Of a DNA stretch of 64,000 bases, positions 1-64,000 are shown piece after piece. A program made the translations under genes and the position numbers. Positions within the stretch are counted from its first letter, which is position 1. The number at the start of each line of letters is the position of its first letter. The notes beneath the pieces were generated by a model. It was given only the letters and a program-made list of their open reading frames with translations. It had not been told where the DNA came from and ran no database searches. The DNA is taken from positions 6,664 through 70,663 of the forward strand of contig DATEGA010000074.1 of the NCBI GenBank assembly GCA_035280345.1. Direction: 5' to 3'. This DNA is from a bacterium (GTDB taxonomy: Bacteria > Sysuimicrobiota > Sysuimicrobiia > Sysuimicrobiales > Segetimicrobiaceae).

Positions 1-1000
1 TCCGGTAGACGAGTTCGGCGAGGGCGCGGTTGGGGAGCCCGACGCGCGTCTTCGTGATCCACCGGACCCCATGCCGGCAGTGCGTGACCGCGGCCGCGTG
101 TTCCGCGTTTCGCTCGAGCACCCGCGCGATCTGCTCCTGAATGCCGAGGCTCGGGGAGCGCCACGCGTACTGCATCGCGGCAAAGCGTGGCGGCAGGTTG
201 TCGGAGGTGCACTGGCCGCCCACCATTAGGAACTCGTTGAGCGTCCAGGTGCCGGTGTGCGGAAACATCGCTTCCTTTAAATACTTGCTCGTAGTGTACA
301 TCAGGCAGACCGCATCGAGGGCCCCGGGACACCGCGCGGTCGCGTGGGAGTGGCGAACCGGCATCAGCCCGTGGTCCGTCCACGTCTCCGGGGCGTCGCA
401 ATCGAACGAGTACTGGGCGCTCCAATACGAGCCGCACTGCGTGTCCCAGGCGACCGTGTTGTTCGGGTTCGGGTGAAACGCGACGTAGGCGTCCGCGCCG
501 TCGTAGTAGCCCTTCGCGGCGTGCACCGGCTTCGAGCCGCAGACTTTCTCGGCCGGCTCTCCGAAGAACCGGAGCGTCCCCCGCAACCCGTGCTTTTGCA
601 TCGCCGCCTTCGCCGCGAGCACGCCGGTCAGGCCGGCGACGCCGAGGGCGGAGTGCGGGTCCGTGTGTCCGGCCGCGTACGGGTTGAGGCCTTCGCGCGG
701 CGCCCGATAAGCTACCGGCTGTTGCGAGTTCTCGGGGACAGCGTCGTACTCGGCGTAGGTGCCGAGCACCGGCCGCCCCTCGCCGAACGTGGCGTAGAAT
801 GCGGTCGGCATGCCGCCGCTGCCCTCCTCGACGTGAAAGCCTTCCGCCCGAAGGAGTTCGCAGTAGGCGCGCGCGGATTTGTATTCGCGCCACGCCGGTT
901 CGGCGTACCGCCAGATCTCCTCGCAAAAGCGCGAGAGTCGCGGCCTGTTCGCCTCCACCCAGGCGAGCGCGGTCTCTTTTTCCGGCAGTCTCTGTGCCAT
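1..1000 (-). CDS. M20-family amidohydrolase (AbgB/aminoacylase-like); C-terminus lies beyond the left window edge
   Basis: Absent from the supplied track because it has no in-window stop. Minus-strand ATG at 998-1000 follows SD GGGGAGGA. My translation is MAQRLPEKETALAWVEANRPRLSRFCEEIWRYAEPAWREYKSARAYCELLRAEGFHVEEGSGGMPTAFYATFGEGRPVLGTYAEYDAVP..., open to position 1. This N-terminal layout is typical of M20D amidohydrolases. Confidence 0.6.
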   Translation of the reverse strand, partial: MAQRLPEKETALAWVEANRPRLSRFCEEIWRYAEPAWREYKSARAYCELLRAEGFHVEEGSGGMPTAFYATFGEGRPVLGTYAEYDAVPENSQQPVAYRAPREGLNPYAAGHTDPHSALGVAGLTGVLAAKAAMQKHGLRGTLRFFGEPAEKVCGSKPVHAAKGYYDGADAYVAFHPNPNNTVAWDTQCGSYWSAQYSFDCDAPETWTDHGLMPVRHSHATARCPGALDAVCLMYTTSKYLKEAMFPHTGTWTLNEFLMVGGQCTSDNLPPRFAAMQYAWRSPSLGIQEQIARVLERNAEHAAAVTHCRHGVRWITKTRVGLPNRALAELVYR

Positions 1001-1012
1001 CGCGTCCTCCCC

Positions 1013-1888
1013 TCAGGAGCCACCCGTCTCGACCGGTCCCAATAGCAGCCGGCGGGCGTTGTCGCGCAGGACTTTGGGCCGTACCGTCTCTTTGACGGCG
1101 AGCGCAGCGAAGTCCGACATCCAACGCTCCGGCGTGAGAAACGGCCAGTCGGAGCCGAAGAGACATTTATCCTGCAGCGGGCCGTTCATCTGCTCGACCA
1201 GTTCCGCGGGGAAATACTTCGGCGACCAGCCGGACAGGTCGATGAAAACGTTGGATTTGTGGCGGGCGATCGCCAGCTGCTCCGCCTGCCACGGCCAGCC
1301 GGGATGCGCCAGGATGATCTGCAGCGACGGGAAGTCCGCGGCGACGTCGTCCACCAGCATCGGATTCACGTACTTGAGCTTGTAGCCTCCGCCGCCCGGC
1401 TCGCCGGCACCGCTGCCCATCGTGCCCGAGTGAAAAAGACAGACCAGGCCCATCTCCGCGGCCGCCGCCCAGAGCGGGTAGACCCGCTCGTCGTTTGGCG
1501 CGAACTTCTGCAGCCCGGGATGCAGCTTGAGCCCCCGCAGCCCCAGCCTCTCGTGAGCGCGGCGCGCTTCGTCCACGGCCTGCTGTCCCTTCCGCGGATC
1601 GACGCCGGCGAAGCCCAGGAACACGTCCGGATGGGCGCGCACCGCCGCGGCAATGTGATCGTTTGGGACCGGCGGGTGCCCCGACGCGGTGGACGTGTCC
1701 ATACCGAGCAGCACCGCCCTCATCGTGCGGGCCCGGTACTGCTCGGCGAGCTCGTCGATCGAGACCGTCGGAATCTCACGCCCGAAGTACCTGGCCATCG
1801 CCGCGATCTCGTCGCCGAAGACGCCGCGCGCCTCCGCGCTCATTGGATGAACGTGGACATCGATCGCCACGATGTCGTCAGGCGACAT
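1013..1888 (-). CDS. Amidohydrolase_2 (TIM-barrel metal-dependent hydrolase/decarboxylase) family protein
   Basis: Track ORF 1013..2122 trimmed to the ATG at 1888 (MSPDDIVAIDVHVHP...). HxH motif near the N-terminus and later LHPG, AHPG and GSDWPF motifs. The upstream gene's TAG stop lies 1 nt before this ATG (TAGCATG), suggesting coupling. Confidence 0.8.
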   Translation of the reverse strand: MSPDDIVAIDVHVHPMSAEARGVFGDEIAAMARYFGREIPTVSIDELAEQYRARTMRAVLLGMDTSTASGHPPVPNDHIAAAVRAHPDVFLGFAGVDPRKGQQAVDEARRAHERLGLRGLKLHPGLQKFAPNDERVYPLWAAAAEMGLVCLFHSGTMGSGAGEPGGGGYKLKYVNPMLVDDVAADFPSLQIILAHPGWPWQAEQLAIARHKSNVFIDLSGWSPKYFPAELVEQMNGPLQDKCLFGSDWPFLTPERWMSDFAALAVKETVRPKVLRDNARRLLLGPVETGGS

Positions 1889-1889
1889 G

Positions 1890-2879
1890 CTACAGAGGGA
1901 GGAGCGTTCCGAGGCCTCGCGCCTTCGCGCGCTCGTAGATCGGAACCGCAAGCGCGATGTCGCAGGCGGCGATGCCGAGCGGCAGCACGAGAATCCGCTC
2001 GCGATCCGTCGTCCGGCCGGGTGCGCGGCCGAGCAGCACCTCGCCGATCTCCGCGGCGACCGGTGGCACGCCCGACGCGTATCGTCCGAGCACCTCGGGG
2101 CCGGCGAAGGGCTTCCGGTCATCGACCAGCACGCGATCGACCCGGTAGAGGATAGACGCCTCCTTGCCGCCGTTGTCGAGCACGACGACGGTCACTCCGG
2201 CCTTCAACCACTCGATATCCAGCAGGGGCGTCGTCGTGTTCGTCGTGACGGTGACGACGGCGTCCGCGTCGCGCACCGCCTCTTCCCGGTTCGCCGTGGG
2301 CGTGAGGGCCGGCCCGACGCGCCCCGCCATCTCGGCGCAGAGGCGCTCCGCAGAGTGGGCCTCGCGGCCGACGACCCAAATCCGGACCAGCGACGGCAGC
2401 ACCTGCGGCAGCACCTCGAGATGCGAGCGCGCCTCGACACCGGCGCCGACGATCGTCGCCACCGACGCGGTCGGCCTCACGCACACGCTGAGGGCCAGCG
2501 CGGTCACCGCGGCCGTGCGCACCGCGGTCACAACGGTCCCGTCCATGATCGCGAGCGGCATCCCGTTCGCCGGGTCGTTGAGCACGATGACGCCCGGCAC
2601 GGTGGGCAGGCCGCGCGCTTTATTGTTGGGAAAATCGGCGAGCCATTTGATTCCGAGCCCGCGGCCGTCCGGCAGCAGCGCCGGCATCGCATGGGCGTGG
2701 CGTGCGCCCGGCGGATGAACGCCGAATTTCGGCGGGACTTCGGCCCGGCCTTCCGAGATCCACACGAGCGCGTCGCGAATGCATGCGAAGCGTTCTTCGA
2801 GCGGCGGCAGCGCCGCCGTCACGTCGTCGCGCGACAGCCACAGTAGCGGGGCGCCGTCCCCGCGGCGCGGCTCAGCCAT
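1890..2879 (-). CDS. Ornithine cyclodeaminase / mu-crystallin family protein
   Basis: 329 aa. Rossmann segment VATIVGAGVEARSHLE and overall OCD-family layout (GIKW..FPNN, TAVRTAAVTA). The ATG overlaps the upstream stop by 8 nt (ATGGCTGA). Confidence 0.85.
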   Translation of the reverse strand: MAEPRRGDGAPLLWLSRDDVTAALPPLEERFACIRDALVWISEGRAEVPPKFGVHPPGARHAHAMPALLPDGRGLGIKWLADFPNNKARGLPTVPGVIVLNDPANGMPLAIMDGTVVTAVRTAAVTALALSVCVRPTASVATIVGAGVEARSHLEVLPQVLPSLVRIWVVGREAHSAERLCAEMAGRVGPALTPTANREEAVRDADAVVTVTTNTTTPLLDIEWLKAGVTVVVLDNGGKEASILYRVDRVLVDDRKPFAGPEVLGRYASGVPPVAAEIGEVLLGRAPGRTTDRERILVLPLGIAACDIALAVPIYERAKARGLGTLLPL

Positions 2880-4257
2880 CCCGCCGAAGGAGACGGGTAA
2901 GCTCCGTCACATCGGGCACTTCCTCGAGCCGGCGCACCATCCCGGTGATCTCGTCCCGCCGGCGCGGGCTGATCAAGTCGGCGGTCAGGCGCGCGAACTT
3001 GTGGTCCAATTCATCGCGCGACAGGGGCCGCTGCGGCGAGCCCTTCGGATACGTCACGTCCCGCGTGTACCGGCCGGCGGCTGTTTCCACTTCGATGATG
3101 GAACGGTACAGATCCGGATAGGTGCGGTCCAGTTCCTTGTCGCCGACGACGCTCACGCGCTCGGACAGCGCCCGGATGCCCGGATCGCTGCGCCGGTCAT
3201 GCAGGATGTCGTCGAAGTCGACGGCGCCCTTGTGCGCCGCGAGCGCCAGCACGTACTGCGCGCAGTGCGACCGCAGCGCGTTGCCGTCGATCACCTGGTA
3301 GCCGCCCGCGGGATATCGAAGCGTGATCCGGCGGATGTCGCCCGCGCGCACGCGTTCCTGCTCCATGATCTCGAACAGCCCGTCGAGTCCCGGATGGATA
3401 AACGCGCAGCACGCATACTGCTTGATCGCGATCTCCGTCACCTTGAAGGTGTCGCCGAGCCCCTGGAAGAGCGCGCTTTCATCCCACTGTCCGGTGAAGG
3501 CGTGGCCGAGCGGATACTTGCCGTCGAAGATCGCCGGCGGACCGCCGAACCCGCACGATGCCAGATGCGCGGCGAACACGCCGTGGCGGGACGCGAGGCC
3601 CATATTGTAGGGACGGGAGTGCTCCGTCTCGTCGCTCACCCACGCGAGCAGGCCTGAGGTCTCCGTGCCGGCGAGGCCGAACGCGTGCCGCAGCGCGGGT
3701 CCCTGGAGCCCGTAGAGCCGCGCCGCCGCGGCGAGGGAGCCGTAGGTCCCGGCGACGCACGTCGGGTGGAAGCCGCGCGCGTACAGCGCGGCGCCGCCGA
3801 GCGCGTAGCTCAGCCGGCACGCGGCGTCGATGCCGACGACGATCGCGGCCACTACGTCCCTGCCGGAGCGGTGCATTCGCTCGCCGACCGCGAGCGCCGC
3901 CGGCCCCACGACCGCGATCGCGTGCATGATCGCGCCGGCGTGGTGGCTTTCGATGTCGCAGTAGTAGCCGAACGTCCCGTTGACGAGCGCCGCCGTGGCG
4001 CAGTTGGTGCGCAGGTCGGTCCCAAAGACCTGCGCCTCGGGCGTCCCGCCCGTTTCCTGCACGAACCGCCGGAGCACGCCCCCGATGTCGTAGCGCGGGG
4101 ACGTCGCGGACAGCAGCGCCCCGAGACCGTCGTGGAGGATCTCTTTGGTGCGGTCGACGACCTCCGCGGGGATGCGCTCGTACGGGAACGTCTCCACCCA
4201 CCGCGCGAACCGGTCGGTCATGTTCGTCTGCGCCGCCCGGCTCGACAGTGCCGTCAC
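2872..4257 (-). CDS. MmgE/PrpD family protein (paralogue 3 of tandem trio)
   Basis: 461 aa. Contains FPYERIPAEVVDRTKEILHDGLGALL and GFHPTCVAGTYGSLAAAARLYGL, both typical PrpD-family blocks. GTG start has SD GGAGGGGG 6 nt upstream and a GTGA overlap with the upstream stop. ATG at 4221 is an alternative start. Confidence 0.85.
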   Translation of the reverse strand: MTALSSRAAQTNMTDRFARWVETFPYERIPAEVVDRTKEILHDGLGALLSATSPRYDIGGVLRRFVQETGGTPEAQVFGTDLRTNCATAALVNGTFGYYCDIESHHAGAIMHAIAVVGPAALAVGERMHRSGRDVVAAIVVGIDAACRLSYALGGAALYARGFHPTCVAGTYGSLAAAARLYGLQGPALRHAFGLAGTETSGLLAWVSDETEHSRPYNMGLASRHGVFAAHLASCGFGGPPAIFDGKYPLGHAFTGQWDESALFQGLGDTFKVTEIAIKQYACCAFIHPGLDGLFEIMEQERVRAGDIRRITLRYPAGGYQVIDGNALRSHCAQYVLALAAHKGAVDFDDILHDRRSDPGIRALSERVSVVGDKELDRTYPDLYRSIIEVETAAGRYTRDVTYPKGSPQRPLSRDELDHKFARLTADLISPRRRDEITGMVRRLEEVPDVTELTRLLRRDG

Positions 4258-5699
4258 CGGCCCCCTCCGAGGGACGGTGAGGCGGGACGCTTTGGTTCAC
4301 GCCGCAGGCCGGCACCGGCGTCGCCGGACACCTGCAAGAGCGCCGCGATCTGGCCGACGTCCGCGACGCGATCGAGACGGAACACGAGTTCCATGAGACG
4401 CGTCGCCGCGCTCCGGGAGATGCGCGTCGTCGCGAGGTCCATGAACTTCTGCTCCAGTTCCGCCTTCGTCATCGGGTTGTCGCGCCGCCCCTTCGCGTCG
4501 TCCACCCGCGCCGTCAGCGTCCGCCCGTCCCGGGTCGCGACGTCGACCACGGCCGGCGCGTGGGCGGGCCAAGGGTCCATGGCGGCGTCGCCGACCAGCC
4601 GCACGCGGTTGGAGAGCGACTTGATCCGCGGGTCGGCCCGGCGGTCTTCGAGAATGTCGGCCGATTCGATTTTCCCGCGGACCGCGGCCACCGCCATGAT
4701 GTACTGCGCGCAGTGCGACTTGAGCGGGTTGTTGTCGATCACCGGCGCCCGGTCGGCCTTCACCCGGTGCACGATCGCGGCGATGTCGTCGGACCCGATC
4801 CGGTGGTCGTCGAGAATCGACAGCAGCGCGTCGATACCGGTGTGGATGTCCCCACAGCAGGGGTGCCGCTTGTAGCCGTAGTGCTGCGTGATCCAGAGCG
4901 CCTCGCCGAGGCCGTCGGTCACGCGGTCGAGGTGCATCTCGCCGGCGTAGGCGTCGTAGATGCTGTACTTGCCACCGTCGAGGATCGCGGGCGGTCCGCC
5001 GAAGCCCATCTGCGCCAGCAGCGCCGCCGTCACGCCGCCGCGCGCCGCCATTCCGATGACGAGGGGCCGCGAGTTCTCGGTCGGATCGTCCACCCAGGTC
5101 ATGAGGCCGGTGGCGTTGCTGCCGGCGATGCCGAGGGCGTTCGCGAATCTCGGCTGGTCGAGCCGCAGCAGATGCGCCGCGGTCGCCGCCGCGCCAAAGT
5201 ATCCGAACACCGCCGACGGGTGAAACGAGTGCGGGTATGAGTACTCGGTCCGGCAGGCTTCGCCCGCCCGGCTGCAGATCTCGTAGCCGACCGTGAGCGC
5301 CGCAAGCAGCGCCTTGCCGTCGGCATGCTCCCGCTCCCCGACGGCAAGCGCCACCGGGACCAGCACCGCCGGCACATGCTGCCGGGCGACGCTCGCGCCT
5401 TCGATGTCCGCCGCATAGCCCATCGTGCCGTTCGCCAGCGCCGCGCTCTCGACCGGCGCCTTGAAGTCGCGGCCGATCACGGTGGACTCCGGCGTACCAC
5501 CGGCGCGCCGGGCGAGCTCGCCGGTGAGCCACGACGCGGTGTATTGTGGCGCCGAGCCGAGCAGCAGCGCCCCCAGCGTGTCAAGGACCACCATCTTCGC
5601 GTCGGCGGCCGCGGCCGCGGGCAGATCCGCGAACGTGAACCGCGTGGCGTACGCGGTCAGCGCCGCGGTCGGACCGTGCCCTGCGTCCTGCGTCGGCAT
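4254..5699 (-). CDS. MmgE/PrpD family protein (paralogue 2)
   Basis: Track ORF 4254..5837 trimmed to the ATG at 5699 (MPTQDAGHGPTAALTAYATRFTFADLPAAAAADAKMVVLDTLGALLLGS), SD GAGGAG about 8 nt upstream. SFHPSAVFGYFGAAATAAHLLRL block present. Confidence 0.85.
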   Translation of the reverse strand: MPTQDAGHGPTAALTAYATRFTFADLPAAAAADAKMVVLDTLGALLLGSAPQYTASWLTGELARRAGGTPESTVIGRDFKAPVESAALANGTMGYAADIEGASVARQHVPAVLVPVALAVGEREHADGKALLAALTVGYEICSRAGEACRTEYSYPHSFHPSAVFGYFGAAATAAHLLRLDQPRFANALGIAGSNATGLMTWVDDPTENSRPLVIGMAARGGVTAALLAQMGFGGPPAILDGGKYSIYDAYAGEMHLDRVTDGLGEALWITQHYGYKRHPCCGDIHTGIDALLSILDDHRIGSDDIAAIVHRVKADRAPVIDNNPLKSHCAQYIMAVAAVRGKIESADILEDRRADPRIKSLSNRVRLVGDAAMDPWPAHAPAVVDVATRDGRTLTARVDDAKGRRDNPMTKAELEQKFMDLATTRISRSAATRLMELVFRLDRVADVGQIAALLQVSGDAGAGLRREPKRPASPSLGGGR

Positions 5700-5730
5700 C
5701 CTGCGGCTCCTCTCGAATGGCTCCCAGCGT

Positions 5731-7089
5731 TTAGCGCCCGGCGGCGAGGCAGCGCGACAGCACGCCGCAATCCTCGAGGGTGTCGAGCTCCCCGGCGAGG
5801 CGCTCGATCTCGTCGAGCTCGAGGTCGGGCACGACATGGCTCGCCAGCGTCCGAAACTTCGCCCGGAGGTCCACCGTGCTCAGCGCGTTCTCGGGGTCGC
5901 CGGTCGGATAGTACACGGTCTCGGTGAACTCCCGTCCGTCCGTAGTCTTGACGGTCGTCACGCCGGACCACTGCTCCGGGAAGCGCTTTTCGAGCTCGTC
6001 GCTGCCGAGCACCCGGACGCGCTTCGAGAGCGCGGCGATGCGGGTATCCTCGAGGCGCCGGCCGTCGAGCTGGTCGACACCGACCCTGCCGTCGTACGCC
6101 GCGACGGCGAGCACGTACTGCGCGTTGTGCGACGGCAGTTCGTTGTTGTCGATGATGTCGGCCATCGAGGTCGCGACGGTAGTCTCGATCGCGGCGATCT
6201 GGTCGGCGTGCACGCCCCGGCCCATGATGGTGAACAGACCGTCAAGCGGCGCGTGAATCTGACGGCATGCCGCGTACTTCTTCAGACTTGTCCGCATCAG
6301 TTCGAACCGCTCGCCGAGCCCGTCGGTCAGCGCCGGGATCTGGCCGTCCGGGAGCCCGCTGAACGCGCGGAACAGGTTGTGCTTGCCTTCGAGGATGTGC
6401 GGGGGGCCGGTGAACCCGATCTCGGCGAGCTGCGCGGCGGTCACGCCATTGCGCGAGGCGATGCCGATCTGGAACGCCTTGCTGAGCTGCGAGACCTCGG
6501 TGACCCAGGCGAGCAGGCCCGACGCCTGGCACCCGGCGAGACCGAACGCGTCCACCATCTGTCCCGGCTCGAGCCGCAGCATGCGGCCGGCCGCGGCGGC
6601 CGCGCCAAAGTTGCCGTCGATCGACGACGGGTGAAACGACCGCGCGTACAACCGGACGGGGTCGAGCGCGATCCCGATCCGGCCTTCGACGTCGTAGGCG
6701 GCGACGAGCGCCGCGATCAGGTCGCGTCCGTTCGCGCGGCGCGCCTCGCCGATCGCCAGCGCCGCGGGTAGGACGACATTGGCTACGTGCGCGTTGGCCG
6801 GATTGTAGTTATCGTCCTGCTCGAGGCAGTGCGACATCGTCGCGTTGGCGAACGCCGCCGCGACGGGCGAGACGCGCAGCGCGGAACCCGCGACCGTACA
6901 GTGCCCCGACTCGCCGAGACCGGCGGTGTACTCCGTGACGAGCCGGCCTGCGGGATACCGGGATCCGCCGAGCAGGGTCCCGAGCGTGTCCAAAACCAGG
7001 TCCTTCACCCGCGCGACGACCGCCGCCGGGAGATCCTCATAGCGAAGACCGCTCGCGTAAGTCGCGAGCCGTTCGGTAACGCCGGACAT
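5731..7089 (-). CDS. MmgE/PrpD family protein (paralogue 1)
   Basis: 452 aa. MSGVTERLATYASGLRYEDLPAAVVARVKDLVLDTLGTLLGGS and SFHPSSIDGNFGAAAAAGRMLRL blocks. SD AGGAGG lies 6 nt upstream of the ATG. Confidence 0.88.
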   Translation of the reverse strand: MSGVTERLATYASGLRYEDLPAAVVARVKDLVLDTLGTLLGGSRYPAGRLVTEYTAGLGESGHCTVAGSALRVSPVAAAFANATMSHCLEQDDNYNPANAHVANVVLPAALAIGEARRANGRDLIAALVAAYDVEGRIGIALDPVRLYARSFHPSSIDGNFGAAAAAGRMLRLEPGQMVDAFGLAGCQASGLLAWVTEVSQLSKAFQIGIASRNGVTAAQLAEIGFTGPPHILEGKHNLFRAFSGLPDGQIPALTDGLGERFELMRTSLKKYAACRQIHAPLDGLFTIMGRGVHADQIAAIETTVATSMADIIDNNELPSHNAQYVLAVAAYDGRVGVDQLDGRRLEDTRIAALSKRVRVLGSDELEKRFPEQWSGVTTVKTTDGREFTETVYYPTGDPENALSTVDLRAKFRTLASHVVPDLELDEIERLAGELDTLEDCGVLSRCLAAGR

Positions 7090-7107
7090 CTGGTGCCTCC
7101 TATCGCT

Positions 7108-8466
7108 CTACATCGCGCTCGCGAGCTCGCCGAAGAGCCGCGCCGTGAACTCTACGCCGGCGCAGTAGTCGCCGACCTTGATGCCCTCGTCGGGCGCGTG
7201 GAACTGCGACTCGGCCGACCCCATGCCGGCGTTGATGAGCGGGATCCCGAGCGGATCCGCCAGCTCATGATACGGCGCCCCGATCCAGGGCGCCACGGGG
7301 TAGATCGCGGGGGCGGTGTGGTAGAACTCGCGACCCGTCCGGATGATCGCGTCGACCATCGGGTGGTCGAGCGGCACTTTGCCCGGATACCGCTCGCTCA
7401 GCGGCCGCAGGGTGATGCCGCCGAATCCGTGCGCGTCGAGGTGCCGGCGGAGCAGGCCTTCCATCTTGCCGGGGTCCTGGTTCGGGACGAGGCCGAACCG
7501 CACCACGCCGACCGCGCGCCGCGGGATCCCGCGCGCGCCCGCATCGTAGGTCCGGCCCGCGCCGAGCCCCGAAACCTCGAGCGTCGGTTCGAAGAGCAGG
7601 CGCCGGATGGCGTCGCGGCCGCGGACGTCGAGCGTCAGCGTCGACAGCCCGAGCCGGCGCTTTAGGCCCTCACCGTCGAAGCGCAGGTCGTCCAGCAGCT
7701 TGAGTTCGGCGTCCGTCGGCCGGACGGCGTCGTCGTAGAAGCCAGCGATCGTCACCCGCTCGTCGGGTGCCTTCATGCCCGCGAACGCCCACACGATCTC
7801 CCACGCCGGGTTCGGCACCACCGACGTCAAGCTGCTGTGGAACGTCTGTCTCGCGCCGATCCGCTCCATCTCGAACAAGATGCGGCCGCGGCACCCGAGG
7901 CTGATCGTCGGCCGCCCGAGGTCGTCCCGGCCGCCGCCCTCCCCGAGCGCGCCGTCCGCCCGCAGCAGATCGCGGTTCGCCAGCACCAGGTCGCGCAGGT
8001 GCGGGCTGCCCAACTCTTCCTCGCCGTCGATCACAAACTTGACCGTGAGCGGCAGTGTCCCGTACGCCGCGCGCCAGGCGTCGACCGCGCAGAGCCGCGC
8101 CGCCAGTTCGCCCTTGTTGTCGCTCGCGCCGCGCGCGATGAGCCGCCCCTCGACGATCTCGGCCCCAAACGGGGGGCGGGTCCACGCATCCAGCGGCTCG
8201 GCCGGCACCACGTCGTAGTGGTTATAGAGAAGGAGAGTCTTAGTAGACGCGCCTGGGATCGTGGCGACGATCAACGGCGGCGATCCCGCAGCCTCGCGGA
8301 GTGCGGTCTCCGCGCCGAGGTCGCGCAGCAGATCCGTCAGAAAAGCCACGGCGTCCGGGACCGCCTGCCCCGAGACGCTTGGGATCCGCAAGAACCGCCG
8401 GAGCGTCTCGACGTAGCGGCTGCGGTGGCGTTCGACCTGACCGTGGAGCGCGTCCGCAGCCGTCAT
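7108..8466 (-). CDS. M20 family metallopeptidase (dipeptidase / ArgE-DapE-CPG2-like)
   Basis: Track ORF trimmed to the ATG at 8466 (MTAADALHGQVERHRSRYVETLRRFLRIPSVSGQ), SD GAGGAG upstream. Contains LLLYNHYDVVPA, ARGASDNKG and IDGEEELGSPHL, which are the M20 metal-ligand blocks. Confidence 0.85.
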   Translation of the reverse strand: MTAADALHGQVERHRSRYVETLRRFLRIPSVSGQAVPDAVAFLTDLLRDLGAETALREAAGSPPLIVATIPGASTKTLLLYNHYDVVPAEPLDAWTRPPFGAEIVEGRLIARGASDNKGELAARLCAVDAWRAAYGTLPLTVKFVIDGEEELGSPHLRDLVLANRDLLRADGALGEGGGRDDLGRPTISLGCRGRILFEMERIGARQTFHSSLTSVVPNPAWEIVWAFAGMKAPDERVTIAGFYDDAVRPTDAELKLLDDLRFDGEGLKRRLGLSTLTLDVRGRDAIRRLLFEPTLEVSGLGAGRTYDAGARGIPRRAVGVVRFGLVPNQDPGKMEGLLRRHLDAHGFGGITLRPLSERYPGKVPLDHPMVDAIIRTGREFYHTAPAIYPVAPWIGAPYHELADPLGIPLINAGMGSAESQFHAPDEGIKVGDYCAGVEFTARLFGELASAM

Positions 8467-8482
8467 TCGCGACGCACGCTCC

Positions 8483-9376
8483 TCATAGGCGCAGCCTCGG
8501 GTCCAGTGCGTCATGCAGTCCGTCCCCAACCAGGTTCACCGCGAGCACGGTCAGCGCGATCGCCACGCCGGGGAACGTGCTGATCCACCATGCGTTTTGG
8601 AGATAGTCGCGTCCCTGCGCAAGAATCAGGCCCCACTCCGGTGTCGGCGGCTGCGCGCCCATGCCGAGGAAGCTGAGTGTGGCGGCCGTCAGGATCGCGA
8701 CGCCGACGTTCAGTGTGCCGAGAATCAGCGCCGGCCCGTAGATATTGGGCAGGATGTGCCGCACGGCAACGCGCGCCTCGCTGCAGCCGCCGGCCCGTGC
8801 CGCCTCCACATAGACGTTCTCGCGGGCGGACAGCACGCAGCCCCGCACGAATCGTGTGAACCGCGGGATGCTGGCGACGCCGACGGCGAGCACGACATTC
8901 GAGAGCGCCGACCCGAGCGCCGCCGCGATCGCGAGCGCAAACAAGAGCGTCGGCACCGCCAGCATGACGTCGACGCCGCGCATGATGACCGTGTCCGCCC
9001 ATCCGCCCCGGTAGCCGCTGATGAGCCCGAAGACTACGCCGCCGGCAAGCGTCAGCGCGCTCGCCGCCAGGCCCACGGCCAGCGAGATTCGCGCGCCCGC
9101 GAGGACGCGGCTGAACAGGTCCCGGCCGATCTCGTCGGTACCCATCCAATGGCGGGAAGCGGGGGCCGCGAACACCTCCTCCGGCGACGGCTGCGTCGGC
9201 GAATACGGGCTCACGAGCGGAGCCAGCAGCGCCGCGGCGGCCACCACCCCGAGCAGCCCCGCCCCGAGCACGGCTTTGCGGTTGCGCCGGAACCGCCGCG
9301 CGACCTGCGTCATGCCTGACCGCGGTGTGGCGGCCGCACCGCCCGGCATGCCGGGAGCGGCCAGCGCTTCAGCCAT
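8483..9376 (-). CDS. ABC transporter permease, DppC/OppC-like
   Basis: Contains HWMGTDEIGRDLFSRVLAGARISL and the EAA-type loop YVEAARAGGCSEARVAVRHILPN. Start is ambiguous: ATG at 9388, 9376 or 9313. ATG 9376 overlaps the upstream stop by 8 nt. Confidence 0.85.
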   Translation of the reverse strand: MAEALAAPGMPGGAAATPRSGMTQVARRFRRNRKAVLGAGLLGVVAAAALLAPLVSPYSPTQPSPEEVFAAPASRHWMGTDEIGRDLFSRVLAGARISLAVGLAASALTLAGGVVFGLISGYRGGWADTVIMRGVDVMLAVPTLLFALAIAAALGSALSNVVLAVGVASIPRFTRFVRGCVLSARENVYVEAARAGGCSEARVAVRHILPNIYGPALILGTLNVGVAILTAATLSFLGMGAQPPTPEWGLILAQGRDYLQNAWWISTFPGVAIALTVLAVNLVGDGLHDALDPRLRL

Positions 9377-10301
9377 GAGCGGCGGCATCCCGGATGCGCG
9401 GATCGAGGTAGCCGTAGGACACGTCCACGAGCATGTTGGCCAGGACGTAGCCGCACGCCGCGACCAGCAGCGCCGACTGCAGCGCGGGATAGTCGCGATA
9501 CGTAATCGACTCGACGATGAGGCGTCCGAGGCCCGGCCGCGCGAACACCGTTTCCACGACGACCGTCCCCGACAGCAGGTTGCCGAGCTCGACGCCCACG
9601 ATCGTGACGACCGGAATCAGCGAGTTGCGCAGCGCGTGCTTGAGCACGACGAGCCGCGGCGGCAGGCCCTTCGCCCGCGCCGTCACGACGAACTCTTGAT
9701 GAAGCGTCTGCACGAGGCTCGACCGCGCGAGCCGGCTGATCACACCGGTGCTGTACAAGCCCAGCGTGACCGCCGGCATGATCAATTGCTGCCAGCCCGA
9801 GCCCGTCGTTACGGGCAGCCACCCCAGCCAGAGCGAGAACACGAAGATCAGCATCAGCGCGAGCCAGAAGCTCGGGATGGACACCCCGGAGAGCGCCGCG
9901 ATCGTGCTGAGGTTGTCGAGCCAGCCGTGAGGACGCAGCGCGGCGAGCGTCCCCAGCGTCACGCCGAGCGCCACGGCAATGCCGAGACCGACAAGCGCGA
10001 GCTCGAGCGTGGACGGCAGGACCTTCTCGATCAGCCGCCCCACCGGCTCGCCGTACCGGATCGAACGGCCCAGCCGGCCCTGGGCGAGCGACCCGAGGCT
10101 GTCCGCGTACTGCCGCCAAAGCGGGCGGTCAAGACCGTACTGGTGGCGCAGCGACTCCAGCTGTGACTTCGAGGCGCTGCCCTCCGAAATCATGAGCGCC
10201 GGATCGGACGGGAGCACGTGCAGCACGATGAAGATCAGCGTGTACACCCCGAGCAGGGCCGGCAGCGTGCTCAGCACGCGCCGGCCCGCGAACTTCAGCA
10301 C
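9369..10301 (-). CDS. ABC transporter permease, DppB/OppB-like
   Basis: 310 aa, GTG start. N-terminus MLKFAGRRVLSTLPALLGVYTLIFIVLHVLPSDP. Contains FVVTARAKGLPPRLVVLKHALRN and ends YGYLDPRIR. Confidence 0.9.
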   Translation of the reverse strand: MLKFAGRRVLSTLPALLGVYTLIFIVLHVLPSDPALMISEGSASKSQLESLRHQYGLDRPLWRQYADSLGSLAQGRLGRSIRYGEPVGRLIEKVLPSTLELALVGLGIAVALGVTLGTLAALRPHGWLDNLSTIAALSGVSIPSFWLALMLIFVFSLWLGWLPVTTGSGWQQLIMPAVTLGLYSTGVISRLARSSLVQTLHQEFVVTARAKGLPPRLVVLKHALRNSLIPVVTIVGVELGNLLSGTVVVETVFARPGLGRLIVESITYRDYPALQSALLVAACGYVLANMLVDVSYGYLDPRIRDAAAHG

Positions 10302-10358
10302 GGCCGTCTAGGGTCGCAGCGGCCCCCCGCGGGATTGGCCTCCGGCGTCGTCACGCCC

Positions 10359-12020
10359 TCACGACTGAAGCCACGCGTCCTGGAAGTAGGGATACCAGGA
10401 CCGCGCGTCCATATGGAAGTCCTTGACCGCCGCGTCCGTCACCCAGACGAACAGTGTGATGTAGATCGGCACCACGTACCCCTGCTCGAGTATGCGGCGG
10501 GTCGCCTTGGAAACGAGGGCGAAGCGCGCCTTCCGGTCGATTGTTGAGTCCTGTTCGGCGAGGAGCTGGTCGAGCTCCGGGTCCTTGTTCATCGCCCAGG
10601 AGAAGCTGCCCACGTTCTTCGACGCGAAAAGATCCACGAGATAGTGCGGGTCGCTCGCTTCGAACTCCCGATTGATCAGATGGTACAGGCCCTTGCTGCC
10701 CGCCACCGTCCGGTCGGCCGGCGTGCCGGCGATCAGTTTGGTCTCGAAGCCGACGGCCTGCAGCATCGTCAGCATCAGCTGCTTGTAATTCTCGGTCATG
10801 AAGCCGCTGGTGAACACGTCCAGGTGCAGCGGCTGGCCGTCCTTCGCACGCACGCCGCTCGGGCCGCGCTTCCAGCCCGCTTCCTCCAGCAGTTGCTTCG
10901 CCTTCTCGGGGTTGAACGAGTACAGGTGGTCGAGCGCCGGGTCATAGCCGAAGCTCGTCGGGCCGATCAGATTCCACGTCGGCCGCGCGAAGCCGGGATA
11001 GAAGACCTTGACGATCGTGTCTTTGCTGATCGCGTAGTTGATCGCCTGCCGGACGGCCGGCTCGTTCGTCGGCGGCTTCTGCGTGTTGATGAAGTTGAAC
11101 CAAGTGGTCCCCGGCGAGACGCCGCGGTACAGCGCGAAGCGCGAGTCGTGCTCCCAGTCCCGGAGGCGCAGCGGGCCGGGCCACGCCTCAATACGCAGTT
11201 CTTTGCGGGCGCTCATCAGTCCGTCGCGTGTACCCTGCTCCGGCACGAACTTGAACGTCAGCTTATCGAGGTGCGGCGGCCCCGCATTCGTCTTGCCGGG
11301 GAATACCGTGCCCCACTTGTAGTTGGGGTTGCGCGCCAGCGTGATAAGCGTGTCGCGCGCCCACTCGACGAACGTGAAGGGCCCCGTACCGACCAGATGG
11401 TTCTGAAAGTCCAGGCCGTACTTCTTCACCGCCGCCGGTGACGGGATGCCGAGATAGCCCTGGCTCAGCGAGTCCCAGATCGGGGCGAACGGCTCCTTCA
11501 GCCGCAGCTGCACCGTGTGGTCATCCATAACCACGGTCGAGTCGTATGGACCGAGCAGCGACTTCGCGTACTGCGACTTCGTCGCCGGATCGACGCAGCG
11601 ATCGAAGTGGAGCTTCACGGCCTCGGCGTTGAAGTCCGTGCCGTCGTGGAACTTCACGCCCGGGCGAAGCTTGAACGTGATTTGCGTGCCGTCTTTGGAC
11701 GCCGTCCACGACGTCGCGAGACCGGGATAGATGTTGAGGTCGTTGCCGAGGTAGACGAGCGAGTCGAAGATCATCTGCGTGACCATCGTCTCGGGCGGAC
11801 CCCAGTAGACGGCCGGATCGAGCTTGTCGAGCGTCCGGTACATGCCGATCGTAAGTTCGCCGCCCGGGCGCGGTGTCTCCGCGGCCGCGGCGGCCGTGCG
11901 CAGCAGCGGCCCGCCGGACTCGCCGAGCGCGGACAGCGGGAGTGCGGATCCCGCGCCGGCCGCGAGTAGTTTGAGCAGCGAGCGGCGCGACAGGTGCGAC
12001 GCCTTACTGTGTTTGGGCAT
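10359..12020 (-). CDS. ABC transporter substrate-binding protein, family 5 (peptide/nickel/opine type), TAT leader
   Basis: 553 aa. Twin-arginine leader HLSRRSLLKLLAAGAGSALPLSALG. Family-5 blocks LDPAVYW, LATSWTASKDGTQITFKLRPGVKFHDGTDFNAEAV and GTGPFTFVEW. Confidence 0.9.
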   Translation of the reverse strand: MPKHSKASHLSRRSLLKLLAAGAGSALPLSALGESGGPLLRTAAAAAETPRPGGELTIGMYRTLDKLDPAVYWGPPETMVTQMIFDSLVYLGNDLNIYPGLATSWTASKDGTQITFKLRPGVKFHDGTDFNAEAVKLHFDRCVDPATKSQYAKSLLGPYDSTVVMDDHTVQLRLKEPFAPIWDSLSQGYLGIPSPAAVKKYGLDFQNHLVGTGPFTFVEWARDTLITLARNPNYKWGTVFPGKTNAGPPHLDKLTFKFVPEQGTRDGLMSARKELRIEAWPGPLRLRDWEHDSRFALYRGVSPGTTWFNFINTQKPPTNEPAVRQAINYAISKDTIVKVFYPGFARPTWNLIGPTSFGYDPALDHLYSFNPEKAKQLLEEAGWKRGPSGVRAKDGQPLHLDVFTSGFMTENYKQLMLTMLQAVGFETKLIAGTPADRTVAGSKGLYHLINREFEASDPHYLVDLFASKNVGSFSWAMNKDPELDQLLAEQDSTIDRKARFALVSKATRRILEQGYVVPIYITLFVWVTDAAVKDFHMDARSWYPYFQDAWLQS

Positions 12021-12046
12021 TGCCGATCACACCCCCCAATGTGTGT

Positions 12047-12058
12047 GACGGTACCGTC
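12047..12058. promoter_or_regulatory. Perfect 12-bp palindrome GACGGTACCGTC in a divergent promoter region (candidate operator)
   Basis: Read directly. Symmetric around 12052/12053. Lies 27 bp from the minus-strand SBP start (12020) and about 130 bp from the plus-strand SBP start (12188). Confidence 0.35.
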
Positions 12059-12187
12059 TGACCGCATTCCACGTCACCAGGAGGAGGCCCTGTGCGCGCC
12101 AGGGCAGGAGGCGGCGCGCGCCGGAGGGAACCATCGCGTCTGTCAAGCCCTCGATCGCGCACGCCCACACCAAAAGGAGGAATCGTC

Positions 12188-13882
12188 TTGCCCGAGGATC
12201 GCACCGCGTTTCCCTGGCACGACTACTACGGTCGTGGCCTGATTACCAGGCGGCAGCTCGTCAAGCTGACGGCGATGATCGGTGGGGCCGCCGCGGTGTC
12301 AACGGTCCTGTCCGACTCGAGGCCGGCACACGCGGCACTCGCCCCGGCGGCCAAGCAGGTGCTGCGGTATCCGAACGTTGAGCCGCTGAACTTCGATCCC
12401 GCGACGATGGAGTCGCGGCCGGAGATCCTCGTGGGCATGGCCCTGTTCGATCCACTGCTCACGTTCGACGACAGCGGAACCGCCGTCCCGGTGGCGGCGC
12501 GGTCCTGGAACGTCTCGAAGGATGGGCTGACCTACACTTTCCACCTCCGGTCGGGCATGCAGTGGTCCGACGGTCACCCGGTCCAGGCCTCCGACTACGA
12601 ATACGCGTGGAAGCGCGTCGTGGACCCGGACATCGCCAGCGACTACGCGTCGGCGTTCTACCCGATCAAGGGCGCCCTCGACTACAACAAAGGCAAGACC
12701 AAGGACAAGAACACGATCGCGATCAAAGCCGTCGACGCCCAGACCCTGCGGGTGGGGCTGACCGAGCCGGCGGCGTATTTCCCGCGCCTCGTCTCGACCT
12801 GGAACTACCTGCCCGTACCCCGCTGGTCGGTGGAGAAGAACGGCAAGAAGTGGGTCGACGCCGGCAACCACGTCGGCAACGGCATGTTCATGCTCCAGAA
12901 GTGGGACCACGACCGGGAGATGGTCATCGTCGCCAACCCGCGGTACTGGGGAACGAAGCCGACGCTGCAGCGCGTCGTGTTCACGATCACCGACGACACG
13001 TTCCGCACCAGCCTGCCGGCGTTCGAGAACAACGAGCTCGACCTCACCGATCAGATCCAGCCCGGCGACATCGACCGCGTGCGCAAGGATCCGAAGCTCG
13101 CCGCGCAGCTGCACAAGTACCGGTGGTCCGGCACCGCGATGATGTTCTGTGACACCACGAATCCCGCCTCACCGCTCAGCAAAGCGAGAGTCCGGCAGGC
13201 GTTCTACCTCGCGATCGACCACCAGCGGATCGCGCGGGACGTGCTGCGCGGGATCTACGACCCGGCGCCGACGATCACGCCGCCCGGGACGCTCGGGTAT
13301 CTCTCCACCCCTCCCCTCACGGGCGGTGTCGCGAAAGCGAAGCAGCTTCTGGCCGAAGCGGGCTACCCGGACGGCAAGGGATTCCCGGACATGAAGCTTG
13401 CCTGGCCGAAGCTCGTGACGTACGACCTGCTCGCGCAGGCGATGCAGCAGATGCTGCGCGAGACGCTCAACGTGAACATCACGCTGCAGCGTATGGAGCG
13501 CAAGGAGTATAACGCGGCCTTCAACTCGTGGGGGAAGCAGCCCTACACGGCCTTCATCGACCGCTGGGGGTCGGACTACGAGGACCCGGCCAACTGGGCC
13601 AACATCCTCTTCGACTCGGATCAAGACTTCTTCCACACCCGCTGGAAGAACGCCGAGTACGACAGCCTGGTCCGGAAGGGCTCTGCCGAGGCCGATCCCG
13701 CCAAGCGCCGGCAGCAGTACGAATCGGCGGAACGCATCCTCAATACCGAGCTGCCCGCGATTCCGCTCTACCATCTCGGCGTGATCATTGCGGTCAAGCG
13801 GACAGTTCAAGGGTTCCGGCTTCCGCCGGCCGCCGCGGCCTGGTACGGCACGTTCGGCCGCGTGAAGATTCTGGCCGGGTAA
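12188..13882 (+). CDS. ABC transporter substrate-binding protein, family 5, TAT leader
   Basis: Track ORF 12092..13882 trimmed to the TTG at 12188 (SD AAAGGAGG, 7-nt spacer). Codons 12092-12187 show many A/T third positions, unlike the coding regions. Leader ITRRQLVKLTAMIGGAAAVS...AHA. Contains SWNVSKDGLTYTFHLRSGMQWSDGHPV. Confidence 0.88.
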   Translation: MPEDRTAFPWHDYYGRGLITRRQLVKLTAMIGGAAAVSTVLSDSRPAHAALAPAAKQVLRYPNVEPLNFDPATMESRPEILVGMALFDPLLTFDDSGTAVPVAARSWNVSKDGLTYTFHLRSGMQWSDGHPVQASDYEYAWKRVVDPDIASDYASAFYPIKGALDYNKGKTKDKNTIAIKAVDAQTLRVGLTEPAAYFPRLVSTWNYLPVPRWSVEKNGKKWVDAGNHVGNGMFMLQKWDHDREMVIVANPRYWGTKPTLQRVVFTITDDTFRTSLPAFENNELDLTDQIQPGDIDRVRKDPKLAAQLHKYRWSGTAMMFCDTTNPASPLSKARVRQAFYLAIDHQRIARDVLRGIYDPAPTITPPGTLGYLSTPPLTGGVAKAKQLLAEAGYPDGKGFPDMKLAWPKLVTYDLLAQAMQQMLRETLNVNITLQRMERKEYNAAFNSWGKQPYTAFIDRWGSDYEDPANWANILFDSDQDFFHTRWKNAEYDSLVRKGSAEADPAKRRQQYESAERILNTELPAIPLYHLGVIIAVKRTVQGFRLPPAAAAWYGTFGRVKILAG

Positions 13883-13887
13883 GCACC

Positions 13888-13927
13888 GCGGGACGCCGCG
13901 CCGGTTCCGCCGGGCGCGGCGTCCCGC
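13888..13927 (+). promoter_or_regulatory. Intercistronic stem-loop: 15-bp perfect stem, 10-nt loop, no U-tract
   Basis: GCGGGACGCCGCGCC (13888-13902) pairs perfectly with GGCGCGGCGTCCCGC (13913-13927). Starts 5 nt after the SBP stop and ends 18 nt before the permease GTG. Confidence 0.6.
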
Positions 13928-13945
13928 TCCAATCGTCCCCGCCTC

Positions 13946-14872
13946 GTGGGCGCGTACCTTGTCCGGCGCCTGCTGCTCGCCGTGCCGACGATGGCCGTCG
14001 TCTACACGGCGGCCTTTCTATTGGTGCACGCCACGCCGGGCGGTCCCTGGGACAACGCCGAGAAGCCGCTCGCCCCGCAGGTCATCGAGAACATCCGGCT
14101 CAAGTACCATCTGAACGACCCGCTCTGGAAGCAGTACCTGCTCTACCTGAACGATGCGCTGCACGGCTCGCTCGGCCCGTCGTATGTGAACAGGGCGCGC
14201 GACGTCTCGGAGATCATCGCGGACTTCTTCCCCGTCTCCATACAGCTCGGCGTCATCGCGATGCTGTTTGCGATCGCCGTCGGGATCCCGCTCGGCACCC
14301 TCGCGGCCGTGTACCGCAACACCGCGATCGATTATGCCGCGATCGGGGTGGTCGTCACCGGCATCTCCATCCCCAACTACGTGATGGCGACGATTCTCGT
14401 GACGACGCTCGCGGTGTGGCTGCACTGGCTGCCGACCGGGGGATGGGCGGGAATCTGGGACATCCGGATCATCATTCCCATGGTCGCGATCGGCTTCCGG
14501 CCGGCGACCACGCTCGCCCGCTACCTCCGCACCTCGCTGCTCGAGGTCCTGGGCCAAGACTACATTCGCACGGCGAGGGCCAAGGGGCTGGCGAAGCGCA
14601 AGGTGGTGATCCGGCACGCGCTGCGCAACGCGCTGGTGCCGATCGCCACCATCTCCGGCATTCTCGTCGCCGACGTGATCACCGGGTCGTTTTTCGTCGA
14701 GACCATTACGCGCGTCCCCGGGATCGGCCGCTACTTCGTCACGGCGACGACGGGGCGGGACTATCCGGTGCTGCTCGCCCTGGCGCTGCTGTTCGCGGTG
14801 ATCATCATCACCATGAATATCCTGGTCGATCTCTCGTACGCGGTCCTGGATCCGCAGGTGCGCTATGCCTAA
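13946..14872 (+). CDS. ABC transporter permease, DppB/OppB-like
   Basis: 308 aa, GTG start. N-terminus GAYLVRRLLLAVPTMAVVYTAAFLLVHATPGGP. Contains DYIRTARAKGLAKRKVVIRHALRN and ends YAVLDPQVRYA. Confidence 0.9.
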   Translation: MGAYLVRRLLLAVPTMAVVYTAAFLLVHATPGGPWDNAEKPLAPQVIENIRLKYHLNDPLWKQYLLYLNDALHGSLGPSYVNRARDVSEIIADFFPVSIQLGVIAMLFAIAVGIPLGTLAAVYRNTAIDYAAIGVVVTGISIPNYVMATILVTTLAVWLHWLPTGGWAGIWDIRIIIPMVAIGFRPATTLARYLRTSLLEVLGQDYIRTARAKGLAKRKVVIRHALRNALVPIATISGILVADVITGSFFVETITRVPGIGRYFVTATTGRDYPVLLALALLFAVIIITMNILVDLSYAVLDPQVRYA

Positions 14873-14878
14873 CCGCCC

Positions 14879-15835
14879 GTGAGCACCCTGACGCAGGCCG
14901 GCGCCCCTGCGCGGCGGCCCGCGCGGGAACGGCGGCGCTACCAGCGCGCGTACACCCGATTCAAGCGGCACAAGATGGCCGTGGTCGGCGCCGTATTCCT
15001 CGCGGGCGTGCTCCTGATCGCGGCGGCCGCCCCGATGGTGACGCCGTACGTGTACGATCGTCAGGACCTCTTCTCCACCTACAGCCCCGCCTCGGCGCGG
15101 CACTGGGCCGGGACGGACAGCCTCGGCCGCGATGTGCTGAGCCGCCTCATGTACGGCGCGCGCGTCTCGATGAGCGTCGGGGTCACGACGCTCTTACTGG
15201 TGCTGGCGATCGGGGTGCCGATGGGCCTTACCGCCGGGTATCTCGGCGGCACGTTCGACCTTCTGCTGATGCGGGTCGTGGACGTCGTCTACGCGATCCC
15301 GTACCTGCTGCTCGTCGTATTGCTCCAGACGTTTTTCACGGCGTTTCTCCCCACGGTGCGCGGCGGACCGCTCGTGTGGCTGCGCGCGCTCAACCAAAAT
15401 ACGCACGGCATCGCGGCCATCGTGCTCGCGCTGTCCCTCATTGGCTGGCTCGACGTCGCCCGCATCGTTCGCGGCCAGGTGATTGGCCTGCGCCCGCGGG
15501 AGTTCGTGCAGGCGGCGCGCAGCCTCGGGGCCGGCGACCGCCACATCATGTGGGCGCACCTCCTCCCCAACGTGATGGCGCCGATCATCGTGATGGCGAC
15601 CGTGCTGATCCCGAATTTCATCATCGCCGAGGCGGGGCTGAGCTTCCTCGGATTGGGCGTGCAGCCGCCGCTGCCAAGTTGGGGCACCATGATCGCGGAA
15701 GGCATCGATTCGATCGAGTCGTACCCCCGCCTCGTCATCGCGCCGGCGCTTGTGCTCGCGGCAACGCTGCTCAGCCTCAATTTCGTGGGGGACGGTCTTC
15801 GCGACGCGCTCGATCCGGTGCAAGAGCGCGAGTGA
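14879..15835 (+). CDS. ABC transporter permease, DppC/OppC-like
   Basis: 318 aa, GTG start. Contains HWAGTDSLGRDVLSRLMYGARVSM, EFVQAARSLGAGDRHIMWAHLLPN and GDGLRDALDP. Confidence 0.9.
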   Translation: MSTLTQAGAPARRPARERRRYQRAYTRFKRHKMAVVGAVFLAGVLLIAAAAPMVTPYVYDRQDLFSTYSPASARHWAGTDSLGRDVLSRLMYGARVSMSVGVTTLLLVLAIGVPMGLTAGYLGGTFDLLLMRVVDVVYAIPYLLLVVLLQTFFTAFLPTVRGGPLVWLRALNQNTHGIAAIVLALSLIGWLDVARIVRGQVIGLRPREFVQAARSLGAGDRHIMWAHLLPNVMAPIIVMATVLIPNFIIAEAGLSFLGLGVQPPLPSWGTMIAEGIDSIESYPRLVIAPALVLAATLLSLNFVGDGLRDALDPVQERE

Positions 15836-15851
15836 ATCAGCGGAGCCTCTG

Positions 15852-16451
15852 TTGACGCGCGGAAGCGCGGCCGGCACCCGGTATCGGTTTCGAACCCTCC
15901 CCGATTACCTCGCCCCCGGCCTTCAGGTCGTCTTCGTCGGCATCAACCCTGGCCTGTATTCGGTCGAACGCGGGCACTACTTTGCCCGGAGCACCAGCCG
16001 CTTCTGGCCGGCGTTCTCCCGCTCGGTCCTGTCCGCCCCGATACGCAAGGCCCTGCACCTGTCCGTGCTCGATCCGGAACAAGACGCGGCACTGCTGCGA
16101 TTTGGCATCGGGTTCACCGACGTGGTCAAGGTCCCGAGCCGGAACGCGGCCGGCGTGTCGCCGGCGCTCTTCCGCGAGTGGGCACCGAGGCTGCGGCGGC
16201 GCCTCGAAACGCACCGGCCCGGCGTCGCCTGCTTTCACGGCCTGACCGGCTTTCGGCCGTTCGTGCAGTTCGCGCTCGGCGGCGATCCAAAGACCGCCGT
16301 GCTGGGACCGCAGCGGCTGACCGTGGGACGAACCCGCCTGTTTGTCGCTCCAAACCCAAGCCCCGCCAACGCCCATTTCACCGTCGAAGACCAGGTGCGG
16401 TGGTACGATCGGCTGGCCGAATTCTTGCCCGACAACGCGTCGAGGAGGTAG
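15852..16451 (+). CDS. mug: G/U mismatch-specific (Mug/TDG family) DNA glycosylase
   Basis: Track ORF trimmed to the TTG at 15852 (SD GGAG, 6-nt spacer). Contains LPDYLAPGLQVVFVGINPGLYS (GINPG catalytic motif) and later NPSPANAHF. Confidence 0.7.
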   Translation: MTRGSAAGTRYRFRTLPDYLAPGLQVVFVGINPGLYSVERGHYFARSTSRFWPAFSRSVLSAPIRKALHLSVLDPEQDAALLRFGIGFTDVVKVPSRNAAGVSPALFREWAPRLRRRLETHRPGVACFHGLTGFRPFVQFALGGDPKTAVLGPQRLTVGRTRLFVAPNPSPANAHFTVEDQVRWYDRLAEFLPDNASRR

Positions 16452-16455
16452 CCGC

Positions 16456-17235
16456 ATGCGAGGCCTCAGGGACAAGGTCGCGATCGTCACCGGCGGCGGA
16501 CAAGGCATCGGGCGCGCGATCGTGATGCGGCTCGCACAGGACGGCGCCGACGTCGTCATCGGGGAGCTGAATACATCGACGGCGTCGGCCGTGGCCGGCG
16601 AGGTGCAAGGGGTCGGGCGCAGCGCACTGGCGGTGCGCACGGACGTCGCCAATGCCAAAGACCGCCGGGCCCTCGTCGATGCCGCGCTGTCCAAGTTTGG
16701 CAAGATCGATGTGCTCGTCAACAACGCGGGCATCATCCGGGTCAGCGATCCGCTCGAGATCACCGAGGACGAGTGGGATCAGATCCAGGGCGTGAACGTG
16801 AAGGGCACGTACTTCATGTGCCAGGCCGTGCTGCCGCACATGCTCGAGCGCGGGTCCGGCAAGATCGTGAACCTGGCCAGCATCGCAGCCAAGGCGGGCA
16901 GCACCGCGTTCATTCACTACAACGTGAGCAAGGCGAGCGTCGTCGCGCTCACGCGCAACCTCGCCGTCCACTACGGCCGGCGCGGCATCAACGTGAATTG
17001 CGTGTGCCCCGGTATCGTCGAGACAGATATGTGGGCCAAGATCGAGCGCGAGGTCGGACCGCTGCTCAACCTCAAGCCCGGAGAGTTCACGCAGAGCCGC
17101 CTCAACTCGATCGCCCTCGGGCGCCTGGAGAAACCCGAGGAGGTGGCCGGCGCCGTCGCGTTTCTGTGTTCGGACGACGCGAGGTACATCACGGGCCAGG
17201 CCATCAACGTAGAAGGCGGCATCCTCTTCCATTAG
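16456..17235 (+). CDS. SDR family oxidoreductase
   Basis: Trimmed to the ATG at 16456 (SD GAGGAGG overlaps the mug stop). Contains MRGLRDKVAIVTGGGQGIGRAI (TGxxxGxG), NNAG and the YNVSK catalytic Tyr-Lys. Confidence 0.88.
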   Translation: MRGLRDKVAIVTGGGQGIGRAIVMRLAQDGADVVIGELNTSTASAVAGEVQGVGRSALAVRTDVANAKDRRALVDAALSKFGKIDVLVNNAGIIRVSDPLEITEDEWDQIQGVNVKGTYFMCQAVLPHMLERGSGKIVNLASIAAKAGSTAFIHYNVSKASVVALTRNLAVHYGRRGINVNCVCPGIVETDMWAKIEREVGPLLNLKPGEFTQSRLNSIALGRLEKPEEVAGAVAFLCSDDARYITGQAINVEGGILFH

Positions 17236-17331
17236 AAGGCGCTACGGGCAGTGAGGCGGCGCGCGCGGGGGCTGGTTTCGGGGTAAAGGTTCACCTGACT
17301 GAACCCTGAGTTATGAGTGAGGCGTATGCGA

Positions 17332-17535
17332 ATGGACAGGGTACAGTTGGTGCGCCATTGGCGCGAGATGCGCGAGTCCGTGAAAGCAGAATGGGGACAA
17401 CTGACGGACCACGAGCTCGCCGGAATCTCCGGAGACTACGATCTACTGGTGGCCGCGATTCACCAACACACCGGCAAACCGGCAGAAGAGATCAGCCGGC
17501 GGCTCGACGAGCTCGGAAAGAAGTTCGCCGCGTAA
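17332..17535 (+). CDS. CsbD-like general stress protein
   Basis: MDRVQLVRHWREMRESVKAEWGQLTDHELAGISGDYDLLVAAIHQHTGKPAEEISRRLDEL matches the CsbD pattern (KxxWGxLTDDxL...G.xdxLxGxiQexyG). Upstream in-frame GTG 17317 and ATG 17326 are alternative starts. Confidence 0.7.
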   Translation: MDRVQLVRHWREMRESVKAEWGQLTDHELAGISGDYDLLVAAIHQHTGKPAEEISRRLDELGKKFAA

Positions 17536-17627
17536 GCAGACCGATCAGGTGACGGCCCGCATCGTGGCTCCTGCGGCGGGCCGCAACGTACCATACCGCT
17601 CGTCGGACTTCCGGCCGCCCCGAACGG

Positions 17628-18449
17628 CTACTCCTTCTTCGGCTGATTGACCCGGAGCAGGTAGCGGTAGGGATCGCTGGTCACGACGGCGCCGCCCGAT
17701 ACGAGCAAGACCGCCCCGGACACCCAGGCCGCTTCGTCGGACGCAAAGTAGACGGCCGCGGCGGCCACGTCCTTCGGCTGACCCACGCGCCCGAGCGGAT
17801 ACAGTGCCGCCCGCGCCCGCCGGTCCTCTTCCGTCGCGAGCCACGGTGCGGTAAGCGGGGTCTCAACAACCGCCGGCGCGATGGCGTTCACACGGATGCG
17901 GTGCTGTCCCAACTCGACCGCCATCGTCTGGGTAATGTTGTTGAGCGCCGCCTTGCACGCGCCGTAGATCCCCTCGCCTCCCGGCGCCGCGTACAGGCTG
18001 TCGATCGATGACATGAACAGGATGACGCCGCCGGTGGGCTGGCCGCGCATCACCCGCGCCGCGGCCAGCGCGCCAAAGACCTGCGCCGTCAAATTGAGCC
18101 GCAGCATCTGCTCCCAGCCGGCGGAGGTGACGTCCAGCCACTCCGACGCGCTGCCCGGCTCCTCCGTGAATCCCCCCGCGTTGTTGACCCAGACGTCGAT
18201 CTTGCCGAAGTGCTTGACGGCCGCCTCCGCCGCCGCCCGGATCTGCGGGACGTGCGTAACGTCGGTGGGGTGCGCAACGGCCTTCCCGCCGCGGGCCGTG
18301 ATCTCGTCTTTCACGGCCTCCAAGTCGGTACGGTTGCGGGCGGCCAGAAGAACACTCGCTCCCTGTTCCGCGAAGGCCTGGGCGATCGCCCGGCCGAGGC
18401 CACGGCTGGCGCCGGTCACGACACACGCTTTTCCGGTCAACGAAAACAT
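17628..18449 (-). CDS. SDR family oxidoreductase
   Basis: Trimmed to the ATG at 18449 (MFSLTGKACVVTGASRGLGRAI; SD GGGGAGGG). Contains NNAG and YGACK catalytic motifs. Confidence 0.88.
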   Translation of the reverse strand: MFSLTGKACVVTGASRGLGRAIAQAFAEQGASVLLAARNRTDLEAVKDEITARGGKAVAHPTDVTHVPQIRAAAEAAVKHFGKIDVWVNNAGGFTEEPGSASEWLDVTSAGWEQMLRLNLTAQVFGALAAARVMRGQPTGGVILFMSSIDSLYAAPGGEGIYGACKAALNNITQTMAVELGQHRIRVNAIAPAVVETPLTAPWLATEEDRRARAALYPLGRVGQPKDVAAAAVYFASDEAAWVSGAVLLVSGGAVVTSDPYRYLLRVNQPKKE

Positions 18450-18513
18450 CGCGCGGCCCTCCCCGTTATCGTCTCTGCCGCCGGATGGCACGTCGCTTAC
18501 GACGGCATTCCGG

Positions 18514-19437
18514 TCACGCCCGCGGCGGGTAGCGTGTCAACCAGTGCCGCGCGAGCTCGTCGCGCCGAGCGAACCACACATCCCCTCGTCGCCTGGCATA
18601 GTCGATAAACCGATCGAGTACCGTCGCGCGGCCCGCCCGCCCGGAGATGCGGCAGTGCAGCCCGATCGACATCATCTTCGGCGTCTGCGCGCCCTCGTCC
18701 CAAAGACGGTCGAGCGACACGGTGAGATACTGGTAAAAGTCGTCAGGCGTCCCGAATCCCGGCGCCGTAAAGTACCGCGCGTCATTGGTATCGGTCGCGT
18801 AGGGCACGACCAGCCAAGGCTTACCGAAGACCGTCACGTAGTACGGCAGCTCGTCGTTGTACGCGTCCGAGTCGTAGATGAAGCCGCCTTCCTGCACGAG
18901 AAGGCCGCGCGTACGTTCGCTCGGACCGTAGCGGCAGTACCAGCCGATCGGGCGCTCGCCGACACAGCGCTGGATCGAGGCGATCGCGTTCTGAATTTCC
19001 CGCCGCTCCTCCGGCTCGCTCATCCGGAAGTGGTCGTTCCACCGGTAGCCGTGGCTGCACGGTTCGTGGTGCAATTCGCGCAGCGCCGGACCCAGTTCCG
19101 GATTCCGTTCGAGCGCCCGGCCGGAGGCGAAGAACGTGGTGCGCACGCCGTGCTTCGCGAACACGTCGAGGAGGCGCCAGACCCCCACCCGGCTGCCGTA
19201 CTCGTAGTTGGACTCCGCGGCAAGGTCGCGGATGCCCTCGGGCACCGGGTAGCGGATGTCGCCGAAGGCCTCCGACGCCTTGTCGCCATCGGGAATGCTG
19301 CGCTCGGCGCCCTCTTCGTAGTTCACGACAATGTTGACCGCAACACGCGCGCGTCCCGGCCACTCGATCGCCGGCGGAGTGCGGCCGTACCCGACAAAAT
19401 CGCGACGCCGGCCGGCGCCGGCGAGCGGTTCGTTCAC
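18514..19437 (-). CDS. Polysaccharide deacetylase (NodB-fold) family protein, PuuE-allantoinase-like
   Basis: 307 aa, GTG start. Contains DFVGYGRTPPAIEWPGRARVAVNIVVNYEEGAE, SNYEYGSRVGVWRLLDVF and MMSIGLHCRISGRAGR, which are PuuE-like blocks. Confidence 0.75.
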   Translation of the reverse strand: MNEPLAGAGRRRDFVGYGRTPPAIEWPGRARVAVNIVVNYEEGAERSIPDGDKASEAFGDIRYPVPEGIRDLAAESNYEYGSRVGVWRLLDVFAKHGVRTTFFASGRALERNPELGPALRELHHEPCSHGYRWNDHFRMSEPEERREIQNAIASIQRCVGERPIGWYCRYGPSERTRGLLVQEGGFIYDSDAYNDELPYYVTVFGKPWLVVPYATDTNDARYFTAPGFGTPDDFYQYLTVSLDRLWDEGAQTPKMMSIGLHCRISGRAGRATVLDRFIDYARRRGDVWFARRDELARHWLTRYPPRA

Positions 19438-19462
19438 GGGCGGCCCCCTGTGGGGGCCGCCC
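19438..19462 (-). promoter_or_regulatory. Intercistronic stem-loop: 11 consecutive G:C pairs, 3-nt loop, abutting the downstream start codon
   Basis: GGGCGGCCCCC (19438-19448) and GGGGGCCGCCC (19452-19462) are perfect reverse complements. A 12th pair (19437/19463) involves the first base of the GTG start of the PuuE-like gene. Lies 8 nt after the SBP stop. Confidence 0.6.
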
Positions 19463-19470
19463 GCCTCAGG

Positions 19471-21114
19471 TCAGGCTTTGTAGCGCACATCGTACCACTC
19501 CGGGTAGTAGTGATAGACGTCGTACCGCACGCCCGTCACGGAGGCTTTTGCGCCGTCCACTGCGATCAGATTGTAGAGCGGCAGCGTCGCGGCCTGGTCC
19601 ATGATCAGCATCTGGGCTTTCTGATACAGTGGCAGGCGCTCTTTCGCGTTCACGATCGCGCGGCCTTGATCAAGGAGGCCGTCGAGCGTGGGATTCCGGA
19701 AGTGGCCCATGTTCCAACCGCCGATATTCTTCGAGTGAAACTGCACCGTGAGAATATCCGGATCGATTCCGCGCCATTCCATGAAGGTCATGTTGCTCTT
19801 GCCCTGACGCGCGAGTTCCTCGGAGGCCGGCAGCGCCATCGTCTGGATCTCCAGATCGATTCCCACAGCCCGCAGCATCCCCTGGATCGCCGTGAGCGCG
19901 GACACGGTTACGGGGTCGGACTTCACCGCGCAAACCATCTTGCAGGCCTGGCCGTTCTTCGCCCTGACGCCGCCGGGCCCCGCCTTCCAGCCGCCTTCCT
20001 CCAGCACCTGACGCGCCTTCGGCGGATCGAAGCGGTAGAGTTTCTCAACCTCCGCGTTATAGCCCCACACGACCGGCTTCAGCGGACCGAACGCGACCGG
20101 CGAGATGCCGCCCGTGGCGATTCGCGCGACCACCTCTTTGTTGACCGCGAACTGCATGGCCCGTGCCACGGCGACGTCGTCGGTCGGGAACCTGGACCGG
20201 TTGATCAGGAACATCACAGGCTCGCCGGCGTACATGTTCTTGTACACCTGAAATCGGGGGTCGCTTTGGACGCTGTCCACGTTGATGCCGGGCACGCGGT
20301 AGATGAAGTCCGCTTCGCCGCTGCGCAGCGCGTTGAGCCGAGTCTGGTCTTCCATGATGATGCGAAAGACCAGCGTGTCGAGGTACGGGGCCGTCTTGTG
20401 TGCGACGAGATCGGATGTGTTCACGTACTTGTCGTTCCGAACGAGCGTCACGTGGTCGCCGCGCACCCATTCCTGGAACCGGTACGGGCCGGTGCCCACC
20501 GGGTTCGACCCGAAGTCCGCGCCGTACTTCTTTACGGCGGTCGGAGAAATGACGCCGAGCACTACGTCGTGCAGGTTGTTGAAAAACGGCGCGTAGGGCT
20601 CCTTGAACGTCATCTTGATCGTCTTGGCATCCACGACCTGGCTCGACTGGTACGTGCCGATCTCGGAGAGACCGGTCTGCGACTTTGTGGCCGGATCAAG
20701 GATGCGGTCGAAGCTAAATTTGACCGCGTCGGCGTTGAACGGCGTGCCGTCGTGGAACGTGATCCCCTCGCGCAGGCGAAACGTCCACTCGCGCCCACCG
20801 TTCGAAACCTGCCAGCTGGTGGCGAGCCGTGGGTGCGCCCGTCCCTGTGTGTCGAGTTCGATCAGCGTCTCGACGACGTTCTTCAGGACGACAATCCCGG
20901 GAATGTACGTCGCCGCGGCCGGGTCGAGGCTGTTTGGTTCGAGGAACATGCACGCGGTCAACTTTCCGCCGCGGTAGTCGGCCGCGCTGACGGCCTGCCG
21001 CGCTCCGGTCAACCCGCGAACACCCGCGGCCGCCCATCCGAGCGCCGCAGCGCCCCGAATCGCGGCTCGCCTGGTTAACCGCCCGCCCGTCCCCGCTCTC
21101 GATCCCTCGCTCAC
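19471..21114 (-). CDS. ABC transporter substrate-binding protein, family 5, TAT-like leader
   Basis: Trimmed to the GTG at 21114 (SD GGGGAGGG, 6-nt spacer). Leader RLTRRAAIRGAAALGWAAAG. Contains LATSWQVSNGGREWTFRLREGITFHDGTPFNADAV and GTGPYRFQEW. Confidence 0.88.
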   Translation of the reverse strand: MSEGSRAGTGGRLTRRAAIRGAAALGWAAAGVRGLTGARQAVSAADYRGGKLTACMFLEPNSLDPAAATYIPGIVVLKNVVETLIELDTQGRAHPRLATSWQVSNGGREWTFRLREGITFHDGTPFNADAVKFSFDRILDPATKSQTGLSEIGTYQSSQVVDAKTIKMTFKEPYAPFFNNLHDVVLGVISPTAVKKYGADFGSNPVGTGPYRFQEWVRGDHVTLVRNDKYVNTSDLVAHKTAPYLDTLVFRIIMEDQTRLNALRSGEADFIYRVPGINVDSVQSDPRFQVYKNMYAGEPVMFLINRSRFPTDDVAVARAMQFAVNKEVVARIATGGISPVAFGPLKPVVWGYNAEVEKLYRFDPPKARQVLEEGGWKAGPGGVRAKNGQACKMVCAVKSDPVTVSALTAIQGMLRAVGIDLEIQTMALPASEELARQGKSNMTFMEWRGIDPDILTVQFHSKNIGGWNMGHFRNPTLDGLLDQGRAIVNAKERLPLYQKAQMLIMDQAATLPLYNLIAVDGAKASVTGVRYDVYHYYPEWYDVRYKA

Positions 21115-21150
21115 GCCGGTCCCTCCCCGTGGGGCTCCCACCCCGGTTTT

Positions 21151-22047
21151 TTACTTCAACCTCGGATCCAACGCGTCGCGCAAGCCGTCGCCGAACAGGT
21201 TGATCGACATCACCGTCACCATGATCGCGAGACCGGGAAACACCATCATCCACGGCGCCTTCTCCATGTACACGCGCCCGTTGCTCAGCATGCTGCCCCA
21301 CTCCGGCGTCGGGGGCTGCGCGCCCAAGCCGAGAAAGGACAACGCCGCTCCGGTGATGATCGCCGCGGCGACGCCGGTTGTCGCCAGCACCGTGATCGGC
21401 GCAAAAATGTTCGGCAGGATGTGCCGGATGAGGATCTGCACGGGCGCACAGCCCACGACGCGCGCCGCCTGCACGTAATCCGCCTCCTTGGTCGACAGCA
21501 CGCTCGACTGCGCCACCCGCGTGAACTGCGGAATCGACGCGATGCCGACGGCCACCATCAACGGCGTGATGCCGGACCCGAGCACGGCGACGATTGCCAG
21601 CGCCAGCAAAATGCTGGGAAAGGCCAGCATCACATCCATCCACCGCATGATGAACGTGCCGGTCCAGCCCTCGTAGTAGCCGGCAATCAGCCCCAGCGCC
21701 ACTCCGGCGGCCATCGCGATCGAGACGGCGATGAAGCCGACGCGCAGCGAGACTTGTCCGCCGAAGATCACCCGCGACAGCACGTCCCGGCCCTGCTCGT
21801 CCGTGCCGAACGGATGGGCGAACGCCGGCGCGCTCAGATACGCGGCAAAATCCAGCGCGTTGGGCGGATATGGGGAGATCGCGGGGGCACAGAGCGCGGC
21901 CGCAAACACGAGCAACACGACGATGCCGCCGGCCAGCCCCGCACCATTTCGCCGCAGGCGCCTGATGAAAATCGCGAGCCGGCCGGCCGATCGGTGCGCC
22001 GGCCGCGACAGCGCCTGCTTTCCGGATGCTGCCAGACCTGCGCTCAT
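21151..22047 (-). CDS. ABC transporter permease, DppC/OppC-like
   Basis: Track ORF 21151..22596 trimmed to the ATG at 22047 (MSAGLAASGKQ...). Contains HPFGTDEQGRDVLSRVIFGGQVSL, DYVQAARVVGCAPVQILIRHILPN and GDGLRDALDPRLK. Confidence 0.88.
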   Translation of the reverse strand: MSAGLAASGKQALSRPAHRSAGRLAIFIRRLRRNGAGLAGGIVVLLVFAAALCAPAISPYPPNALDFAAYLSAPAFAHPFGTDEQGRDVLSRVIFGGQVSLRVGFIAVSIAMAAGVALGLIAGYYEGWTGTFIMRWMDVMLAFPSILLALAIVAVLGSGITPLMVAVGIASIPQFTRVAQSSVLSTKEADYVQAARVVGCAPVQILIRHILPNIFAPITVLATTGVAAAIITGAALSFLGLGAQPPTPEWGSMLSNGRVYMEKAPWMMVFPGLAIMVTVMSINLFGDGLRDALDPRLK

Positions 22048-22052
22048 CACGC

Positions 22053-22982
22053 CTACTGGTAGTGGATCCGGGGATCGAACCACGCATACGACACATCGAT
22101 CACGAGATTGAGCAGGACGTACGTCAGCGCCGCCAGCATCACGACTCCCTGGACCAGGAAGTAGTCCTTGTACAGGACGGCGTCGACCGCGAGCCGGCCG
22201 ATGCCCTGACGGGCGAACACCGTCTCGACAACCACTGTGCCGCCGAGCAGCCGGCCCGCGTGGAGACCGATCAGCGTGATAATCGGAATCATCGCCGCCT
22301 TGAGGACGTGGCGGAAGATGACGGTGCGCTCGCTCAATCCCTTCGCATGCGCGATCAGCACGTACTCGCGGCGCAGTACTTCGAGGACGCTCGATCGCAC
22401 CATCCGCGCGATAAAAGCCGCGGCGTCGTAGCCGAGGGCGACCGCGGGAAGCACGAGCGCCTTCCAGCCGAGCCCGCCGACGATGGGCACCCATCGCAGG
22501 CGCACCGCGAACAGATAGATCAAGAGCAGACCCGACCAGAAGATCGGAATCGAAAGGCCGCCGAGCGAGAAGATCATCGCGGCGTTGTCGATCCACGTGT
22601 TGTGGCGCACTGCGGCCATAAGCCCAAGGCCGCCGCCAACCACAACCGCGAACAGCAGCGCGGCCCCCGCGAGCTCGAGCGTTGCGGGATACTGCTCGAG
22701 CACCGAAGTCGTGACCGGCCGGTTGGTGTAAAACGAACGCCCCAGATCCCCCACCGCCGCGCGGCCCACGAACCCGGCGTACTGCACGGCAAGCGGACGA
22801 TCGAGCCCGAGTTGGTGGCGGATGCGCGCTTCCTGCTCCGGCGTGATGGCGGCGGACTCTCGCACCGCGATGAGGCGCACGAGATCGCCCGGCACGGCGT
22901 GCAGGATGCCGAAGACCAAGACGGACACCCCGAGCAAAATCGGCAAGGTCGCCAGCAGCCGGCGGAGAATGTACGCTCCCAT
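22053..22982 (-). CDS. ABC transporter permease, DppB/OppB-like
   Basis: Trimmed to the ATG at 22982 (MGAYILRRLLATLPILLGVSVLVFGILHAVPGD). Contains EYVLIAHAKGLSERTVIFRHVLK and ends YAWFDPRIHYQ. Confidence 0.9.
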   Translation of the reverse strand: MGAYILRRLLATLPILLGVSVLVFGILHAVPGDLVRLIAVRESAAITPEQEARIRHQLGLDRPLAVQYAGFVGRAAVGDLGRSFYTNRPVTTSVLEQYPATLELAGAALLFAVVVGGGLGLMAAVRHNTWIDNAAMIFSLGGLSIPIFWSGLLLIYLFAVRLRWVPIVGGLGWKALVLPAVALGYDAAAFIARMVRSSVLEVLRREYVLIAHAKGLSERTVIFRHVLKAAMIPIITLIGLHAGRLLGGTVVVETVFARQGIGRLAVDAVLYKDYFLVQGVVMLAALTYVLLNLVIDVSYAWFDPRIHYQ

Positions 22983-23001
22983 CGCGCGCCGCCCGCGGGC
23001 C

Positions 23002-24123
23002 CTAGGCCGGACCGACGTCGACCCAGCGCCGCTTGTCGAGGGACGTGCGGATCGCCGCGACGACGCGTTGCGCGGCCAGGCCGTCGTCGAAGGTTGGACC
23101 GGTCGCGCGGCCGTTCCGGACGTCGCTGATAAAGCCGGCGTCGAGCCGGGTGTTGTAGTGCGCCAGGAGGCCGAGCGGCATCCAGCCCGCGCTGTCCTCC
23201 GGATCCGGGGGCGCGGCGAACTCGAGCAGCACCCGCGGCTCCGCCTCTGCGATCGTCGAGGCGAGGAGCCGCTCAGTCCGGCGCGTGGTAGGGTCAAGCT
23301 GCCAGGCGAGCGAGCCGGTACGGCCGTACACGCGCAGTCCACCCCCGCCGATGGGAAGCGACGCCCACCCAGCTTTGAACAGCGCCTGTCCACCGTTCTC
23401 GTAGACCGCGATCCACGCCGAAATATCGTCCACGTCGACGACGGAGTGTCCGTCCATCGGGGGCCGCTTCGGCACCGTGGTCAGTCCGTGAGCGACTACC
23501 CGCGTCACCGGCCCGCCGAGCCACAGGGCCAAATCGATACTGTGCACCCCGTACTCGACGAAAACGCCGCCGTTGGCGCGGGCACGACGCATCTTCCAGT
23601 GGAGCGGCTTCTCCGGGTCGACGAACTGAGCATTCACCACCGAGCTCTCAAACGCCACCACTTCGCCGACGTAGCCTTCGTCGATCAATGTTTTCATCCG
23701 AGAGACGACGGGTGAACAACGGAACAGAAACCCCATCTTGCCGACTCGCTCCCGGGCGTGGAGTGCCGCCACCATCTCTTCCGCTTCCGCGACGGAATAT
23801 GCAAGCGGCTTCTCGCACAGAACGTGTGCATTGGCTTCAATGAGCCGCATGACGACGTTGTGGTGTACGTCTGTCGGAGTGGCGACGACGGCGGCGTCGA
23901 GGGACTCCACGTTCCGCAGCATCGACTCGACGTCGGCGAAGACCGCGGGCACGCGGTAGCGTGCCGCCGCCGGTTCAAGCAGATCGGTGCGCGGATCGAC
24001 GAGAGCCACGACGTCAACCCCCTCATACGCGGTGAGCGCGGGAAGGTGGGCCCGCACGCCCCAGGCGCCGGCACCGACAATCGCGAGGCGAAGCCGTGAG
24101 CTCCTTATGGTCGTGTCCCCCAA
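23002..24123 (-). CDS. Gfo/Idh/MocA family oxidoreductase
   Basis: 373 aa. Contains LRLAIVGAGAWGVRAHLPAL, AHVLCEKPLA and the family-typical C-terminal alpha/beta domain. Start (TTG 24123) is uncertain: it has no SD, and an internal AAGGAG has no canonical start codon after it. Confidence 0.8.
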   Translation of the reverse strand: MGDTTIRSSRLRLAIVGAGAWGVRAHLPALTAYEGVDVVALVDPRTDLLEPAAARYRVPAVFADVESMLRNVESLDAAVVATPTDVHHNVVMRLIEANAHVLCEKPLAYSVAEAEEMVAALHARERVGKMGFLFRCSPVVSRMKTLIDEGYVGEVVAFESSVVNAQFVDPEKPLHWKMRRARANGGVFVEYGVHSIDLALWLGGPVTRVVAHGLTTVPKRPPMDGHSVVDVDDISAWIAVYENGGQALFKAGWASLPIGGGGLRVYGRTGSLAWQLDPTTRRTERLLASTIAEAEPRVLLEFAAPPDPEDSAGWMPLGLLAHYNTRLDAGFISDVRNGRATGPTFDDGLAAQRVVAAIRTSLDKRRWVDVGPA

Positions 24124-24159
24124 ACGAAATTGACGGCGCCGAACGGTCTCGCGTTACTC

Positions 24160-25146
24160 CTAGACGCCCGCGTGCCGAATGGCCGCCTCCATCTCGTCGA
24201 GTTCCCCCTGGCCCAGGATGATGTCCCTAGCCGGCAACCACCCATCGAGCTGCTCCGGCCGCCGCGCCCCGCAGATCGCACCCGTGACGCCGGGCCGGGA
24301 CAGCACCCACGCCACGGCGAGCGGCGGCAGCTCCATGCGCAGACGTTGCGCCAGCTGCCGCAACAGATCAACGAAATTCAGATTCGCCGACAGCGCCGGC
24401 TCCTGGAACCTGGGCAGGCTTCGGCGCCGGTCGTCTTCCGTCAGGCCGGCCAGCCGCGCCCGGTCGATAGCACCGGCCAGCAATCCGGTCGCGAGCGGTC
24501 CGTACGTGATCACGCCCGTGCCGTGGGCGGCGCACCACGGAATCACTTCCGACAGCGCCGCACGGTTGATCAGATTGAGAGGCACTTGCTGAGAGTCGAC
24601 GTGGCGGATCTTCTCGCAGCGCTCGAGCAGACCGACGTCGAAGTTGGAGACACCGCTCCACCGCACTTTACCTTCCTCGATCAACTCGACCATCGTGCTC
24701 CACGAGTCTTCCACAGCCGTTCCCGTGACGTTGTCCGGCCAGTGAAACTGATACAAGTCGATCCGCTCGACGCCGAGACGCAGAAGGCTCTGCTCGCACT
24801 CCGCGCGGATGGACGCCGGCCGCAGGTTGCGGGTCACCGCGTCGAACGCGGCCGGTCCGCCGCCGGCCGGCCACGTCAGCCCGCATTTGGTAAAGATGTA
24901 CACGTCCTTGCCGGGCGTCCAAGACCGCAAGGCGCGGCCGGTGACTTCTTCGGAGTGGCCCATCCCGTAGATCGGCGCGGTGTCGATCCAGTTGATCCCG
25001 GACTCAATTGCATGGCGGATCGTGCGGATGGACTCTTGATCGTCGGCGGGCCCCAACCCGAGGCCGCCCTCGCCGCTGAACACCCACGACCCCAAGCCCA
25101 ACACGGTGATCTCCGGTCCTTCACGTCCGAGCCGCCGGGTCTGCAC
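24160..25146 (-). CDS. Aldo/keto reductase
   Basis: 328 aa, GTG start with SD GGAGG 8 nt upstream. Contains LGLGSWVF, INWIDTAPIYGMGHSEEVTGRAL and IDLYQFHWPD. Confidence 0.88.
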   Translation of the reverse strand: MQTRRLGREGPEITVLGLGSWVFSGEGGLGLGPADDQESIRTIRHAIESGINWIDTAPIYGMGHSEEVTGRALRSWTPGKDVYIFTKCGLTWPAGGGPAAFDAVTRNLRPASIRAECEQSLLRLGVERIDLYQFHWPDNVTGTAVEDSWSTMVELIEEGKVRWSGVSNFDVGLLERCEKIRHVDSQQVPLNLINRAALSEVIPWCAAHGTGVITYGPLATGLLAGAIDRARLAGLTEDDRRRSLPRFQEPALSANLNFVDLLRQLAQRLRMELPPLAVAWVLSRPGVTGAICGARRPEQLDGWLPARDIILGQGELDEMEAAIRHAGV

Positions 25147-25175
25147 GAACTCTGCCTCCGGTAGATGCTTCGAGT

Positions 25176-26735
25176 CTAGCGTGGCGCCTCGGCCAACTTG
25201 TCGGCGAGGATCGCCTGCGCCGCGTTGTGGCCGGGCGCACCAGTCACTTCACCGCCGGGATGCGTACCGCCGCCGCACAGGTACAGGTCCCGGATCGGCG
25301 TCCGATAATGCGCCCAGCCCGGCATCGGCCGGCTCGCGAAGAACTGGCTGGGCACGATGTCGAGATGCCGGATGTTGCCGTCCGTCAGGCCGACGCGCTC
25401 CTCGAGGTCTTGCGGCGTGAACAGCTTGTAGTCGACCAGGCAGTCGCGGATGTCCGGCGCGTACTTGGCCAGCGTGTCGATGACGTGTTCGGTGATTTCC
25501 TCGCGCCGCTCGTCCCACGTCCCTTCAGCGAGGTGCACGGGCGCGTAGGATGCCCAGATCGACATCACGTGCTTCCCAAGCGGCGCCATCGTCGGATCGT
25601 AACCGGACGGGATCTGAATATCCAGGACGGGTCCGCGCGGCGACCGCCCGTGCTTCGCGTCGTCCCAGGCCTGCATGAAGTACTCGACGGACGGCGAGAT
25701 CTTTGTGTAGGCGAGGTATTTCACGTCGAAGTCGCCGAGGAAGTAGCGAGAGAGATCAGGCAGCCGGCCGAGCGCCGCGTGAAACTTGAAGTACGCGGCA
25801 TTGGTCTTCAGCCGCTCGACGCGCCTGCGGAAGTCACTAGGGAGATGCTTTTCGTCGAGGAGTCGCAGGAACGTACGCTTCGGGTCGGCATTCGACACGA
25901 CCGTCTTTGCACGGACCTCTTCACCGTCTGCGAGGCGCACGCCGACCGTGACGCCGTCCCGCACCACAATCTCCGAAATGGCGGCTCCCGTCCGGATCGT
26001 CGCACCCGCAGCTCGCGCCGATGCTGCCATCGCCTCCGTGATGGCTCCCATCCCGCCGCGGACGATACCGGTGTTCTCGTGTGGGGTCAGCGCGCTCGAC
26101 CGAATGTAGCCGAAGGACCACGCGCTGCCCGGAGCCGTTGCGTCGCCGGCGTCGTGCGCGTGAATGAACGCGCCGCGAATCGCTTCGTCCTCGAAAAACT
26201 CCGTGACCACGTCCACGACGCTCGCGGTCAGCAAGTAGTCGAAGAACGTGCGGTCCTCCGAAGTGCCTTGTCTCGCCGCGAGATCAGCCAGCGTCGGCGG
26301 CGACGTCAGAAAATACGGGTAAATCAGCTCGGCGGCGCGGTCCCAGAACGCGACCCACCGCGGATATGCCTCGGCGTCCCGCTTGGAGAAGCGCCCGATC
26401 CAGTCCTGAGTCCGTTGGACGCTGTCCCACGTCATCAGCACACGGCCGTCCGGGTACAGGACGGTTTTCAGTGGATCGAGCGGGGAGACATGGAACCCGT
26501 ACCGGCGCAGTTCGAGATCTTCGATGACCTTCGCTTGAAGCAGGTAGCAGTAGTACGAGCACGCGGAAAACCGGTACCCGGGAAACAACTCCTCCGTCAC
26601 GCACGCGCCGCCGATGATGTCACGGCGTTCAAGCACGAGGACGTTCAGCCCCGCTTTGGCAAGATACGCGGCACACACCAGCCCGTTGTGCCCCGCGCCT
26701 ACGATCACGACGTCGCGCTGATCGCTCATAGACAC
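25176..26735 (-). CDS. FAD/NAD(P)-dependent oxidoreductase, phytoene-desaturase-like (COG1233 type)
   Basis: 519 aa. Contains DVVIVGAGHNGLVCAAYLAKAGLNVLVLERRDIIGGAC (GxGxxG plus GG motif) and C-terminal YLCGGGTHPGGEVTGAPG. Confidence 0.8.
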   Translation of the reverse strand: MSMSDQRDVVIVGAGHNGLVCAAYLAKAGLNVLVLERRDIIGGACVTEELFPGYRFSACSYYCYLLQAKVIEDLELRRYGFHVSPLDPLKTVLYPDGRVLMTWDSVQRTQDWIGRFSKRDAEAYPRWVAFWDRAAELIYPYFLTSPPTLADLAARQGTSEDRTFFDYLLTASVVDVVTEFFEDEAIRGAFIHAHDAGDATAPGSAWSFGYIRSSALTPHENTGIVRGGMGAITEAMAASARAAGATIRTGAAISEIVVRDGVTVGVRLADGEEVRAKTVVSNADPKRTFLRLLDEKHLPSDFRRRVERLKTNAAYFKFHAALGRLPDLSRYFLGDFDVKYLAYTKISPSVEYFMQAWDDAKHGRSPRGPVLDIQIPSGYDPTMAPLGKHVMSIWASYAPVHLAEGTWDERREEITEHVIDTLAKYAPDIRDCLVDYKLFTPQDLEERVGLTDGNIRHLDIVPSQFFASRPMPGWAHYRTPIRDLYLCGGGTHPGGEVTGAPGHNAAQAILADKLAEAPR

Positions 26736-26818
26736 CCATTTCCGGGAACGTCCACCGGCCCCTCGCGGCTCGTCGCCAGCGGTGGCGACAGGTCGCGGCG
26801 GTCGGATTGTCGAATGTT

Positions 26819-26832
26819 AACTGTCGACAGTT
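26819..26832. promoter_or_regulatory. Perfect 14-bp palindrome AACTGTCGACAGTT, candidate GntR-family operator
   Basis: Read directly. Sits in a locally AT-richer stretch between the divergent FAD-oxidoreductase gene (start 26735) and the GntR gene. Contains the GT-Nx-AC core typical of GntR operators. The half-site TGTCGA recurs at 26808-26813. Confidence 0.5.
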
Positions 26833-26875
26833 CTCTCACCTGCCTAATGTCTGGAGTTGGGGTGACATCGAGACG

Positions 26876-27580
26876 TTGAAAAACACCCTGGCTGAAGCGT
26901 CGCGCCCTCTGTCGCGGCGCCTGTTCGTTGACGACGTCCGAGATGCGCTTGTCGAGGCCATCCTCGCCGGGAAGTTCGCGCCCGGGGAACGCATCGTCGA
27001 AGCGAATGTGGCCCGAGAGCTGGATGTGAGCCGCGGTCCCGTGCGGGAGGCGTTTCGTGAACTCGCCGAGCAGGGCCTCCTCGTCCTGAGCGCGCACCGC
27101 GGGGCGCGGGTGTCGGCCCTCGCGGGTGCCGACGCGTACGAAGTCTACAGCCTCATGGCCGTGACCGAGCACCTGGCGTTCCGGCTGCTAAAACGAAGGC
27201 TGTCGCCGTCCCTCTTAGTGGAACTGCGCAGCGCCGTGCTCGCCATGAGTGTGGCGGCGGAGCGGCACGACGTCTTGGGGGTCGCCCGGGCGGATCTGCA
27301 GTTCAACGACGTGCTCTTTCGTCACGTGGCACACGGACGTCTCAAACATCTGTGGCAGCGCTTCAAGTTCCAAAGCTATCTCCTCGTCAGGGACTATGCG
27401 ACGGCGGTGTACCCGTCGTTGACCGCGATGGTCACACATCACGCCAAAATGGTCGACCTGCTCGAGACGGCCGACTGGGACCAGTTGTTCACCTACCTGC
27501 ACCACAACGACCAACGGATCGAAGCCCACTTCCGGGAATGGACTGGCGCGGCGCCCGGCTCGCCTCCGGCCGCCCTATAA
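26876..27580 (+). CDS. GntR family transcriptional regulator with FCD (FadR C-terminal) domain
   Basis: Contains LFVDDVRDALVEAILAGKFAPGERIVEANVARELDVSRGPVREAFRELAEQGLL (winged HTH) followed by a helical FCD-like region. The maximal ORF starts at TTG 26807, but codons 26807-26875 have A/T-rich third positions and contain the palindrome, so I prefer TTG 26876. Confidence 0.8.
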   Translation: MKNTLAEASRPLSRRLFVDDVRDALVEAILAGKFAPGERIVEANVARELDVSRGPVREAFRELAEQGLLVLSAHRGARVSALAGADAYEVYSLMAVTEHLAFRLLKRRLSPSLLVELRSAVLAMSVAAERHDVLGVARADLQFNDVLFRHVAHGRLKHLWQRFKFQSYLLVRDYATAVYPSLTAMVTHHAKMVDLLETADWDQLFTYLHHNDQRIEAHFREWTGAAPGSPPAAL

Positions 27581-27646
27581 CGGGTCTTGCATGGCGGCCG
27601 GCACCGTGAACGGCGAACGGCCGCTCCAACACCTTAGGGAGGGAAG

Positions 27647-29185
27647 ATGATGACGCGTCGGCTCGCGGTGTTGCTGGTCATCGCAGTTGCGATTGGGACC
27701 TTCGGCGCGGGGCCGTCTCGCGGACAGCCGAGGGACCAGGTCGTCATTGATCAAGGCACGGATACCGAAAGCCTTGATCCGATGTTCACCGAGGCACGTT
27801 TCAGCGACAACATCATGCTGACCATGTTCGAGACGCTGGTCACCCGGGACCCGGACATGCGCTACCGGCCTCGCCTCGCGGAGAGCTGGAAAATCATGAG
27901 CCCGACCGTGTGGCAGTTCCGCCTCCGGCAGGGCGTCAAGTTTCACGACGGGGAGCCGTTCAACGCGCAGGCGGTCAAATACACGATCGGCCGTCTCTAC
28001 GACCCCGCGATCAAAGCGCCGAGCTTCTTGAAGGGTTTTGTGAAGTTGGATCGCATCGACGTGGTCAACGACTACACGATCAACATCGTGACAAAAGAAC
28101 CGGCCCCGCTGATGCTCGAGTGGTTCGTCTATTTTTACATGATGGCACCCAAGTATTACGGCGGCCTGACTCCGGCGCAGGCGGCGCTGCGGCCGATCGG
28201 CACCGGCGCCTACGTCTTCAAAGAGTGGGTCCACGACGATCACCTGACCGTCACCGCCAATCCGAACTACTGGGGGACGAAGCCAAACATCCACACGATC
28301 GTCTGGCGGCCGGTGCCTGAAGCGGGGACACGGATTGCCGACCTGCTCTCCGGTGCCGCGGACATCATCGTCAACGTCTCTCCCGACCAGCTCAACCGGA
28401 TCAACAGCTCTGCCGTCGCGTCGGTGAAGACCGTGGAAGGCGGCCGCGACATCTTCATCGGGATGCGAACGGACCGGCCGCAGTTCAAGGATCCGCGCGT
28501 GCGCCAGGCGATGAACTACGCGGTCGATGTCGACGCCATCCTGAAGGGGCTGCTGAACGGGCGCGGCCGGCGCATGGCGACGCTCGTGAACGCGTACGCG
28601 AATCCCGCGGTCAAGCCCTACCCGTATGATCCGGCCAAGGCGAAGGCGCTCCTGGCCGAAGCCGGCTGGAAGCTCGACAATGGCGCACTGACGAAGGACG
28701 GCCAGCCTTTCTCCGTCACGCTCGACACCCCGGCCGGCCGCTACATTCGCGACAAGGAACTGGCCGAAGCGACCGCGTCGTATCTGGAGCAGGCCGGCGT
28801 GCGGATCAAGGTCAACCCGCTCGCGTGGCCGGTGTACGCGAAGAAGATGTTCGAAGATACCAACCCGGCGGACATGTATTTGCTCGGCCTCGGCTCGTCG
28901 TTCGACGGGCAAGACGAGATCCGCTATCTGCAAAAGGACTTCGGCTACAACCCGACGTTTTGGAACAACGTGGACTTCGAAAAAGGCTACCACGATCTCA
29001 ACCTGACGGTCGACCCGAAACAGCGCATGGAGATCCTGTACAAGCTGCAGCAGATCGCCCATGACGATCCGCCGATCATCTACCTATATAAACAGACCGA
29101 CTACTACGGGGTGAGCAAGCGGCTCAACTGGACGCCCCGCCGGGATGAATTGATCATCCTCGGCCAAGCATCCCTGACGCGGTAG
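27647..29185 (+). CDS. ABC transporter substrate-binding protein, family 5
   Basis: 512 aa, SD GGGAGGGAAG. Leader MMTRRLAVLLVIAVAIGTFGAGPSRG. Contains LAESWKIMSPTVWQFRLRQGVKFHDGEPFNAQAV and GTGAYVFKEW. Confidence 0.9.
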   Translation: MMTRRLAVLLVIAVAIGTFGAGPSRGQPRDQVVIDQGTDTESLDPMFTEARFSDNIMLTMFETLVTRDPDMRYRPRLAESWKIMSPTVWQFRLRQGVKFHDGEPFNAQAVKYTIGRLYDPAIKAPSFLKGFVKLDRIDVVNDYTINIVTKEPAPLMLEWFVYFYMMAPKYYGGLTPAQAALRPIGTGAYVFKEWVHDDHLTVTANPNYWGTKPNIHTIVWRPVPEAGTRIADLLSGAADIIVNVSPDQLNRINSSAVASVKTVEGGRDIFIGMRTDRPQFKDPRVRQAMNYAVDVDAILKGLLNGRGRRMATLVNAYANPAVKPYPYDPAKAKALLAEAGWKLDNGALTKDGQPFSVTLDTPAGRYIRDKELAEATASYLEQAGVRIKVNPLAWPVYAKKMFEDTNPADMYLLGLGSSFDGQDEIRYLQKDFGYNPTFWNNVDFEKGYHDLNLTVDPKQRMEILYKLQQIAHDDPPIIYLYKQTDYYGVSKRLNWTPRRDELIILGQASLTR

Positions 29186-29198
29186 CGCCGCGGCCCAC

Positions 29199-30170
29199 GT
29201 GATCATCGACGAGGTCGGCCGGCGCGGCACAAAGGTCTATGGGGAACTCACCTTCGACCACGCCGCGCTGGCCGGCCTCTCCTGGCCGTACATCTCGATC
29301 CGCGGCACGGCCGACGGTCCCACCGTGTGTGTCAGCGCGGGCATGCACGGGTCCGAGTACGCGGGCATCACGGCGGCTCAGCGGGTCGCCGAAGAACTCC
29401 GGCCGCAGGCGCTTCGCGGGCACGCATTCATCCTTCCGCTGGTGAACCAGCCCGCGTTCTGGGCGCGCGCCGCGGCGATCGTGCCGCTCGACGGCAAGAA
29501 TCCGAGCCAGGTGTTCCCGGGCCGGCGCGACGGCACGGTCACCGAGGTCATGGCCGCCTATCTTTTCGATGAGGTCTTCTGCCGCTGCGATGCGCTGGTC
29601 GACCTGCACGGCGGGGACATCATGGAGCGGCTCGTCCCGTTTACGATCTTTCAGGAGACCGGAAACCAGGATCTCGACGCGCGGTCGCAGGCGCTCGCCG
29701 CAAGTTACGGGCTGCCGATCGCCGTGCGGCGGTCAAAGGAAGTGCTGAAACGGCAGGTTCCCGGCTATCTGCAGACAGCCATCGCGGTCCGCGGCATTCC
29801 GTCGATCGTGGCGGAAGCCGGCGGCGAAGACCAGGTCAAGCCGGACGACGTCGCCGCGCATATCAGCGGTCTCCGCGGAGTCCTTGCGCATCTCGGGATG
29901 ATCGCGGGTGAAGCGCCGCGGCCGGCGCTGCGCCTCGTCGAGTTCGTGCTCGTGACCGCCGGACAGGACGGGCTCTTCCACCGGACGGCCGACATCGGCG
30001 ACCGCGTGCAGGCCGGGCAAGTGATCGGCGGATTGACGGACCTCTGGGGCCGTCCCCTCGAAGATCTCCGCGCGCCCGCGGACGCGGAAGTGCTCTTCCT
30101 GAGCACGAGCATGGCGGCGAAGAAAGGGGCGCTCTTGTTCGGCCTCGGCAAGCCCGTATCGGGCACGTAG
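29199..30170 (+). CDS. Succinylglutamate desuccinylase/aspartoacylase (AstE/AspA, M14-like) family deacylase, copy 1
   Basis: 323 aa, GTG start. Contains GPTVCVSAGMHGSEYAG (HxxE zinc motif), NPSQVFPGR and VDLHGG. Unusually placed between the SBP and permease genes. Confidence 0.75.
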   Translation: MIIDEVGRRGTKVYGELTFDHAALAGLSWPYISIRGTADGPTVCVSAGMHGSEYAGITAAQRVAEELRPQALRGHAFILPLVNQPAFWARAAAIVPLDGKNPSQVFPGRRDGTVTEVMAAYLFDEVFCRCDALVDLHGGDIMERLVPFTIFQETGNQDLDARSQALAASYGLPIAVRRSKEVLKRQVPGYLQTAIAVRGIPSIVAEAGGEDQVKPDDVAAHISGLRGVLAHLGMIAGEAPRPALRLVEFVLVTAGQDGLFHRTADIGDRVQAGQVIGGLTDLWGRPLEDLRAPADAEVLFLSTSMAAKKGALLFGLGKPVSGT

Positions 30171-30173
30171 CCG

Positions 30174-31091
30174 ATGGGAACGTTTGTCGCCCGGCGGCTC
30201 CTCGAGTCCGCGACCGTCCTACTCGGCGTGAGCTTCCTGGCCTTCGCGGTCTTGTTCCTGTCCGGCGATCCCACGTATTTGATGATTCCGGAAAACTATA
30301 CGCGGCAGCAGATCGCGGAGTTTCGGCACTCGATGGGGTTCGACCGTCCGTGGTACATGCAGTATGGCGACTTTCTGGCGCGCGCCGCGCGCGGGGACTT
30401 CGGCGTGTCGCTGCGGAGCCAGCTGCCGGCGCTCCCGCTCGTGATGGAGCGGATGCCCGCGACGCTCGAACTGGCCGTCGCCGCCATGCTGCTGTCGCTG
30501 GCCGTGGCCGTGCCGACCGGCATCGTCGCCGCGACCCACCGCCGCACACTCGTGGACGGCGCCAGCATGGTCGGCAGCCTGGTCGGGCAGTCCGCGCCCG
30601 GGTTTTGGATCGGGCTCGTGCTCATCCTTGTCTTCGGGGTGGAACTGCGCTGGCTGCCCGTGTCCGGCCGCGGCGGACTGTCGCACCTCGTCCTGCCCGG
30701 CGTGACCCTCGCGATGTACTCGATGGGGCGCAACGCCCGCGTCGTGCGCGCGTCGATGCTGGACGCCCTCGGCCACGACTTCATCCGCACCGCCTACGCC
30801 AAGGGTGCGTCGCGGCTCGCGGTGCTCTACCGCCATGCGCTGCGCAACGCGCTCTTGCCGATCGTGACGCTTGTCGGCCTGGACTTCGGTGTCCTGTTGG
30901 GAGGCGCCATCATCACGGAAACCGTGTTCGCGTGGCCCGGCGTCGGCCGGCTGGTCATCAACGCCATCTATGAAAAAGACTTTCCGATCGTCGAGGCGGC
31001 GGTGGTTCTCATCGCGGCCATCTTCGTGCTCCTGAATCTATGCGTGGACCTGGCCTACGGTTATCTGGATCCGCGCATCCGGTACAGCTGA
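30174..31091 (+). CDS. ABC transporter permease, DppB/OppB-like
   Basis: 305 aa. N-terminus MGTFVARRLLESATVLLGVSFLAFAVLFLSGDP. Contains DFIRTAYAKGASRLAVLYRHALRN and ends YGYLDPRIRYS. Confidence 0.9.
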   Translation: MGTFVARRLLESATVLLGVSFLAFAVLFLSGDPTYLMIPENYTRQQIAEFRHSMGFDRPWYMQYGDFLARAARGDFGVSLRSQLPALPLVMERMPATLELAVAAMLLSLAVAVPTGIVAATHRRTLVDGASMVGSLVGQSAPGFWIGLVLILVFGVELRWLPVSGRGGLSHLVLPGVTLAMYSMGRNARVVRASMLDALGHDFIRTAYAKGASRLAVLYRHALRNALLPIVTLVGLDFGVLLGGAIITETVFAWPGVGRLVINAIYEKDFPIVEAAVVLIAAIFVLLNLCVDLAYGYLDPRIRYS

Positions 31092-31094
31092 GGG

Positions 31095-31940
31095 ATGCGG
31101 GCGCGCGCGCTGCGAAATTTCCGCGGCTCTCCCGGCGCCGTCGGGGGCCTCGTGCTCTTGCTGTGCATCGTCGCGGCGGCCTCGGTCTCCCCATGGGTCA
31201 CGGGCCAGTCGACCACTCTCGTCCGGGTGCAGGACCGGCTGCTGCAGCCGCTGACCGTGCAGGGCGGCTACCGGCACTGGCTCGGAACGGACGCGCTCGG
31301 CCGCGACATCTTGAGCCGCCTGCTGGTCGGCGCCCGGATCTCGCTGCTCGTGGGGCTGACGGCGGTGTTGATCGGCGGCAGCCTCGGCACGGCGATCGGC
31401 TTGTTGAGCGGCTACTACGGCGGGTGGACCGACCGCGTGATGATGCGGTTCGGGGACATGCAACTCGCGTTCCCGTTCATCTTGCTCGCCCTGGCGGTCA
31501 TGGCCGTCCTCGGGCCCGGACTCGTCAACATCATCGGCGTGCTGGGTCTCACGAGTTGGGTGACCTACGCCCGCGTCGTGCGCTCGGAGGTCCTTTCCCT
31601 CCGGGAGCGCGAGTTCGTGCAGGCCGCGCGCGCGGTCGGCGCGCCCGCGGCACGAGTGCTGGTGGTCCACGCGCTGCCCAACGTGGTGGGGACGGTGATC
31701 GTCGTGGCGACGTTTTCGGTCGCCAGCACGATCCTGGCGGAAGCCGGACTCAGTTTTCTCGGCCTCGGCGTGGGCGCGTCGACGCCGACGTGGGGGGCGA
31801 TGCTCGCCGACGCCCGGGAATACATGACCGATGCCTGGTGGCTGACCGCGTTTCCGGGACTGGCCATCCTCATGACCGTCCTCGGCGTCAACTTGGTCGG
31901 GGACTGGCTGCGCGACTACTTGGATCCGCGCCTTCGATGA
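31095..31940 (+). CDS. ABC transporter permease, DppC/OppC-like
   Basis: 281 aa. Contains HWLGTDALGRDILSRLLVGARISL, EFVQAARAVGAPAARVLVVHALPN and GDWLRDYLDPRLR. Confidence 0.9.
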   Translation: MRARALRNFRGSPGAVGGLVLLLCIVAAASVSPWVTGQSTTLVRVQDRLLQPLTVQGGYRHWLGTDALGRDILSRLLVGARISLLVGLTAVLIGGSLGTAIGLLSGYYGGWTDRVMMRFGDMQLAFPFILLALAVMAVLGPGLVNIIGVLGLTSWVTYARVVRSEVLSLREREFVQAARAVGAPAARVLVVHALPNVVGTVIVVATFSVASTILAEAGLSFLGLGVGASTPTWGAMLADAREYMTDAWWLTAFPGLAILMTVLGVNLVGDWLRDYLDPRLR

Positions 31941-31973
31941 TTCGAGCACTGCGATAGACGGGAGGTATACAGG

Positions 31974-34900
31974 ATGAGCCAGAGTGCGTTGGACCGCGAC
32001 CCGGGCCTGCTCAATTCGCTCCGCTGGCGGCAGGTCGGGCCGTTTCGAGGAGGCCGCGTCGTCGCAGTCGCCGGCCACCCTACGCGCCCGCAGGTCTTCT
32101 ACTTCGGTTCCACGGGCGGCGGCGTGTGGAAGACCGAGGACGCCGGCTGGAACTGGCACAACATTTCCGACGGATTCTTCAACACCGCCTCGGTCGGCGC
32201 GATCGCCGTCGCGGAATCGGACCCCAATGTGATCTACGCCGGTATGGGCGAATCGTGCATCCGCGGCAACGTCGCGCACGGCGACGGCGTCTATCGGACC
32301 GATGACGGCGGGAAAACGTGGCGGCATGCCGGCCTCGGCGACAGCCAGCATATCGCGCGCGTGCGCATCGACCCCCGCGATCCGAGCCTGGTCTACGCCG
32401 CGGTGCTGGGACACGTCTTCGGCCCAAGCGACGAGCGCGGCGTCTTCCGGTCCAAGGACGGCGGCAAGACCTGGACGCGCAGCCTCTTCCGAAGCAACCG
32501 CGCGGGCGCGTGCGATCTCAGCATGGATGCGAACAATCCGCGGGTGCTCTACGCGGCGGTCTGGGAGGCCCACCGCACGCCGTGGGGCCTCAGCAGCGGC
32601 GGCCCCGGGAGCGGCCTCTTCAAGACGACCGACGGCGGCGAAACCTGGATCGAACTGACCGGCAACCCCGGCCTCCCGGGCGGCACCAGCGGCCGCATCG
32701 GCGTGGCCGCCTCCGCGGCGCGGCCGGACCGCGTCTGGGCGATCGTCGAAGCCGAGGAAGGCGGCATCTTTCGGTCCGACAACGGCGGCGCGACGTGGGA
32801 ACGGCTCAACGACGAGCGGGAGCCGCGGCAGCGTCCCTTCTACTACAGCCACATCTTCGCCGACCCGTCGGATCCGGAAACCGTCTACGTCGCGAACCTG
32901 GATCTGTGGCGATCGGTCGACGGCGGGCGGACGTTCCAGAAAAAGTCGCTCCCGCACGGGGACCATCACGACCTCTGGCTGGACCCGAAAGATCCGCAGC
33001 GCATGATCAATGGCAGTGACGGCGGGGGGAGCGTCTCGCTGAACGGCGGAGAGTCCTGGTCCACGCTGTACAACCAGCCGACGGCCGAGCTGTACCACGT
33101 GATCACCGATAATCAGATCCCCTACCGCATCTATGGCGCACAGCAGGATAACTCGACCATCTGCCTGCCGAGCTCGGCTCTCAACGGCGCGATCCATCCC
33201 AACTCGTATCACGATGTTGGCGGCAGCGAGTCCGGTTACATCGCGGTGCGTCCCGATAATCCGAACATCGTCTACGCCGGCATCTTCCAAGGGATGATGA
33301 CGCGATACGACCACCACACCGGGGACGTCCGCGACAACACCGTGTGGCCGCAAAACCTGGCCGGCTGGGGCGCCGAAGCGCTGAAGTACCGATTCCAGTG
33401 GACGTTTCCGATTGTGCTGTCCCCGCACGACCCCAACGTCCTGTATGCCACCGGCAACCACGTCTTCCGGACAACCGACGAAGGCGCGAGCTGGGAGGTG
33501 ATCAGCCCCGACCTGACGCGCAACGACCCCGGCAAGCTGGGCCAGTCGGGCGGGCCGGTCACGAAGGACAACGTGGGCACCGAGTACTACTGCACGATCT
33601 TCGCGTTCTGTGAGTCGCCCCGCAAAGCGGGTGTCCTCTGGGCCGGCTCCGACGACGGTCTCGTCCACGTCTCCGCCGACGGCGGCAAGAACTGGCGCAA
33701 CGTCACACCCAAGGCCCTGCCGGAATGGGCGCTCATCAGCATCATCGAGGCGTCTCCGCACGATCCCGCCGCCGCGTTCGTCGCGGCCACCCGGTACAAG
33801 TCGGATGATCTCCGCCCGTACCTCTTCAAGACCAAGGACTACGGCGCGACGTGGGATCTCATCATCGACGGGCTGCCCGAGAATCTCATCACGCGCTCGG
33901 TGCGTGAGGACCCGGCGCGTGCGGGCATCTTGTATGCTGGCACGGAAACCGGCGTCTTCGTCAGCCTCAACGGCGGAGGACGCTGGACGGCGCTCCGAGG
34001 CGGGCTCCCGGTGTCGCCGGCGCACGACCTGGTGGTGAAAGACAGCGAGCTCGTCGTCGCCACGCACGGCCGGTCGTTTTGGATTCTCGACGACCTGACA
34101 CCGCTGCGGCAGCTCGCGGCGGAAGCGCCCGCGGCCGGCGCGCACCTGTTCGCCCCGCGCACCACCACCCGCGCGAGGTACAAGTCATTATCCCTTCGAA
34201 AGGGCGGGCGTGTCCTCTACGGCCGGGCCGGCGGTTTCGGCATCACGGCGCGCGACACCGGAAACGGATCGCCCTCGCTGCTCGACGCCGGCGAAAACCC
34301 GCCCTCCGGCGTGGTCGTGCACTACTACCTCCGCGAGAAGCCGGCCGCGGAGGTGAAGCTCGCGTTTCTCGATGACCGGGATCGTCTGATCCGCGAGTTT
34401 TCGAGCAATGACAAGGCGCCGGACCGCCGGTCCGGGCTCGCCTATTCGCTGACCGGCGACGAGCAGAACCCCACGGTGCCGGCCGAGAAAGGCGGCAACC
34501 GCTTCGTCTGGAACATGCGGCTCCCCGGAGCGCGCGAAGTCCCGGACGCGGCGCTGTGGTTCGGGTTCATGGGCGGACCGGTCGTCCTGCCCGGCACGTA
34601 CAAAGTGCGGTTGACCGCCGGCCGCGAGGTACTCACGAAGCCCTTCGAGATCGTGAAGGACCCGCGCCTCGACCTACCGGACCGGGCGCTCCAGGACCAG
34701 TTTCAATTCTTGCGCGACATCCGCGACACGCTGAGCGGCATCAACGGGGCCGTGATCACCGCCCGCGAGATCCGCGAGCAGATCAAGCAGTGGGTGTCGC
34801 GCGCCGAAGGCCTGCGGGGCAGCGACGCCCTCGCCGGCGCCGCGCGGGAGCTCGGCGCGGAGCTGGACCGCATCGAGGACGAACTGATCCAGTGGCGGGC

Positions 34901-35150
34901 GCAGGCCTACGAGGATGTCTTCCACTATCCCGTGCGGCTCAACAACCAGATCGCGACGATCGCCGATCTCATGAGCATCACCGACGGCGCGCCGACCCGG
35001 CAGGCCCGCGAACTGTTCGCGGAGCTGCGCGCACGCGCCGACACACAGCTCAAACGGCTGGCGGAGATCAAGAAAGGCGGCGTCGCGATGTTTAGCGACG
35101 CCCTGCGGAAGCTCGGCGTCCCGCCGATCAAGATTCCGGCGGACGAATAA
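31974..35150 (+). CDS. Sortilin/VPS10-like BNR (Asp-box) double beta-propeller protein, no signal peptide
   Basis: 1058 aa, SD GGGAGGT 7 nt upstream. At least 10 Asp-box repeats read directly (TDDGGKTW, SKDGGKTW, TTDGGETW, SDNGGATW, SVDGGRTF, SLNGGESW, TTDEGASW, SADGGKNW, TKDYGATW, SLNGGGRW). The N-terminus MSQSALDRDPGLLNSLRWRQVGPFRGGR has no hydrophobic leader. Confidence 0.85.
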   Translation: MSQSALDRDPGLLNSLRWRQVGPFRGGRVVAVAGHPTRPQVFYFGSTGGGVWKTEDAGWNWHNISDGFFNTASVGAIAVAESDPNVIYAGMGESCIRGNVAHGDGVYRTDDGGKTWRHAGLGDSQHIARVRIDPRDPSLVYAAVLGHVFGPSDERGVFRSKDGGKTWTRSLFRSNRAGACDLSMDANNPRVLYAAVWEAHRTPWGLSSGGPGSGLFKTTDGGETWIELTGNPGLPGGTSGRIGVAASAARPDRVWAIVEAEEGGIFRSDNGGATWERLNDEREPRQRPFYYSHIFADPSDPETVYVANLDLWRSVDGGRTFQKKSLPHGDHHDLWLDPKDPQRMINGSDGGGSVSLNGGESWSTLYNQPTAELYHVITDNQIPYRIYGAQQDNSTICLPSSALNGAIHPNSYHDVGGSESGYIAVRPDNPNIVYAGIFQGMMTRYDHHTGDVRDNTVWPQNLAGWGAEALKYRFQWTFPIVLSPHDPNVLYATGNHVFRTTDEGASWEVISPDLTRNDPGKLGQSGGPVTKDNVGTEYYCTIFAFCESPRKAGVLWAGSDDGLVHVSADGGKNWRNVTPKALPEWALISIIEASPHDPAAAFVAATRYKSDDLRPYLFKTKDYGATWDLIIDGLPENLITRSVREDPARAGILYAGTETGVFVSLNGGGRWTALRGGLPVSPAHDLVVKDSELVVATHGRSFWILDDLTPLRQLAAEAPAAGAHLFAPRTTTRARYKSLSLRKGGRVLYGRAGGFGITARDTGNGSPSLLDAGENPPSGVVVHYYLREKPAAEVKLAFLDDRDRLIREFSSNDKAPDRRSGLAYSLTGDEQNPTVPAEKGGNRFVWNMRLPGAREVPDAALWFGFMGGPVVLPGTYKVRLTAGREVLTKPFEIVKDPRLDLPDRALQDQFQFLRDIRDTLSGINGAVITAREIREQIKQWVSRAEGLRGSDALAGAARELGAELDRIEDELIQWRAQAYEDVFHYPVRLNNQIATIADLMSITDGAPTRQARELFAELRARADTQLKRLAEIKKGGVAMFSDALRKLGVPPIKIPADE

Positions 35151-35190
35151 GCGTAGGACACCACACAGCACTACGGGGGAGGCGCAACCG

Positions 35191-36702
35191 ATGAAGTGGG
35201 CACGGACGGCAATGCTGGCAGCAGGCCTGGCCCTTGCGTTGGCGGCGGCGATGGGGTCGCCAATCCCACCGTCGCATGCGGCGGCCGCCGGTACGGTGAC
35301 GGTCGCGCAGGGCGCCGAGCCCGCCACGCTCGATCCGCTTCAGGAGATCTCCCGCACCGGCTACAACGTCACGCTGCAGATCTACGACCCGCTCTTCATG
35401 CGCAACCCGGCGGGCCGGATCGTCCCGATGCTGGCGAGCGGCTACAAGATCGTCAACCCGACGACCTGGCAGTTCAGCCTGCGCAAGGGCGTCAAGTTCC
35501 ACAACGGCGAGCCGTTCGACGCGGCGGCGGTCAAGTTCACCATCGAGCGCGCGATGCTCAAGGACTCCCCGTCGAATTATCTGGTGGATGGGGTGAAGAG
35601 CGTTCGCGCGGTCGATCCGTACACCGTCGAAGTCACGACCGCCGATCCGCTGCCGCTGCTGCTGCCGAGGCTGATGCTGCTGGGCATCGCCCCGCCGAAG
35701 TACTACCAGGAGCGGGGGGCGAGCTACGTCGCCACGCATCCGGTGGGCACCGGCCCGTACCGCTTCCAGTCGTGGGTCAAGGACGACCGGCTGACCCTAA
35801 CCGCCAACCACGACTACTGGGGCGGCGCACCGTCCATCCAAACGGTCGTGTTCCGCCTGATCCCCGACCCGGCGGCGCGCGTCGCGGCGTTCCGGAGCGG
35901 CGAGGTCGACCTCATCACCGATTTCGCGCCCGACCTCGTGCCGAGCGTGGCGAACGATCCTCGGCTCAAGGTCGCGGTGACGACCGGCACGCGCTCCATC
36001 AACATCATGCTCGACACGCAGACCGGGCCGCTGCGCGATAAGCGCGTCCGCCAGGCCCTCAACTATGCCGTCGACAAGGACACGATCGTCAAGAACATCC
36101 TCGGCGGCTTCGGGACCGTCGAGTCGACGCTCGTTCCCGCCGCGTACCTCGGGTTCAACCCACGGCTCAAGCCCTACGCGTACGATCCGGCGAAGGCAAA
36201 GGCGCTCCTCGCCCAGGCCGGCTACCCCAACGGATTCCCGATCGTCTTTCAGTCACCCCGCGGCCGGTATCTCGCGGACGCGCAGGTGTCGCAGGCGGTC
36301 GTGGGCTACCTGAAGGCCGCCGGAGTCAACGCGGATCTCAAGTATTACGAGTGGGGCAACTACGTCAACATGTACTTCAAGCACCAGCTCGGGCCGATCT
36401 TCCTGATCGGCTCGGCGTCCGCGGCCCTCGACGCGGCCGACGCGCTCGAGAACGTCTCCTGCGGCGTGTGGGACTCGTGGTACTGCAACCAGGGCATCCA
36501 AGCGATGTACACAAAGGCGATCGCGACGGTGCAGCCCGACCGCCGCGCGGCCCAGTACCGTGAGATTCAACCCCTGATCTACGACGAGGCGCCGATCATC
36601 TTCATGTACGCCCAGAAAGGCATCTACGGCGTGAACGCGCGCCTCAACTGGACGCCGCAGGACGACGAGACACTGTGGTTGGCCAAGTCAACCGTGAAGT
36701 AA
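35191..36702 (+). CDS. ABC transporter substrate-binding protein, family 5
   Basis: 503 aa, SD GGGGGAGG. Leader MKWARTAMLAAGLALALAAAMGSPIPPSHA. Contains LASGYKIVNPTTWQFSLRKGVKFHNGEPFDAAAV and GTGPYRFQSW. Confidence 0.9.
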   Translation: MKWARTAMLAAGLALALAAAMGSPIPPSHAAAAGTVTVAQGAEPATLDPLQEISRTGYNVTLQIYDPLFMRNPAGRIVPMLASGYKIVNPTTWQFSLRKGVKFHNGEPFDAAAVKFTIERAMLKDSPSNYLVDGVKSVRAVDPYTVEVTTADPLPLLLPRLMLLGIAPPKYYQERGASYVATHPVGTGPYRFQSWVKDDRLTLTANHDYWGGAPSIQTVVFRLIPDPAARVAAFRSGEVDLITDFAPDLVPSVANDPRLKVAVTTGTRSINIMLDTQTGPLRDKRVRQALNYAVDKDTIVKNILGGFGTVESTLVPAAYLGFNPRLKPYAYDPAKAKALLAQAGYPNGFPIVFQSPRGRYLADAQVSQAVVGYLKAAGVNADLKYYEWGNYVNMYFKHQLGPIFLIGSASAALDAADALENVSCGVWDSWYCNQGIQAMYTKAIATVQPDRRAAQYREIQPLIYDEAPIIFMYAQKGIYGVNARLNWTPQDDETLWLAKSTVK

Positions 36703-36729
36703 AGAGCGGCCCGCCAAACTGACGGACCG

Positions 36730-37647
36730 GTGGAACGCTACGTCGCGCGGCGGCTGCTCGAGGCGGTGCTCGTGCTATTTGGGATCTCCGCGGTCGCATT
36801 TGCGCTGACACACGTGATCGGCGATCCGGTGGTCCTACTGCTGCCGTTTCAGGCCGGTCCGGCCCAGGTGGCCGAAATGCGCCACATCCTCGGGCTGGAC
36901 CGGCCGCTCCCCGTGCAGTACCTGGCGTTCTTGGCCGCCGCGCTGCACGGCGACTTCGGACTCTCAGTCAGGCAGAACACGCCGGCGCTCGGCCTGGTGC
37001 TCGACCGCGTGCCGGCGACGGCGGAGCTCGCGTCGACTGCGCTTGTCATCGCCGTCGGCCTGGCGGTGCCCCTCGGCATCGCGGCCGCCCTCCACCGCCG
37101 GCGCGCCGTCGACCGCGTGGCGCTCCTCTTCTCGATGCTCGGCCAATCGATGCCGACGTTCTGGCTCGGCCTACAGGCGATTCTGCTGTTCGGGGTCGTG
37201 CTGCGGTGGTTTCCGACGGGCGGCATGGGTGGTTTCCGCCATCTCGTGCTGCCGGCCGTGGTCCTCGGCATCTTCTCCGCCGCGGGCATCCTCCGCCTCA
37301 CGCGGACGTCGATGCTGGACATCATCTCCGAAGACTATCTGCGCACCGCCCGCGCGAAGGGCCTGCGCGAAGCGGCCGTCGTCGGCCGCCACGCGTTACG
37401 CAACGCGAGCCTGCCCATCGTGACCTGGATCGGACTCGAGCTCGGCACCCTGCTGGGCGGCGCGGTCGTCACCGAAACCGTTTTCGCCTGGCCCGGTATG
37501 GGCCGGCTGGCGGTACAGGCGATTTTCGCGCGCGACATCCCGGTGGTTCAGGCCGTGGTGCTCTTCGCGGCGTCGATCTTCGTCACGGCCACGTTCTGCA
37601 CGGACATGCTCTATGCGTGGCTGGACCCGAGGATCCACTATCAATGA
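36730..37647 (+). CDS. ABC transporter permease, DppB/OppB-like
   Basis: 305 aa, GTG start. N-terminus ERYVARRLLEAVLVLFGISAVAFALTHVIGDP. Contains DYLRTARAKGLREAAVVGRHALRN and ends YAWLDPRIHYQ. Confidence 0.9.
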   Translation: MERYVARRLLEAVLVLFGISAVAFALTHVIGDPVVLLLPFQAGPAQVAEMRHILGLDRPLPVQYLAFLAAALHGDFGLSVRQNTPALGLVLDRVPATAELASTALVIAVGLAVPLGIAAALHRRRAVDRVALLFSMLGQSMPTFWLGLQAILLFGVVLRWFPTGGMGGFRHLVLPAVVLGIFSAAGILRLTRTSMLDIISEDYLRTARAKGLREAAVVGRHALRNASLPIVTWIGLELGTLLGGAVVTETVFAWPGMGRLAVQAIFARDIPVVQAVVLFAASIFVTATFCTDMLYAWLDPRIHYQ

Positions 37648-38552
37648 TGGCCTCCGCGAGCGTGCTCGCCGCCGCGCCGGGCCGGCGCCCGCCCTGGTGG
37701 CCGATCTGGCTCGCCGCGACGCGCGATCCGGGCGTGTGGGTCGGTGCCGGCATGTTCACGGGCGTCGTCCTCCTCGCGGCGCTGGCGCCGCTGCTCGCGC
37801 CGATGGACCCCGGGGCGCAGGATATCGTCCACCGGCTGCTGCCGCCGATGTCCGCCGCCGCGGGGCATCGCTTCTGGCTCGGCACGGACCAGCTGGGCCG
37901 CGACCTGTTGAGCCGCATCATCTTTGGCTCGCGCATCTCGCTGCTCGTGGGCCTGAGCGCGGTGGCGATCTCCGCACTGGTTGGGACGGCAATCGGCGTA
38001 GCGAGCGGCTACGCGGGTCGCGGATGGGACGATCTGCTGATGCGCATCACGGACGTCCAGCTCGCGTTCCCGTCGATTCTGCTGAGCCTCGCGATCGTGG
38101 CGATGCTCGGCGCCGGCGTGCGCAACCTGATCGCGGTGCTCGCACTCTCCGGGTGGGTCGGCTACGCGCGCGTCACGCGCAGCCGCGTGCTCGGCATCCG
38201 CCGGCTGGAGTACATCGACGCGGCAAGGACGATGGGCGCGCGCGATGGCCGGATCGTCGTCCGGCACGTTGTACCGAACGTCGTGCCGTCCGTGGTCACG
38301 ATCGCGAGCTTCTCGCTCGGCGGCATGATCACGTCGGAGGCGGCGCTCACGTTCCTCGGCCTCGGCATCCCGTCCAACATTCCCAGCTGGGGCGGGATGC
38401 TGACCGACGGCGCGCAGTATCTCTCGGTGGCCTGGTGGCTGGCCACGTTTCCCGGGGCCGCGATCATGCTGACCGTCCTGGCCACGAATCTCATCGGCGA
38501 TTGGCTCCGCGACGTGCTGGATCCGCGCGCGGAGTCGGGCGCAGCCCGCTGA
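37644..38552 (+). CDS. ABC transporter permease, DppC/OppC-like
   Basis: Track ORF 37206..38552 trimmed to the ATG at 37644 (ATGA overlap with the upstream stop). Contains FWLGTDQLGRDLLSRIIFGSRISL, EYIDAARTMGARDGRIVVRHVVPN and GDWLRDVLDPR. Confidence 0.88.
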   Translation: MMASASVLAAAPGRRPPWWPIWLAATRDPGVWVGAGMFTGVVLLAALAPLLAPMDPGAQDIVHRLLPPMSAAAGHRFWLGTDQLGRDLLSRIIFGSRISLLVGLSAVAISALVGTAIGVASGYAGRGWDDLLMRITDVQLAFPSILLSLAIVAMLGAGVRNLIAVLALSGWVGYARVTRSRVLGIRRLEYIDAARTMGARDGRIVVRHVVPNVVPSVVTIASFSLGGMITSEAALTFLGLGIPSNIPSWGGMLTDGAQYLSVAWWLATFPGAAIMLTVLATNLIGDWLRDVLDPRAESGAAR

Positions 38553-38563
38553 CGGAGGCGATC

Positions 38564-39766
38564 ATGACGACGATCAACCAGTGCCGCATTATCCCGATGG
38601 ACGGTCCGGTGATCGACAAGGGCGCGATCCAGATCGAGGGCACGACCATCACGGCGATCCTGCCGAAGCCGGTCGCAGCCACGGGCCCCGGCGTGCTGGA
38701 CGCCGCCGGGCTCACCGCGATTCCCGGCATGGGCCAGATGCACGGCCACTTCACCGCCTATATGCACACCATGGACACCGCGCCGGTGAACGCCCAGCCC
38801 CACACGCTCAAGGCGATTCAGGCCACCGCGTTCGCCCGGAACGCGCTCAACGCCGGCATCACAATGTGGCGGGACGTGGGCGGCCACGCCCACATCGACC
38901 TGCAGCTGAAGAAGGCGATCAACCTCGGCCTGGTGCCCGGGCCGCGGATGCAGGCCGCCGGGCGGTGGCTCGGCGCACCGGGCGGCCACGGGACCGGGCT
39001 GATCGAGGAGATCGCCGGGGTCGACGCGCTGCGCCGCGCCGTGCGCGAGCAGATCGACGCGGGCGCCGACGGCATCAAGCTGGTCGCGAGCGGCGGCGTC
39101 ATGCAGGCGTCGGAGAACCCGTTCGGTATGGAATTCAGCGAGGAGGAGATCCGCGCCGCGGTCAACGACGCGCACGCGGCCGGGAAATGGGTGGCGGTGC
39201 ACTCGCATCCGGCCGCGGTCACCCGCGTCGCGCTCAGCGCGGGGGTGGAAACGATCGAGCACGCGACCGAGATGCCCGACGACGTGATCGAGCTGTTGCT
39301 GAAGCGCGGGGCGTGTATCGTGCCGACGTTCGCGGCGTACTGGAAGCTGTCGCGCGAGGGACATGAGATCGGACTCGACGACGGCCTCGTCGACCTCGCG
39401 AACCGGGTGTGGGACCGGAAGATGGAGTATTTCATGCGGGCGGCCAAGGCCGGCGTCAAGTTCGCGACGGGCACGGACACCGGCGCGCCGCGGGTCTTCC
39501 CTCACGACCTGGCGCTCGAACTGGAGTTGATGGTCCAGGTCGGACTGACGCCGGAGCAGACGCTGCGGGCCGCCACGGTGGCCTGCGCGGAGATCCTCGG
39601 GTGGTCCGACAAACTGGGCACGCTGACGCCCGGCAAGGAGGCCGACGTTGTCCTGCTCGAGGGCAATCCGCTTCAGAACATCAGCGCTGCGCGGCGCGTC
39701 CGGCATGTCTACAAGGCGGGTGTGCACTACACGCCGGAGCCACCGGTGCCGCCACTCCCCTGGTAA
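38564..39766 (+). CDS. Amidohydrolase family protein (imidazolonepropionase / Xaa-Pro-dipeptidase-like metal hydrolase)
   Basis: Track ORF 37613..39766 trimmed to the ATG at 38564 (SD GGAGG, 5-nt spacer). Contains GMGQMHGHF (HxH), GADGIKLVASGG, VAVHSH, IEHAT, GTDTG and GKEADVVLLEGNPL. Confidence 0.82.
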   Translation: MTTINQCRIIPMDGPVIDKGAIQIEGTTITAILPKPVAATGPGVLDAAGLTAIPGMGQMHGHFTAYMHTMDTAPVNAQPHTLKAIQATAFARNALNAGITMWRDVGGHAHIDLQLKKAINLGLVPGPRMQAAGRWLGAPGGHGTGLIEEIAGVDALRRAVREQIDAGADGIKLVASGGVMQASENPFGMEFSEEEIRAAVNDAHAAGKWVAVHSHPAAVTRVALSAGVETIEHATEMPDDVIELLLKRGACIVPTFAAYWKLSREGHEIGLDDGLVDLANRVWDRKMEYFMRAAKAGVKFATGTDTGAPRVFPHDLALELELMVQVGLTPEQTLRAATVACAEILGWSDKLGTLTPGKEADVVLLEGNPLQNISAARRVRHVYKAGVHYTPEPPVPPLPW

Positions 39767-39838
39767 GAATGATGTAAGAACCGGCGCCTTCAAATCCCAG
39801 CGGAAGACGCCGCGGCACTCCAATCAAGGAGGCACGCA

Positions 39839-39862
39839 ATGGATTGGATCGAGCGACAATGA
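39839..39862 (+). promoter_or_regulatory. 7-codon upstream ORF (MDWIERQ) overlapping the downstream ATG by ATGA
   Basis: SD AAGGAGG (39826-39832) lies 6 nt before the ATG at 39839. The uORF stop TGA (39860-39862) overlaps the ATG at 39859 of the AstE/AspA-like gene, which has no SD of its own. Confidence 0.4.
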
Positions 39863-40842
39863 ATCCCGCCTCCCCGGTCTTCGATCCGGCCGGCGCCAAG
39901 CGGGGCCGGACCGTTTGGAAGCGGTGGCGCCCCATTCCGGCCGACGCGTCCAGCGAAGTGGAGGTCGCGATCGTCACGGGCGCCGAGCCGGGCCCCACGC
40001 TGTGGCTGGAAGGCACGATCCACGGTAACGAGATCGACTCGGCGATCTTCGTCCAGAAGCTGATCCAGGCGGCCGATCCGTCTCGCCTGCGCGGCACTAT
40101 CATCGCCGTCCCTGTGGTCAACAACGCGGCGTTTGTCGCCTGCCAGCGCGACAGCCCGGCAGACGGCAAGGACACGAACCGGCTCTTCCCCGGCCGCGCC
40201 GACGGCTCGTACAGCGAGCGGTTGGCGGACGCGATCCGCGCCTCGATCGAGCAGCACGCGGACTACGTGATCGACGTGCACTCGTCGACGGAGACGTTCC
40301 TGGCGCTCTCGCACGCGCTGTACTTCGCGTCGAGCACCGACGTCTCGCGGCAGTCTCAGGCGTTCGCGCGGCGCGCCTGGGTGGACGTGATTTGGGAAAG
40401 CTCGGGCGATTACATGGCGAGCGCCCTGTATTGCTGGACGGTGCAGCACGACATCCCCACTGCGCTGCTCGACGTCGGCGATCTGGATGTGGCTCCCGGG
40501 CTCGAAGCTTCGATGGCGGGAGGGTTCAACATGCTCGCGTTCGCCGGGATAGCGCCCACGCCGGCCCAGGGCACCCGCGAACCGTACACCGTTCTGGACC
40601 CGCGGTGGGTGCTGGCGGACCGCGCCGGCATCGTGGTCCAGTACGTGACCCCCGGCTCGCGTGTCAACCGAGGCGCGAAGCTGTTCGACGTGCTCGACAC
40701 GAAAGGTAACGTCGTCCACACGGGCGTGAGTCCGGTTGACAATGGGCTGGTGCTGACGACACGGCGCCTCAAACGGGTCGGCGAGGGGGACTGGGTGATC
40801 TCGCTCGGCGCCGTCACGCACGACCCCGGCAGCCTCGCGTGA
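39859..40842 (+). CDS. Succinylglutamate desuccinylase/aspartoacylase (AstE/AspA, M14-like) family deacylase, copy 2
   Basis: Contains GPTLWLEGTIHGNEIDS (canonical HGNE zinc motif), NRLFPGR and IDVHSS. The track start TTG 39844 is in frame and is an alternative. I prefer ATG 39859. Confidence 0.75.
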   Translation: MNPASPVFDPAGAKRGRTVWKRWRPIPADASSEVEVAIVTGAEPGPTLWLEGTIHGNEIDSAIFVQKLIQAADPSRLRGTIIAVPVVNNAAFVACQRDSPADGKDTNRLFPGRADGSYSERLADAIRASIEQHADYVIDVHSSTETFLALSHALYFASSTDVSRQSQAFARRAWVDVIWESSGDYMASALYCWTVQHDIPTALLDVGDLDVAPGLEASMAGGFNMLAFAGIAPTPAQGTREPYTVLDPRWVLADRAGIVVQYVTPGSRVNRGAKLFDVLDTKGNVVHTGVSPVDNGLVLTTRRLKRVGEGDWVISLGAVTHDPGSLA

Positions 40843-40878
40843 CCAAAAGAGTTCAATAACAACGGAGGTGCAACCGAC

Positions 40879-41970
40879 ATGCGGAACGATGTAACACGAT
40901 TGCTCCGGCTCGTGATCGGGCTCGTCGCGCTCGCGGGACTCGTGGCGGCGGGGCTCTGCGGCGGGACGCTGTCCCAGGCCGCCGAGGCGGTCCATCTCAA
41001 CTTCCTCATTCCGGAAGGCCCGGGGCAGGATGTCGCGTCGCGCGCGGCCGTGGCTGTGTATGAAAAGGAACACCCGAATGTCACCGTCACGATTGTGGCC
41101 GGCAGCAACGCCAACTATTACCCGAAGATGCTCGCCGCGATGCAGACGACCCCGGATCAGCCGCTGTTCAACATGGCGTACATCAACGCGCCGACGTGGC
41201 CGAAGGGTTACGCCGCGGACATGTGGCTGCCGATTGACACCGCCCGCGCACCCAACGTTCTCCACGTGCTGAAGCCGTACCGGCGACCGCAGGACAAAGG
41301 CGCGGGCGTCGGCATCGTACTGATCGGGCTCCTGTACAACCAGAACTACGTCAAGACGCCGCCCACGTCGTGGACGGACCTGTGGGCGAATCCCACATTC
41401 AAGCACAAAGTCGTGCTGTTCGATTACCTCTGGGAGTACAACGGCCTCGTGATGGCGGCGAGGCTCAACGGAGGCAGCGAGACCAACATCGAGCCGGGCA
41501 TCCGCGTTTGGAGCCAGCACACCGATCAGATTCGCGCGCTGATCACCTCGACCGACCAAATGCAGAACCTGCTCCAGACCGGCGACGCGTGGCTGACGGC
41601 GTGGCCGAAGGCCAACCAAGCGGTCTGGGCCAAGCAGGGGTTGCCGTTCGCGTTCGCGGTGCCGAGGGAAGGCGCGATCGCGTTCCCTCTGTACCTGACG
41701 GTCGTCAAGGGCTCATCGCCGGTCCAAGTGCGCGCCGCGCAGGACATCATTAACCTCTTGTTGAGTTCGTATTACCAGGGCCTGTACGCCGCCAGTAGCT
41801 ACACCTCTCCTGTATCGGACGAAGTTCGGGTTCCGGCAGCGTTGGCCAACGACCCCGCGTTCAGCCAGGGCGTCCTAAGCAAAGCGATCCTGTTGGACGA
41901 AGCGGCGATCGCGTCGAACACCGCGAATTATACAAGGCTGTGGAACGCCCAGGTGAAATCCAAACTGTAG
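40879..41970 (+). CDS. ABC transporter substrate-binding protein, PotD/PotF-like (family 1 type)
   Basis: 363 aa, SD ACGGAGGTG. Has a hydrophobic leader. The size and the neighbouring PotA-like ATPase and PotB/C-like permease support a polyamine/opine-type system. Confidence 0.7.
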   Translation: MRNDVTRLLRLVIGLVALAGLVAAGLCGGTLSQAAEAVHLNFLIPEGPGQDVASRAAVAVYEKEHPNVTVTIVAGSNANYYPKMLAAMQTTPDQPLFNMAYINAPTWPKGYAADMWLPIDTARAPNVLHVLKPYRRPQDKGAGVGIVLIGLLYNQNYVKTPPTSWTDLWANPTFKHKVVLFDYLWEYNGLVMAARLNGGSETNIEPGIRVWSQHTDQIRALITSTDQMQNLLQTGDAWLTAWPKANQAVWAKQGLPFAFAVPREGAIAFPLYLTVVKGSSPVQVRAAQDIINLLLSSYYQGLYAASSYTSPVSDEVRVPAALANDPAFSQGVLSKAILLDEAAIASNTANYTRLWNAQVKSKL

Positions 41971-41984
41971 GCGGCCGCGCGGCG

Positions 41985-43064
41985 GTGACGGAGCGCGTCG
42001 ACGGCGGCGCGGCCGGCCGTCCCGCCGTCGTCCAGCTGGAGCAGGTCACAAAGCGGTACGGCTCGGTCCTGGCCGTGGACGATCTCTCGCTGGAAATCAG
42101 ACCGGGGGAATTCTTCTCGTTGCTGGGGCCGAGTGGCTGCGGCAAGTCCACAACGTTGAGGATGATCGGCGGCTTCGAGCGTCCGTCCGCCGGCACAATC
42201 TTCATCCGCGGGCGGCCGTCGAACGACGTTCCGGCGTACAAGCGCGATACTAACATGGTCTTTCAGCAGCTCGCGCTCTTCCCGCACCTCGACGTTTACG
42301 AGAATGTCGCTTTCGGGCTACGGGCAAAGCGGGTGGCCTCGCACCAGATCGGTCCGCGCGTCGAGCGGGCGCTCGAGCTCGTGGCCCTCGGACCGTTCAG
42401 GCGCCGCGCCGTACGGTCGCTCTCAGGGGGGCAGCAGCAGCGCGTCGCGATCGCTCGCGCGCTCGTCAACGAGCCCGCGGTGCTGCTCCTCGACGAGCCC
42501 CTCGGCGCGCTGGACCTCAAACTGCGCCTGCAGATGCAACTGGAGCTCAAGAACCTTCAGCGACGAATCGGCACGACGTTCATCTACGTCACGCACGATC
42601 AGATCGAAGCCCTGACGATGTCCGATCGGATCGCGGTGATGAACGACGGCCGGCTGGAGCAGACCGGTACCGGCCGCGAGATATACGATCGCCCGAAGAC
42701 TCCGTTCGTCGCGGGCTTCATAGGAGACACCAACCTCATCGAGGTGGTCCAGCGCGCACCAGGACGCTACGTGACACCGGACGGCGCACTGACGTTTGCG
42801 CTGGGGGACTCAGGCGACCGTACCACCGTCTCGCTGCGGCCCGAACGGATTCGCGCCGGGGCGCCAGCGAAAGCGTGCGCAGAGCGGACGGCGGGACGCG
42901 TCGTCGACGTGGTCTACGTCGGCGCGGACGTCCAGTATGTGGTGGCGGCCGGCAATACGCGTCTCACCGTGAAGACCCGCGGCGACCAGGTTTTCGCAGC
43001 CGGTGAAGAGGTCGAACTCGGCTGGCAGCCGTCCGATCCCGTGGCCGTCGGGGCCCGCCGGTGA
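41985..43064 (+). CDS. ABC transporter ATP-binding protein, PotA/CysA-like (only NBD gene found in the window)
   Basis: Trimmed to the GTG at 41985. Walker A GPSGCGKST, Q-loop FQQLALFPH, signature LSGGQQQR, Walker B LLLDEP, H-loop YVTHD, plus a C-terminal regulatory/TOBE-like extension. Confidence 0.9.
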   Translation: MTERVDGGAAGRPAVVQLEQVTKRYGSVLAVDDLSLEIRPGEFFSLLGPSGCGKSTTLRMIGGFERPSAGTIFIRGRPSNDVPAYKRDTNMVFQQLALFPHLDVYENVAFGLRAKRVASHQIGPRVERALELVALGPFRRRAVRSLSGGQQQRVAIARALVNEPAVLLLDEPLGALDLKLRLQMQLELKNLQRRIGTTFIYVTHDQIEALTMSDRIAVMNDGRLEQTGTGREIYDRPKTPFVAGFIGDTNLIEVVQRAPGRYVTPDGALTFALGDSGDRTTVSLRPERIRAGAPAKACAERTAGRVVDVVYVGADVQYVVAAGNTRLTVKTRGDQVFAAGEEVELGWQPSDPVAVGARR

Positions 43065-44788
43065 ACGCCGCGGGTACGACGCGCGCCGTGGGTGGGAAGC
43101 CGTCGCAGAACGGCGGCAACCGCCTCCGCACGATCGCCCTGCTGCTGCTGCCGGCGACCGTTCTCATGCTGGTATTCGTGGCGGCGCTCGTCATCCTGCT
43201 CTCATACACGCTTCGCCCGTCGGTCACGGTTGCCCATCCCCTGACTTTGAATGCCTACGCCCGGTTTCTCAGCGACCCGTACTCTCGTCTGCTCACCCGG
43301 AACACTCTCGTATTGGGCGCGGTCGTCACCCTCGGAACACTGATCGTGGGCTATCCGACCGCCTACGCGCTGGCGCGCCTGCGGAATCCAGGGCTGGTCC
43401 TCGTCGTCTCGCTCGCGTTGTTCTCCCCGCTGCTCGTCAGCGTCGTGATCCGAGCGTACGGGTGGCTCGTGCTGTTCTCGAACAAAGGATTGATCAATTT
43501 CGCGCTTGAGAGGCTGGGCCTCATCCGGGAACCGCTGCGCCTGTTGTACACTCCCTGGAGCGTCGACGTCTCGCTGATCCACATCCTGATGCCGTTCATG
43601 GTCTTTCCGATCTACAGCGTGCTGCGGCAGATCGACGCGTCCATGGAAGAGGCCGCGGAAGACCTTGGCAGCGGACCGTGGCAGACCTTCCGGCGCGTAA
43701 CCTGGCCGCTGAGTTTGCCGGGCGTCATTGCGGGCGTTCAGATCGTATTCAGCCTCTGCATCAGTGCCTACGTGTCGCCGGCTCTGCTCGGCGGCGGGCA
43801 CGTCCTCGTCCTTGCCCCCGCCATTTACCAGACGACGATCGACATCGATTGGCCGCTCGCGGGTGTGATGACGCTTGCGCTTCTCCTACTCTCGCTACTC
43901 GTGCTCCTCGCCGTCAACGTCCTCAGCCGGCGGATCTTCGCGCACGAACAGACGGGGCGCGCGGGGACGGCGCCGGCCTCGTCCCGCCACCCCGCCATTT
44001 ACGGGTGGCTGGCGCTCGTCGCGGCGTTCATGGTTCTGCCAATCGCGATCGTCGTCATCGATTCGTTCAACTCGGTCGCCTACAGCGTCTTTCCGCCCCC
44101 AGGCGTCTCGCTGCGGTGGTACGAGCATCTCTTCACCGCGGTCGATTGGCGTCCGGCGCTTCGCAATTCACTGATCGTCGCGTGTTCGGCAAGTGTCATC
44201 GCAGTCGGCGCCGGCACGCTCGCCGCCTACGCAATGGCCCGCTATGTCGCGAAGGGCCGGGAGTTGGTGCGGGTCATCTTCTTCGGGCCGTTCCTCGTGC
44301 CGAGGATCGGGATCGGCCTCGCGTTCTTCATCCTGATGCTGAAGCTCCGTCTCTACGGCAGCCTACTAAGTCTCGTCGCCGCGCACGCGGTGATCACCCT
44401 GCCGTTTGCCGCCGCGATCATGTCCGCGGCCTTCGTAGCCGTCCCGCGCGTGTTCGAGGAGTCGGCAATGGACCTCGGGGCCGGCCCGGCGCGGACGTTC
44501 TTGACGGTCGTGGTGCCGCAGGTCGCGCCGGCGGTGCTGGTCAGCTTCGTTTTCGTGTTCATCGCGTCGCTCGATGAACTGGAGACCTCGCTGTTTCTCG
44601 TGCGTCCAGGGAACCAGACGATCCCAATCGCGATGCTAACCTACATGTTTCAATACCAGGACCCGACGATCGCCGCTCTTGCCTCGCTCCTCGTCGGCCT
44701 ATCGGTGTTGGCCGTTGCGGCTGTCGTCGTCTTGATCCGCCGCGGGCGCGTCGGGAACTCACTCGCGGCATCAGTATCGCAGACATGA
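43061..44788 (+). CDS. Fused two-domain ABC permease (PotB-like plus PotC-like in one polypeptide)
   Basis: 575 aa, GTGA overlap with the ATPase stop. Two EAA-type loops: EEAAEDLGSGPWQTFRRVTWPL (first half) and EESAMDLGAGPARTFLTVVVPQ (second half), each with flanking TM segments. Confidence 0.85.
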   Translation: MNAAGTTRAVGGKPSQNGGNRLRTIALLLLPATVLMLVFVAALVILLSYTLRPSVTVAHPLTLNAYARFLSDPYSRLLTRNTLVLGAVVTLGTLIVGYPTAYALARLRNPGLVLVVSLALFSPLLVSVVIRAYGWLVLFSNKGLINFALERLGLIREPLRLLYTPWSVDVSLIHILMPFMVFPIYSVLRQIDASMEEAAEDLGSGPWQTFRRVTWPLSLPGVIAGVQIVFSLCISAYVSPALLGGGHVLVLAPAIYQTTIDIDWPLAGVMTLALLLLSLLVLLAVNVLSRRIFAHEQTGRAGTAPASSRHPAIYGWLALVAAFMVLPIAIVVIDSFNSVAYSVFPPPGVSLRWYEHLFTAVDWRPALRNSLIVACSASVIAVGAGTLAAYAMARYVAKGRELVRVIFFGPFLVPRIGIGLAFFILMLKLRLYGSLLSLVAAHAVITLPFAAAIMSAAFVAVPRVFEESAMDLGAGPARTFLTVVVPQVAPAVLVSFVFVFIASLDELETSLFLVRPGNQTIPIAMLTYMFQYQDPTIAALASLLVGLSVLAVAAVVVLIRRGRVGNSLAASVSQT

Positions 44789-45891
44789 ACGGCGGTCTAG
44801 TTCGGGCGATGGTCGCGGAAGGGTGCGATGCGTTCCTGCTGTCGTCACCCGAGAACGTCCTCTACGCCTCCGGCGCGCACGTCCACACCCAGAACCTGAT
44901 CCGCCGCCGCCAGGCCATGGTGATCCTGGGTCAGGCTGGCGACGGTGCCTTGATCGTGGCAGAAGTGGAACGCGGACTCGCCGCGCGGCACAATCGTTTG
45001 TCGCAGCTTCTTGCGTACCGAGAGTTCGAACAAACGGCGATCGATGTCGCGATCCCGCTGCTGCGCAGCCTCGTCAAGCCGAGCGGAACGGTCGGCATCG
45101 AGACGGATCACCTGCCCGCGGGCGATTACGAACGGCTCCGCAAGGCGATTTGCACAGCTCGCGTGGTCGGCATCGACGAACCTTTGCGGAAACTGCGCTC
45201 GCTGAAGTCCCCTGCCGAAATCGACCTGTATGCGCGCGGTGCCCGGGCCCTGGATCAGGCGGTCAGCGCCGCGGTCGCAGCCTGCCAAACAGGCACGCGT
45301 GAAGAACAACTTGCCGCCTCCGTCGTCTCGAACCTGTACGCGATTGCGGGATCCGAGGTACAGACGGCGGTCGGCCTCGTCGCCAGCGGGCGCAACCTGC
45401 TGACCACGCATCATGTCGCGGACGCCACTCCGATCGAACCGGGCACGGTCGCCCGCGTAGGCTGCCGCGCCACGCTGGGCGCCTACCACATTCTCGTCGC
45501 CAGAACAGCGTTCGCGGCGCCGCGGCTGCACGAGTTGGTCTGTTTCTATGAGAGGCTCGCAGCGGCACGCGACGATCTGGTCGACTCGGTTCGTCCGGGC
45601 GCCAGGGGCGACGACGTTTATCAGCGCGCCGCACAGTTCCGAAAGTCTGTCGGATTGGAACTGCGAACGGCGCATGTCGGCCACGGCATCGGGCTAGAGT
45701 ATCAGGAGCCGCCGCGCCTCCGGCGGGGTTCGACAGACGAAATCGCGTCCGACATGGTGCTGATCCTGGTGACGGTCGCGGCGGTACCAAACATCGGGAA
45801 CCTATATCTCGAGGATATCGCCGCGACGAAAGAGTCGTCGACGCGGTTGTTGAGTGACTACGCGCCGCGGGCGGCCCTGACCATTGAATAG
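44785..45891 (+). CDS. M24 (pita-bread fold; creatinase/prolidase) family protein with degenerate metal site
   Basis: 368 aa, ATGA overlap. Contains SPAEIDLYARGARALD and HVGHGIGLEYQEPP. The Asp/Asp/Glu ligand positions read G, L and V (GTVARVGCRATLGAYHILVARTA; DMVLILVTV). Confidence 0.8.
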   Translation: MNGGLVRAMVAEGCDAFLLSSPENVLYASGAHVHTQNLIRRRQAMVILGQAGDGALIVAEVERGLAARHNRLSQLLAYREFEQTAIDVAIPLLRSLVKPSGTVGIETDHLPAGDYERLRKAICTARVVGIDEPLRKLRSLKSPAEIDLYARGARALDQAVSAAVAACQTGTREEQLAASVVSNLYAIAGSEVQTAVGLVASGRNLLTTHHVADATPIEPGTVARVGCRATLGAYHILVARTAFAAPRLHELVCFYERLAAARDDLVDSVRPGARGDDVYQRAAQFRKSVGLELRTAHVGHGIGLEYQEPPRLRRGSTDEIASDMVLILVTVAAVPNIGNLYLEDIAATKESSTRLLSDYAPRAALTIE

Positions 45892-46217
45892 CGGCCGTCG
45901 GCTCCGGCCCGAGATCGGCTCAACCACCCTGCACCACCGGCGGCCGACGCCTCGCGCGAGACAAGGCCGTGGTGCGCGACATCGGCTGCAGCGTGGACGG
46001 CTACAACTCGGTTCTTGCGCGCACGCTGCTCCTAGGTAGCCCGCCCGACGAGTTCCGCACGATCTATCCCATCGTCGGCGAAGCACAGGCCGAGGCGATC
46101 AAACCCGAACGCACCGACAAGGAGATTCATGCGTCGCTCTCAACTATATCCCGCGCCACGGCTTCGGAAGCGGGCAGGACGCTCACGACCCTGTACCTGC
46201 GGGCTCCCGTTGAATAA
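45888..46217 (+). pseudogene. Relic fragment of an M24 catalytic domain (no N-terminal domain, truncated C-terminus)
   Basis: The frame is open from 45888. Contains ...LARDKAVVRDIGCSVDGYNSVLARTLLLGSPPDEFRTIYPIVGEAQAEAIKPERTDKEI..., which matches the M24 block GD.v.iD.G....GY.sD.tRT...G.....y..v..aq..ai. About 110 codons only. The 3' end overlaps the convergent Gfo/Idh/MocA gene. Confidence 0.45.
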
Positions 46218-47190
46218 GTTCTGGCCGGCCGCTGCGCAGCGAACGCAACACGGCCTCGATTACCGTCAGATTGGACACCGCGTCCTCTGGTGAGTACGGG
46301 ACCGACGCGCCAGAGCGAACAGCATCGGCGAACCCCTCGACCATTCGCTGCGTCTGATTGACACCCGGCACGACTCTTCGGCTCTGCTCGGCGCCGCGAA
46401 AGTCGTAGAATTCAGCGTCGGCGGTCCCGGGCAAGAAGGCTTTCGGGATCAAAAACCGGCCATCGGTCCCGACGATCTCGACCTCTTCCCGCCGCATGAT
46501 GCGCAGGCCGCAATCGACGACCGCGGTTCGATGGGTATCGAACCGCAGGAGCGCAACGACCGCCTCGTCGACCCCGTGGCTGCCGATTCCCCCCCACGCG
46601 AAAACTTCGACCGGCTCGCCTAGCACCATCCGGCTGGCGTTGATACAGTAGCAGCCGACATCGTACAGAGATCCCCCGCCAAGGTCAGACCGGAAGCGAA
46701 TGTTTGTCCCAGGTTCCCGAACGGCGAATGTAAACGCCGCGCGCACGAGCCGCAGATCACCGATGGTGCCGGATGCGGCCAGCTCAGCAACCTGCAAAGT
46801 CCGCGGGTGAAACCGGTACATAAACGCTTCCATTAACTGAACCCCGTGCGCCCGGCAGGCCGCGATCATCTCGCGGGCCTCGAGCGCGGTCAGAGCGAGC
46901 GGCTTCTCGCAGAGGACGTGCTTCCCGGCCGCGGCGCTGCGCACCGTCCACTCTCGGTGCAGCGCGTTGGGCAGCGGGATATAGACCGCGTCGATCTCGG
47001 GGTCGGCGAGGAGCGCTTCGTACGACCCATGCGCACGCACGCCGAGACGCTCTGCCGCTTCACCGGCGCGGTCCGGCGTTCGGCTCGCGATGGCGACCAA
47101 CTCGGCGCCGCGCGCACTCTGGATCGCCGGGATGACGGTTCGGACGGCGATATTGGCGACGCCCAACACGCCCCATCGGATCGGCTTCAT
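46183..47190 (-). CDS. Gfo/Idh/MocA family oxidoreductase
   Basis: Trimmed to the ATG at 47190 (MKPIRWGVLGVANIAVRTVIPAI). Contains KHVLCEKPLALT and a family-typical C-terminal domain. Confidence 0.85.
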   Translation of the reverse strand: MKPIRWGVLGVANIAVRTVIPAIQSARGAELVAIASRTPDRAGEAAERLGVRAHGSYEALLADPEIDAVYIPLPNALHREWTVRSAAAGKHVLCEKPLALTALEAREMIAACRAHGVQLMEAFMYRFHPRTLQVAELAASGTIGDLRLVRAAFTFAVREPGTNIRFRSDLGGGSLYDVGCYCINASRMVLGEPVEVFAWGGIGSHGVDEAVVALLRFDTHRTAVVDCGLRIMRREEVEIVGTDGRFLIPKAFLPGTADAEFYDFRGAEQSRRVVPGVNQTQRMVEGFADAVRSGASVPYSPEDAVSNLTVIEAVLRSLRSGRPELIQREPAGTGS

Positions 47191-47215
47191 GGCTGCCGCA
47201 TCATCACCCCTGACT

Positions 47216-47941
47216 CTATTTGGCTCGCGTCCGCCGCCACTCCAGGAACTTCTTCTCTGTCTCGGCGCCCATCGGGTAGAGGCCGTCGAGGGGGGCCCCG
47301 CGGGCGAGCATGAGCCGAATGTATTCCTCACGATCTTCGTGCATCAGTACGTCTTCGACGATCTCCTCGACCATCGCGGACGGGATCACGACCACGCCGT
47401 CGGCATCCCCAAGCATGATGTCGCCGGGGCAGACCAGCACCCCGGCGCACCCGATCGGCACGTTATAGTCCACGTTAAACACCGAGCCGCCCGGGCTCGC
47501 GCTCCCGCGGCAGAAGATCGGGATATTCTTCTCGGCCATGTGCGGCGAGTCGCGCACGCACATGTCGGACACGATCCCCGTGGCGCCCTTCATCTTGATG
47601 CGTAGGGTAAGGAGGTCGCCAAACAATCCCTCGTTCGTCGCACCTCGGCCGTCGAGCACGACCACGTCGCCTGGCTTGATCGCCTCAATGGCGTCGTCCG
47701 GGTGCCCCGGAAACAGTGTCCCCTTGACGTAGGCGATGGATTGGAGATCGTCGCGGCCCGGCACGCTCCGGATGGTGAGCGCCGGCCCCGCGACCCGCAT
47801 GCCCGGAAACAGCGGCTTCAGGCGGATCCAGATGTTCTTGATGCCCCTGCGCCGGAAGATCGTCGTCAGCGTCGCCGTACTCGCCCGGCTGAGGGTCCGG
47901 ATTGTCTCTTCGCTCGGGCGCTCGAAATCCGGTCCGTGCAT
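47216..47941 (-). CDS. RraA family protein (4-hydroxy-4-methyl-2-oxoglutarate aldolase / oxaloacetate decarboxylase-like)
   Basis: Trimmed to the ATG at 47941 (SD GAAGGAGAA, 6-nt spacer). Contains GDVVVLDGRG...GDLLTLRIKMKGATGIVSDMCVRD...GDIMLGDADGVVVIP. Confidence 0.8.
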   Translation of the reverse strand: MHGPDFERPSEETIRTLSRASTATLTTIFRRRGIKNIWIRLKPLFPGMRVAGPALTIRSVPGRDDLQSIAYVKGTLFPGHPDDAIEAIKPGDVVVLDGRGATNEGLFGDLLTLRIKMKGATGIVSDMCVRDSPHMAEKNIPIFCRGSASPGGSVFNVDYNVPIGCAGVLVCPGDIMLGDADGVVVIPSAMVEEIVEDVLMHEDREEYIRLMLARGAPLDGLYPMGAETEKKFLEWRRTRAK

Positions 47942-47966
47942 CTTCGATTCTCCTTCGGGTTCGCGG

Positions 47967-49010
47967 TTAGTCGCAGGCCGAGAGCTGTTCGGCGATTGCG
48001 GACGAGTACAGAAACGCATTGGGCGCGCCGCCGGTGTGAAGAAACACCACCGCATCCCCCAGCCCGATCACGCCTCGTCGGATTGAGTCCACCAACCCCG
48101 CCCATCCTTTGCCGGTGTAAACGGGGTCCAGCAAGATGCCCTCAGCGCGGGCCGCCTGCACAATCGCGTCCAGGGCGGCGGGCGTCGGGACGCCGTATCC
48201 CGGACCGATATAGCCGTCTGTCACATCCACCTCTTCGTCGGGCACCGAGACGGAGCTCCCGAGAAGTTCGGCCGCGTGCCGCATCTTCTCGATGATCCGG
48301 CGGCGATGTTCCTCCGCGGGCGCGTTGACGGACACGCCCAGCACATGGCAGCTCAACCCCGCCATGCGCAGGCCGAGCAGCAGCCCGGCATGCGTCCCTC
48401 CCGATCCGACCGCCAGCACAACGTGCTCGCAGCGTTCGCGCATCCCGCGGATCTGCCCCGCGAGTTCCGCCGCGCCGTGCACGTACCCGACGGCGCTCAA
48501 GGGACCGGAAAACGTGCCGAGGTGGATTGGGTACGGACATCCGCCGCGCCGGCGTACTTCGTCCTCGATCTCGCGCATGCGGACGAAGGTCGACTCCGCG
48601 TACGGATCGTCCGTCTGCAAGAAGCGCACGTCGGCCCCGAACAGACGCATGAGCAGCAGATTCCCCGCGAGCGGCGCGTCCGGAGCGCCGCGCACGAGCA
48701 AGATGGCCTTCATGCCGACGCGCGCGGTGGCCGCGGCGGTGAGCCTGAGGAAGTTCGATTGGAGTCCGGCGGTGGTGATGATGGTGTCGGCCCCGCGGGC
48801 CCGGGCGTCGCCCAGCAGGAACTCGAGTTTTCGGACCTTGTTGCCGCCCAACCCCAGACCCGTCAAATCGTCCCGCTTTACTAACAATCGTCGGACGCCC
48901 AGTTCGAGGGCCAGCCGCGGCGCGTCGTCCAGCGGCGTCGGAAGCGTCGCGAGCGCGATGCGCGGGAACTGTTTGATGGCGCCGGTCGCAGCAATGGGGT
49001 GGTCACGCAT
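47967..49010 (-). CDS. PLP-dependent ACC deaminase / D-cysteine desulfhydrase family protein
   Basis: Trimmed to the ATG at 49010 (MRDHPIAATGAIKQFPRIALATLPTPL). Contains VKRDDLTGLGLGGNKVRKLEFLL (PLP-lysine motif) and VLAVGSGGTHAGL. Overlaps the upstream stop by 8 nt. Confidence 0.82.
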   Translation of the reverse strand: MRDHPIAATGAIKQFPRIALATLPTPLDDAPRLALELGVRRLLVKRDDLTGLGLGGNKVRKLEFLLGDARARGADTIITTAGLQSNFLRLTAAATARVGMKAILLVRGAPDAPLAGNLLLMRLFGADVRFLQTDDPYAESTFVRMREIEDEVRRRGGCPYPIHLGTFSGPLSAVGYVHGAAELAGQIRGMRERCEHVVLAVGSGGTHAGLLLGLRMAGLSCHVLGVSVNAPAEEHRRRIIEKMRHAAELLGSSVSVPDEEVDVTDGYIGPGYGVPTPAALDAIVQAARAEGILLDPVYTGKGWAGLVDSIRRGVIGLGDAVVFLHTGGAPNAFLYSSAIAEQLSACD

Positions 49011-50505
49011 GCGAGGCCCCTTCTCGTTGCGGATTTGCGCCCGAGCGAGACGGCGCCCCTGCGCCGCGGAGCAGCCGGAGCAACGGCTCGAGATCCGGCA
49101 GACGATCGAAGTCGTTGAGCACAAGATGCACGACCTCGTTTCGCCGGTCCTCGGGCAGCAGTGGTCTGGTCATCTCCATGAACTTGTCGATAAGGTCCGG
49201 TGTCGCGTAATACATCTCCCGCGGCGCCCACATGTCGCCGTACGAGTACTCCGTCGAGCGCCGAAACGTCCGTCCCCGAGCCCTAACCTCGACCTCCGCT
49301 GGGGCGCGCGTGAGGACTTCGGCGATCGACGGCCCCGTCCATGAACGATACGTGATTTCGGTCGTCTGAGGATTACCTTCGATGCGAACCTTCCGCATGA
49401 TTCCGAGGAATGCCGGATCGTCAAGGAGGCGTAAATCGGCCCATCGCGGACCACGTGGGACCCCCGTCAAGGCAAGCGCCACACCGAACTCGGCGCTCAT
49501 GTGCGCTCCCTCCGGCGTTGTCGGCGGCTCGCCGGCGTACGGCCGGTCGGCACCTGCCGGCGCATGCATGCGCAGGATGACCTCCTCGATGTCGCCCGCG
49601 GACAGCCTCTCGTCGCGGCGGAGGGCGGACAAAAGCCACACGTGAGGCCGGTACAAGTTGCAGAGCGGCTCGGACTTGTAATTGAGCCAGCGAATGCTGT
49701 CCCAATCGGACCCCAGTCCCCGCAGGAGATACTCCGGCTCGAAGCGGTCGCTGCCCCAATACTGCGCGAACCCTTCCCGTGAATCGAGCACGCTGGTGTC
49801 GGCCGTATAGCCCTTGGCCGCCAGCAACGCGGCCGTCGCGCCTGCCTGAGCCGTCCATCCCATCGGCGCGTATTTGACCATGGAGAACGGCGTCGCGCGA
49901 AGCCATTGGAGCACACTCGGGACGGGCGCATAGTAGGCGGCCAACCCAAAGGCGTGCGCCATGCGTTCGGCGTCGAGACCGCGCAATCTGCCTGCGCCGG
50001 CCGCGGCCCCGATCGCCCCGTACCCGTAGCCGCACACCGGTCCGACGACATAGCGTGTCCGGGTCCCATCGTAACCTTCGCGCATCGGCGTCATCGCGAG
50101 GGCGAGCCGGCCTGCGATTTCTAGTCCGACGATCGCTGCGTCAAGCACCTGCCGGCCGCTTGCCCCGACCGCTTCGCCGACGGCAAGTACGGCCGGCACA
50201 ATGATCGGCACGATATGCGCGACGTTCAGGAACCCGGCATCGGCGTCCAGGGCGTTTGCCAATTCCCCATTTGCGAAACTCGCGTGGTCCGCACTCACAC
50301 GACGGCCGCCGCCGAGGATTGAGGCCTCCGGTGCACCTCCGAGGTCGGCGGCAAGTTCCACCGCAAGACGGCCTTTGAGGGTCGTCCATCCACCGAGAGC
50401 GCAGCCGATCGTATCGAGAATAAGACGCCTGGCCTCAGGGACGATATCGTCCGGAATCCCCGCGATCTCGGACGCGAACGCCGCCAGCGTCTGTGTGGTG
50501 CTCAT
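49003..50505 (-). CDS. MmgE/PrpD family protein (fourth, more divergent paralogue)
   Basis: 500 aa, SD GAGGTGA. Contains MSTTQTLAAFASEIAGIPDDIVPEARRLILDTIGCALGG. Family-length two-domain layout. Confidence 0.8.
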   Translation of the reverse strand: MSTTQTLAAFASEIAGIPDDIVPEARRLILDTIGCALGGWTTLKGRLAVELAADLGGAPEASILGGGRRVSADHASFANGELANALDADAGFLNVAHIVPIIVPAVLAVGEAVGASGRQVLDAAIVGLEIAGRLALAMTPMREGYDGTRTRYVVGPVCGYGYGAIGAAAGAGRLRGLDAERMAHAFGLAAYYAPVPSVLQWLRATPFSMVKYAPMGWTAQAGATAALLAAKGYTADTSVLDSREGFAQYWGSDRFEPEYLLRGLGSDWDSIRWLNYKSEPLCNLYRPHVWLLSALRRDERLSAGDIEEVILRMHAPAGADRPYAGEPPTTPEGAHMSAEFGVALALTGVPRGPRWADLRLLDDPAFLGIMRKVRIEGNPQTTEITYRSWTGPSIAEVLTRAPAEVEVRARGRTFRRSTEYSYGDMWAPREMYYATPDLIDKFMEMTRPLLPEDRRNEVVHLVLNDFDRLPDLEPLLRLLRGAGAPSRSGANPQREGASHA

Positions 50506-50553
50506 CGCCTCACCTCGACCACCGCGTCACGCGCCCGCGCCGGCGGCTCGTCT

Positions 50554-51723
50554 TCACCATATGCGCGGCGGCTCCCACTCGACGACGCCGGGCCCGGCCC
50601 AAAACCAGCAGGGCCCCTCGTTGTCGAACCGGCGCGCGTACTCACGAACGAGTCCTTCGTCGAGATCAACCCCAAGCCCCGGCGCCTCTGGTACGCCGGC
50701 AGATCCATCCTCGAGCGAAAATGGCGTCCGGACGACGTCTCCGTCCAGCAGGTGGAGTACCGTTTGATTCGCGTGCACCATCGAGGGCGTCGCCGCGGCG
50801 AGGTGCACGATCGCGGCCGTGGCAATCCCTAGTTCGCCAGTGCTGCGCATCCAGAACCCGAGACCCAACGAGGCCGCCGCCGCTGCGGCCTCTCTTGCGG
50901 AGTCGAGGCCGCCTTCCGACGGCAGGTCGAACACGATGTTGTCCGCGGCGCGAAGACGCGCCACGGCCGTCGCATCGGCACAGTGGGTGGAAAGCGGGAT
51001 GGATGTTTCCTTCCTGATGTCGGCCAGCGGCGCAAGCCCGCGGCAGGGTTCCTCGACATTCGCCAGGCCGTACGGCTCGAGCGCGTCAAGGGTCCGGATC
51101 GCCGTTCGGGGAGACCAGCCGCCGTTTGCATCGATGCGGATCGCGGTGCCGGATCCGATGCGTTCGCGCAGCCGCCGGATCGTGTCGACGTCGCGCTGGG
51201 GTTCATGCACGCCGACCTTGACCTCGAGGGTCTCGGCGCGCATCTTCGCCAGCACCGCCACCGCGCCGTCCGCGATGACCTCGGGAGCGGTCTCATCGGC
51301 GGGCGGGTAATAGTAGGCCGTAAAGGGCACCCGGTCGCGCACGCGGCCGCCCCACAGCTCGTGCAGCGGCCGGCCCACCGCCTTGCCGAGGACGTCGTAC
51401 AGCGCCATCTCGACACCGCTGTACGCCCACGGATCGCTCTCCCACGCGCGGCCGAACGTGCCGGGCATGCCGAGCCCTGGCAGAAACCGCATCCGCAGTT
51501 TCGCGAGATCACGTGGATCCTGCCCGACGATCGCGGGCGCCAGCACATGATCGATCACGTACTTGGACTGATAGTGCAGGGTCTCCCCCAGCCCGGTGAT
51601 GCCTGTGTCCGAATGCACCTTGACGATCGTGCGCGTGACACCGCGCCCCACGCGGCCGTGCGAGCGGTGGCGGCGGTGAAACGGCACGTTTACGGTGACA
51701 GTCTCGATCGAGGCGATTTTCAC
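50554..51723 (-). CDS. Enolase-superfamily enzyme (mandelate racemase/muconate lactonizing enzyme family)
   Basis: 389 aa, GTG start with SD GGAGG 6 nt upstream. Contains ITGLGET, LEVKVG, IRIDANGGW and NVEEP metal-ligand-type blocks. Confidence 0.82.
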   Translation of the reverse strand: MKIASIETVTVNVPFHRRHRSHGRVGRGVTRTIVKVHSDTGITGLGETLHYQSKYVIDHVLAPAIVGQDPRDLAKLRMRFLPGLGMPGTFGRAWESDPWAYSGVEMALYDVLGKAVGRPLHELWGGRVRDRVPFTAYYYPPADETAPEVIADGAVAVLAKMRAETLEVKVGVHEPQRDVDTIRRLRERIGSGTAIRIDANGGWSPRTAIRTLDALEPYGLANVEEPCRGLAPLADIRKETSIPLSTHCADATAVARLRAADNIVFDLPSEGGLDSAREAAAAAASLGLGFWMRSTGELGIATAAIVHLAAATPSMVHANQTVLHLLDGDVVRTPFSLEDGSAGVPEAPGLGVDLDEGLVREYARRFDNEGPCWFWAGPGVVEWEPPRIW

Positions 51724-51735
51724 CGCATTCCTCCG

Positions 51736-52638
51736 CTAATACCGGCCCTGCGGATCGAGATAGTCCCGCAGCGCGTCGCCGAACCATCCGACCACCATGA
51801 CCACGAACGTCAGAAACAGCCCCGGCATCGTCGCGATCCACCAGGCATTGTCAAGGTACTCCCGGCCCTCGCTGATCGTCACGCCCCACGACGGCAGCGG
51901 CCGCGGGATACCGAGCCCGAGAAAACTAAGCGCAGCCTCGGCGAGCATCTGCGCGCCCACCTGGAGGGTCGCGACGATGATGATGGGCGTCAGCATGTTG
52001 GGCAGAATATGGCCCCAAATCACGCGGATGTGCGTCGCGCCCTGGGCGCGCGCCGCCTCGACAAACTGGCTCTCGCGCAACGCGAGCACGGAGCCGTAGG
52101 CGAGGCGCGTAAACACGGCCCAGCGGATGATCGAGAGGGTCAGAATGACGTTGAGCACCGACGGCCCGAGAATCGCGGCGATGAGAATCGCGAGCAACAG
52201 CGCCGGGAACGAGAGCTGCAGGTCGGCGAGCCGCATAATCACCGAGTCGGCCGCGCCGCGGTAGTAGCCGGCGACCAGGCCGAGGGCCGTGCCAGACGCG
52301 CCGGCGAGGACAACCGTGCTCGCGGCAACGAGCATCGAAACCCTGGCCCCGTGCACGACCTGCCCCGCGAGGTCACGGCCGAGCTGGTCCGTGCCGAGCC
52401 ACGCGACCTGTCCGTTGGCAAGCCGAGTGCCCGGCGCCAAGAGATGCTGTTCGAGCCGCAGCGCCACCGGATCGTACGGCACGAGAAACGGCGCTCCCAG
52501 CCCGGCCACCGTCACCGCGGCCAGCAGCGCGCCGGTCCAGAGCAGACGCCGTCCACGCCGGGTGTGCGTCCACGGCCGCGCCGACGCATCCGTTCGTTTC
52601 CGCGATCCGCGCGGCAGCGCCGCCGCGGTGCTCATCAT
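51736..52638 (-). CDS. ABC transporter permease, DppC/OppC-like
   Basis: Track ORF 51736..53076 trimmed to the ATG at 52638 (ATGA overlap). Contains AWLGTDQLGRDLAGQVVHGARVSM, QFVEAARAQGATHIRVIWGHILPN and GDALRDYLDP. Confidence 0.88.
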   Translation of the reverse strand: MMSTAAALPRGSRKRTDASARPWTHTRRGRRLLWTGALLAAVTVAGLGAPFLVPYDPVALRLEQHLLAPGTRLANGQVAWLGTDQLGRDLAGQVVHGARVSMLVAASTVVLAGASGTALGLVAGYYRGAADSVIMRLADLQLSFPALLLAILIAAILGPSVLNVILTLSIIRWAVFTRLAYGSVLALRESQFVEAARAQGATHIRVIWGHILPNMLTPIIIVATLQVGAQMLAEAALSFLGLGIPRPLPSWGVTISEGREYLDNAWWIATMPGLFLTFVVMVVGWFGDALRDYLDPQGRY

Positions 52639-53555
52639 TGGTAGCGGATCCGCGGATCCAGGCACGCGTAGGCGACGTCGGCGGCCAGATTGCTGAGCAC
52701 GAACACCACGGCGGTAAACACCACCGCGGCCTGGACGAGCGGATAATCGCGGTTCTCGATAGCGGTGACGATCAATCGCCCCAACCCGGGCCAGGCGAAT
52801 ACCGTCTCGGTGACCACGACCCCGCCCACCAGCGTTCCGAGCTGCAACCCGATCATCGTGACGACCGGGATCAGCATGTTGCGGTAGATGTGGCGGACGA
52901 GCACGCCGGTCTCGGGGAGACCCTTGGCGCGGGCCGTCCGCGCGAAGTCCTGGCCCGCCATTTCCAGGATCCCCGCACGAGTAAGCCGCGTCAGCAGTCC
53001 GATAAACTGCATCGACAGCGTCACGGCCGGAAGGACGAGATGCCAAAGACCGCCCCGGCCGAACGACGGCAGCCATTTCAAGTCACGGGAGAAGATCAAG
53101 ATCGCCACGAGTCCAAGCCAGAAGTTGGGCGCGGCCTGGGCGACCAGCGACAGCGTTTCGATGAGGCGGTCGAGGACCGAATGCGCCCAGCGCGCGGCAA
53201 CGGACCCCAGCACGAAGCTGGCGGCCACAGAGAGCGTGAGGCTCGCTGCCGCGAGTTCGGTGGTCGCCGGAACCCTCGCCAGAACTAGGCCCATCGCGCC
53301 GGAGCCCTCGTAGTAGGAACGCCCCCAGTCGCCCAGCACGGCCTGGCGCATGAACAAAACGTATTGCACGGCGCGCGGCCGGTTCAGGCCGAGGCGTTCG
53401 CGCTGCTCGGCGATCAGCTGCGGCGTAGCGTAGGTCCCCAGGAGCACGGCCGCCGGATCGCCCGGAAGCACGCGCACGATCAGGAAGATGACCGTGAGCG
53501 CGCCCCACACAACGAGGAGCGCGGCCAACAGGCGCCGGGCGATAAAGCCGCCCAC
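52635..53555 (-). CDS. ABC transporter permease, DppB/OppB-like
   Basis: 306 aa, GTG start. N-terminus GGFIARRLLAALLVVWGALTVIFLIVRVLPGDP. Contains DFARTARAKGLPETGVLVRHIYRN and ends YACLDPRIRYQ. Confidence 0.9.
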   Translation of the reverse strand: MGGFIARRLLAALLVVWGALTVIFLIVRVLPGDPAAVLLGTYATPQLIAEQRERLGLNRPRAVQYVLFMRQAVLGDWGRSYYEGSGAMGLVLARVPATTELAAASLTLSVAASFVLGSVAARWAHSVLDRLIETLSLVAQAAPNFWLGLVAILIFSRDLKWLPSFGRGGLWHLVLPAVTLSMQFIGLLTRLTRAGILEMAGQDFARTARAKGLPETGVLVRHIYRNMLIPVVTMIGLQLGTLVGGVVVTETVFAWPGLGRLIVTAIENRDYPLVQAAVVFTAVVFVLSNLAADVAYACLDPRIRYQ

Positions 53556-53598
53556 TATTGCCGGCGCGGCCCCGTCCGGCTAGCGCACGGCGCCGACG

Positions 53599-55107
53599 CT
53601 ACGGCGAAACCGCGGCGTTGGCAACGCTGAAAATCTCGGCCGGCGGCGCGGTGAAGCCCTGGACGCGCGTCCGGTATGCGTAGCTCTCGAGCGGATCGAA
53701 CAGGAAGACCGCGGGCCCCTGATCCCAGATGATTTCCTGCGCTCGCTTATACATTGCGCATCGCTGTTGGAGGTTCACGGACGCGGCGGCGTCGTCCATC
53801 AGCTTGTCGAACTCCGGATTGGACCAGCCGGTCCGCTTGCTGCGCGTGTGGTACAAGCGACGCAGCGTGAAATCGGGATCGCCGGTGCCGCCGCCCGTCG
53901 TCGCAATCTCGAAGTCCCAGTTCAACTTCAATAGGTCGTCGAGCCAGATCGCGCGGGGCTGCTGCATGTTCCGGACCCGGATGCCGACGAGCGCCAGCTG
54001 CCCGACGATCGCGTCGGAGACCTCGCGCTCCTTCGGGTTGCCCTCGGTCCACTTGATCGACGTGTCAAAGCCGCGCGGGAACCCTGCCTCCGCCAGCAGC
54101 TTGCGGGCCAGCGTCGTGTCGTACGAAATGGACGGCATCTTCGCGTAACAGACGACGTTGGACGCGATCGAGGATGTCGACGGCGTCGCGATCCCGGCGA
54201 CCAAGGAACTGGTGATCGCGTTCACGTTGATCGCGTGCTGCAGCGCGTGCCGCACGCGGACGTCCGTAAACGGCGGCCGCGACGCGTTGATCCACAACGC
54301 CCGGGTCAGCGTCGTCGGGCCAACTTCGACCTTCACGCCCTGGATCGTCCTGAGGCGCTTCATTTCCTCGGGCGGGAGCCCGACCGCAATGTCGATCTCG
54401 CCGGTCTCGACCGCCGTCGCCCGCGCGGCGACCTCGGGGATATCGACGAAGATCAGCCGCTGAGCCTTCGGGACGCCCTGCTGCCAATAGTTCGGGTTGG
54501 CGTCGAGGACGAGGCGCGCGTCCCGGACGAACTCGGTGAACTTAAACGGACCCGTCCCGATCGGGTGGTCGCCAAAATCGGGCGTCGGCGGCGTGCCGGC
54601 AGGGACCATCGCGAGAATGGTCAGGCTGGACAGGAGTGTTCCAACCGGATCCTGCGTCTTGATGATGACCCGGTACGGATCGGGCATCTCAACGGACTGC
54701 ACCGGAGCGAACAGCGGGGCGAGCGGACCCTTCATGGCGATGACCCGCTCGAGCGACGTCTTGACCGACGCGGCCGTGAAGTCGCGGCCGTCGTGGAACT
54801 TCACGCCGCGCCGCAACTCGAACTCCCACGTCGTCGGATCGACGTTTCGCCAGCGCAGCGCCAGTTGCGGCTGAAACTTCTTCGCCGTGTAGTCCCACGA
54901 CACGAGCTGATTGTAGAGGTGCCGGCCGATGATCCACGACATCCGCTCCGCGCCCGCGCTACCGTGCGGATCGAGCGACAGGATCCGCTGCAGGTACGAG
55001 ACGCGGAGGGTGCCCGGCGCCGGAGCGGCCGTCGTCATCCCGGCGCCCAGTCCGACGAGCAGTAGGCCCACGAGCACCACGGCCGCGACTGACCGCCTCA
55101 CCACCAT
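53599..55107 (-). CDS. ABC transporter substrate-binding protein, family 5
   Basis: Track ORF 53599..55557 trimmed to the ATG at 55107 (MVVRRSVAAVVLVGLLLVGLGAG; G-rich SD). Contains LALRWRNVDPTTWEFELRRGVKFHDGRDFTAASV and GTGPFKFTEF. Confidence 0.88.
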   Translation of the reverse strand: MVVRRSVAAVVLVGLLLVGLGAGMTTAAPAPGTLRVSYLQRILSLDPHGSAGAERMSWIIGRHLYNQLVSWDYTAKKFQPQLALRWRNVDPTTWEFELRRGVKFHDGRDFTAASVKTSLERVIAMKGPLAPLFAPVQSVEMPDPYRVIIKTQDPVGTLLSSLTILAMVPAGTPPTPDFGDHPIGTGPFKFTEFVRDARLVLDANPNYWQQGVPKAQRLIFVDIPEVAARATAVETGEIDIAVGLPPEEMKRLRTIQGVKVEVGPTTLTRALWINASRPPFTDVRVRHALQHAINVNAITSSLVAGIATPSTSSIASNVVCYAKMPSISYDTTLARKLLAEAGFPRGFDTSIKWTEGNPKEREVSDAIVGQLALVGIRVRNMQQPRAIWLDDLLKLNWDFEIATTGGGTGDPDFTLRRLYHTRSKRTGWSNPEFDKLMDDAAASVNLQQRCAMYKRAQEIIWDQGPAVFLFDPLESYAYRTRVQGFTAPPAEIFSVANAAVSP

Positions 55108-55297
55108 CACGGCATCCCCCCCGATGCGACTCGATTGCAGACTAAACTCGAGGAAGAGACTACCAACCCGGTGCGGCAAGTCTCCTGCAATCAACCCTGC
55201 GGTAGAGCGTACGATAGGAACCCTCCCCGATGCCACAGAAGGCCGCGAGGCCGGACGATTGCGCGTACGACGACAACCGCGAGAGGAGCGTGCCCAC

Positions 55298-56899
55298 ATG
55301 CTCGTACCGAACGGATCGGGATGGCGTTCCGCGCTGGCGGCGGCCGCGGTCGTTCTTGTGGCATCGACCGTTTCCGTGGGGGCCCCGGCGGCCCCTGCAC
55401 CGGGTGGCACGTTGACGCTCGGAATTCGCCAGGAGCCGAGCACAACCGATCCGCACGCGTCCGCCAACGGAGTGTCGCAGAGAGTGCTCGCGCATCTGTA
55501 CGACGGCCTCGTGTATATGACCCCGGACGGCGCGTACCACCCGTGGCTGGCCACCAAGTGGACGATCGCCCCGGACGGAATGACCTACACGCTGACGCTC
55601 CGCTCGGGGGTAAAGTTCCACGACGGCACGCCGTTCAATGCCACGGCCGTGAAGGTCAGTCTCGACCGCATTATCGATCCGGCCACGCGGTCCACTTCCG
55701 CGATTTCCGCGATCGGACCGTATGCCTCGAGTGAAGTGGTCGATGCGTCCACGATTCGCGTGCATCTCAAGGAGCCGTACAGTCCGTTCATCAACGCGCT
55801 GAGCCAGCCGTGGCTGGGCATCGTCTCACCGACGACCGTCAAGAGCTGGGGCCGGGATTTCGCCCAGCATCCCGTGGGCACAGGGCCGTTCAAGTTCGTG
55901 GAGATGGTTCCGCAAGACCACATCACGCTGGTGCGCAACGCTGACTACGCGTGGCCGCCCTCCGCCGGGAAAGCGCACTCCGGTCCCGCGTATCTGGAGC
56001 GCCTCGTGATCCGGACGGTCCCCGAAGATTCGACCCGGCTCGCCACCCTCCAGAACGGAGAGACGAATCTCATCGAGCCGCTGCCCGAACAAAACGTGGC
56101 CCAGGTCCAGGGCGACCCGAGCCTGTATGTGCTCAAGCAACTCGAGATGGGCGCGGGCCGCGTGGTACTCTTGAACACCCAGCGCGCGCCCACGAACGAC
56201 GTGCGGGTGCGCCGGGCGATTGAATTCGGGGTTGACACCGCGACACTCGTGAAAACGCTGTTTTACGGGCAGCACGTGGTGGGGCGATCGCCGGTGTCGC
56301 CGGTCATGCCCGGCTACGACAAGAGTCTCGAACGCATCTACACGTACGACCCGACAAAGGCCCGCCAGCTCCTGGACGAAGCGGGCTGGCGGCCCGGCCA
56401 GGGCGGCGTTCGCTTCAAGGATGGACAACCGCTCCGGATGAGCCTCTTCATCATTCCCAACATCGGGTCGGAGCCAACGGCCGAATACCTCCAGTCGCAA
56501 CTCCGGCAGATCGGCATTGACCTGGAGATCCGGGCGCTGGCCCGCGCCGCATGGTATGAGGGCATTAACCGGGGAGACCACAACCTCACGCTGGCGTTCT
56601 TCATCTGGCCCGACCCCGACATGCTGCGCACGCTCTATTTCTCGACCAACATCCCGTTCAACTGGTTCCACTACAACAACCCGGAGGTCGACCGGATGCT
56701 GGTGCAGGCCAACCGACTCACCGACATGCGGGCACGCATCAACCTCTACCGTCAAGTGATGCGGAAGGTTATGGACGATGCGCTCCCCCTCACCCTGTAT
56801 TATGAGAACAACATCCTTGCCGCCCGGCGCACGCTGCAGGGCGTCAAGTTCGATGCGGTGGGATACCCGCTGTTCTATGACGCCTACATCACGCGGTGA
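55298..56899 (+). CDS. ABC transporter substrate-binding protein, family 5
   Basis: Track ORF 54929..56899 trimmed to the ATG at 55298 (SD GAGAGGAG). Leader MLVPNGSGWRSALAAAAVVLVASTVSVGA. Contains LATKWTIAPDGMTYTLTLRSGVKFHDGTPFNATAV and GTGPFKFVEM. Confidence 0.88.
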   Translation: MLVPNGSGWRSALAAAAVVLVASTVSVGAPAAPAPGGTLTLGIRQEPSTTDPHASANGVSQRVLAHLYDGLVYMTPDGAYHPWLATKWTIAPDGMTYTLTLRSGVKFHDGTPFNATAVKVSLDRIIDPATRSTSAISAIGPYASSEVVDASTIRVHLKEPYSPFINALSQPWLGIVSPTTVKSWGRDFAQHPVGTGPFKFVEMVPQDHITLVRNADYAWPPSAGKAHSGPAYLERLVIRTVPEDSTRLATLQNGETNLIEPLPEQNVAQVQGDPSLYVLKQLEMGAGRVVLLNTQRAPTNDVRVRRAIEFGVDTATLVKTLFYGQHVVGRSPVSPVMPGYDKSLERIYTYDPTKARQLLDEAGWRPGQGGVRFKDGQPLRMSLFIIPNIGSEPTAEYLQSQLRQIGIDLEIRALARAAWYEGINRGDHNLTLAFFIWPDPDMLRTLYFSTNIPFNWFHYNNPEVDRMLVQANRLTDMRARINLYRQVMRKVMDDALPLTLYYENNILAARRTLQGVKFDAVGYPLFYDAYITR

Positions 56900-56917
56900 C
56901 CGGCTCGCCCGTGCGCG

Positions 56918-57844
56918 ATGACGTCGTACGCGGCACGGCGGGTACTGTCCACGCTGCCCGTGCTGGCCGGAATTACCGTGTTTGTGTTCTTGATGCTGCA
57001 CCTCGTCCCCGGAGATCCGGTGGTACTGCTGCTCGGGGAAGGCGGTGTCGCCTCTCCCGAGGCGATGAACGCGCTTCGCCATGAGCTCGGCCTGACCGAC
57101 CCGCTCCCGCTGCAATTTGTCCGTTACGCCCGCGACATGGCCCGCGGCAATTGGGGCCGGTCGATTCGCTTCAACCGGCCGGTCCTGGCGCTGCTGATCG
57201 AAAACGGACGGTACACCATCGAGCTCGCCGCCGCCGCCCTCGTGATCGCCGTCGCCGCCGGCGTGTCGCTCGGGATCCTCGCCGCCGTCCAGCGTACGGG
57301 ATGGGGAGACAGCGTAGCGATGTTCGTGTCGCTCGTCGGCGTCTCGATGCCCAGCTTTTGGCTCGGGGCGCTCCTGATCTTCGCGTTCTCGTTGCACTTC
57401 CGATGGTTCCCGGCCATCGGGCAGGGCGGGTTGAACCGGCTCGTGCTGCCGGGCTTCGCGCTGGCATTCGCCCCCATGGCGAGCCTCGCGCGTCTGGTCC
57501 GAAGCAGTCTGCTGGAGACGTTCGGCGAGGATTATGTGCGCACGGCGCGGGCGAAGGGCGTGGCCGAACCGGCGGTCGTGATGCGGCACGCGTTTCGCAA
57601 CGCGTTGATCCCGGTCGTCACGTTCTTCGGCCTCGAGATGGGCCGGCTGCTGGCCGGCGCCTTTGTCGTTGAAACCGTGTTTTCTCGTATCGGCTTGGGG
57701 CGAACGATCGTCAATGCCATCTTGAACAAGGACTTTCCCGTGGTGCAGGGCGCGGTGCTGTTCGTCGCGGTGTTGTACGTCGCCGTTAATCTGGCCGTCG
57801 ACCTGTCGTACGCGGTGCTCGATCCGCGCGTACGCTTCGAGTGA
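56918..57844 (+). CDS. ABC transporter permease, DppB/OppB-like
   Basis: 308 aa. N-terminus MTSYAARRVLSTLPVLAGITVFVFLMLHLVPGDP. Contains DYVRTARAKGVAEPAVVMRHAFRN and ends YAVLDPRVRFE. Confidence 0.9.
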   Translation: MTSYAARRVLSTLPVLAGITVFVFLMLHLVPGDPVVLLLGEGGVASPEAMNALRHELGLTDPLPLQFVRYARDMARGNWGRSIRFNRPVLALLIENGRYTIELAAAALVIAVAAGVSLGILAAVQRTGWGDSVAMFVSLVGVSMPSFWLGALLIFAFSLHFRWFPAIGQGGLNRLVLPGFALAFAPMASLARLVRSSLLETFGEDYVRTARAKGVAEPAVVMRHAFRNALIPVVTFFGLEMGRLLAGAFVVETVFSRIGLGRTIVNAILNKDFPVVQGAVLFVAVLYVAVNLAVDLSYAVLDPRVRFE

Positions 57845-58698
57845 CGGCGCCGGCGCCGAGCGGGGCGCGAGGGACCGTATGGCAACGCATCCGCCGGCAT
57901 CCCCACATGGTGGCCGGCGGCTCGGTCTTTCTGGCCCTCGTGCTTCTCGCCGTCGCCGCCCCGATCGTCGCCGACGCGGATCTCTACTTAATGCAGCCGC
58001 AGGACGCGCTCCGGCCGCCCTCGCAGCGGCATTGGTTCGGAACCGACGAGTTCGGCCGCGATCTCTTCACGCGCGTCGTGCACGGCGCGCGCCTATCGCT
58101 CAGTGTCGGCGTGGTCGCCGTCGGCATCGCCTGCGGACTCGGCGTCGCCGTCGGCCTGGCGTCCGGATACTACGGCGGCTTTCTGGACCTCGGTCTGATG
58201 CGCCTGGTGGATCTGATGCTCGCGTTTCCTGGGATTCTACTGGCCCTCGCCATCGTCGCGATTCTCGGTCCGGGACTGACCAACGCGATGATCGCCGTCG
58301 GCATTACCGGAATTCCCTCGTATGCGCGAGTCGTCAGGGGCGCGGTGCTTCAAGCCAAAGCGTTCCCGTACGTCGAGGCCGCCCGCGCGGTTGGCGTCCC
58401 CTCGCGGGTGATTCTCGTCCGCCACGTCCTCCCGAACGTCGCGGCGCCGATCATCGTCCTCTCGACACTGAACATGGCCGCGGCGATTCTCACCGCGGCC
58501 GCACTGAGCTTTCTCGGGCTTGGCGCGCAGCCCCCACAGCCGGAGTGGGGTGCCTTGCTCAACGCCGGCCGAAACTGGCTTCAGCGCGCGTGGTGGTTAA
58601 CGACCTTTCCCGGACTGGCGATCATGGTGACGGTGTTGGCAATCAATACGCTGGGAGACGGGCTTCGGGACGTCCTCGATCCCCGACTAAAGGGGTGA
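57841..58698 (+). CDS. ABC transporter permease, DppC/OppC-like
   Basis: 285 aa, GTGA overlap. Contains HWFGTDEFGRDLFTRVVHGARLSL, PYVEAARAVGVPSRVILVRHVLPN and GDGLRDVLDPRLKG. Confidence 0.9.
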   Translation: MTAPAPSGARGTVWQRIRRHPHMVAGGSVFLALVLLAVAAPIVADADLYLMQPQDALRPPSQRHWFGTDEFGRDLFTRVVHGARLSLSVGVVAVGIACGLGVAVGLASGYYGGFLDLGLMRLVDLMLAFPGILLALAIVAILGPGLTNAMIAVGITGIPSYARVVRGAVLQAKAFPYVEAARAVGVPSRVILVRHVLPNVAAPIIVLSTLNMAAAILTAAALSFLGLGAQPPQPEWGALLNAGRNWLQRAWWLTTFPGLAIMVTVLAINTLGDGLRDVLDPRLKG

Positions 58699-58775
58699 GC
58701 GTCACACGAGGACGTGAAGAGAGCCTACCTGCCCGGCCGCTACGGTGTGCGAGCCGAAGATGCATATCTCAGCGA

Positions 58776-58819
58776 CGAAATAAGAAGTAGCCCGCGACAT
58801 CCAACCGGACATCGCGGGC
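58776..58819 (-). terminator. Strand-specific intrinsic terminator (13-bp stem, GGUU tetraloop, U-rich tail)
   Basis: Minus-strand RNA reads GCCCGCGAUGUCC-GGUU-GGAUGUCGCGGGC followed by UACUUCUUAUUUCG. Two of the 13 pairs are G:U on the minus transcript and become C/A mismatches on the plus transcript, so the hairpin is better on the minus strand. Confidence 0.65.
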
Positions 58820-58842
58820 CCGCGACTAAGAAGGCTGCGCCG

Positions 58843-58911
58843 TTACTGAAGGAGCAGGTGACCAGTTGCCCACATCATCAAACCGGCCAGCAGCAGAAAC
58901 GCGACTAACAT
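58843..58911 (-). CDS. Unannotated 22-aa hydrophobic micro-protein (MLVAFLLLAGLMMWATGHLLLQ)
   Basis: Below the track's size cut-off. ATG at 58911 follows SD GGGGAGGTG (6-8 nt spacing). TAA stop at 58843-58845. The terminator hairpin begins 23 nt downstream. Lies 95 nt after the CUT1 permease stop. Third-position GC is only moderate, so coding status is unproven. Confidence 0.4.
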   Translation of the reverse strand: MLVAFLLLAGLMMWATGHLLLQ

Positions 58912-59006
58912 GGCCCCCACCTCCCCGTACCTTTTTAGCAGTCGCCCGTATTATGACCCGGCGAAGTGAAGACGGCGCACAGTTGCTGTGAAGATCCTTT
59001 GAATTC

Positions 59007-59876
59007 TCACCCCTTGAGTCCGGCGGTGGCGATGCCACGGACATAGTAGCGCTGGAAGATGACAAACAAAATAAGCGGCGCCGCGGCCGCCAGCGAGAGG
59101 GCGGCGAAGATCTTGTCGTACTGAATGGCGTCGCCCTGCCCGAACGTCGCCACCGCGACCTGCACCACTCGCATGCTCGCGTTGTTCGTCACGACGAGCG
59201 GCCACGTGAAGCTGCCCCACATCTCCTGAAACGCCAGGAGCGCAACAGACAGCAGTACCGGCCGGCTGAGCGGCAGCACGATGCGCCAGTAGATGCCCCA
59301 GTGCTGGCATCCGTCGATCCGAGCGGCGTCTTCCAACTCTTTCGGCAGCCCCAGGAAGAATTGCCGGAGGAGAAAGACGCTCAACGCCCGCGGGACCATG
59401 GGTATGATCAGCACGGCATACGAGTCCACCCACCCAAGCCACCGCACGATCAGGTACAGGGGGACCAGGATTGCTTCGAACGGGATGATCATCACAGTCA
59501 GCACCAGGAAGAACAACAACTCCCGTGCCGCGAACCGGATGCGGGCGAACGCGTAGGCGGCCATTGAACTCGCCGCCACGTCGAGCACAGCCACGCTCCC
59601 GGCCACCACGAACGAATTGATCAAATACCGAGCAAAGGGCTCGTCGTGAAACAGATGCCGGTAGCTGTCGAGTGTCGTATGCCGCGGCAGCACCGTCCAC
59701 AGACCGAATGGATACACATACTGGAAGATCTCCGCGGCGGGACGCAGCGAGGACAAGAACATCCAGACCAGTGGAAAGACGAAGAACACGGCCAGCACGA
59801 GACGCCCCGCGGACAGCATCACTTCCAGCCGCGGCGCGTGCTGCCGCGCACCCCGCCCGAGCGGCACATGAGTCAT
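59007..59876 (-). CDS. Carbohydrate (CUT1) ABC transporter permease, MalG-like
   Basis: 289 aa, ATGA overlap. Contains LEDAARIDGCQHWGIYWRIVLPLSRP (EAA loop) and six predicted TM stretches. Confidence 0.88.
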   Translation of the reverse strand: MTHVPLGRGARQHAPRLEVMLSAGRLVLAVFFVFPLVWMFLSSLRPAAEIFQYVYPFGLWTVLPRHTTLDSYRHLFHDEPFARYLINSFVVAGSVAVLDVAASSMAAYAFARIRFAARELLFFLVLTVMIIPFEAILVPLYLIVRWLGWVDSYAVLIIPMVPRALSVFLLRQFFLGLPKELEDAARIDGCQHWGIYWRIVLPLSRPVLLSVALLAFQEMWGSFTWPLVVTNNASMRVVQVAVATFGQGDAIQYDKIFAALSLAAAAPLILFVIFQRYYVRGIATAGLKG

Positions 59877-60811
59877 TCGCTACGATCCTCGCGCAGCAGC
59901 CAGAACTGAATCGCGGCCAATCCTAGAATGAGGAACAGCAGCGCGAACGACAGCGCGGACGCGTAGCCGAGGTGCACGTAGCGGAACGCTTCGCGGAAGA
60001 GATGGAACACGAGGACGGTCGTCGAGTTCATCGGGCCGCCGCTCGTGATGACGTAGACGGGCGTGAAGATCTTGAATGCCTCGATCGTGTTGACGACAAC
60101 TACGAACAATGTGATCCGCTGCAGGAGCGGCCACGTAATCGACCAAAATCGGCGCGCCCCCCGCGCGCCGTCCATCTCCGCGGCCTCGTACAGTTCGAGC
60201 GGAATCTCGTGCAGCCCGCTGAGATAGATAAGCATGGTGATGCCTGACCACTTCCACGTGGACATCACGGCGATCAGGGGCAGCGCCTGGCGGGGATCCT
60301 GGAAGAAGAGCTGGGGTGGTAAGTGCCCGAGGGCCACCAGGCTGTTGACCGGCCCGTTCGGTGTCGCGAAGAGGATCTCCCAGAGTCCGGCGGCAACGAC
60401 GTAAGACACGACAACCGGCATGAAATAGGCCGTTCGCAGCACGGCGATCCACCGCGCGGAGGGCTGCACGATCAGGGCCAAACCCAGGCCGGCCGCCGTC
60501 TGCAGCGGCACCAGCATGAGCGCGTAGGCGGTGGTGTTGCGCAGCGCGGTCCAGAAGATGGGATCGGCCGCCAGCGCGGCATAGTTCCGCATCCCGACGA
60601 ACGGCGGATGAGGGTTCACTAGATCGTAGTTGTGCAGGCTGACGACGAAGGCGTAGAGGATCGGAGCGATGCCGAAGACGAGCACACCCAGCACCGCCGG
60701 GAGCACAAAGACGTACGCGCTGAGCTCCGGCCGGCGACGCCGCACAAGCCAGCCTGCCGGCAGAGCCACGGCGGCCGCCCGGCCGCCGGCTCCAACCGCT
60801 GCGCGCGTCAC
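59873..60811 (-). CDS. Carbohydrate (CUT1) ABC transporter permease, MalF-like
   Basis: 312 aa, GTG start. Contains LYEAAEMDGARGARRFWSITWPLL (EAA loop). Confidence 0.88.
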   Translation of the reverse strand: MTRAAVGAGGRAAAVALPAGWLVRRRRPELSAYVFVLPAVLGVLVFGIAPILYAFVVSLHNYDLVNPHPPFVGMRNYAALAADPIFWTALRNTTAYALMLVPLQTAAGLGLALIVQPSARWIAVLRTAYFMPVVVSYVVAAGLWEILFATPNGPVNSLVALGHLPPQLFFQDPRQALPLIAVMSTWKWSGITMLIYLSGLHEIPLELYEAAEMDGARGARRFWSITWPLLQRITLFVVVVNTIEAFKIFTPVYVITSGGPMNSTTVLVFHLFREAFRYVHLGYASALSFALLFLILGLAAIQFWLLREDRSE

Positions 60812-60824
60812 CGCGTCCTAACCG

Positions 60825-62162
60825 CTACCTGTAGCGGGCCAGCTCCTGGTCGATCTTCGCGGCCGCCACGTCCAGAATAGGCTTCACTGGGCGACCCAGC
60901 TGGATGTCCTTACTTGCCTGCGTCACCGTATCGTCCACGAAGTCGTACGCAGGCGTGCGCGGCCGCTGCACGGCGCAGTGCGCGAGCCCGTCCCAGAACA
61001 CCGACCACGGATACTGTTTGAGATACGGCAACTCGGCGTACGTCGACTTCAGCGCCGGAAGGTACCCCGCTGCCTTTACCCACTTCAGATGCCCGTCCCG
61101 GCCGGCGACGCTATTCACGAATTCCCACGCGAGGTCGCGTTGCTTGGCCTGCACCGAAATGCCGATATGGTAGGCGCCGGAATTGGTCACGCAGCGGCGG
61201 TCCCTCGGCATGAACGTGGCGCCGACCCGAAGGTTGGAAAAGCGCGCGGCGATATCGCGAAGCACAAACGGATTCCCTTGCGTAAATGCGGTCTGCCCGG
61301 TGCCGAACAGATCGGGGGTCGGTTGAATGGGCGCGAGCTGGCGTTTCGTGTATAGGTCGCCCCAAAACGTGAAAGCGTTCACCGTCGCCGGACTATTGAG
61401 GTAGCCGGTCGCCCGGCTTGCGTCCGGACTGAGGACCTCACCGCCCGACATCGCGAGCCATGGTTGGTAGACGTAGAGCCCGGGTGCGTACGTCGTCGCG
61501 TATGCCCAGCGCGTGACACGGCCTGCGTCCCGCCGGACCACGGCCTCGGCTACGTGAAGAAAGTCTTCCTTCGTCCATTCTTGATCTAATGTGTGGGGCG
61601 GTCGAATCTTTGCCTGGTCGAGCACGTCGACGTTGTAGAGCAGCTGCTCGCCGGATTGGTGCATGGGCAGCGCCCAGACCTTGCCCTGATACGTCATGTC
61701 GTTGCGGGGGGCCGGATAGTAATCGTCGAGCTCCGCCTTCGCGACGAGACCGTCCAGCGGCACGATCATCTTGCGGTATACGTAGTTGGGGATCAGCGGA
61801 AAGTCGACAAAGAAGACGTCCGGGGCCTGGTTGCCCGCGTAAGCCACATTGACTTTCTGAAAGTACTCTCCGAACGGGAACGCCTGCACCTGAACGCGGA
61901 CCCCGGGATGCGACTGCTCAAACGCGCGGCCGAAGCCGTCCAACAGTTCGTTCAAGAGCGGGATCGTATACCGGACGTACCAGAACTGCAGAGTGGTAGG
62001 TGCTGCCGCGCGGACACCCGCTGTCCGTGCGGCGCTGCTAAAGACACCCGCCGCGAGGGCCGCCGCACCCCCGGCGGCCGCGGTCAGGAGCGTCCGGCGG
62101 CTCAACCCCGCCACCGCGCGGCCGTTTGCCGGTTTCCTGCGCTCCTTCCGTGCACGCTTCAT
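60825..62162 (-). CDS. Carbohydrate ABC transporter substrate-binding protein (family 1), TAT leader
   Basis: Trimmed to the ATG at 62162 (SD GGGGGGAGGGG). Leader LSRRTLLTAAAGGAAALAAG. Contains TLQFWYVRY...QAPDVFFVD, typical of CUT1 SBPs. Confidence 0.85.
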   Translation of the reverse strand: MKRARKERRKPANGRAVAGLSRRTLLTAAAGGAAALAAGVFSSAARTAGVRAAAPTTLQFWYVRYTIPLLNELLDGFGRAFEQSHPGVRVQVQAFPFGEYFQKVNVAYAGNQAPDVFFVDFPLIPNYVYRKMIVPLDGLVAKAELDDYYPAPRNDMTYQGKVWALPMHQSGEQLLYNVDVLDQAKIRPPHTLDQEWTKEDFLHVAEAVVRRDAGRVTRWAYATTYAPGLYVYQPWLAMSGGEVLSPDASRATGYLNSPATVNAFTFWGDLYTKRQLAPIQPTPDLFGTGQTAFTQGNPFVLRDIAARFSNLRVGATFMPRDRRCVTNSGAYHIGISVQAKQRDLAWEFVNSVAGRDGHLKWVKAAGYLPALKSTYAELPYLKQYPWSVFWDGLAHCAVQRPRTPAYDFVDDTVTQASKDIQLGRPVKPILDVAAAKIDQELARYR

Positions 62163-62196
62163 CCCGGAGACCCCTCCCCCCGCGTTGTACAGCGCG

Positions 62197-63165
62197 TCAC
62201 TGTCCGCGGCCGAGACCGGCCACGCGCTCAACAAACAGGCCCGCCAGCCGGCCGCCGTCGACGTCGAGGCACACGGTGGCGTTGGGCTCTCTGCCGAGCT
62301 GGCCGCGGAAGTCCACCACCGTTTGGCCCTGGCACAGGCCGCAGGTCTCGATGACGACAGGTAGATCCTCGCCCGTGAACACGTCAGGGCGGACGGCGTA
62401 CCCGACCGCGGGGACGTCGTTGAAGTGCACCCACGCGCCCGCCCCGTACTCCGACCAACGCTTCACTGGGGGCGCGACCTTGCGGTAGGCGTCGGCGATG
62501 AACCGGCTCATTTCCGCCAACCGCTTGGCCGGGGCGGCGCCATCGCGCGCCAATCCTCTCAACTGGTCGTCGGTGACATACACTTTGCGGCACACGTCGA
62601 GGCCGATCTGGACGATCGGCGCTCCAGAGTCGTACACGACGGCCGCGGCCCAAGGATCGTTGAAAAAGTTCGCCGACGCAACCGGGCTCGCATTGCCCAT
62701 CGTGAGAACGGCGCCGCCCATGCAGATGATGCGTTTGACCCGCTGTGCCATCGTGGGGTCCTGCGACAGCGCGAGCGCGATGTTCGTGAGCGGACCAAGC
62801 CCAACAATGGTGACAGCGCCGGAGTGGCGATTGACGTGGTCGAGAATTGCCTCGACCGCTCCACCCGGCGTTCCGGCGTGCTCTCCGGCGGGCCAGTCAA
62901 GATTGCCCAGACCGTCGTCGCCGTGGATGCGTTTGGCAAATTTCGGCGCCCCGTGCAGCGGGCGGCCCGCGCCCATTCGGACGGGAACGTCACGGCGCTC
63001 GGCGAGCGCCAGCAGCCGCTGCGCATTGACCGTCGACTGCTCGACGGCGACGTTGCCAAACACGGTCGTGACGAGATCAACCTGGACTTCCGGGGAGGCG
63101 AGCGCAAAGAAGATCGCCGCGGCGTCGTCGATACCCGGATCCGTGTCGATAATTAGGTGTTCCAA
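62197..63165 (-). CDS. Nucleoside hydrolase (inosine/uridine-preferring, IUNH family), copy 1
   Basis: Contains HLIIDTDPGIDDAAAIFFA (DxDxxxDD calcium/ribose motif), HGDDGLG and GPLTNIA. The track start is GTG 63180. I prefer TTG 63165 (SD TGGAG, 7-nt spacer). Confidence 0.85.
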   Translation of the reverse strand: MEHLIIDTDPGIDDAAAIFFALASPEVQVDLVTTVFGNVAVEQSTVNAQRLLALAERRDVPVRMGAGRPLHGAPKFAKRIHGDDGLGNLDWPAGEHAGTPGGAVEAILDHVNRHSGAVTIVGLGPLTNIALALSQDPTMAQRVKRIICMGGAVLTMGNASPVASANFFNDPWAAAVVYDSGAPIVQIGLDVCRKVYVTDDQLRGLARDGAAPAKRLAEMSRFIADAYRKVAPPVKRWSEYGAGAWVHFNDVPAVGYAVRPDVFTGEDLPVVIETCGLCQGQTVVDFRGQLGREPNATVCLDVDGGRLAGLFVERVAGLGRGQ

Positions 63166-63303
63166 CAGCGTACTCCACACGGGGCCGACGTTGTGAAGCA
63201 GTGCTGAGCGTGGAACTTCTTCGCAAGGCCGGCACCCTCGACCTCCCGGCCTGTGCGCGGCCGCAGGCTTAGAATGGGTTTGCGCAGGGCCGGCTGCCGC
63301 CAG

Positions 63304-64000
63304 TTACGGGGCCGAGGCGATCACCTGCTCGTACCAGTCGAGAATTCCGTCGGCGTCGGCCTTCATGCACACTCGAACGTTGGCCGGCTTATCCGTCTGA
63401 GGCCGAAAATCCGCGACCGTCATGCCGCGGGTCAACGAACTTTCGATGTCCACGTCCACCGGCAGCTGCTGCGTCTCAAACAGCCCCGGCCGCAGTGCGT
63501 AGGCCATCACGAGCAGGTCGTGCACGGGAAAACCCGGGATGCCTTCAGAAGTGTAGGCGTCGGCGTAGAAGCCGGTGATCTGATAGATGAACTCTGCGAT
63601 CCGTGATCCGGCCGTTCGCATGCGTTCGCGCCGCGCGGCGCTGACCCGCACCCAGCGCGTCACGTCCTGCCCAACCATCGTCAGCTGGATGCCGGCCCCG
63701 AGTACGACCTTGGCGGCCTCCGGGTCGTTCAATATGTTGGCCGTCGCCACGGCGCTAACATTACCGGGGCCGCGCACGATCCCGCCCATGAAAATGATTT
63801 CCTTGACGGCGCCAGCAAACCCGGGCTCGAGTCGCATGGCCAGTGCCACGTTCGTCAGCGGCCCCAGGCAGAGCAGCGTAATCTTTCCAGGCGCTTCGAC
63901 CGCCCGCTGCGCCAGCTCCACCGCGGCGTAGCCGGCTTCCGGCGTCCGATCGGGAAGCGGCAACTGGACGCTGCCGAAACCGTTCGCGCCATGCACGGTC
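63304..64000 (-). CDS. Nucleoside hydrolase (IUNH family), copy 2; N-terminus beyond the right window edge
   Basis: Contains VHGANGFG, LLCLGPLTNVALA, IIFMGGIVRGPGNVSAVATANILNDPEAA and FPVHDLL. The frame stays open to position 64000, so the DTDxGxDD N-terminus is outside the window. Confidence 0.85.
   Translation of the reverse strand, partial: TVHGANGFGSVQLPLPDRTPEAGYAAVELAQRAVEAPGKITLLCLGPLTNVALAMRLEPGFAGAVKEIIFMGGIVRGPGNVSAVATANILNDPEAAKVVLGAGIQLTMVGQDVTRWVRVSAARRERMRTAGSRIAEFIYQITGFYADAYTSEGIPGFPVHDLLVMAYALRPGLFETQQLPVDVDIESSLTRGMTVADFRPQTDKPANVRVCMKADADGILDWYEQVIASAP

Follow-up and report, generated by a model that had tools for sequence, protein, structure and literature searches.

Gene content and organization of the operon

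The DNA analyzed here is a 64,000-nt stretch (the window) that matches the ENA contig ERZ27257086 k141_2594504 (L001; window coordinate = 17090 - L001 coordinate) and comes from an uncultured high-GC soil bacterium. Positions 1–12020 hold ten close-packed genes on the minus strand (Table 1), and the same ten were recovered by independent gene calls on the contig. They encode a family-5 solute-binding protein (SBP), two permeases, an M20 metallopeptidase (M20A), three MmgE/PrpD proteins (PrpD1 to PrpD3), an OCD/mu-crystallin enzyme, an Amidohydro_2 protein and a second M20 protein (M20B). A previous sequence-only reading had proposed such a tightly spaced, importer-linked block with this gene order, and both its placements and its order were borne out, with strong Pfam matches for all ten proteins. 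The three junction strings that it listed are also present: TAG-C-ATG between OCD and Amidohydro_2, GTGA where the GTG start of PrpD3 overlaps the PrpD2 stop, and ATGGCTGA between PrpD3 and OCD. The last also occurs where the start of Permease C overlaps the stop of Permease B, and the remaining intergenic gaps measure 12–57 nt. Third-position GC of the coding frames is 0.84–0.91. Two gene models were corrected: the PrpD2 start lies at 5699, preceded by a GAGAGGAG ribosome-binding site, and a 369-aa ORF first taken as the Amidohydro_2 gene was replaced by the 291-aa gene of Table 1. M20B, the last gene of the operon, is truncated by the window edge (5' 333 codons inside; 527 aa at full length in the contig gene calls) and is followed by a convergent Ogt gene. 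Across the presumed promoter region lies a second SBP5 importer operon (12188–15835, plus strand). A sigma-70 consensus sought throughout positions 1–12300 was not found, and terminator-like matches in the same interval stayed at chance level. We conclude that the block is a real uptake-and-breakdown operon, and that it represents an orphan catabolic cluster and not a new kind of system.

Table 1. Features of the operon and of its upstream region.
Feature	Position	Strand	Length (aa)	Assignment	Support
M20B	1..1000	-		Divergent M20D-type amidohydrolase	Pfam Peptidase_M20 3e-06
Amidohydro_2	1013..1888	-	291	TIM-barrel metalloenzyme (PF04909)	Pfam 1e-53
OCD	1890..2879	-	329	OCD/mu-crystallin family NAD(P) enzyme	Pfam OCD_Mu_crystall 6e-50
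PrpD3	2872..4257	-	461	'Y-type' MmgE/PrpD	Pfam MmgE_PrpD_N + MmgE_PrpD_C
PrpD2	4254..5699	-	481	'Y-type' MmgE/PrpD	Pfam MmgE_PrpD_N + MmgE_PrpD_C
PrpD1	5731..7089	-	452	'H-type' MmgE/PrpD	Pfam MmgE_PrpD_N + MmgE_PrpD_C
M20A	7108..8466	-	452	M20 metallopeptidase, carboxypeptidase/aminoacylase type	Pfam Peptidase_M20 1e-24
Permease C	8483..9376	-	297	DppC/NikC type	Pfam BPD_transp_1 2e-32 + OppC_N
Permease B	9369..10301	-	310	DppB/NikB type	Pfam BPD_transp_1 2e-42 + BPD_transp_1_N
SBP (first gene)	10359..12020	-	553	Family-5 solute-binding protein	Pfam SBP_bac_5 6e-78
Divergent intergenic region	12021..12187	.		Presumed promoter region	Gene calls

The importer and the accessory enzymes

The SBP N-terminus (SHLSRRSLLKLLAAGAG...) carries a twin-arginine motif (SRRSLLK) and has no lipobox Cys. 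The protein falls under every NCBIfam cut-off, NikA being its top model (187 of 393 bits) and CntA also matching; its closest PDB entries are 5u4o, GsiB/YliB 1uqw, NikA 4oer and HbpA 3m8u. Permease B scores just below the cut-off of the S. aureus Opp2B nickel-permease model (325 of 350 bits; GsiC 284), and Permease C scores 285 with GsiD, 284 with Opp4C and 280 of 300 with Opp2C. By both NCBIfam and PDB comparisons, the transporter is equally similar to nickel/metallophore and to peptide/glutathione systems. The operon contains no ABC ATPase gene.

M20A, in which the canonical motifs NHYD, GASDNKG, DGEEELG and FHAPDE are legible, is nearest to a broad carboxypeptidase/aminoacylase: it reaches 304 bits with PRK06446 and 239 with the PRK08201 dipeptidase model, and its closest PDB entry is the carboxypeptidase Sso-CP2 (4mmo, 2e-70), followed by carnosinase, CNDP2 and Dug1. 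The OCD enzyme is predicted to be of the dehydrogenase or imine-reductase type and not of the cyclodeaminase type. Its top NCBIfam models, all below cut-off, are the SbnB family (159 of 327 bits) and archaeal AlaDH (151 of 409), and its PDB matches are AlaDH 1omo (6e-35), Pyr2C reductase 6t3e (8e-34) and SbnB 4m54 (2e-29). The three amide hydrolases counted by the sequence-only reading are an overcount: the Amidohydro_2 protein has no NCBIfam match, and its closest solved relatives are not amidases but the uncharacterised BB4693 TIM barrel (3irs, 6e-23) and then the non-oxidative 2,3-dihydroxybenzoate, gamma-resorcylate and 5-carboxyvanillate decarboxylases. M20B resembles AbgB only remotely, with 110 bits to TIGR01891 against a cut-off of 154 and PDB matches limited to HmrA, YxeP and AbgB (E = 7e-5 to 9e-4, the last for AbgB).

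Conservation in related loci

Comparison with 17 related metagenome or MAG loci showed that the ten genes do not form a conserved unit; invariance is limited to the peptide-type importer (SBP and both permeases), M20A and the PrpD1 and PrpD2 pair. M20A lies directly upstream of PrpD1 in all 15 informative loci, PrpD2 directly follows PrpD1 in 13 of 13 (orthologs 70–92% identical), and the SBP (62–91% identical) and permeases stand upstream in every locus extending far enough; PrpD1 itself is 64–87% identical. PrpD3 with OCD is a frequent optional extension, PrpD3 following PrpD2 in 8/11 informative loci and OCD coming next after PrpD3 in 7/7. One locus (L005) has PrpD3 relocated upstream of the SBP gene, whose start it overlaps; PrpD3 is thus kept with the importer in two gene orders, which argues for a functional link. 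Amidohydro_2 and M20B adjoin OCD in no relative examined, and VOC, TPP-enzyme and aldehyde-dehydrogenase genes lie between them and OCD. Amidohydro_2 orthologs (86–90%) occur 3.8–5.6 kb from OCD, beyond other genes, in L020 and L023, and a single partial M20B ortholog (83%) in L024 is not beside OCD. Amidohydro_2 is a lineage-variable, loosely attached add-on, and M20B is likewise loosely attached.

The three MmgE/PrpD paralogs

The three copies (Pfam E-values of 1e-51 to 2e-68 for their domains) share 38.5, 39.3 and 40.3% identity over their full length. Proteins from other lineages are 53–55% identical to PrpD2 and 45–50% to PrpD3, against 38–40% between the copies; each being closer to relatives elsewhere than to its operon neighbors, they are ancient paralogs, in agreement with the earlier proposal. 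By PDB searches they are nearest to iminodisuccinate (IDS) epimerase and cis-aconitate decarboxylase (CAD), and not to true PrpD (~100–120 bits vs 28–34 bits). PrpD1 matches CAD at 6e-34, IDS epimerase at 6e-30 and true PrpD at just 1e-5; PrpD2 matches IDS epimerase at 3e-30 and CAD at 4e-30; and the top match of PrpD3 is IDS epimerase (5e-30, aligned residue by residue).

The catalytic set of IDS epimerase (H85/D88/H99/Y145/H150/K198/K266 + C271/H275) served as reference for residue mapping. PrpD1 (H87 E90 H101 Y148 H153 K204 K270 C275 H279) agrees with it at every position, D88 appearing as Glu, and these residues are invariant across 17 orthologs. PrpD2 (Y95 D98 H108 Y155 H160 R211 K277 C282 H286) and PrpD3 (Y98 D101 H112 Y159 H164 R215 K279 C284 H288) keep H99, Y145, H150, K266, C271 and H275, whereas two carboxylate-binding residues are changed, His85 to Tyr and Lys198 to Arg. 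For this reason their ligand may differ from a plain 1,4-dicarboxylate; the known substrates of the family all share a C4-1,4-dicarboxylate backbone (PMC12290011). The same two changes place both proteins in an uncharacterised 'Y-type' subfamily, which is widespread, mostly near TPP enzymes and OCD, and to whose widespread clade PrpD3 is the closest copy. Family members that work as two-base epimerases or isomerases are distinguished by an additional Tyr (PMC12290011); this residue, the second base, is present in PrpD1–3, while mouse IRG1 has Ile in that column, and relative to CAD all three copies have Tyr for Ile154 and Cys for His277. We read this column as a correlate of epimerase chemistry and not as proof, dehydratase, lyase or decarboxylase roles being possible for any copy. 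The comparison called for by the sequence-only reading found the catalytic residues retained throughout, and no copy looks dead.

Proposed function and alternatives

Our preferred reading, held tentatively and at somewhat less than even confidence, is that the operon imports and breaks down a small peptide-like compound bearing a 2-substituted succinate unit. Candidates for this unit are an aspartyl group, either C-terminal or N-acylated, and a 1,2-dicarboxyethyl group attached through N or S. The Tat-exported SBP and the permeases would import it with ATPases from elsewhere in the genome. PrpD1 and PrpD2, as two separate active cofactor-free enzymes, would act on the succinyl unit, inverting or isomerising its C2 stereocentre(s) by the His/Tyr two-base mechanism known from IDS epimerase and methylsuccinate isomerase, and a stereospecific M20A would then cut the amide bond. 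PrpD3 and OCD may form an optional branch, related to the widespread module of Y-type PrpD, OCD and TPP enzyme, acting on an amino-dicarboxylate or secondary amine after its release; Amidohydro_2, as a decarboxylase/lactonase-type enzyme, and M20B would be lineage-specific add-ons. Family assignments, tight packing and conservation of the core support this scheme, whose substrate class, epimerase chemistry, step order and separate PrpD1 and PrpD2 enzymes we infer. The equal closeness of the transporter to nickel/metallophore systems and the two altered carboxylate-binding residues of PrpD2 and PrpD3 count against it. The opine, aminopolycarboxylate and citryl-amide classes suggested earlier are possible substrates; the residue evidence favors a 2-substituted succinate unit and chemistry of the epimerase type.

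The invariant pairing of two epimerase-like genes is not accounted for by this scheme. One alternative is that PrpD1 and PrpD2 are H-type and Y-type protomers of an obligate hetero-oligomer, by which the imported compound or the M20A product would undergo a single reaction (dehydration, decarboxylation or C-N/C-S elimination); this would give the MmgE/PrpD family its first heteromer. Adjacency, order and short spacing are constant in the 13 loci, the pair always joins the two differing signatures, and solved family members are multi-chain homo-oligomers as deposited (2–6 chains per entry). However, consecutive enzymes would equally be expected to adjoin, each protein keeps a complete catalytic-type residue set, needless in a scaffold subunit, PrpD2-like proteins (53–55% identical) occur in other lineages without a PrpD1-type neighbor, and none of 120 homologs, all ~450 aa, is a PrpD-PrpD fusion; we regard the heteromer as unlikely. 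That the block is a mosaic without a single pathway, a general peptide importer and dipeptidase packed by chance beside unrelated small-acid enzymes, would suit a region with seven SBP5 importer modules and assorted enzymes inside the window, an operon 3' half that differs among relatives, and multi-PrpD clusters common elsewhere in varied contexts. The invariance of the six-gene core despite PrpD1 divergence, the overlapping or closely spaced genes, among them the start/stop overlaps joining PrpD2, PrpD3 and OCD, and the two arrangements of PrpD3 with the importer make this quite improbable.

We give a similarly low probability to the import, recycling or degradation of a metal chelate or metallophore, either an EDDS-, aspergillomarasmine- or IDS-type aminopolycarboxylate or an opine-type metallophore, in which the PrpDs would act as epimerases at N-(1,2-dicarboxyethyl) centres and the secondary amine would be cleaved oxidatively by the SbnB-like OCD. 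Consistent with it are the near-cut-off Opp2B and Opp2C scores of the permeases, the NikA and CntA matches of the SBP, the SbnB model of OCD, and the first or shared first rank, among solved relatives of PrpD2 and PrpD3, of IDS epimerase, which acts on an aminopolycarboxylate. Yet none of the models reaches its cut-off, GsiB, HbpA and DppA are as close to the SBP as NikA, and the invariant core has an amide hydrolase and not OCD, although the aminopolycarboxylates named contain no amide bond; by Pfam, the operon has no aspartase/fumarase-type C-N lyase, opine oxidase or metal-responsive regulator. Homologs are annotated '2-methylcitrate dehydratase PrpD' in their sources, and the top PDB match of PrpD1 is CAD, but ordinary roles in propionate metabolism or itaconate synthesis are extremely unlikely: PrpD equivalog models score 25–39 bits against cut-offs of 458–950, the genes annotated in the window include none of prpB/prpC type, the Tyr and Cys substitutions separate all three copies from CAD, and the importer and peptidase context is unfit for either role. 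The 2-methylcitrate dehydratase identity is effectively refuted.

Comparison with known systems

The sequence-only reading could match the gene set to no described pathway, and our literature searches likewise found none. In the known pathway, reportedly described by Cokesa and co-workers in 2004, the partner of IDS epimerase is a C-N lyase; the operon has none, which counts against the preferred reading of a succinate-bearing, peptide-like substrate. The yxe operon of Bacillus subtilis, which acts on the 2-substituted succinate S-(2-succino)cysteine, offers a precedent: it combines an ABC importer and an M20 hydrolase with YxeQ, a PrpD-family protein without known function (PMC9706529).

Organization of the operon

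The block comprises ten minus-strand genes with a third-position GC of 0.84-0.91, in the order SBP5, PermB, PermC, M20A, PrpD1, PrpD2, PrpD3, OCD, Amidohydro_2 and M20B. Every family named for them in the sequence-only reading was recovered with Pfam, M20B weakly: SBP_bac_5, two BPD_transp_1 permeases, Peptidase_M20 (M20A), MmgE_PrpD_N plus MmgE_PrpD_C in each of the three PrpD proteins, OCD_Mu_crystall, Amidohydro_2 and a weak Peptidase_M20 (M20B). The junction strings that it quoted are all present (TAG-C-ATG, ATGGCTGA, which occurs twice, and GTGA), the gaps at the other junctions span 12-57 nt, and the SBP carries a twin-arginine leader without a lipobox cysteine. Together with the pairwise identities of PrpD1-3 (38.5-40.3% over the full length), these data uphold the ten-gene operon as first read, apart from two start codons and the label 'AbgB-like', which had to be corrected.

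An ENA metagenome contig (ERZ27257086 k141_2594504, 77.5 kb, our locus L001) contains the window (window position = 17090 - L001 position), and independent gene calls on it gave the same ten genes. On this contig M20B is full length at 527 aa and is followed by a convergent Ogt gene, which places the end of the operon at M20B. A promoter and terminator scan of positions 1-12300 returned nothing above chance, and the operon boundaries thus rest on gene spacing and on the convergent downstream gene.

Coordinates of the features in the window and in the related loci
Feature	Sequence	Position	Strand	Content
PrpD operon	window	1-12020	minus	ten genes
Importer module with deacetylase	window	17628-23480	minus	SBP5, two permeases, polysaccharide-deacetylase-family gene, SDR genes
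Syntenic module	L007	12721-19069
AstE/AspA-family gene	window	29178-30170	plus	beside SBP5 importer
AstE/AspA-family gene	window	39778-40842	plus	beside SBP5 importer
Repeat protein	window	31941-35150	plus	1058-1069 aa; BNR/Asp-box and Sortilin-Vps10 repeats; between two SBP5 importer modules
ABC ATPase	window	41940-43064		TOBE type, of SBP_bac_8 system
Second importer-linked operon	window	46183-55584	minus	SBP5, two permeases, MR_MLE (enolase superfamily), PrpD4, PLP-dependent (PALP) enzyme, RraA-like aldolase, GFO/IDH/MocA oxidoreductase
PrpD4	window	49003-50505		500 aa
Seven family-5 SBP genes	window	about 10359, 12188, 19471, 27638, 34975, 53599, 54917		each with permease pair
Aldehyde dehydrogenase	L023	17343-18965	convergent
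Aldehyde dehydrogenase	L024	15593-17341	convergent
M20A homologue and PrpD1-like fragment	L012	1-1177

The PrpD paralogues and their active sites

All three PrpD proteins are members of the MmgE/PrpD family, with 174-231 bits for the N domain and 112-119 bits for the C domain (PF03972 and PF19305, cut-off 32.1). They are about equally distant, at roughly 90-120 bits, from iminodisuccinate (IDS) epimerase, the cis-aconitate decarboxylase CAD and the solved Bacillus subtilis 'IRG1', and reach 28-34 bits (E = 1e-5 to 2e-7) with true 2-methylcitrate dehydratase in the PDB. Against the PrpD equivalogs TIGR02330, NF006943 and NF042438 they score 25-39 bits for cut-offs of 458-950, and neither prpB nor prpC (methylisocitrate lyase, methylcitrate synthase) was seen among the operon genes or the window's other annotated genes, an annotation that is not exhaustive; a true PrpD or propionate role was rejected on these grounds. 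PrpD2 and PrpD3 resemble proteins of other lineages (at 53-55% and 45-50% identity) more than they resemble each other, in line with the initial view of the copies as old paralogues. A recent tandem duplication was rejected, each paralogue being closer to its relatives in other lineages.

In all known substrates of the family the backbone is a C4-1,4-dicarboxylate; the enzymes bind it through a conserved His/Asp(Glu)/His/His/Lys/Lys set, and catalysis at C2 is by a His. Epimerase and isomerase members possess an extra catalytic Tyr (Tyr145 in IDS epimerase, Tyr148 in the isomerase) and use a two-base mechanism, whereas CAD uses one base (PMC12290011, 2025). To locate the catalytic columns, we used HMMER alignments to mouse IRG1 and IDS epimerase together with MAFFT alignments that included orthologues.

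Active-site signatures at IDS-epimerase positions 85, 88, 90, 91, 99, 145, 150, 198, 266, 271 and 275
Protein	Signature
IDS epimerase	HDDDHYHKKCH
PrpD1	HEDDHYHKKCH
PrpD2	YDEGHYHRKCH
PrpD3	YDESHYHRKCH
Mouse IRG1	HDDDHIHKKHH
PrpD4	NDDAHGRKKCR

The His/Tyr pair is present in all three paralogues of the operon and each signature is kept within its orthogroup. Dead duplicates, which the sequence-only reading had considered as a possible outcome, were rejected given the conservation of all catalytic columns within each orthogroup, and none of the three copies looks inactive. PrpD1 has the catalytic set of IDS epimerase (H85, D88, H99, Y145, H150, K198 and K266 in 2HP3 numbering; PMC12290011) as H87, E90, H101, Y148, H153, K204 and K270, with a single conservative D→E replacement, and these residues are invariant in 17 orthologues. 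PrpD2 and PrpD3 keep the His/Tyr base pair, H150 and K266, with Tyr at H85 and Arg at K198. The CAD pattern (one-base His103, Ile in the 154 column, His277) was found in none of the three; with Tyr and Cys where CAD has Ile154 and His277, a CAD or itaconate role was rejected. The solved B. subtilis 'IRG1' (7bra) is H-type, that is, with His at position 85 of IDS epimerase, and has Tyr and Cys like PrpD1. From its length (445 aa), this protein is probably YxeQ.

The second importer-linked operon of the window encodes a very divergent family member, PrpD4, which is 27-28% identical to PrpD1-3 and lacks equivalents of Tyr145 and His150.

Conservation in related loci

The comparison covered 17 independent related loci, against which all ten proteins were mapped; the counts refer to loci that reach far enough. 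M20A lies directly before PrpD1 (15/15) and PrpD2 directly after it (13/13), and SBP-PermB-PermC is found upstream in every informative locus. PrpD3 follows PrpD2 in 8 of 11 loci, and OCD follows PrpD3 in all seven; in one locus (L005) PrpD3 has been relocated to the front of the operon, where it overlaps the SBP start, and two others (L003 and L007) are without PrpD3 and have other peptidases after PrpD2. Amidohydro_2 and M20B adjoin OCD in none of the relatives. In three of them (L020, L023 and L024) the genes after OCD encode a small VOC/glyoxalase protein, an acetolactate-synthase-like (ALS-like) TPP enzyme and, in convergent orientation, an aldehyde dehydrogenase, and Amidohydro_2 (with AroM) or an M20B fragment appears only beyond these genes. 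The locus counts and the separated tail genes thus sort the unit into three tiers: a core of six invariant genes, a PrpD3-OCD extension that is frequent, and a variable tail, of which the window's tail is a compacted version. The gene set, whose conservation the sequence-only reading proposed to check, is therefore invariant in its core only.

In L023 and L024 the aldehyde dehydrogenase scores 746 bits, above the NCBIfam cut-off of 730 for L-piperidine-6-carboxylate (aminoadipate-semialdehyde) dehydrogenase, a match that hints at a possible lysine- or pipecolate-type branch in these relatives. The 64-kb window holds no match to the TPP enzyme, P6C dehydrogenase, VOC or AroM of the relatives.

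PrpD1 orthologues, at 61-95% identity, come only from metagenomes and a few MAGs labelled 'bacterium', 'Bacillota' or 'Firmicutes', and a scan of GTDB species representatives with a PrpD1 profile gave two true orthologous loci only, both in MAGs labelled Bacillota/Firmicutes. The same scan also returned a truncated locus in an Acidobacteria-labelled MAG (CALMZP010000165, our locus L012), with an M20A homologue (56% identical) followed by the first 100 codons only of a PrpD1-like gene (57%) and unrelated convergent genes beyond. This locus is uninformative: either it has decayed, or it was transferred into another phylum, or it arose from faulty binning or assembly. In a plasmid collection searched by tblastn with PrpD1 and PrpD3, matches were at most 40% identical and their surroundings were unrelated, with genes for CoA transferases, acyl-CoA dehydrogenase and LysR in Bosea and Rubrobacter, and no link to opine plasmids was found; the best match, from Shinella, adjoins a TPP enzyme and an amino-acid ABC system. 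The deacetylase-containing importer module of the window is syntenic with a module that adjoins the PrpD operon in a 64%-identity relative (JRHI01000280, L007), indicating that both importer modules travel together across the lineage.

A Y-type class of PrpD proteins

The replacements His85→Tyr and Lys198→Arg place PrpD2 and PrpD3 in a sharply delimited class, here called Y-type, whose signature YDE[SGPA]HYHRKCH occurs in ~75 of the nearest 120 database homologues. It is found in none of the alignable solved structures (IDS epimerase, mouse IRG1 and B. subtilis IRG1), all of which are H-type, and our literature searches, whose coverage of subscription journals is thin, returned no description of it. 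We inspected seven Y-type neighbourhoods on metagenome contigs, on a contig with a protein labelled Nitrososphaerota by NCBI and in Shinella; the class is recorded in L013-L017, the P0059 locus, L035 (on the plasmid-labelled Shinella replicon NZ_CP069303.1), L023 and L025. An ALS-like TPP enzyme lies within 10 kb of the Y-type homologue in all seven neighbourhoods inspected (7/7) and an OCD gene in three of the seven; Asp/Glu-racemase-like, enolase-superfamily (MR_MLE) and AroM genes, GntR/FCD regulators and amino-acid-type importers also recur. As PrpD3-OCD(-VOC-TPP) in the window's relatives is the same association, PrpD3-OCD may best be seen as a module with its own amino- or imino-dicarboxylate chemistry, recruited to the importer core.

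Accessory enzymes and importer

M20A is closest to the Sulfolobus carboxypeptidase Sso-CP2 (2e-70), then to carnosinase, CNDP2 and Dug1 dipeptidases in the PDB, and the usual M20 metal and catalytic motifs can be read in its sequence. OCD matches PF02423 with 171 bits (cut-off 24) but passes no equivalog cut-off (SbnB, the ACEGA dehydrogenase, 159/327 bits; ornithine cyclodeaminase, 77/350 bits). It groups with archaeal alanine dehydrogenase, Pyr2C reductase and SbnB, apart from the true cyclodeaminases. Amidohydro_2 (PF04909) had been counted as a third amide hydrolase, an assignment that is unsafe because its nearest solved relatives are an uncharacterised Bordetella protein and then aromatic-acid decarboxylases. 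M20B is a very divergent M20D protein with marginal similarity to YxeP (E = 3e-4). No DAO or FAD oxidase of the kind expected for an opine oxidase or dehydrogenase (OoxAB-like flavoprotein) was found among the ten genes, which do not fit Agrobacterium-type opine catabolism.

The importer has the PepT-family (Dpp/Opp/Nik) composition, SBP_bac_5 plus two BPD_transp_1 permeases, one with OppC_N. It falls between the Nik, Gsi and Dpp types: the scores stay below the Nik/Cnt equivalogs (Opp2B 325/350, Opp2C 280/300, NikA 187/393, CntA 141/800), approaching the cut-offs for the permeases only, and the nearest solved SBPs are GsiB, NikA and HbpA. No DppD/DppF-type ATPase gene was found in the operon, in its relatives or beside any of the seven SBP5 modules of the window, and the sole ABC ATPase of the 64 kb is part of an SBP_bac_8 system; the seven importers must share ATPases encoded elsewhere. 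Elsewhere in the window, the two AstE/AspA-family genes (succinylglutamate desuccinylase/aspartoacylase) beside importers suggest an organism that may be specialised in N-acyl or dicarboxylate-conjugated amino acids, and a large repeat protein is encoded between two SBP5 importer modules.

Possible function of the operon

The reading that we tentatively favour, while giving it somewhat less than an even chance, is that the core acts as an 'import, invert, cleave' device for a peptide-like compound containing a 2-substituted succinate unit. After import, PrpD1 and PrpD2 would equilibrate the stereocentre(s) of the compound, a stereospecific M20A would cut its amide bond, and one product would be handled by PrpD3-OCD. 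The grounds for this reading are the substrate rule that applies across the family, the His/Tyr pair of the signature, the invariance of the peptidase and two precedents: the yxe operon and the enolase-superfamily racemase-plus-hydrolase operons.

Several other explanations were weighed. PrpD1 and PrpD2, always adjacent and different in signature, could form an obligate heteromer for one reaction; each has its own conserved His/Tyr pair, and we judge this unlikely. Import and recycling of a metal chelate or aminopolycarboxylate is a rather poor prospect: the permeases coming near the Nik cut-offs speak for it, the amide hydrolase M20A in the invariant core against it. Just as doubtful is a functionally unlinked mosaic, which the variable tail would suit and to which the invariant six-gene core is opposed. 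Classical PrpD or CAD roles are effectively excluded by the scores and signatures described here; the remaining probability goes to other chemistry outside these readings. A more ambitious joint reading strikes us as improbable, though not negligible. PrpD1 and PrpD2 would be the first hetero-oligomeric MmgE/PrpD enzyme, or a coupled epimerase and C-N/C-S lyase pair, opening an undescribed route for natural N-/S-(1,2-dicarboxyethyl) conjugates (succinated peptides or glutathione, aminopolycarboxylates of the EDDS or aspergillomarasmine type); the Y-type signature (YDE-x-H-Y-H-R-K-C-H), for its part, would mark a new enzyme class, widespread in Chloroflexota, Nitrososphaerota and Methylomirabilota, with its own chemistry and working with ALS-like TPP enzymes and OCD-family dehydrogenases.

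Returning to the 'import, invert, cleave' reading, if its epimerase-plus-hydrolase logic is true, a second, cofactor-free bacterial fold would stand beside the enolase superfamily in salvaging stereochemically scrambled aspartyl or dicarboxyethyl conjugates of soil organic matter. The known chemistries of the MmgE/PrpD family number only four or five, each with 2-substituted succinates as substrates; methylsuccinate isomerase (2025) is the most recent. The six-gene core, conserved and clearly delimited, joins two PrpD signature types to an importer and a peptidase; the operon yields a brief set of candidate substrates that can be tested, is a lead for the discovery of enzyme functions and provides a defined sequence signature for a large Y-type subfamily without a solved or assayed member. 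Orphan catabolic operons of similar build are very common in MAGs, and known operon logic is not departed from. We found no description of the ten-gene set in literature searches with thin coverage of subscription journals, and the prp, itaconate/methylsuccinate, yxe, Nik/Cnt and Agrobacterium-type opine systems did not fit, in agreement with the original statement that no described pathway matches. We regard the operon as an orphan catabolic cluster linked to an importer; its conserved pairing of two PrpD signature types is unusual, its architecture is not surprising.

Comparison with known systems

Among solved relatives, IDS epimerase of Agrobacterium tumefaciens BY6 (2HP0/2HP3) ranks first or joint first for PrpD2 and PrpD3 and is near PrpD1 (~108 bits), in which its whole proposed catalytic set recurs, with Tyr145 as second base and with Cys271/His275. 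The enzyme acts on an N-substituted aspartate, i.e. a 2-substituted succinate, IDS itself being a synthetic chelator. However, the similarity is remote, PrpD1-3 are not orthologues, PrpD2 and PrpD3 differ at His85 and Lys198, and the operon has no C-N lyase partner but an importer and an M20 peptidase. The (S)-(R)-methylsuccinate isomerase (PA0881; Cupriavidus necator Q0K3E6) is of the same family, with the same His/Tyr two-base logic and carboxylate-binding hexad, which shows racemase-type chemistry with free 2-substituted succinates to be a recurrent feature of the family (PMC12290011). Its gene lies in clusters for itaconate degradation that also encode a CoA transferase, a hydratase, a lyase and an acyl-CoA dehydrogenase; the ten genes include none of these and do not form such a cluster as defined there.

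CAD (IRG1/ACOD1/CadA) is the top PDB match of PrpD1 (6e-34), with the equivalents of His103, His159, Lys207 and Lys272 conserved; it differs in its single base, in Ile154 and His277 against Tyr and Cys in all three paralogues, and in being biosynthetic and not importer-linked. The SBP5 plus two-permease architecture is common to Nik, Cnt, Gsi and Dpp importers, and the permeases come within 20-25 bits of the Staphylococcus aureus Nik cut-offs, although no model was passed and, unlike PepT-family importers, the operon and all its relatives are without ATPase genes.

The S-(2-succino)cysteine (yxe) operon of B. subtilis (YxeK, YxeL, YxeMNO, YxeP and YxeQ) likewise has an ABC importer, the M20-family deacylase YxeP and the PrpD-family protein YxeQ, whose role is unassigned, and acts on a 2-substituted succinate (PMC9706529). 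By contrast, our operon is without the YxeK monooxygenase, the 2SL lyase and the YxeL acetyltransferase, its transporter is of Dpp/Nik rather than polar amino-acid type, and it has three PrpD genes instead of one. Measured against a yxe locus (at least three of YxeK or 2SL, YxeL, YxeMNO, YxeP and YxeQ clustered; PMC9706529), it offers only PrpD-family genes and a marginally YxeP-like M20D protein.

Enolase-superfamily salvage operons pair N-succinylamino-acid racemase with an M20 hydrolase, or L-Ala-D/L-Glu dipeptide epimerase with peptidases and a Dpp importer. Operon pairing of racemase and hydrolase was reportedly described by Sakai et al. in 2006. The racemase and epimerase enzymes of the superfamily have been reviewed (PMC8142540). 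Their logic is alike, with peptide-like import, inversion of an alpha-carbon beside an amide and a carboxylate, and cleavage by a stereospecific metallohydrolase, whereas the enolase-superfamily epimerases are metal-dependent with a Lys/Lys pair and the candidates here are cofactor-free PrpD-fold proteins. Across these comparisons, the operon appears to work most like an epimerase-plus-hydrolase salvage operon equipped with IDS-epimerase-like catalysts.

Follow-up and report, generated by a model that had tools for sequence, protein, structure and literature searches.

The window, by which we mean the whole 64,000-nucleotide stretch of DNA analysed here, holds seven intact importer cassettes that each encode a family-5 substrate-binding protein (SBP5) and a DppB/DppC permease pair, and none of them contains an ATPase gene. 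Genome-wide, 36 such cassettes without an ATPase gene were verified, and there may be up to 51. From the sequence analyses described below, we consider it likely (probability about 0.75) that DppD/F heterodimers encoded elsewhere energise many of these ATPase-less DppBC pairs in trans.

Six-frame Pfam searches of the genome, combined with frame inspection, recovered all seven SBP5–DppB–DppC cassettes of the window, with normal-length open frames in each of the 21 module genes. SBP_bac_5 matched seven times (E values of 1e-78 to 1e-92; the module 6 SBP was also confirmed by hmmscan), and all seven SBPs carry Tat- or Sec-type signal peptides. Every module has a DppB/OppB-type permease with BPD_transp_1_N and BPD_transp_1, that of module 3 being confirmed by hmmscan. 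The DppC/OppC-type combination of OppC_N and BPD_transp_1 was found in six modules; in the module 6 DppC, the profile search detected BPD_transp_1 but no OppC_N. An EAA coupling loop is present in both permeases. By their SBPs and permeases, the seven modules classify as members of the PepT family (Dpp/Opp/Nik, TC 3.A.1.5), and as operons they are incomplete. The Pfam matches bear out the initial annotation, which had described seven SBP5/DppB/DppC modules at these positions; its components were correct, although the gene order of module 3 is really DppB–DppC–SBP and module 4 holds an additional deacylase gene. The modules and the two other importer loci of the window are as follows.

8483-12020, minus strand: module 1, with SBP5 10359-12020 (Tat-type signal), DppB 9369-10301 and DppC 8483-9388; it heads a catabolic operon on the same strand with an M20 peptidase, three MmgE/PrpD, OCD, Amidohydro_2 and a second M20 gene.
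12092-15835, plus strand: module 2, with SBP5 ending at 13882 (start ambiguous, 12092 or 12188), DppB 13946-14872 and DppC 14879-15835; a UDG-like gene lies downstream and an NBD is absent.
19471-22982, minus strand: module 3, in the order DppB 22053-22982, DppC 21151-~22050 and SBP5 19471-21141; flanked by GFO/IDH/MocA, aldo-keto reductase, amine oxidase, polysaccharide deacetylase and SDR genes.
26807-27580: GntR/FCD regulator upstream of module 4.
27647-31940, plus strand: module 4, with SBP5 27647-29185, AstE/AspA-type deacylase 29199-30170, DppB 30174-31091 and DppC 31095-31940.
35191-38552, plus strand: module 5, with SBP5 35191-36702, DppB 36730-37647 and DppC 37644-38552; downstream are Amidohydro_1 38555-39766 and a second AstE/AspA-like gene 39844-40842.
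40879-44788, plus strand: PotA-like importer, with SBP_bac_8/6 40879-41970, NBD with TOBE_2 41940-43064 and fused double permease 43061-44788.
51736-55107, minus strand: module 6, with SBP5 53599-55107, DppB 52635-53555 and DppC 51736-~52640; enolase-superfamily, MmgE/PrpD, PALP and RraA-like genes lie downstream.
55298-58698, plus strand: module 7, with SBP5 55298-56899, DppB 56918-57844 and DppC 57841-58698.
59007-62234, minus strand: CUT1-type module, with SBP_bac_1/8 60825-62234 and BPD_transp_1 permeases 59873-60811 and 59007-59876.

On the entire 82,253-bp contig that contains the window (C74), ABC_tran (PF00005) matched once, at C74:48741-49166 (window 42078-42503). This match lies in the PotA-like gene at 41940-43064 (ABC_tran and TOBE_2), which is accompanied by its own SBP and fused permease and forms the only complete ABC importer of the window, one that is not of the Dpp/Opp type. 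ABC_tran and oligo_HPY searches of the contig revealed no hidden NBD ORF within or between the seven modules, and none of the modules has two DppD/F-type genes (ABC_tran and oligo_HPY) in cis. The single match thus agrees with the initial annotation, in which the PotA-like ATPase was the only one and the modules had no NBD. Domain searches likewise found no NBD in the CUT1-type module, as had been proposed; this module adjoins two nucleoside hydrolase genes and follows the known MsiK/MsmX-type pattern.

The source genome is a MAG of 91% completeness in 321 contigs, and the host is an uncultured soil bacterium. Six-frame Pfam searches counted about 100 ABC_tran, 9 oligo_HPY, about 67 SBP_bac_5, 48 OppC_N and 55 BPD_transp_1_N matches. 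The DppD/F-type ATPase genes number nine, comprising four pairs in complete operons and one lone truncated gene; in a tree of 97 NBD domains the nine oligo_HPY-bearing genes form one DppD/F clade (support 0.99), and a protein search with the DppD of contig C90 at E ≤ 1e-40 recovered the same nine. A neighbourhood census of the 55 DppB genes placed 36 upstream of at least 2.2 kb of contig without DppD/F, 4 next to a DppDF pair and 15 at sites cut by contig ends. All four pairs (on contigs C90, C241, C285 and C314) stand in a full SBP/permease/ATPase layout and adjoin DppB/DppC genes, so that none is an orphan like msiK, at a separate locus unlinked to any permease. The permease frames are full length genome-wide (55 DppB and 48 DppC), and the module 2 SBP, DppB and DppC, whose orthologues in related MAGs are 74–87% identical, have dN/dS values of 0.12–0.25 against four relatives and are thus under purifying selection.

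The initial annotation had proposed that the 14 window permeases use NBDs supplied in trans, and had named three findings that would speak against this: an overlooked NBD ORF, one dedicated DppD/F pair per module elsewhere, and decay to pseudogenes. None was found, with nine DppD/F genes set against 55 DppB genes and the frames intact, and the proposal is supported. Since none of the three was borne out, supply in trans is the only reading that keeps the cassettes functional. With more than 50 intact cassettes and four pairs, most of the cassettes are probably served by an ATPase pair that they have in common with others. Each cassette would contribute a family-5 binding protein and a DppB/DppC heterodimer from within its own catabolic gene cluster and, having no ATPase genes of its own, would be energised by DppD/DppF heterodimers from other loci. 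As four DppDF pairs would serve at least 55 permease pairs, one ATPase pair would have to dock onto many different permease pairs, in what would be a heterodimeric counterpart of the multitask ATPases MsiK, MsmX and MsmK. Physical docking, energisation in trans and the identity of the shared pair are what we infer here; that a single common NBD pair serves many importers is plausible. One pair for 10–25 permease pairs raises problems of stoichiometry and competition.

The same imbalance between permeases and ATPases recurred in all 24 relatives searched (86–100% completeness, including long-read MAGs with contigs of more than 1 Mb), with each ATPase pair matched by about 15–24 permease pairs in the genus and 4–21 in the family. 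Ratios of DppB-type to oligo_HPY genes were 51:6, 36:4, 60:8 and 61:5 in the genus, 9:4 to 81:20 in the family and 4:4 to 37:9 in the rest of the order; the control genomes of Sporomusa rhizae (10:19) and a Chloroflexia MAG (9:16) have approximately one permease pair per ATPase pair. Among 31 distant homologous loci, mostly from Firmicutes, DppD and DppF directly follow DppC in 26 and are absent from 4, and 1 locus is cut by a contig end. By contrast, they follow DppC in none of 49 loci from close relatives and Thermomicrobiales, a difference that chance does not explain, and orthologous cassettes in Thermomicrobiales MAGs likewise have no ATPase genes. In the Chloroflexia MAG G004, 27 DppB genes stand against exactly two for DppD/F, a single pair that lies in an aldolase–aminotransferase–SBP5–DppD–DppF–M50 block with no permease within 8 kb. 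With its sole pair unlinked to any permease, this genome may serve as a proof of principle for sharing. In a rough FastTree phylogeny, ATPase-less DppBs interleave with operon-encoded DppBs of other genomes and so span several PepT subfamilies; the same interleaving led us to reject a single recent duplication burst as the sole origin.

That the missing genes reflect a fragmented, incomplete MAG, with ATPases residing in unassembled sequence or on other contigs, is a reading that the 321 contigs, the 91% completeness and the 15 DppB genes at contig ends might invite. However, some 100 further NBD genes would be required, 36 cassettes have full downstream context (seven cassettes lie on the window contig alone), and the same ratios occur in 96–98% complete relatives and in the long-read MAGs; this explanation is already largely refuted and we regard it as very improbable. 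It is somewhat less remote, if still quite improbable, that the cassettes are not driven by ATP at all, being relics on their way to loss or units reused for sensing, signalling or passive facilitated uptake. The absence of an ATPase gene in cis would fit, but the 55 and 48 intact frames, the low dN/dS of all three module 2 genes, the retention of cassette orthologues across genera and even phyla and their tight embedding in catabolic operons argue against it, as does a consensus EAA coupling loop in all 51 ATPase-less DppBs, a loop for which we know of no role other than NBD docking.

ATPases of another class could also energise these permeases. The genome holds about 100 ABC_tran domains, among them a lone DppD-clade NBD on contig C37 that has no C-terminal oligo_HPY and is conserved in relatives, a MalK-like NBD on contig C308 with OB_MalK and TOBE_2, and perhaps other MalK/MsiK-like or permease-unlinked NBDs. 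To our knowledge, however, DppB/C-type permeases of characterised PepT systems pair with DppD/F-type NBDs, and the C37 gene opens an operon of its own that also encodes a CUT1-like SBP and permease, which makes this NBD an unlikely hub. We judge this explanation improbable overall, and return to DppD/F heterodimers acting in trans.

The coupling loops are compatible with such sharing. The consensus is D[YF][IV]RTARAKGL..V..RHALRNALIPVVT in DppB and E[YF]V.AARA.G...I..RH.LPN in DppC. ATPase-less DppB paralogues are 60% identical over the 31-residue loop compared with 38% elsewhere, and DppB paralogues with their own ATPases reach 42–49% in the loop, in a small control set of 11 genes. The loop of the C90 DppB matches the consensus of the ATPase-less DppBs (identity over the loop 0.60), whereas the DppBs beside the C241 and C285 pairs deviate from it (0.37 and 0.50). 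The consensus loop also occurs in many Firmicutes DppBs whose systems have ATPases of their own (identity 0.51–0.66 to the ATPase-less set); as it is a general DppB consensus, the match is not specific to sharing. An alignment of these loops had been suggested as a check for a common docking surface: conservation held for DppB, though in this nonspecific form, and the DppC comparison gave no signal.

Of the four pairs, C90 DppDF is most likely the best candidate for the shared one, judging from its locus and relatives. The locus reads SBP–DppB–DppC–X–DppD–DppF–SBP–DppB–DppC–SBP, so that an ATPase-less cassette directly follows DppDF, and it is syntenic in five relatives; X, the gene between dppC and dppD, codes for a conserved single-pass membrane protein of 200 aa. 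DppD and DppF are two different genes with oligo_HPY rather than a MalK-type homodimer; the DppD is 93–94% identical to its counterparts in the genus and 84% to those in the family, and both proteins branch beside the sole G004 pair. An Rfam scan of the dppC–dppD interval returned nothing (best E value 0.35), and a sigma-70 and terminator scan of the dppC–dppF stretch gave no usable signal. More tentatively, C90-type DppDF might be a dedicated hub ATPase for most of the more than 50 PepT permease pairs of this soil lineage, perhaps together with the 200-aa membrane protein, with a sister pair acting likewise in Thermomicrobiales-like Chloroflexota.

Until now, ATPase sharing has been viewed as something peculiar to CUT1 sugar importers. 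As here, MsiK in Streptomyces, MsmX in Bacillus subtilis and MsmK in Streptococcus pneumoniae go with many SBP and two-permease operons without an ATPase gene, and the substrate-specific cassettes draw on a common energising subunit that is encoded apart from them. The ATPases in those systems are MalK-type homodimers, encoded by a single orphan gene and serving CUT1 permeases; here, the permeases are of the PepT type, a DppD/DppF heterodimer with C-terminal oligo_HPY domains would act as the ATPase, and the candidate pair lies inside a complete operon. The canonical DppABCDF, OppABCDF and NikABCDE systems of E. coli and B. subtilis have the same SBP, DppB and DppC families and consensus EAA loop, but carry two ATPase genes of their own in cis, which the 7 window modules and at least 36 genome-wide do not. 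Borrelia OppA1-5 and E. coli MppA with OppBCDF are binding proteins that use one common core. Similarly, P. aeruginosa DppA1-A5 are several binding proteins for one DppBCDF core (PMC4206461), so that one ATPase pair serves several substrate specificities; there, however, the whole B, C, D, F complex is common and the SBP varies, whereas each cassette here has its own permease pair. Outside the CUT1 family, FhuC of Staphylococcus aureus is common to several iron and heme importers (PMC10147376), again one ATPase for several permeases, although these are type II importers with few partners, compared with dozens of PepT type I importers here. According to a 2020 paper, multitask ATPases had been reported exclusively in CUT1 importers, and six or seven systems are cited for MsmX and MsmK (PMC7658222), below the genus ratio of 12–24 permease pairs to one ATPase pair. 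Full-text literature searches for DppD/F or OppD/F ATPases that are shared or orphan turned up nothing relevant, in line with the earlier remark that such an arrangement is not well described for Dpp/Opp systems; a paper on the expanded Dpp/Opp genes of Devosia leaves the number of ATPases aside, and a search for the lineage name ANGP1 returned only unrelated papers.

A C90-type hub, if true, would be a first both as a multitask ATPase of the PepT family and as a heterodimeric one, and a single ATPase pair would gate the entry of dozens of organic substrates. If DppD/F heterodimers routinely serve 10–25 permease pairs, the rules of ATPase–permease recognition in the PepT family would be far looser than a one-operon-one-transporter picture implies, one ATPase pair could be a point of global control over heterotrophic uptake, and MAG-based metabolic reconstructions would systematically miscount 'complete' peptide transporters in these abundant soil lineages, Thermomicrobiales among them. 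Since the cassette neighbours encode amidohydrolases, M20/M24 peptidases, AstE/AspA deacylases, MmgE/PrpD, enolase-superfamily enzymes and oxidoreductases, we infer that the substrates may extend beyond peptides to diverse small N-acylated, peptide-like or acid-sugar compounds.

A six-frame Pfam search of the whole genome, a 3.66-Mb MAG of 321 contigs (91% completeness, ~67% G+C) in which the window is C74:6664–70663, recovered seven SBP_bac_5, seven BPD_transp_1_N (DppB-type) and six OppC_N (DppC-type) matches in the window, bearing out the seven SBP–DppB–DppC modules where the initial annotation had placed them; the seventh DppC, in module 6, matches BPD_transp_1 only, without OppC_N. The components of each module were as proposed, with the gene order of module 3 corrected to DppB–DppC–SBP and module 4 found to have an additional AstE/AspA-type deacylase gene that separates SBP from DppB. 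Frames are intact and of normal length throughout the 21 genes, and each of the seven SBPs carries a Tat- or Sec-type signal peptide. The PotA-like gene at 41940–43064, previously read as the only NBD of the window, is the single ABC_tran match on the entire 82-kb contig; it contains TOBE_2 and lies alongside its own SBP and fused permease. The Pfam search likewise upheld the absence of an ATPase gene from the CUT1 module (59007–62234).

The shortage of ATPases extends far beyond the window.

Pfam domains in the genome
SBP_bac_5: about 67
BPD_transp_1_N (DppB-type): 55
OppC_N (DppC-type): 48
oligo_HPY (DppD/F C-terminal domain): 9
ABC_tran: about 100

In a tree of 97 NBD domains, the nine oligo_HPY genes make up exactly one clade (support 0.99), indicating that there is no hidden DppD/F-like ATPase without that domain. 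The same nine were recovered with the DppD protein of contig C90 as query (E ≤ 1e-40). They comprise four DppDF pairs, each within a complete operon (contigs C90, C241, C285 and C314), and one lone truncated gene (C37). Only 4 of the 55 DppB genes adjoin a DppDF pair; 36 have no DppD/F gene downstream despite at least 2.2 kb of contig there, and the remaining 15 are interrupted by contig ends. One dedicated DppD/F pair elsewhere for every module, the alternative raised in the initial annotation, is excluded because the genome falls ~100 ATPase genes short of that number. All 55 DppB and all 48 DppC genes have full-length frames, and the SBP, DppB and DppC genes of module 2 show dN/dS values of 0.12–0.25 against orthologues from four related MAGs.

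We observed the same imbalance in related genomes, several of them 96–98% complete and some assembled from long reads with contigs >1 Mb.

DppB to oligo_HPY counts
This genome: 55:9
Genus (4 MAGs): 51:6, 36:4, 60:8, 61:5
Family (11 MAGs): 9:4 to 81:20
Other families of the order (9 MAGs): 4:4 to 37:9
Control, Sporomusa rhizae: 10:19
Control, Chloroflexia MAG G007: 9:16

In both controls, permease pairs and ATPase pairs occur at ~1:1. The imbalance is thus lineage-wide and no MAG artefact. In 49 loci of close relatives and Thermomicrobiales, DppD/F never followed DppC; one of these loci (L041) carries a DppDF pair upstream of its SBP gene, ~3 kb away. Of 31 distant homologues, mostly from Firmicutes, 26 had DppD/F after DppC, 4 lacked it there and 1 was cut off by a contig end. 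The ATPase-less modules of the window are therefore confirmed and extended to genome and lineage (55 DppB-type versus 9 DppD/F-type genes). Supply in trans by the few DppDF pairs, as the initial annotation had suggested, is favoured on genomic grounds as the only reading that would leave more than 50 intact, selected cassettes functional.

A parallel comes from G004, a 5.3-Mb Chloroflexia MAG in which 27 DppB-type genes face just two of DppD/F type. Its DppDF block (L081, G004:C1:710000–728000) reads aldolase, aminotransferase IV, SBP5, DppD, DppF and M50, with no Dpp-type permease within 8 kb of the pair. Each PepT permease pair of G004 must depend on this sole DppDF pair or else be inactive, providing proof of principle for supply in trans in another genome. 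In CUT1 sugar systems it is established that several importers can share one ATPase (MsiK, MsmX, MsmK), and according to a 2020 study such sharing had been reported exclusively in CUT1 (PMC7658222); Staphylococcus aureus FhuC is a later example, serving type II iron importers (PMC10147376). The sharing that we found on record for PepT systems is of a different kind, with varying SBPs and one common BCDF core, as for DppA1–A5 of Pseudomonas aeruginosa (PMC4206461). A full-text literature search aimed at this question returned no report of trans-acting DppD/F.

We also aligned the EAA loops, through which permeases dock their ATPases, as the initial annotation had proposed. The 51 ATPase-less DppBs share 60% mutual identity in the 31-residue loop and 38% elsewhere (per-gene loop means, 0.47–0.68), and the C90 operon's own DppB agrees with them just as closely (0.60). 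Loops that clearly deviate (0.36–0.50) were confined to systems with their own ATPases, in a small control set: C241, C285, two of the five paralogues from Sporomusa (L088, L089) and two of the three from G007 (L090, L091); a third Sporomusa paralogue (L086) was intermediate (0.53). However, the same consensus (0.51–0.66) is present in many DppBs of Firmicutes that have ATPases of their own, so the result shows only that the ATPase-less cassettes have not drifted from a generic loop; DppC loops gave no signal. This fits ATPase sharing without proving it. In a rough tree, ATPase-less DppBs were intermixed with operon-encoded DppBs of other genomes, indicating that the ATPase-less state spans several PepT subfamilies.

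As for which pair might act as a hub, C90 DppDF is the best candidate, although a tentative one, given its conservation, its affinity to the G004 pair and an ATPase-less cassette directly downstream in its locus. The locus (SBP–DppB–DppC–X–DppD–DppF–SBP–DppB–DppC–SBP) is syntenic in five relatives; its DppD shares 93–94% identity with its counterparts in the genus, 84% with those in the family and 58% with the only DppD of G004, and both subunits neighbour the G004 pair in trees. The other DppDF pairs of the genome may be promiscuous too. The gap between dppC and dppD holds a 200-amino-acid ORF (C90:10057–10659; L101:4558–5160) that starts right after the dppC stop codon, has a single predicted transmembrane helix, matches nothing in Pfam and is unique in the genome. 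It occupies the same position in four relatives (59–68% identity) and might serve the candidate hub transporter as an accessory subunit.

At C37:10137–13679 (L102:638–4180), the lone NBD belongs to the DppD/F clade and lacks the oligo_HPY C-terminal domain. It heads an operon that also encodes a CUT1-like SBP (SBP_bac_1/8) together with a MalF-like permease, just 3′ of an RND efflux pump, and has homologues in three other genomes (G010, G012, G021). A DppD-type ATPase would here be combined with membrane parts of CUT1 type, an unusual pairing.

For one permease of the window (module 2 DppB, 13946–14872), the closest homologues are from soil MAGs (80–87% amino-acid identity) named in GenBank "Bacillati bacterium ANGP1", "Bacillota bacterium Centralia_MAG" and "uncultured Firmicutes". 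Thermomicrobiales and Chloroflexia MAGs come next (50–67%; L011–L047), and Firmicutes homologues are more distant (42–46%). Outside its own lineage, the module 2 cassette thus has its nearest homologues in Thermomicrobiales/Chloroflexia, although GenBank files the members of that lineage under Bacillota or Bacillati, which points to exchange of ATPase-less cassettes among soil lineages or to uncertain taxonomic placement.

Each of the seven modules sits in a catabolic cluster, so that the cassettes look like specialised importers of varied small organic compounds.

Neighbours of the modules (window coordinates)
M20 and M24 peptidases
Amidohydro_1 and Amidohydro_2 enzymes
2872–7089 and 49003–50505, four diverged MmgE/PrpD paralogues
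Ornithine cyclodeaminase
29199–30170 and 39844–40842, two AstE/AspA deacylases (succinylglutamate desuccinylase/aspartoacylase type)
One enolase-superfamily enzyme
SDR, GFO/IDH/MocA and aldo-keto reductases
Amine oxidase
Polysaccharide deacetylase
GntR regulator

Three MmgE/PrpD genes stand in tandem 3′ of module 1 with OCD, Amidohydro_2 and two M20 hydrolases, in what looks like an undescribed catabolic pathway supplied by module 1. The AstE/AspA-type genes, one in the SBP/DppB gap of module 4 and one downstream of module 5, hint that the substrates may be N-acyl amino acids. Between modules 4 and 5, and immediately following module 4, lies the gene for a 1,058-amino-acid protein with Sortilin-Vps10 and BNR/Asp-box repeats (31974–35150), which may be glycosidase-like or have a binding role, tied to the substrate of either module. 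The CUT1 module adjoins two tandem inosine-uridine nucleoside hydrolase genes (62197–63180 and 63304–63996), which suggests uptake of nucleosides or ribose conjugates; a candidate for a shared ATPase, a MalK/MsiK-like NBD with OB_MalK and TOBE_2, is encoded on contig C308.

Follow-up and report, generated by a model that had tools for sequence, protein, structure and literature searches.

A predicted importer-linked catabolic operon

In the 64,000-nucleotide stretch of DNA that we analyzed (hereafter the window), which originates from an uncultured rhizosphere bacterium, an eight-gene minus-strand block at 46183-55107 has, as judged from its sequence, an even chance of forming a single importer-linked catabolic operon through which a small amino acid-like, carboxylate-rich rhizosphere compound would be imported and broken down to pyruvate; this estimate applies to the uptake and breakdown reading as a whole. 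The ORF map placed all eight genes and both gene overlaps where the original prediction had put them, and the families that had been named matched the Pfam assignments for all eight genes (E-values from 1e-28 to 1e-81). The features are as follows:

53599-55107, minus strand: SBP of family 5 (Dpp/Opp/Nik type), 502 aa, with an N-terminal signal peptide (PF00496, E 4e-81)
52635-53555, minus strand: ABC permease of the DppB/NikB type, 306 aa (PF00528 and PF19300)
51736-52638, minus strand: ABC permease of the DppC/NikC type, 300 aa (PF00528)
50554-51723, minus strand: enolase-superfamily enzyme of an uncharacterized clade ('Enol1'), 389 aa (PF13378 and PF02746)
49003-50505, minus strand: MmgE/PrpD-family enzyme of a rare clade, 500 aa (PF03972 and PF19305)
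47967-49010, minus strand: fold-type-II PLP enzyme of the D-cysteine desulfhydrase/D-cysteate sulfo-lyase family, 347 aa (PF00291)
47216-47941, minus strand: long-form RraA-like protein, 241 aa (PF03737), a predicted class II pyruvate aldolase/oxaloacetate decarboxylase
46183-47190, minus strand: Gfo/Idh/MocA NAD(P) oxidoreductase, 335 aa (PF01408 and PF22725), last cassette gene, in this genome only
55108-55336, no strand: divergent intergenic region, presumed promoter region (ORF map and Pfam)

None of the gaps between the cassette genes exceeds 48 nt (43, 12, 48, 25 and 25 nt) and two gene pairs overlap, namely the two permease genes by 4 nt (ATGA, 52635-52638) and the PLP enzyme and PrpD-like genes by 8 nt (49003-49010). 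This operon-like spacing supports the predicted uptake and breakdown operon. The divergent intergenic region is shared with a second SBP-led importer operon on the plus strand (55337-58698), and a search of this region for the sigma-70 consensus found no match. Many peptidase and deacylase cassettes surround the block in the window. A first PrpD cassette, at 1-12020 of the same window, likewise combines an ATPase-less Dpp-type importer with diverged PrpD-family enzymes, but differs in its partners (M20 hydrolases, OCD and an amidohydrolase) and carries no enolase-type, PLP or RraA-like genes.

The SBP reached no NCBIfam equivalog, its top match being GsiB (180 bits against a cut-off of 594 bits), and its nearest PDB chains were 5u4o and GsiB/YliB 1uqw. 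No ABC ATPase gene was present within the eight-gene block, so the importer would depend on ATPases from other loci; four pairs of Dpp/Opp-type ATPase genes were found on other contigs of the same genome.

Seven of the eight genes are conserved as a unit

An analysis of neighborhood conservation, which the original prediction had suggested, showed that seven of the eight genes (SBP, both permeases, Enol1, PrpD-like enzyme, PLP enzyme and RraA-like protein) recur together in other contigs, so that their grouping is not a matter of chance. Their order is retained in three metagenome contigs (L088, with 87% identity in PrpD, L089 and L001), and the DppC/NikC-type permease has the same length of 300 aa as its orthologues in L088 and L089. 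In more distant cassettes at 58–63% identity (L003, L005, L087 and L090) the genes are rearranged yet still linked, and at 45% (L091) a regulator is found together with the RraA-like, PLP enzyme, permease and PrpD genes. The synteny outlasts rearrangement down to 45–60% identity and thereby supports a functional coupling of the four enzymes (enolase-type, PrpD, PLP and RraA-like), and the joint conservation of enzyme and importer genes upholds the proposal of a single importer-linked catabolic cassette. One relative (L007) carries the cassette without an enolase gene, which counts against the leading reading. L001 has M14 and M19 peptidases and RidA downstream, and L003-type loci add a PatB-family C-S lyase (349 bits, above the 340-bit cut-off), which hints at S-substituted cysteine intermediates.

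The eighth gene, encoding the Gfo/Idh/MocA oxidoreductase, was absent from all related cassettes, so the block holds as one unit for seven genes and not for this one. The closest relatives carry a nucleoside hydrolase, a PNP/UDP phosphorylase or a glyoxalase-fold protein in its place, and by this comparison the gene is a lineage-specific add-on outside the conserved unit.

Across 94 genomes of the phylum, the PrpD orthologue was found in five, Enol1 in three, each time adjoining PrpD, and the PLP enzyme at 57% identity or higher in about 16. At least six genomes contain what we call the base module, in which the orthologous importer, PLP enzyme and RraA-like enzyme are joined to a galactonate/arabinonate-dehydratase-like enolase (228 bits), with neither PrpD nor Enol1. 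Orthologues of the SBP (61–94% identity) travel with both the cassette and the base module.

Catalytic features of the four conserved enzymes

No cassette enzyme reached any equivalog cut-off, so each reaction proposed below is drawn from superfamily chemistry.

The PrpD-like enzyme, which scored 21.7 bits against the PrpD equivalog model (cut-off 950 bits), retains D87, H97, K211, K277 and C282 and thereby the His and two Lys of the MmgE/PrpD family. Its clade is rare, with 19 clusters at 45% identity or higher among 5.8 billion proteins. The nearest solved structures were cis-aconitate decarboxylases and the iminodisuccinate (IDS) epimerase of Agrobacterium tumefaciens BY6 (2HP0/2HP3), the latter ranking first among solved structures in a single-sequence search (E 4e-28). 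The two enzymes have in common the catalytic His (H97, corresponding to H99 of the epimerase), both Lys and a Cys located five positions after the second Lys. The second base of the epimerase, Tyr145, is not conserved in the PrpD-like clade (Y/F/H at this position), which counts against the leading reading. IDS degradation resembles the cassette in that a PrpD-family enzyme changes the stereochemistry of a substituted succinate beside a lyase; however, that C-N lyase belongs to the fumarase/aspartase family and the cassette's lyase partner to the enolase superfamily, and the cassette adds the PLP enzyme, the RraA-like enzyme and the importer. Every characterized MmgE/PrpD enzyme acts at C2 of a C4 1,4-dicarboxylate via an enolate (PMC12290011). 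Of the six residues listed as carboxylate-binding in the family, two differ here (N84, and a WHP position lacking His), which weakens the case for a C4-dicarboxylate. Relative to the IDS system, two carboxylate-binding His are replaced.

For Enol1, the sequence LEVKVG (residues 166-171) had been pointed out as a departure from the KxK motif usual in MLE-type members. This was borne out, as E-x-K was kept throughout the Enol1 clade in a clade alignment while outgroups carried K-x-K or Y-x-K, and the changes extend beyond the motif, with His247 at the third metal-ligand position and Arg293 in place of the relatives' catalytic His on strand 7. The latter replacement leaves Enol1 without an obvious second base for racemization and counts against the leading reading. 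In the AlphaFold model (pLDDT 90.5), the strand-end residues E167-x-K169, D198, E224, H247, D266 and R293 lie at the C-terminal ends of barrel strands 2-7. We rejected an MLE-type identity because the end of strand 6 carries Asp rather than Lys. Alignment to the enolase-superfamily subgroups, also proposed originally, matched Enol1 to no characterized subgroup or pathway in the NCBIfam and PDB comparisons, and no NCBIfam cut-off was reached. The nearest relatives are glucarate-dehydratase-related proteins and a 'putative sugar isomerase', and the top PDB matches are the uncharacterized Streptomyces coelicolor proteins 4DYE/2OQH (32% identity, TM 0.87–0.90); 4DYE/2OQH and the glucarate-dehydratase-related proteins share the strand 6 Asp but, unlike the Enol1 clade, retain K-x-K and the strand-7 His. 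Among proteins carrying the Enol1 triad (ExK / T-H / R-S), the most distant is P0066 (42% identity), which is flanked by MttB-family, D-amino-acid-oxidase-like and D-Ser-dehydratase-like genes, a neighborhood that fits an amino-compound substrate and a D-amino-acid follow-up.

The PLP enzyme contains the GGNKVRKLE lysine motif. It had been described as having the ACC-deaminase fold; we rejected an identity as an ACC deaminase since it carries the PVYTGK and HTGG signature of D-Cys desulfhydrases, where the Pseudomonas ACC deaminase has PVYEGK and HLGG. The nearest NCBIfam models were CuyA, which scored best (315 bits against a cut-off of 450 bits), and XcbE, and all cut-offs were missed. Pairing of a racemase with the D-specific CuyA has a published precedent in cysteate dissimilation, where, by the same logic, the product of the stereo-inverting CuyB passes to a D-specific lyase from the D-Cys-desulfhydrase family (PMC11193023); the cassette has no CuyB-type racemase, however, and the cysteate pathway has no counterpart of the enolase-type, PrpD-like and RraA-like enzymes.

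The RraA-like protein passes the 208-bit cut-off of the NF006093 subfamily with 224 bits. Its G-D and R-D motifs, the latter being the catalytic pair, align with those of the HMG/CHA aldolase of protocatechuate 4,5-cleavage (LigK/ProA, 3NOJ), with which it shares the fold and, by prediction, the chemistry of pyruvate enolate formation, aldol cleavage and oxaloacetate decarboxylation. It nevertheless belongs to a subfamily other than LigK (NF006093/PRK08245), has a C-terminal extension resembling that of its nearest structure, 5x15, and lies in a predicted operon for an amino compound rather than an aromatic one. This subfamily has a much wider distribution than the PrpD and Enol1 clades and occurs in other contexts too, for example beside sulfatases.

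A possible route to pyruvate

In the reading that we favor, the importer would take up the compound and the two front-end enzymes would each be expected to remove a proton next to a carboxylate. Enol1 would use Lys169, the sole classical base kept, with His247 at the third metal position and with Glu167 and Arg293 positioned to bind the substrate ammonium and an extra carboxylate, while the IDS-epimerase-like PrpD-family enzyme would act with His97, Lys211 and Lys277. Inversion of a stereocenter and/or elimination of a substituent would yield a D-configured, beta-substituted amino acid, which the PLP enzyme could convert by alpha,beta-elimination and deamination to a 2-oxo acid, ammonia and a leaving group (for example a thiol, sulfite or water). 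The RraA-like enzyme would then form pyruvate, either by retro-aldol cleavage of the 2-oxo acid or, if this is oxaloacetate, by decarboxylation; to our knowledge oxaloacetate requires no dedicated decarboxylase, which counts against the reading. We infer this order of steps. Of the linear route proposed originally, the coupling of the Enol1, PrpD, PLP and RraA-like enzymes is backed by synteny, whereas the gene for the oxidoreductase step lies outside the conserved unit. As to the substrate, our guess is a 2,3-substituted succinate-type amino acid, for example a beta-substituted aspartate (3-hydroxyaspartate) or an S-/N-(1,2-dicarboxyethyl) amino acid such as S-(2-succino)cysteine or iminodisuccinate-like aminopolycarboxylates.

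Alternative readings

The base module's commoner enolase partner resembles an acid-sugar dehydratase and points just as well to an amino-sugar acid as substrate, which counts against the favored reading. A sugar-derived substrate, either an amino-sugar acid (for example a 2-amino-2-deoxy-aldonate or aldarate) or a glycosylamine/opine-like conjugate, is unlikely, its enzyme roles included, though it is the most probable of the alternatives. Loss of water and ammonia from a D-configured 2-amino-3-hydroxy acid, catalyzed by the PLP enzyme, would produce a 2-keto-3-deoxy acid for the RraA-like aldolase to cleave to pyruvate and an aldehyde. Enol1 would serve as dehydratase or cycloisomerase of a related acid sugar, with Gfo/Idh/MocA oxidizing the sugar or aldehyde. 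Apart from the base module, the relatives of Enol1 point this way, as do those of the Gfo protein (sugar 3-ketoreductases, the nearest PDB match being KijD10, 3rbv, and xylose or inositol dehydrogenases) and the opine/oligosaccharide binders AgaA, AccA and AapF among family-5 SBPs. In addition, 2-keto-3-deoxy acids are 4-hydroxy-2-oxo acids and thus fall in the substrate class of pyruvate aldolases. Against it, Enol1 lacks the His used by the acid-sugar dehydratases of its neighborhood, Gfo is not conserved, the cassette holds no kinase, glycosidase or sugar-type regulator, and the PrpD-family substrates known so far are non-sugar (PMC12290011).

We consider it improbable that the substrates are dipeptides that contain D-amino acids or are modified in other ways, with Enol1 as a dipeptide/N-acyl-amino-acid epimerase, generic peptidases freeing the D-amino acid and the PLP enzyme deaminating it. 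The importer is of the peptide type, dipeptide epimerases and N-succinyl-amino-acid racemases of the enolase superfamily match Enol1 weakly, and peptidases are abundant both in the surrounding cassettes, with deacylases, and downstream in L001. Yet the conserved seven-gene unit contains no peptidase or amidase, Enol1 has neither the MLE-subgroup Lys on strand 6 nor KxK, and the PrpD-like and RraA-like enzymes would be left without a role.

It is very improbable that the genes are mere neighbors with no common pathway and that the RraA-like protein is an RNase regulator instead of an enzyme. The structure 5x15, that of an RraA-type protein from Streptomyces coelicolor reported to inhibit RNase E, and the occurrence of the subfamily outside such cassettes would fit this, but the catalytic R-D pair is retained, the gaps are short with two overlapping gene pairs, and the RraA-like/PLP/importer linkage outlasts both rearrangement and an exchange between different RraA-like types.

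The least probable reading is the original analogy with LigK/LigC, in which the aldolase and dehydrogenase would be a pair taken over from the lower protocatechuate 4,5-cleavage pathway. It draws on LigC being a Gfo/Idh/MocA family member and on sub-threshold scores of 120–126 bits to the LigK/PcmE models, and fails because Gfo is replaced in every relative, the RraA-like protein stays below both LigK cut-offs (304.5 and 179 bits; 120 bits against the former) and the hydratase, lactonase and dioxygenase of that pathway are absent among the eight genes.

A predicted rare front end to a commoner module

In the favored uptake and breakdown reading, the last two steps together with the importer would constitute the base module, which is joined to other front ends elsewhere in the phylum. 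From these genome comparisons, the importer, PLP enzyme and RraA-like base module is commoner than the cassette within this small uncultured phylum, and PrpD together with Enol1 is predicted to be a rare alternative front end to it.

An eight-gene cassette and its genomic setting

Eight genes lie on the minus strand between positions 46183 and 55107 of the window, where the original prediction had placed them, and the Pfam family named for each was confirmed (E-values from 1e-28 to 1e-81).

Genes of the cassette, with starts supported in each case by orthologue lengths
53599-55107, minus strand, family-5 solute-binding protein (SBP)
52635-53555, minus strand, permease B
51736-52638, minus strand, permease C
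50554-51723, minus strand, enolase-superfamily enzyme (Enol1)
49003-50505, minus strand, MmgE/PrpD-family enzyme (PrpD-like)
47967-49010, minus strand, PLP enzyme
47216-47941, minus strand, RraA-like protein
46183-47190, minus strand, Gfo/Idh/MocA oxidoreductase (Gfo)

From the SBP to the Gfo gene, successive intergenic distances are 43, -4 (an ATGA overlap), 12, 48, -8, 25 and 25 nt. Upstream of the ATG at 47190, the Gfo reading frame (46183-47331) stays open for another 47 codons, and this longer version would overlap the RraA-like gene; the shorter start at this ATG yields the canonical N-terminal Rossmann motif MKPIRWGVLG. A scan for sigma-70 promoters and terminators gave no excess over shuffled sequence and was uninformative for this GC-rich genome. 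None of the five cassette enzymes attained an NCBIfam equivalog cut-off, and the only subfamily cut-off passed was that of NF006093 ('hypothetical protein'), by the RraA-like protein (224.2 against 208 bits).

Importer-linked catabolic operons are common. A Dpp/Opp/Nik-type importer is expected to comprise a binding protein, two permeases and two ATPases; the cassette encodes the family-5 binding protein and both permeases, and no ABC ATPase gene was found within its block. Four pairs of Dpp/Opp-type ATPase genes with the oligo_HPY domain are present in the same genome, all on other contigs. Several other importers within the window likewise have no ATPase gene, among them a second Dpp-type importer (SBP and two permeases; 55337-58698, plus strand), which is divergently oriented to the cassette, with 229 nt between the two. 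Many such importers in the genome as a whole stand against just four Dpp/Opp ATPase pairs.

The source MAG comprises 3.66 Mb in 321 contigs and is 91% complete. Only two public sequencing runs hold the stretch, both of them rhizosphere DNA metagenomes, and the MAGs of the nearest relatives are labeled 'Bacillati bacterium ANGP1', 'uncultured Firmicutes bacterium' or plainly 'bacterium'.

Linkage of the cassette genes survives rearrangement

The clade of the PrpD-like enzyme is rare, with 19 clusters at 45% identity or above among 5.8 billion proteins. The first seven genes of the cassette occur in the same order in three related settings, namely locus L088 (87% PrpD identity), locus L089 (76%) and loci L001/L002 (75%). 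The eighth gene varies, being a nucleoside hydrolase in L088, a PNP/UDP phosphorylase in L089 and a glyoxalase-fold protein in L001, and Gfo was not found in any related cassette that we compared.

At 58–63% identity (L003/L010/L112, L005, L009, L090 and L087), the gene order is shuffled and the genes are still adjacent. Here, the enolase gene is divergent from a PrpD-SBP-permease-permease series, and the opposite strand carries the PLP enzyme (~60% identical), an RraA-like protein of a different kind (219 aa, 34–36% identical), a further enolase-type gene and a C-S lyase of the PatB family. In L003 (14992-16158), and likewise in L005 and L112, the latter is a C-S beta-lyase that passes TIGR04350 (349 against a 340-bit cut-off), so that the label 'aminotransferase' suggested by the Pfam family Aminotran_1_2 was rejected. 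In the L003-type loci, its gene forms one operon with those of the PLP enzyme, the RraA-like protein and MR2, a galactonate-dehydratase-like enolase. The L091 locus, at 45% identity, still groups PrpD and a permease with the PLP enzyme (47%), the RraA-like protein (71%) and an FCD regulator.

This persistence of linkage through shuffling, down to 45% identity, argues that the importer, Enol1, PrpD-like, the PLP enzyme and the RraA-like enzyme share a function, as the original prediction had proposed in coupling the cassette enzymes into a pathway. It argues against the inclusion of Gfo in that pathway, since a different gene takes the eighth position in L088, L089 and L001. We conclude that the orphan catabolic cassette is genuine and conserved, though rare.

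Several loci show partial or altered versions of the cassette. Locus L007 (an ANGP1 MAG; 1636-7912) carries the SBP, two permeases, PrpD (76% identity) and the PLP enzyme in this order; the expected place of the enolase gene is a stretch of only ~280 nt, and the gene is likewise missing from the remainder of this 68%-complete genome. In L001/L002 (1942-8565), IS elements with DDE_Tnp_IS240-like and DDE_3 transposases interrupt the importer part, permease B is broken into ORFs of 111 and 204 aa, and the importer looks decayed. The PrpD orthologue of L008 (genome G069; 55% identity) is solitary among transposases and has no cassette context. In L088 (8366-13635), the closest relative, two nucleoside-hydrolase genes and a CUT1 importer come immediately after the gene for the RraA-like protein. 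Their counterparts in the window sit ~4 kb past the other end of the cassette (58843-64000), and this difference in position points to local rearrangement around the cassette.

A commoner base module with a rarer front end

Among the 94 species representatives of the phylum in the genome collection, five carry an orthologue of PrpD-like (none of the five congeners does) and three an orthologue of Enol1, adjoining PrpD each time. The PLP enzyme, at 57% identity or above, was found in about 16 of the 94. At least six genomes encode an orthologous importer (SBP 61–66% and permeases 66–72% identical to those of the window), the PLP enzyme, an RraA-like protein and MR2, without PrpD or Enol1. These loci, all with the 219-aa type of RraA-like protein, are L101, L103, L104, L106, L109 and L110, in genomes G007, G006, G005, G026, G009 and G025.

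The recurrence of these genes without PrpD or Enol1 defines a base module of importer, PLP lyase and RraA-like enzyme, which in this phylum is commoner than the PrpD-bearing cassette. Enol1 and PrpD form a rarer front end, which is either joined to the base module (as in the L003 type) or substitutes for MR2 (as in the window).

Three further PLP-enzyme loci (L097, L107 and L108) have a more diverged importer (SBP 40%, permeases 49–56% identical) and a variant gene set of DUF6772, a ~110-aa protein, DUF3830, the PLP enzyme and an RraA-like protein, the last being of the 241-aa type (82% identical to that of the window) in L097 and L108 and of the 219-aa type in L107. DUF6772 likewise occurs near PrpD in L087.

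Enol1 departs from the known enolase subgroups

Enol1 (389 aa) belongs to the enolase superfamily, as it carries both the MR_MLE_N capping domain (PF02746, E 5.5e-12) and the MR_MLE_C TIM-barrel domain (PF13378, E 3.9e-42); its AlphaFold model (pLDDT 90.5) superimposes on 4dye with a TM-score of 0.87–0.90. The best solved relatives, 4dye and 2oqh (32% identity), are uncharacterised structural-genomics targets, followed by 3vdg, 3vc5, 2pgw and glucarate-dehydratase-related proteins. We dropped the idea of a link between 2OQH/4DYE and the characterised cycloisomerase SCO3480, as no connecting paper was found in the literature. Identity among Enol1 homologues drops abruptly, from at least 57% in the PrpD-linked clade to about 40% beyond it.

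The original prediction had noted by eye that the KxK motif of Enol1 might be atypical, and alignment of the clade with outgroups bore this out and revealed that the divergence is greater still. On strand 2, the entire clade, including its 42% member, has E-x-K (E167-V-K169 in Enol1), where outgroups have K-x-K or Y-x-K. At the position of the third metal ligand, the clade has T-H247 and outgroups have A-D, A-N or T-N. At strand 7, the clade has R293-S, and outgroups show the strand-7 His, which in those of GlucD type lies within M-H-S-N. K169, D198, E224 and D266 are retained, D198 and E224 being invariant. In the AlphaFold model, K169, D198, E224, H247, D266 and R293 all lie at the C-terminal ends of barrel strands 2–7; of the three acidic or amide metal ligands expected at the ends of strands 3–5, D198 and E224 are kept, and the third position is taken throughout the clade by His247, a candidate ligand.

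With E-x-K, D266 and Arg293, Enol1 does not fit the motifs by which the MLE, MR and GlucD subgroups are defined. The K-x-K and strand-6 Lys of the MLE subgroup (muconate cycloisomerase, dipeptide epimerase, NSAR/OSBS) are replaced by E167-V-K169 and D266, and the mucon_cyclo model scored 142.7 bits against a cut-off of 334.95. As for the K-x-K and His-Asp dyad of MR/GlucD, Asp266 is present and strand 7 has Arg293; the glucarate dehydratase model scored 61.7 bits against 828.7. K169 is the one classical base that remains, and Glu167 and Arg293 could plausibly pair with an ammonium group of the substrate and an additional carboxylate.

The most distant protein with the ExK / T-H / R-S triad (42% identity; L113, 8574-11197) is encoded with a 4-nt overlap to an MttB-family methyltransferase gene, near D-amino-acid-oxidase-like and D-Ser-dehydratase-like genes. 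These neighbours, too, suggest that the substrate is an amino compound and that D-amino-acid chemistry follows.

The PrpD-like enzyme belongs to a rare clade of its family

The 500-aa PrpD-like enzyme matched PF03972 and PF19305, the two domains of the MmgE/PrpD family. Its invariant residues are D87, H97, K211, K277 and C282, of which H97, K211 and K277 align with H99 of IDS epimerase and H103/K207/K272 of CAD, and C282 is common to IDS epimerase. A catalytic His and an enolate-stabilising Lys pair are described for the family (PMC7347537; PMC12290011), and with the fold, this His and the two Lys, the protein is a member. In profile searches, it was equally near to IDS epimerase and to cis-aconitate decarboxylases (E about 5e-41), and the 2-methylcitrate dehydratase PrpD equivalog (NF042438) scored 21.7 bits against a cut-off of 950.

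The second base Tyr of IDS epimerase and methylsuccinate isomerase (Y145/Y148) is not conserved in the PrpD-like clade (Y/F/H), and Tyr151 was rejected for this role given the same Y/F/H variation and its 2-residue offset from the aligned position. Two carboxylate-binding His are replaced. As all known members of the family act at C2 of a C4 1,4-dicarboxylate (PMC12290011), a succinate-like moiety in the substrate is our guess, on a basis weakened by these changed residues.

The PLP and RraA-like enzymes

With PF00291 (E 4e-46), the PLP lysine motif GGNKVRKLE and a match to a D-cysteine desulfhydrase structure in the PDB (7ysk, E 1e-70), the PLP enzyme is a fold type II member of the D-cysteine desulfhydrase / ACC deaminase family. 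It carries the motifs PVYTGK and HTGG, as in D-Cys desulfhydrases, whereas Pseudomonas ACC deaminase (1rqx) has PVYEGK and HLGG. The Glu and Leu of the latter motifs, E295 and L322 of the Pseudomonas enzyme, mark ACC deaminase proper. By these motifs, and with the ACC deaminase model below its cut-off (TIGR01274, 203.8 bits against 392), the PLP enzyme is not an ACC deaminase proper. It also fell below the D-Cys desulfhydrase equivalog (256.5 against 429) and its subfamily TIGR01275 (258.4 against 289.4). The best-scoring models were CuyA, a D-cysteate sulfo-lyase (315 against 450), and XcbE (307 against 450), again with their cut-offs unreached. The pairing of a racemase with the D-specific CuyA is published pathway logic (PMC11193023).

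The 241-aa RraA-like protein (PF03737, E 5e-30) has 5x15, from Streptomyces coelicolor, as its closest structure. Its G-D and R-D motifs align with those of the HMG/CHA aldolase 3noj, V-R-D falling on R123-D124, the catalytic Arg-Asp pair. With this fold and Arg-Asp pair, it belongs to the RraA-like / HMG-CHA aldolase superfamily. The LigK/PcmE CHA aldolase equivalogs scored below cut-off (TIGR02798, 120.3 against 304.5; NF006731, 126 against 179). Given these scores and the absence of Gfo from all related cassettes, the proposed analogy with LigK/LigC of the protocatechuate 4,5-cleavage lower pathway did not hold. The long-form RraA-like subfamily, with 662 clusters at E 1e-40 or better, is itself abundant and is also encoded in other settings, such as beside sulfatase genes. 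On unrelated contigs, sulfatase genes recur adjacent or close to a long-form RraA-like gene or to the cassette (L099, 5455-7735; L100, 763-7729; L087, 15629-17017).

Proposed pathway and candidate substrates

From the gene content and linkage observed, we infer a set of reactions and their order. After import of the compound, proton abstraction by Enol1 and PrpD-like would lead to stereo-inversion and/or beta-elimination, giving a D-configured beta-substituted amino acid. Next, alpha,beta-elimination by the PLP enzyme may yield a 2-oxo acid and ammonia, and the RraA-like enzyme could produce pyruvate by retro-aldol cleavage or oxaloacetate decarboxylation.

Our preferred candidate substrates are amino acids of the 2,3-substituted succinate type (isomers of 3-hydroxyaspartate, S-(2-succino)cysteine, or compounds resembling iminodisuccinate), and the PatB C-S lyase of the L003-type loci hints at thioether substrates. 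Second come amino-sugar acids, for which the dehydratase-like MR2 found in the base module speaks, and third come modified dipeptides. A literature search for the enzyme combination of the cassette found nothing relevant.

We tentatively propose, as a reading that may well prove wrong, that Enol1, with its E-x-K, third-metal His and Arg for the strand-7 His, founds a new enolase-superfamily subgroup, and that it and a PrpD subfamily that is likewise new open a pathway not yet described. An RraA-type aldolase and a D-specific PLP lyase would serve this pathway in breaking down an amino-polycarboxylate or a thioether amino acid of the rhizosphere (e.g. S-(2-succino)cysteine, iminodisuccinate-/aspergillomarasmine-like compounds or 3-hydroxyaspartate stereoisomers).

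Three of the four enzymes of the conserved unit fall in clades without a characterised member, and in one of them three catalytic positions that are canonical for the enolase superfamily are altered. The modularity, with a shared importer, PLP lyase and RraA-type aldolase and swappable front ends, offers a handy route to function assignment. The cassette could aid the study of two families: PRK08245, the 'hypothetical' long-form RraA-like proteins that soil metagenomes widely encode, and the largely unexplored MmgE/PrpD family. It could also reveal which small nitrogen-bearing acids are consumed by this uncultured rhizosphere phylum.
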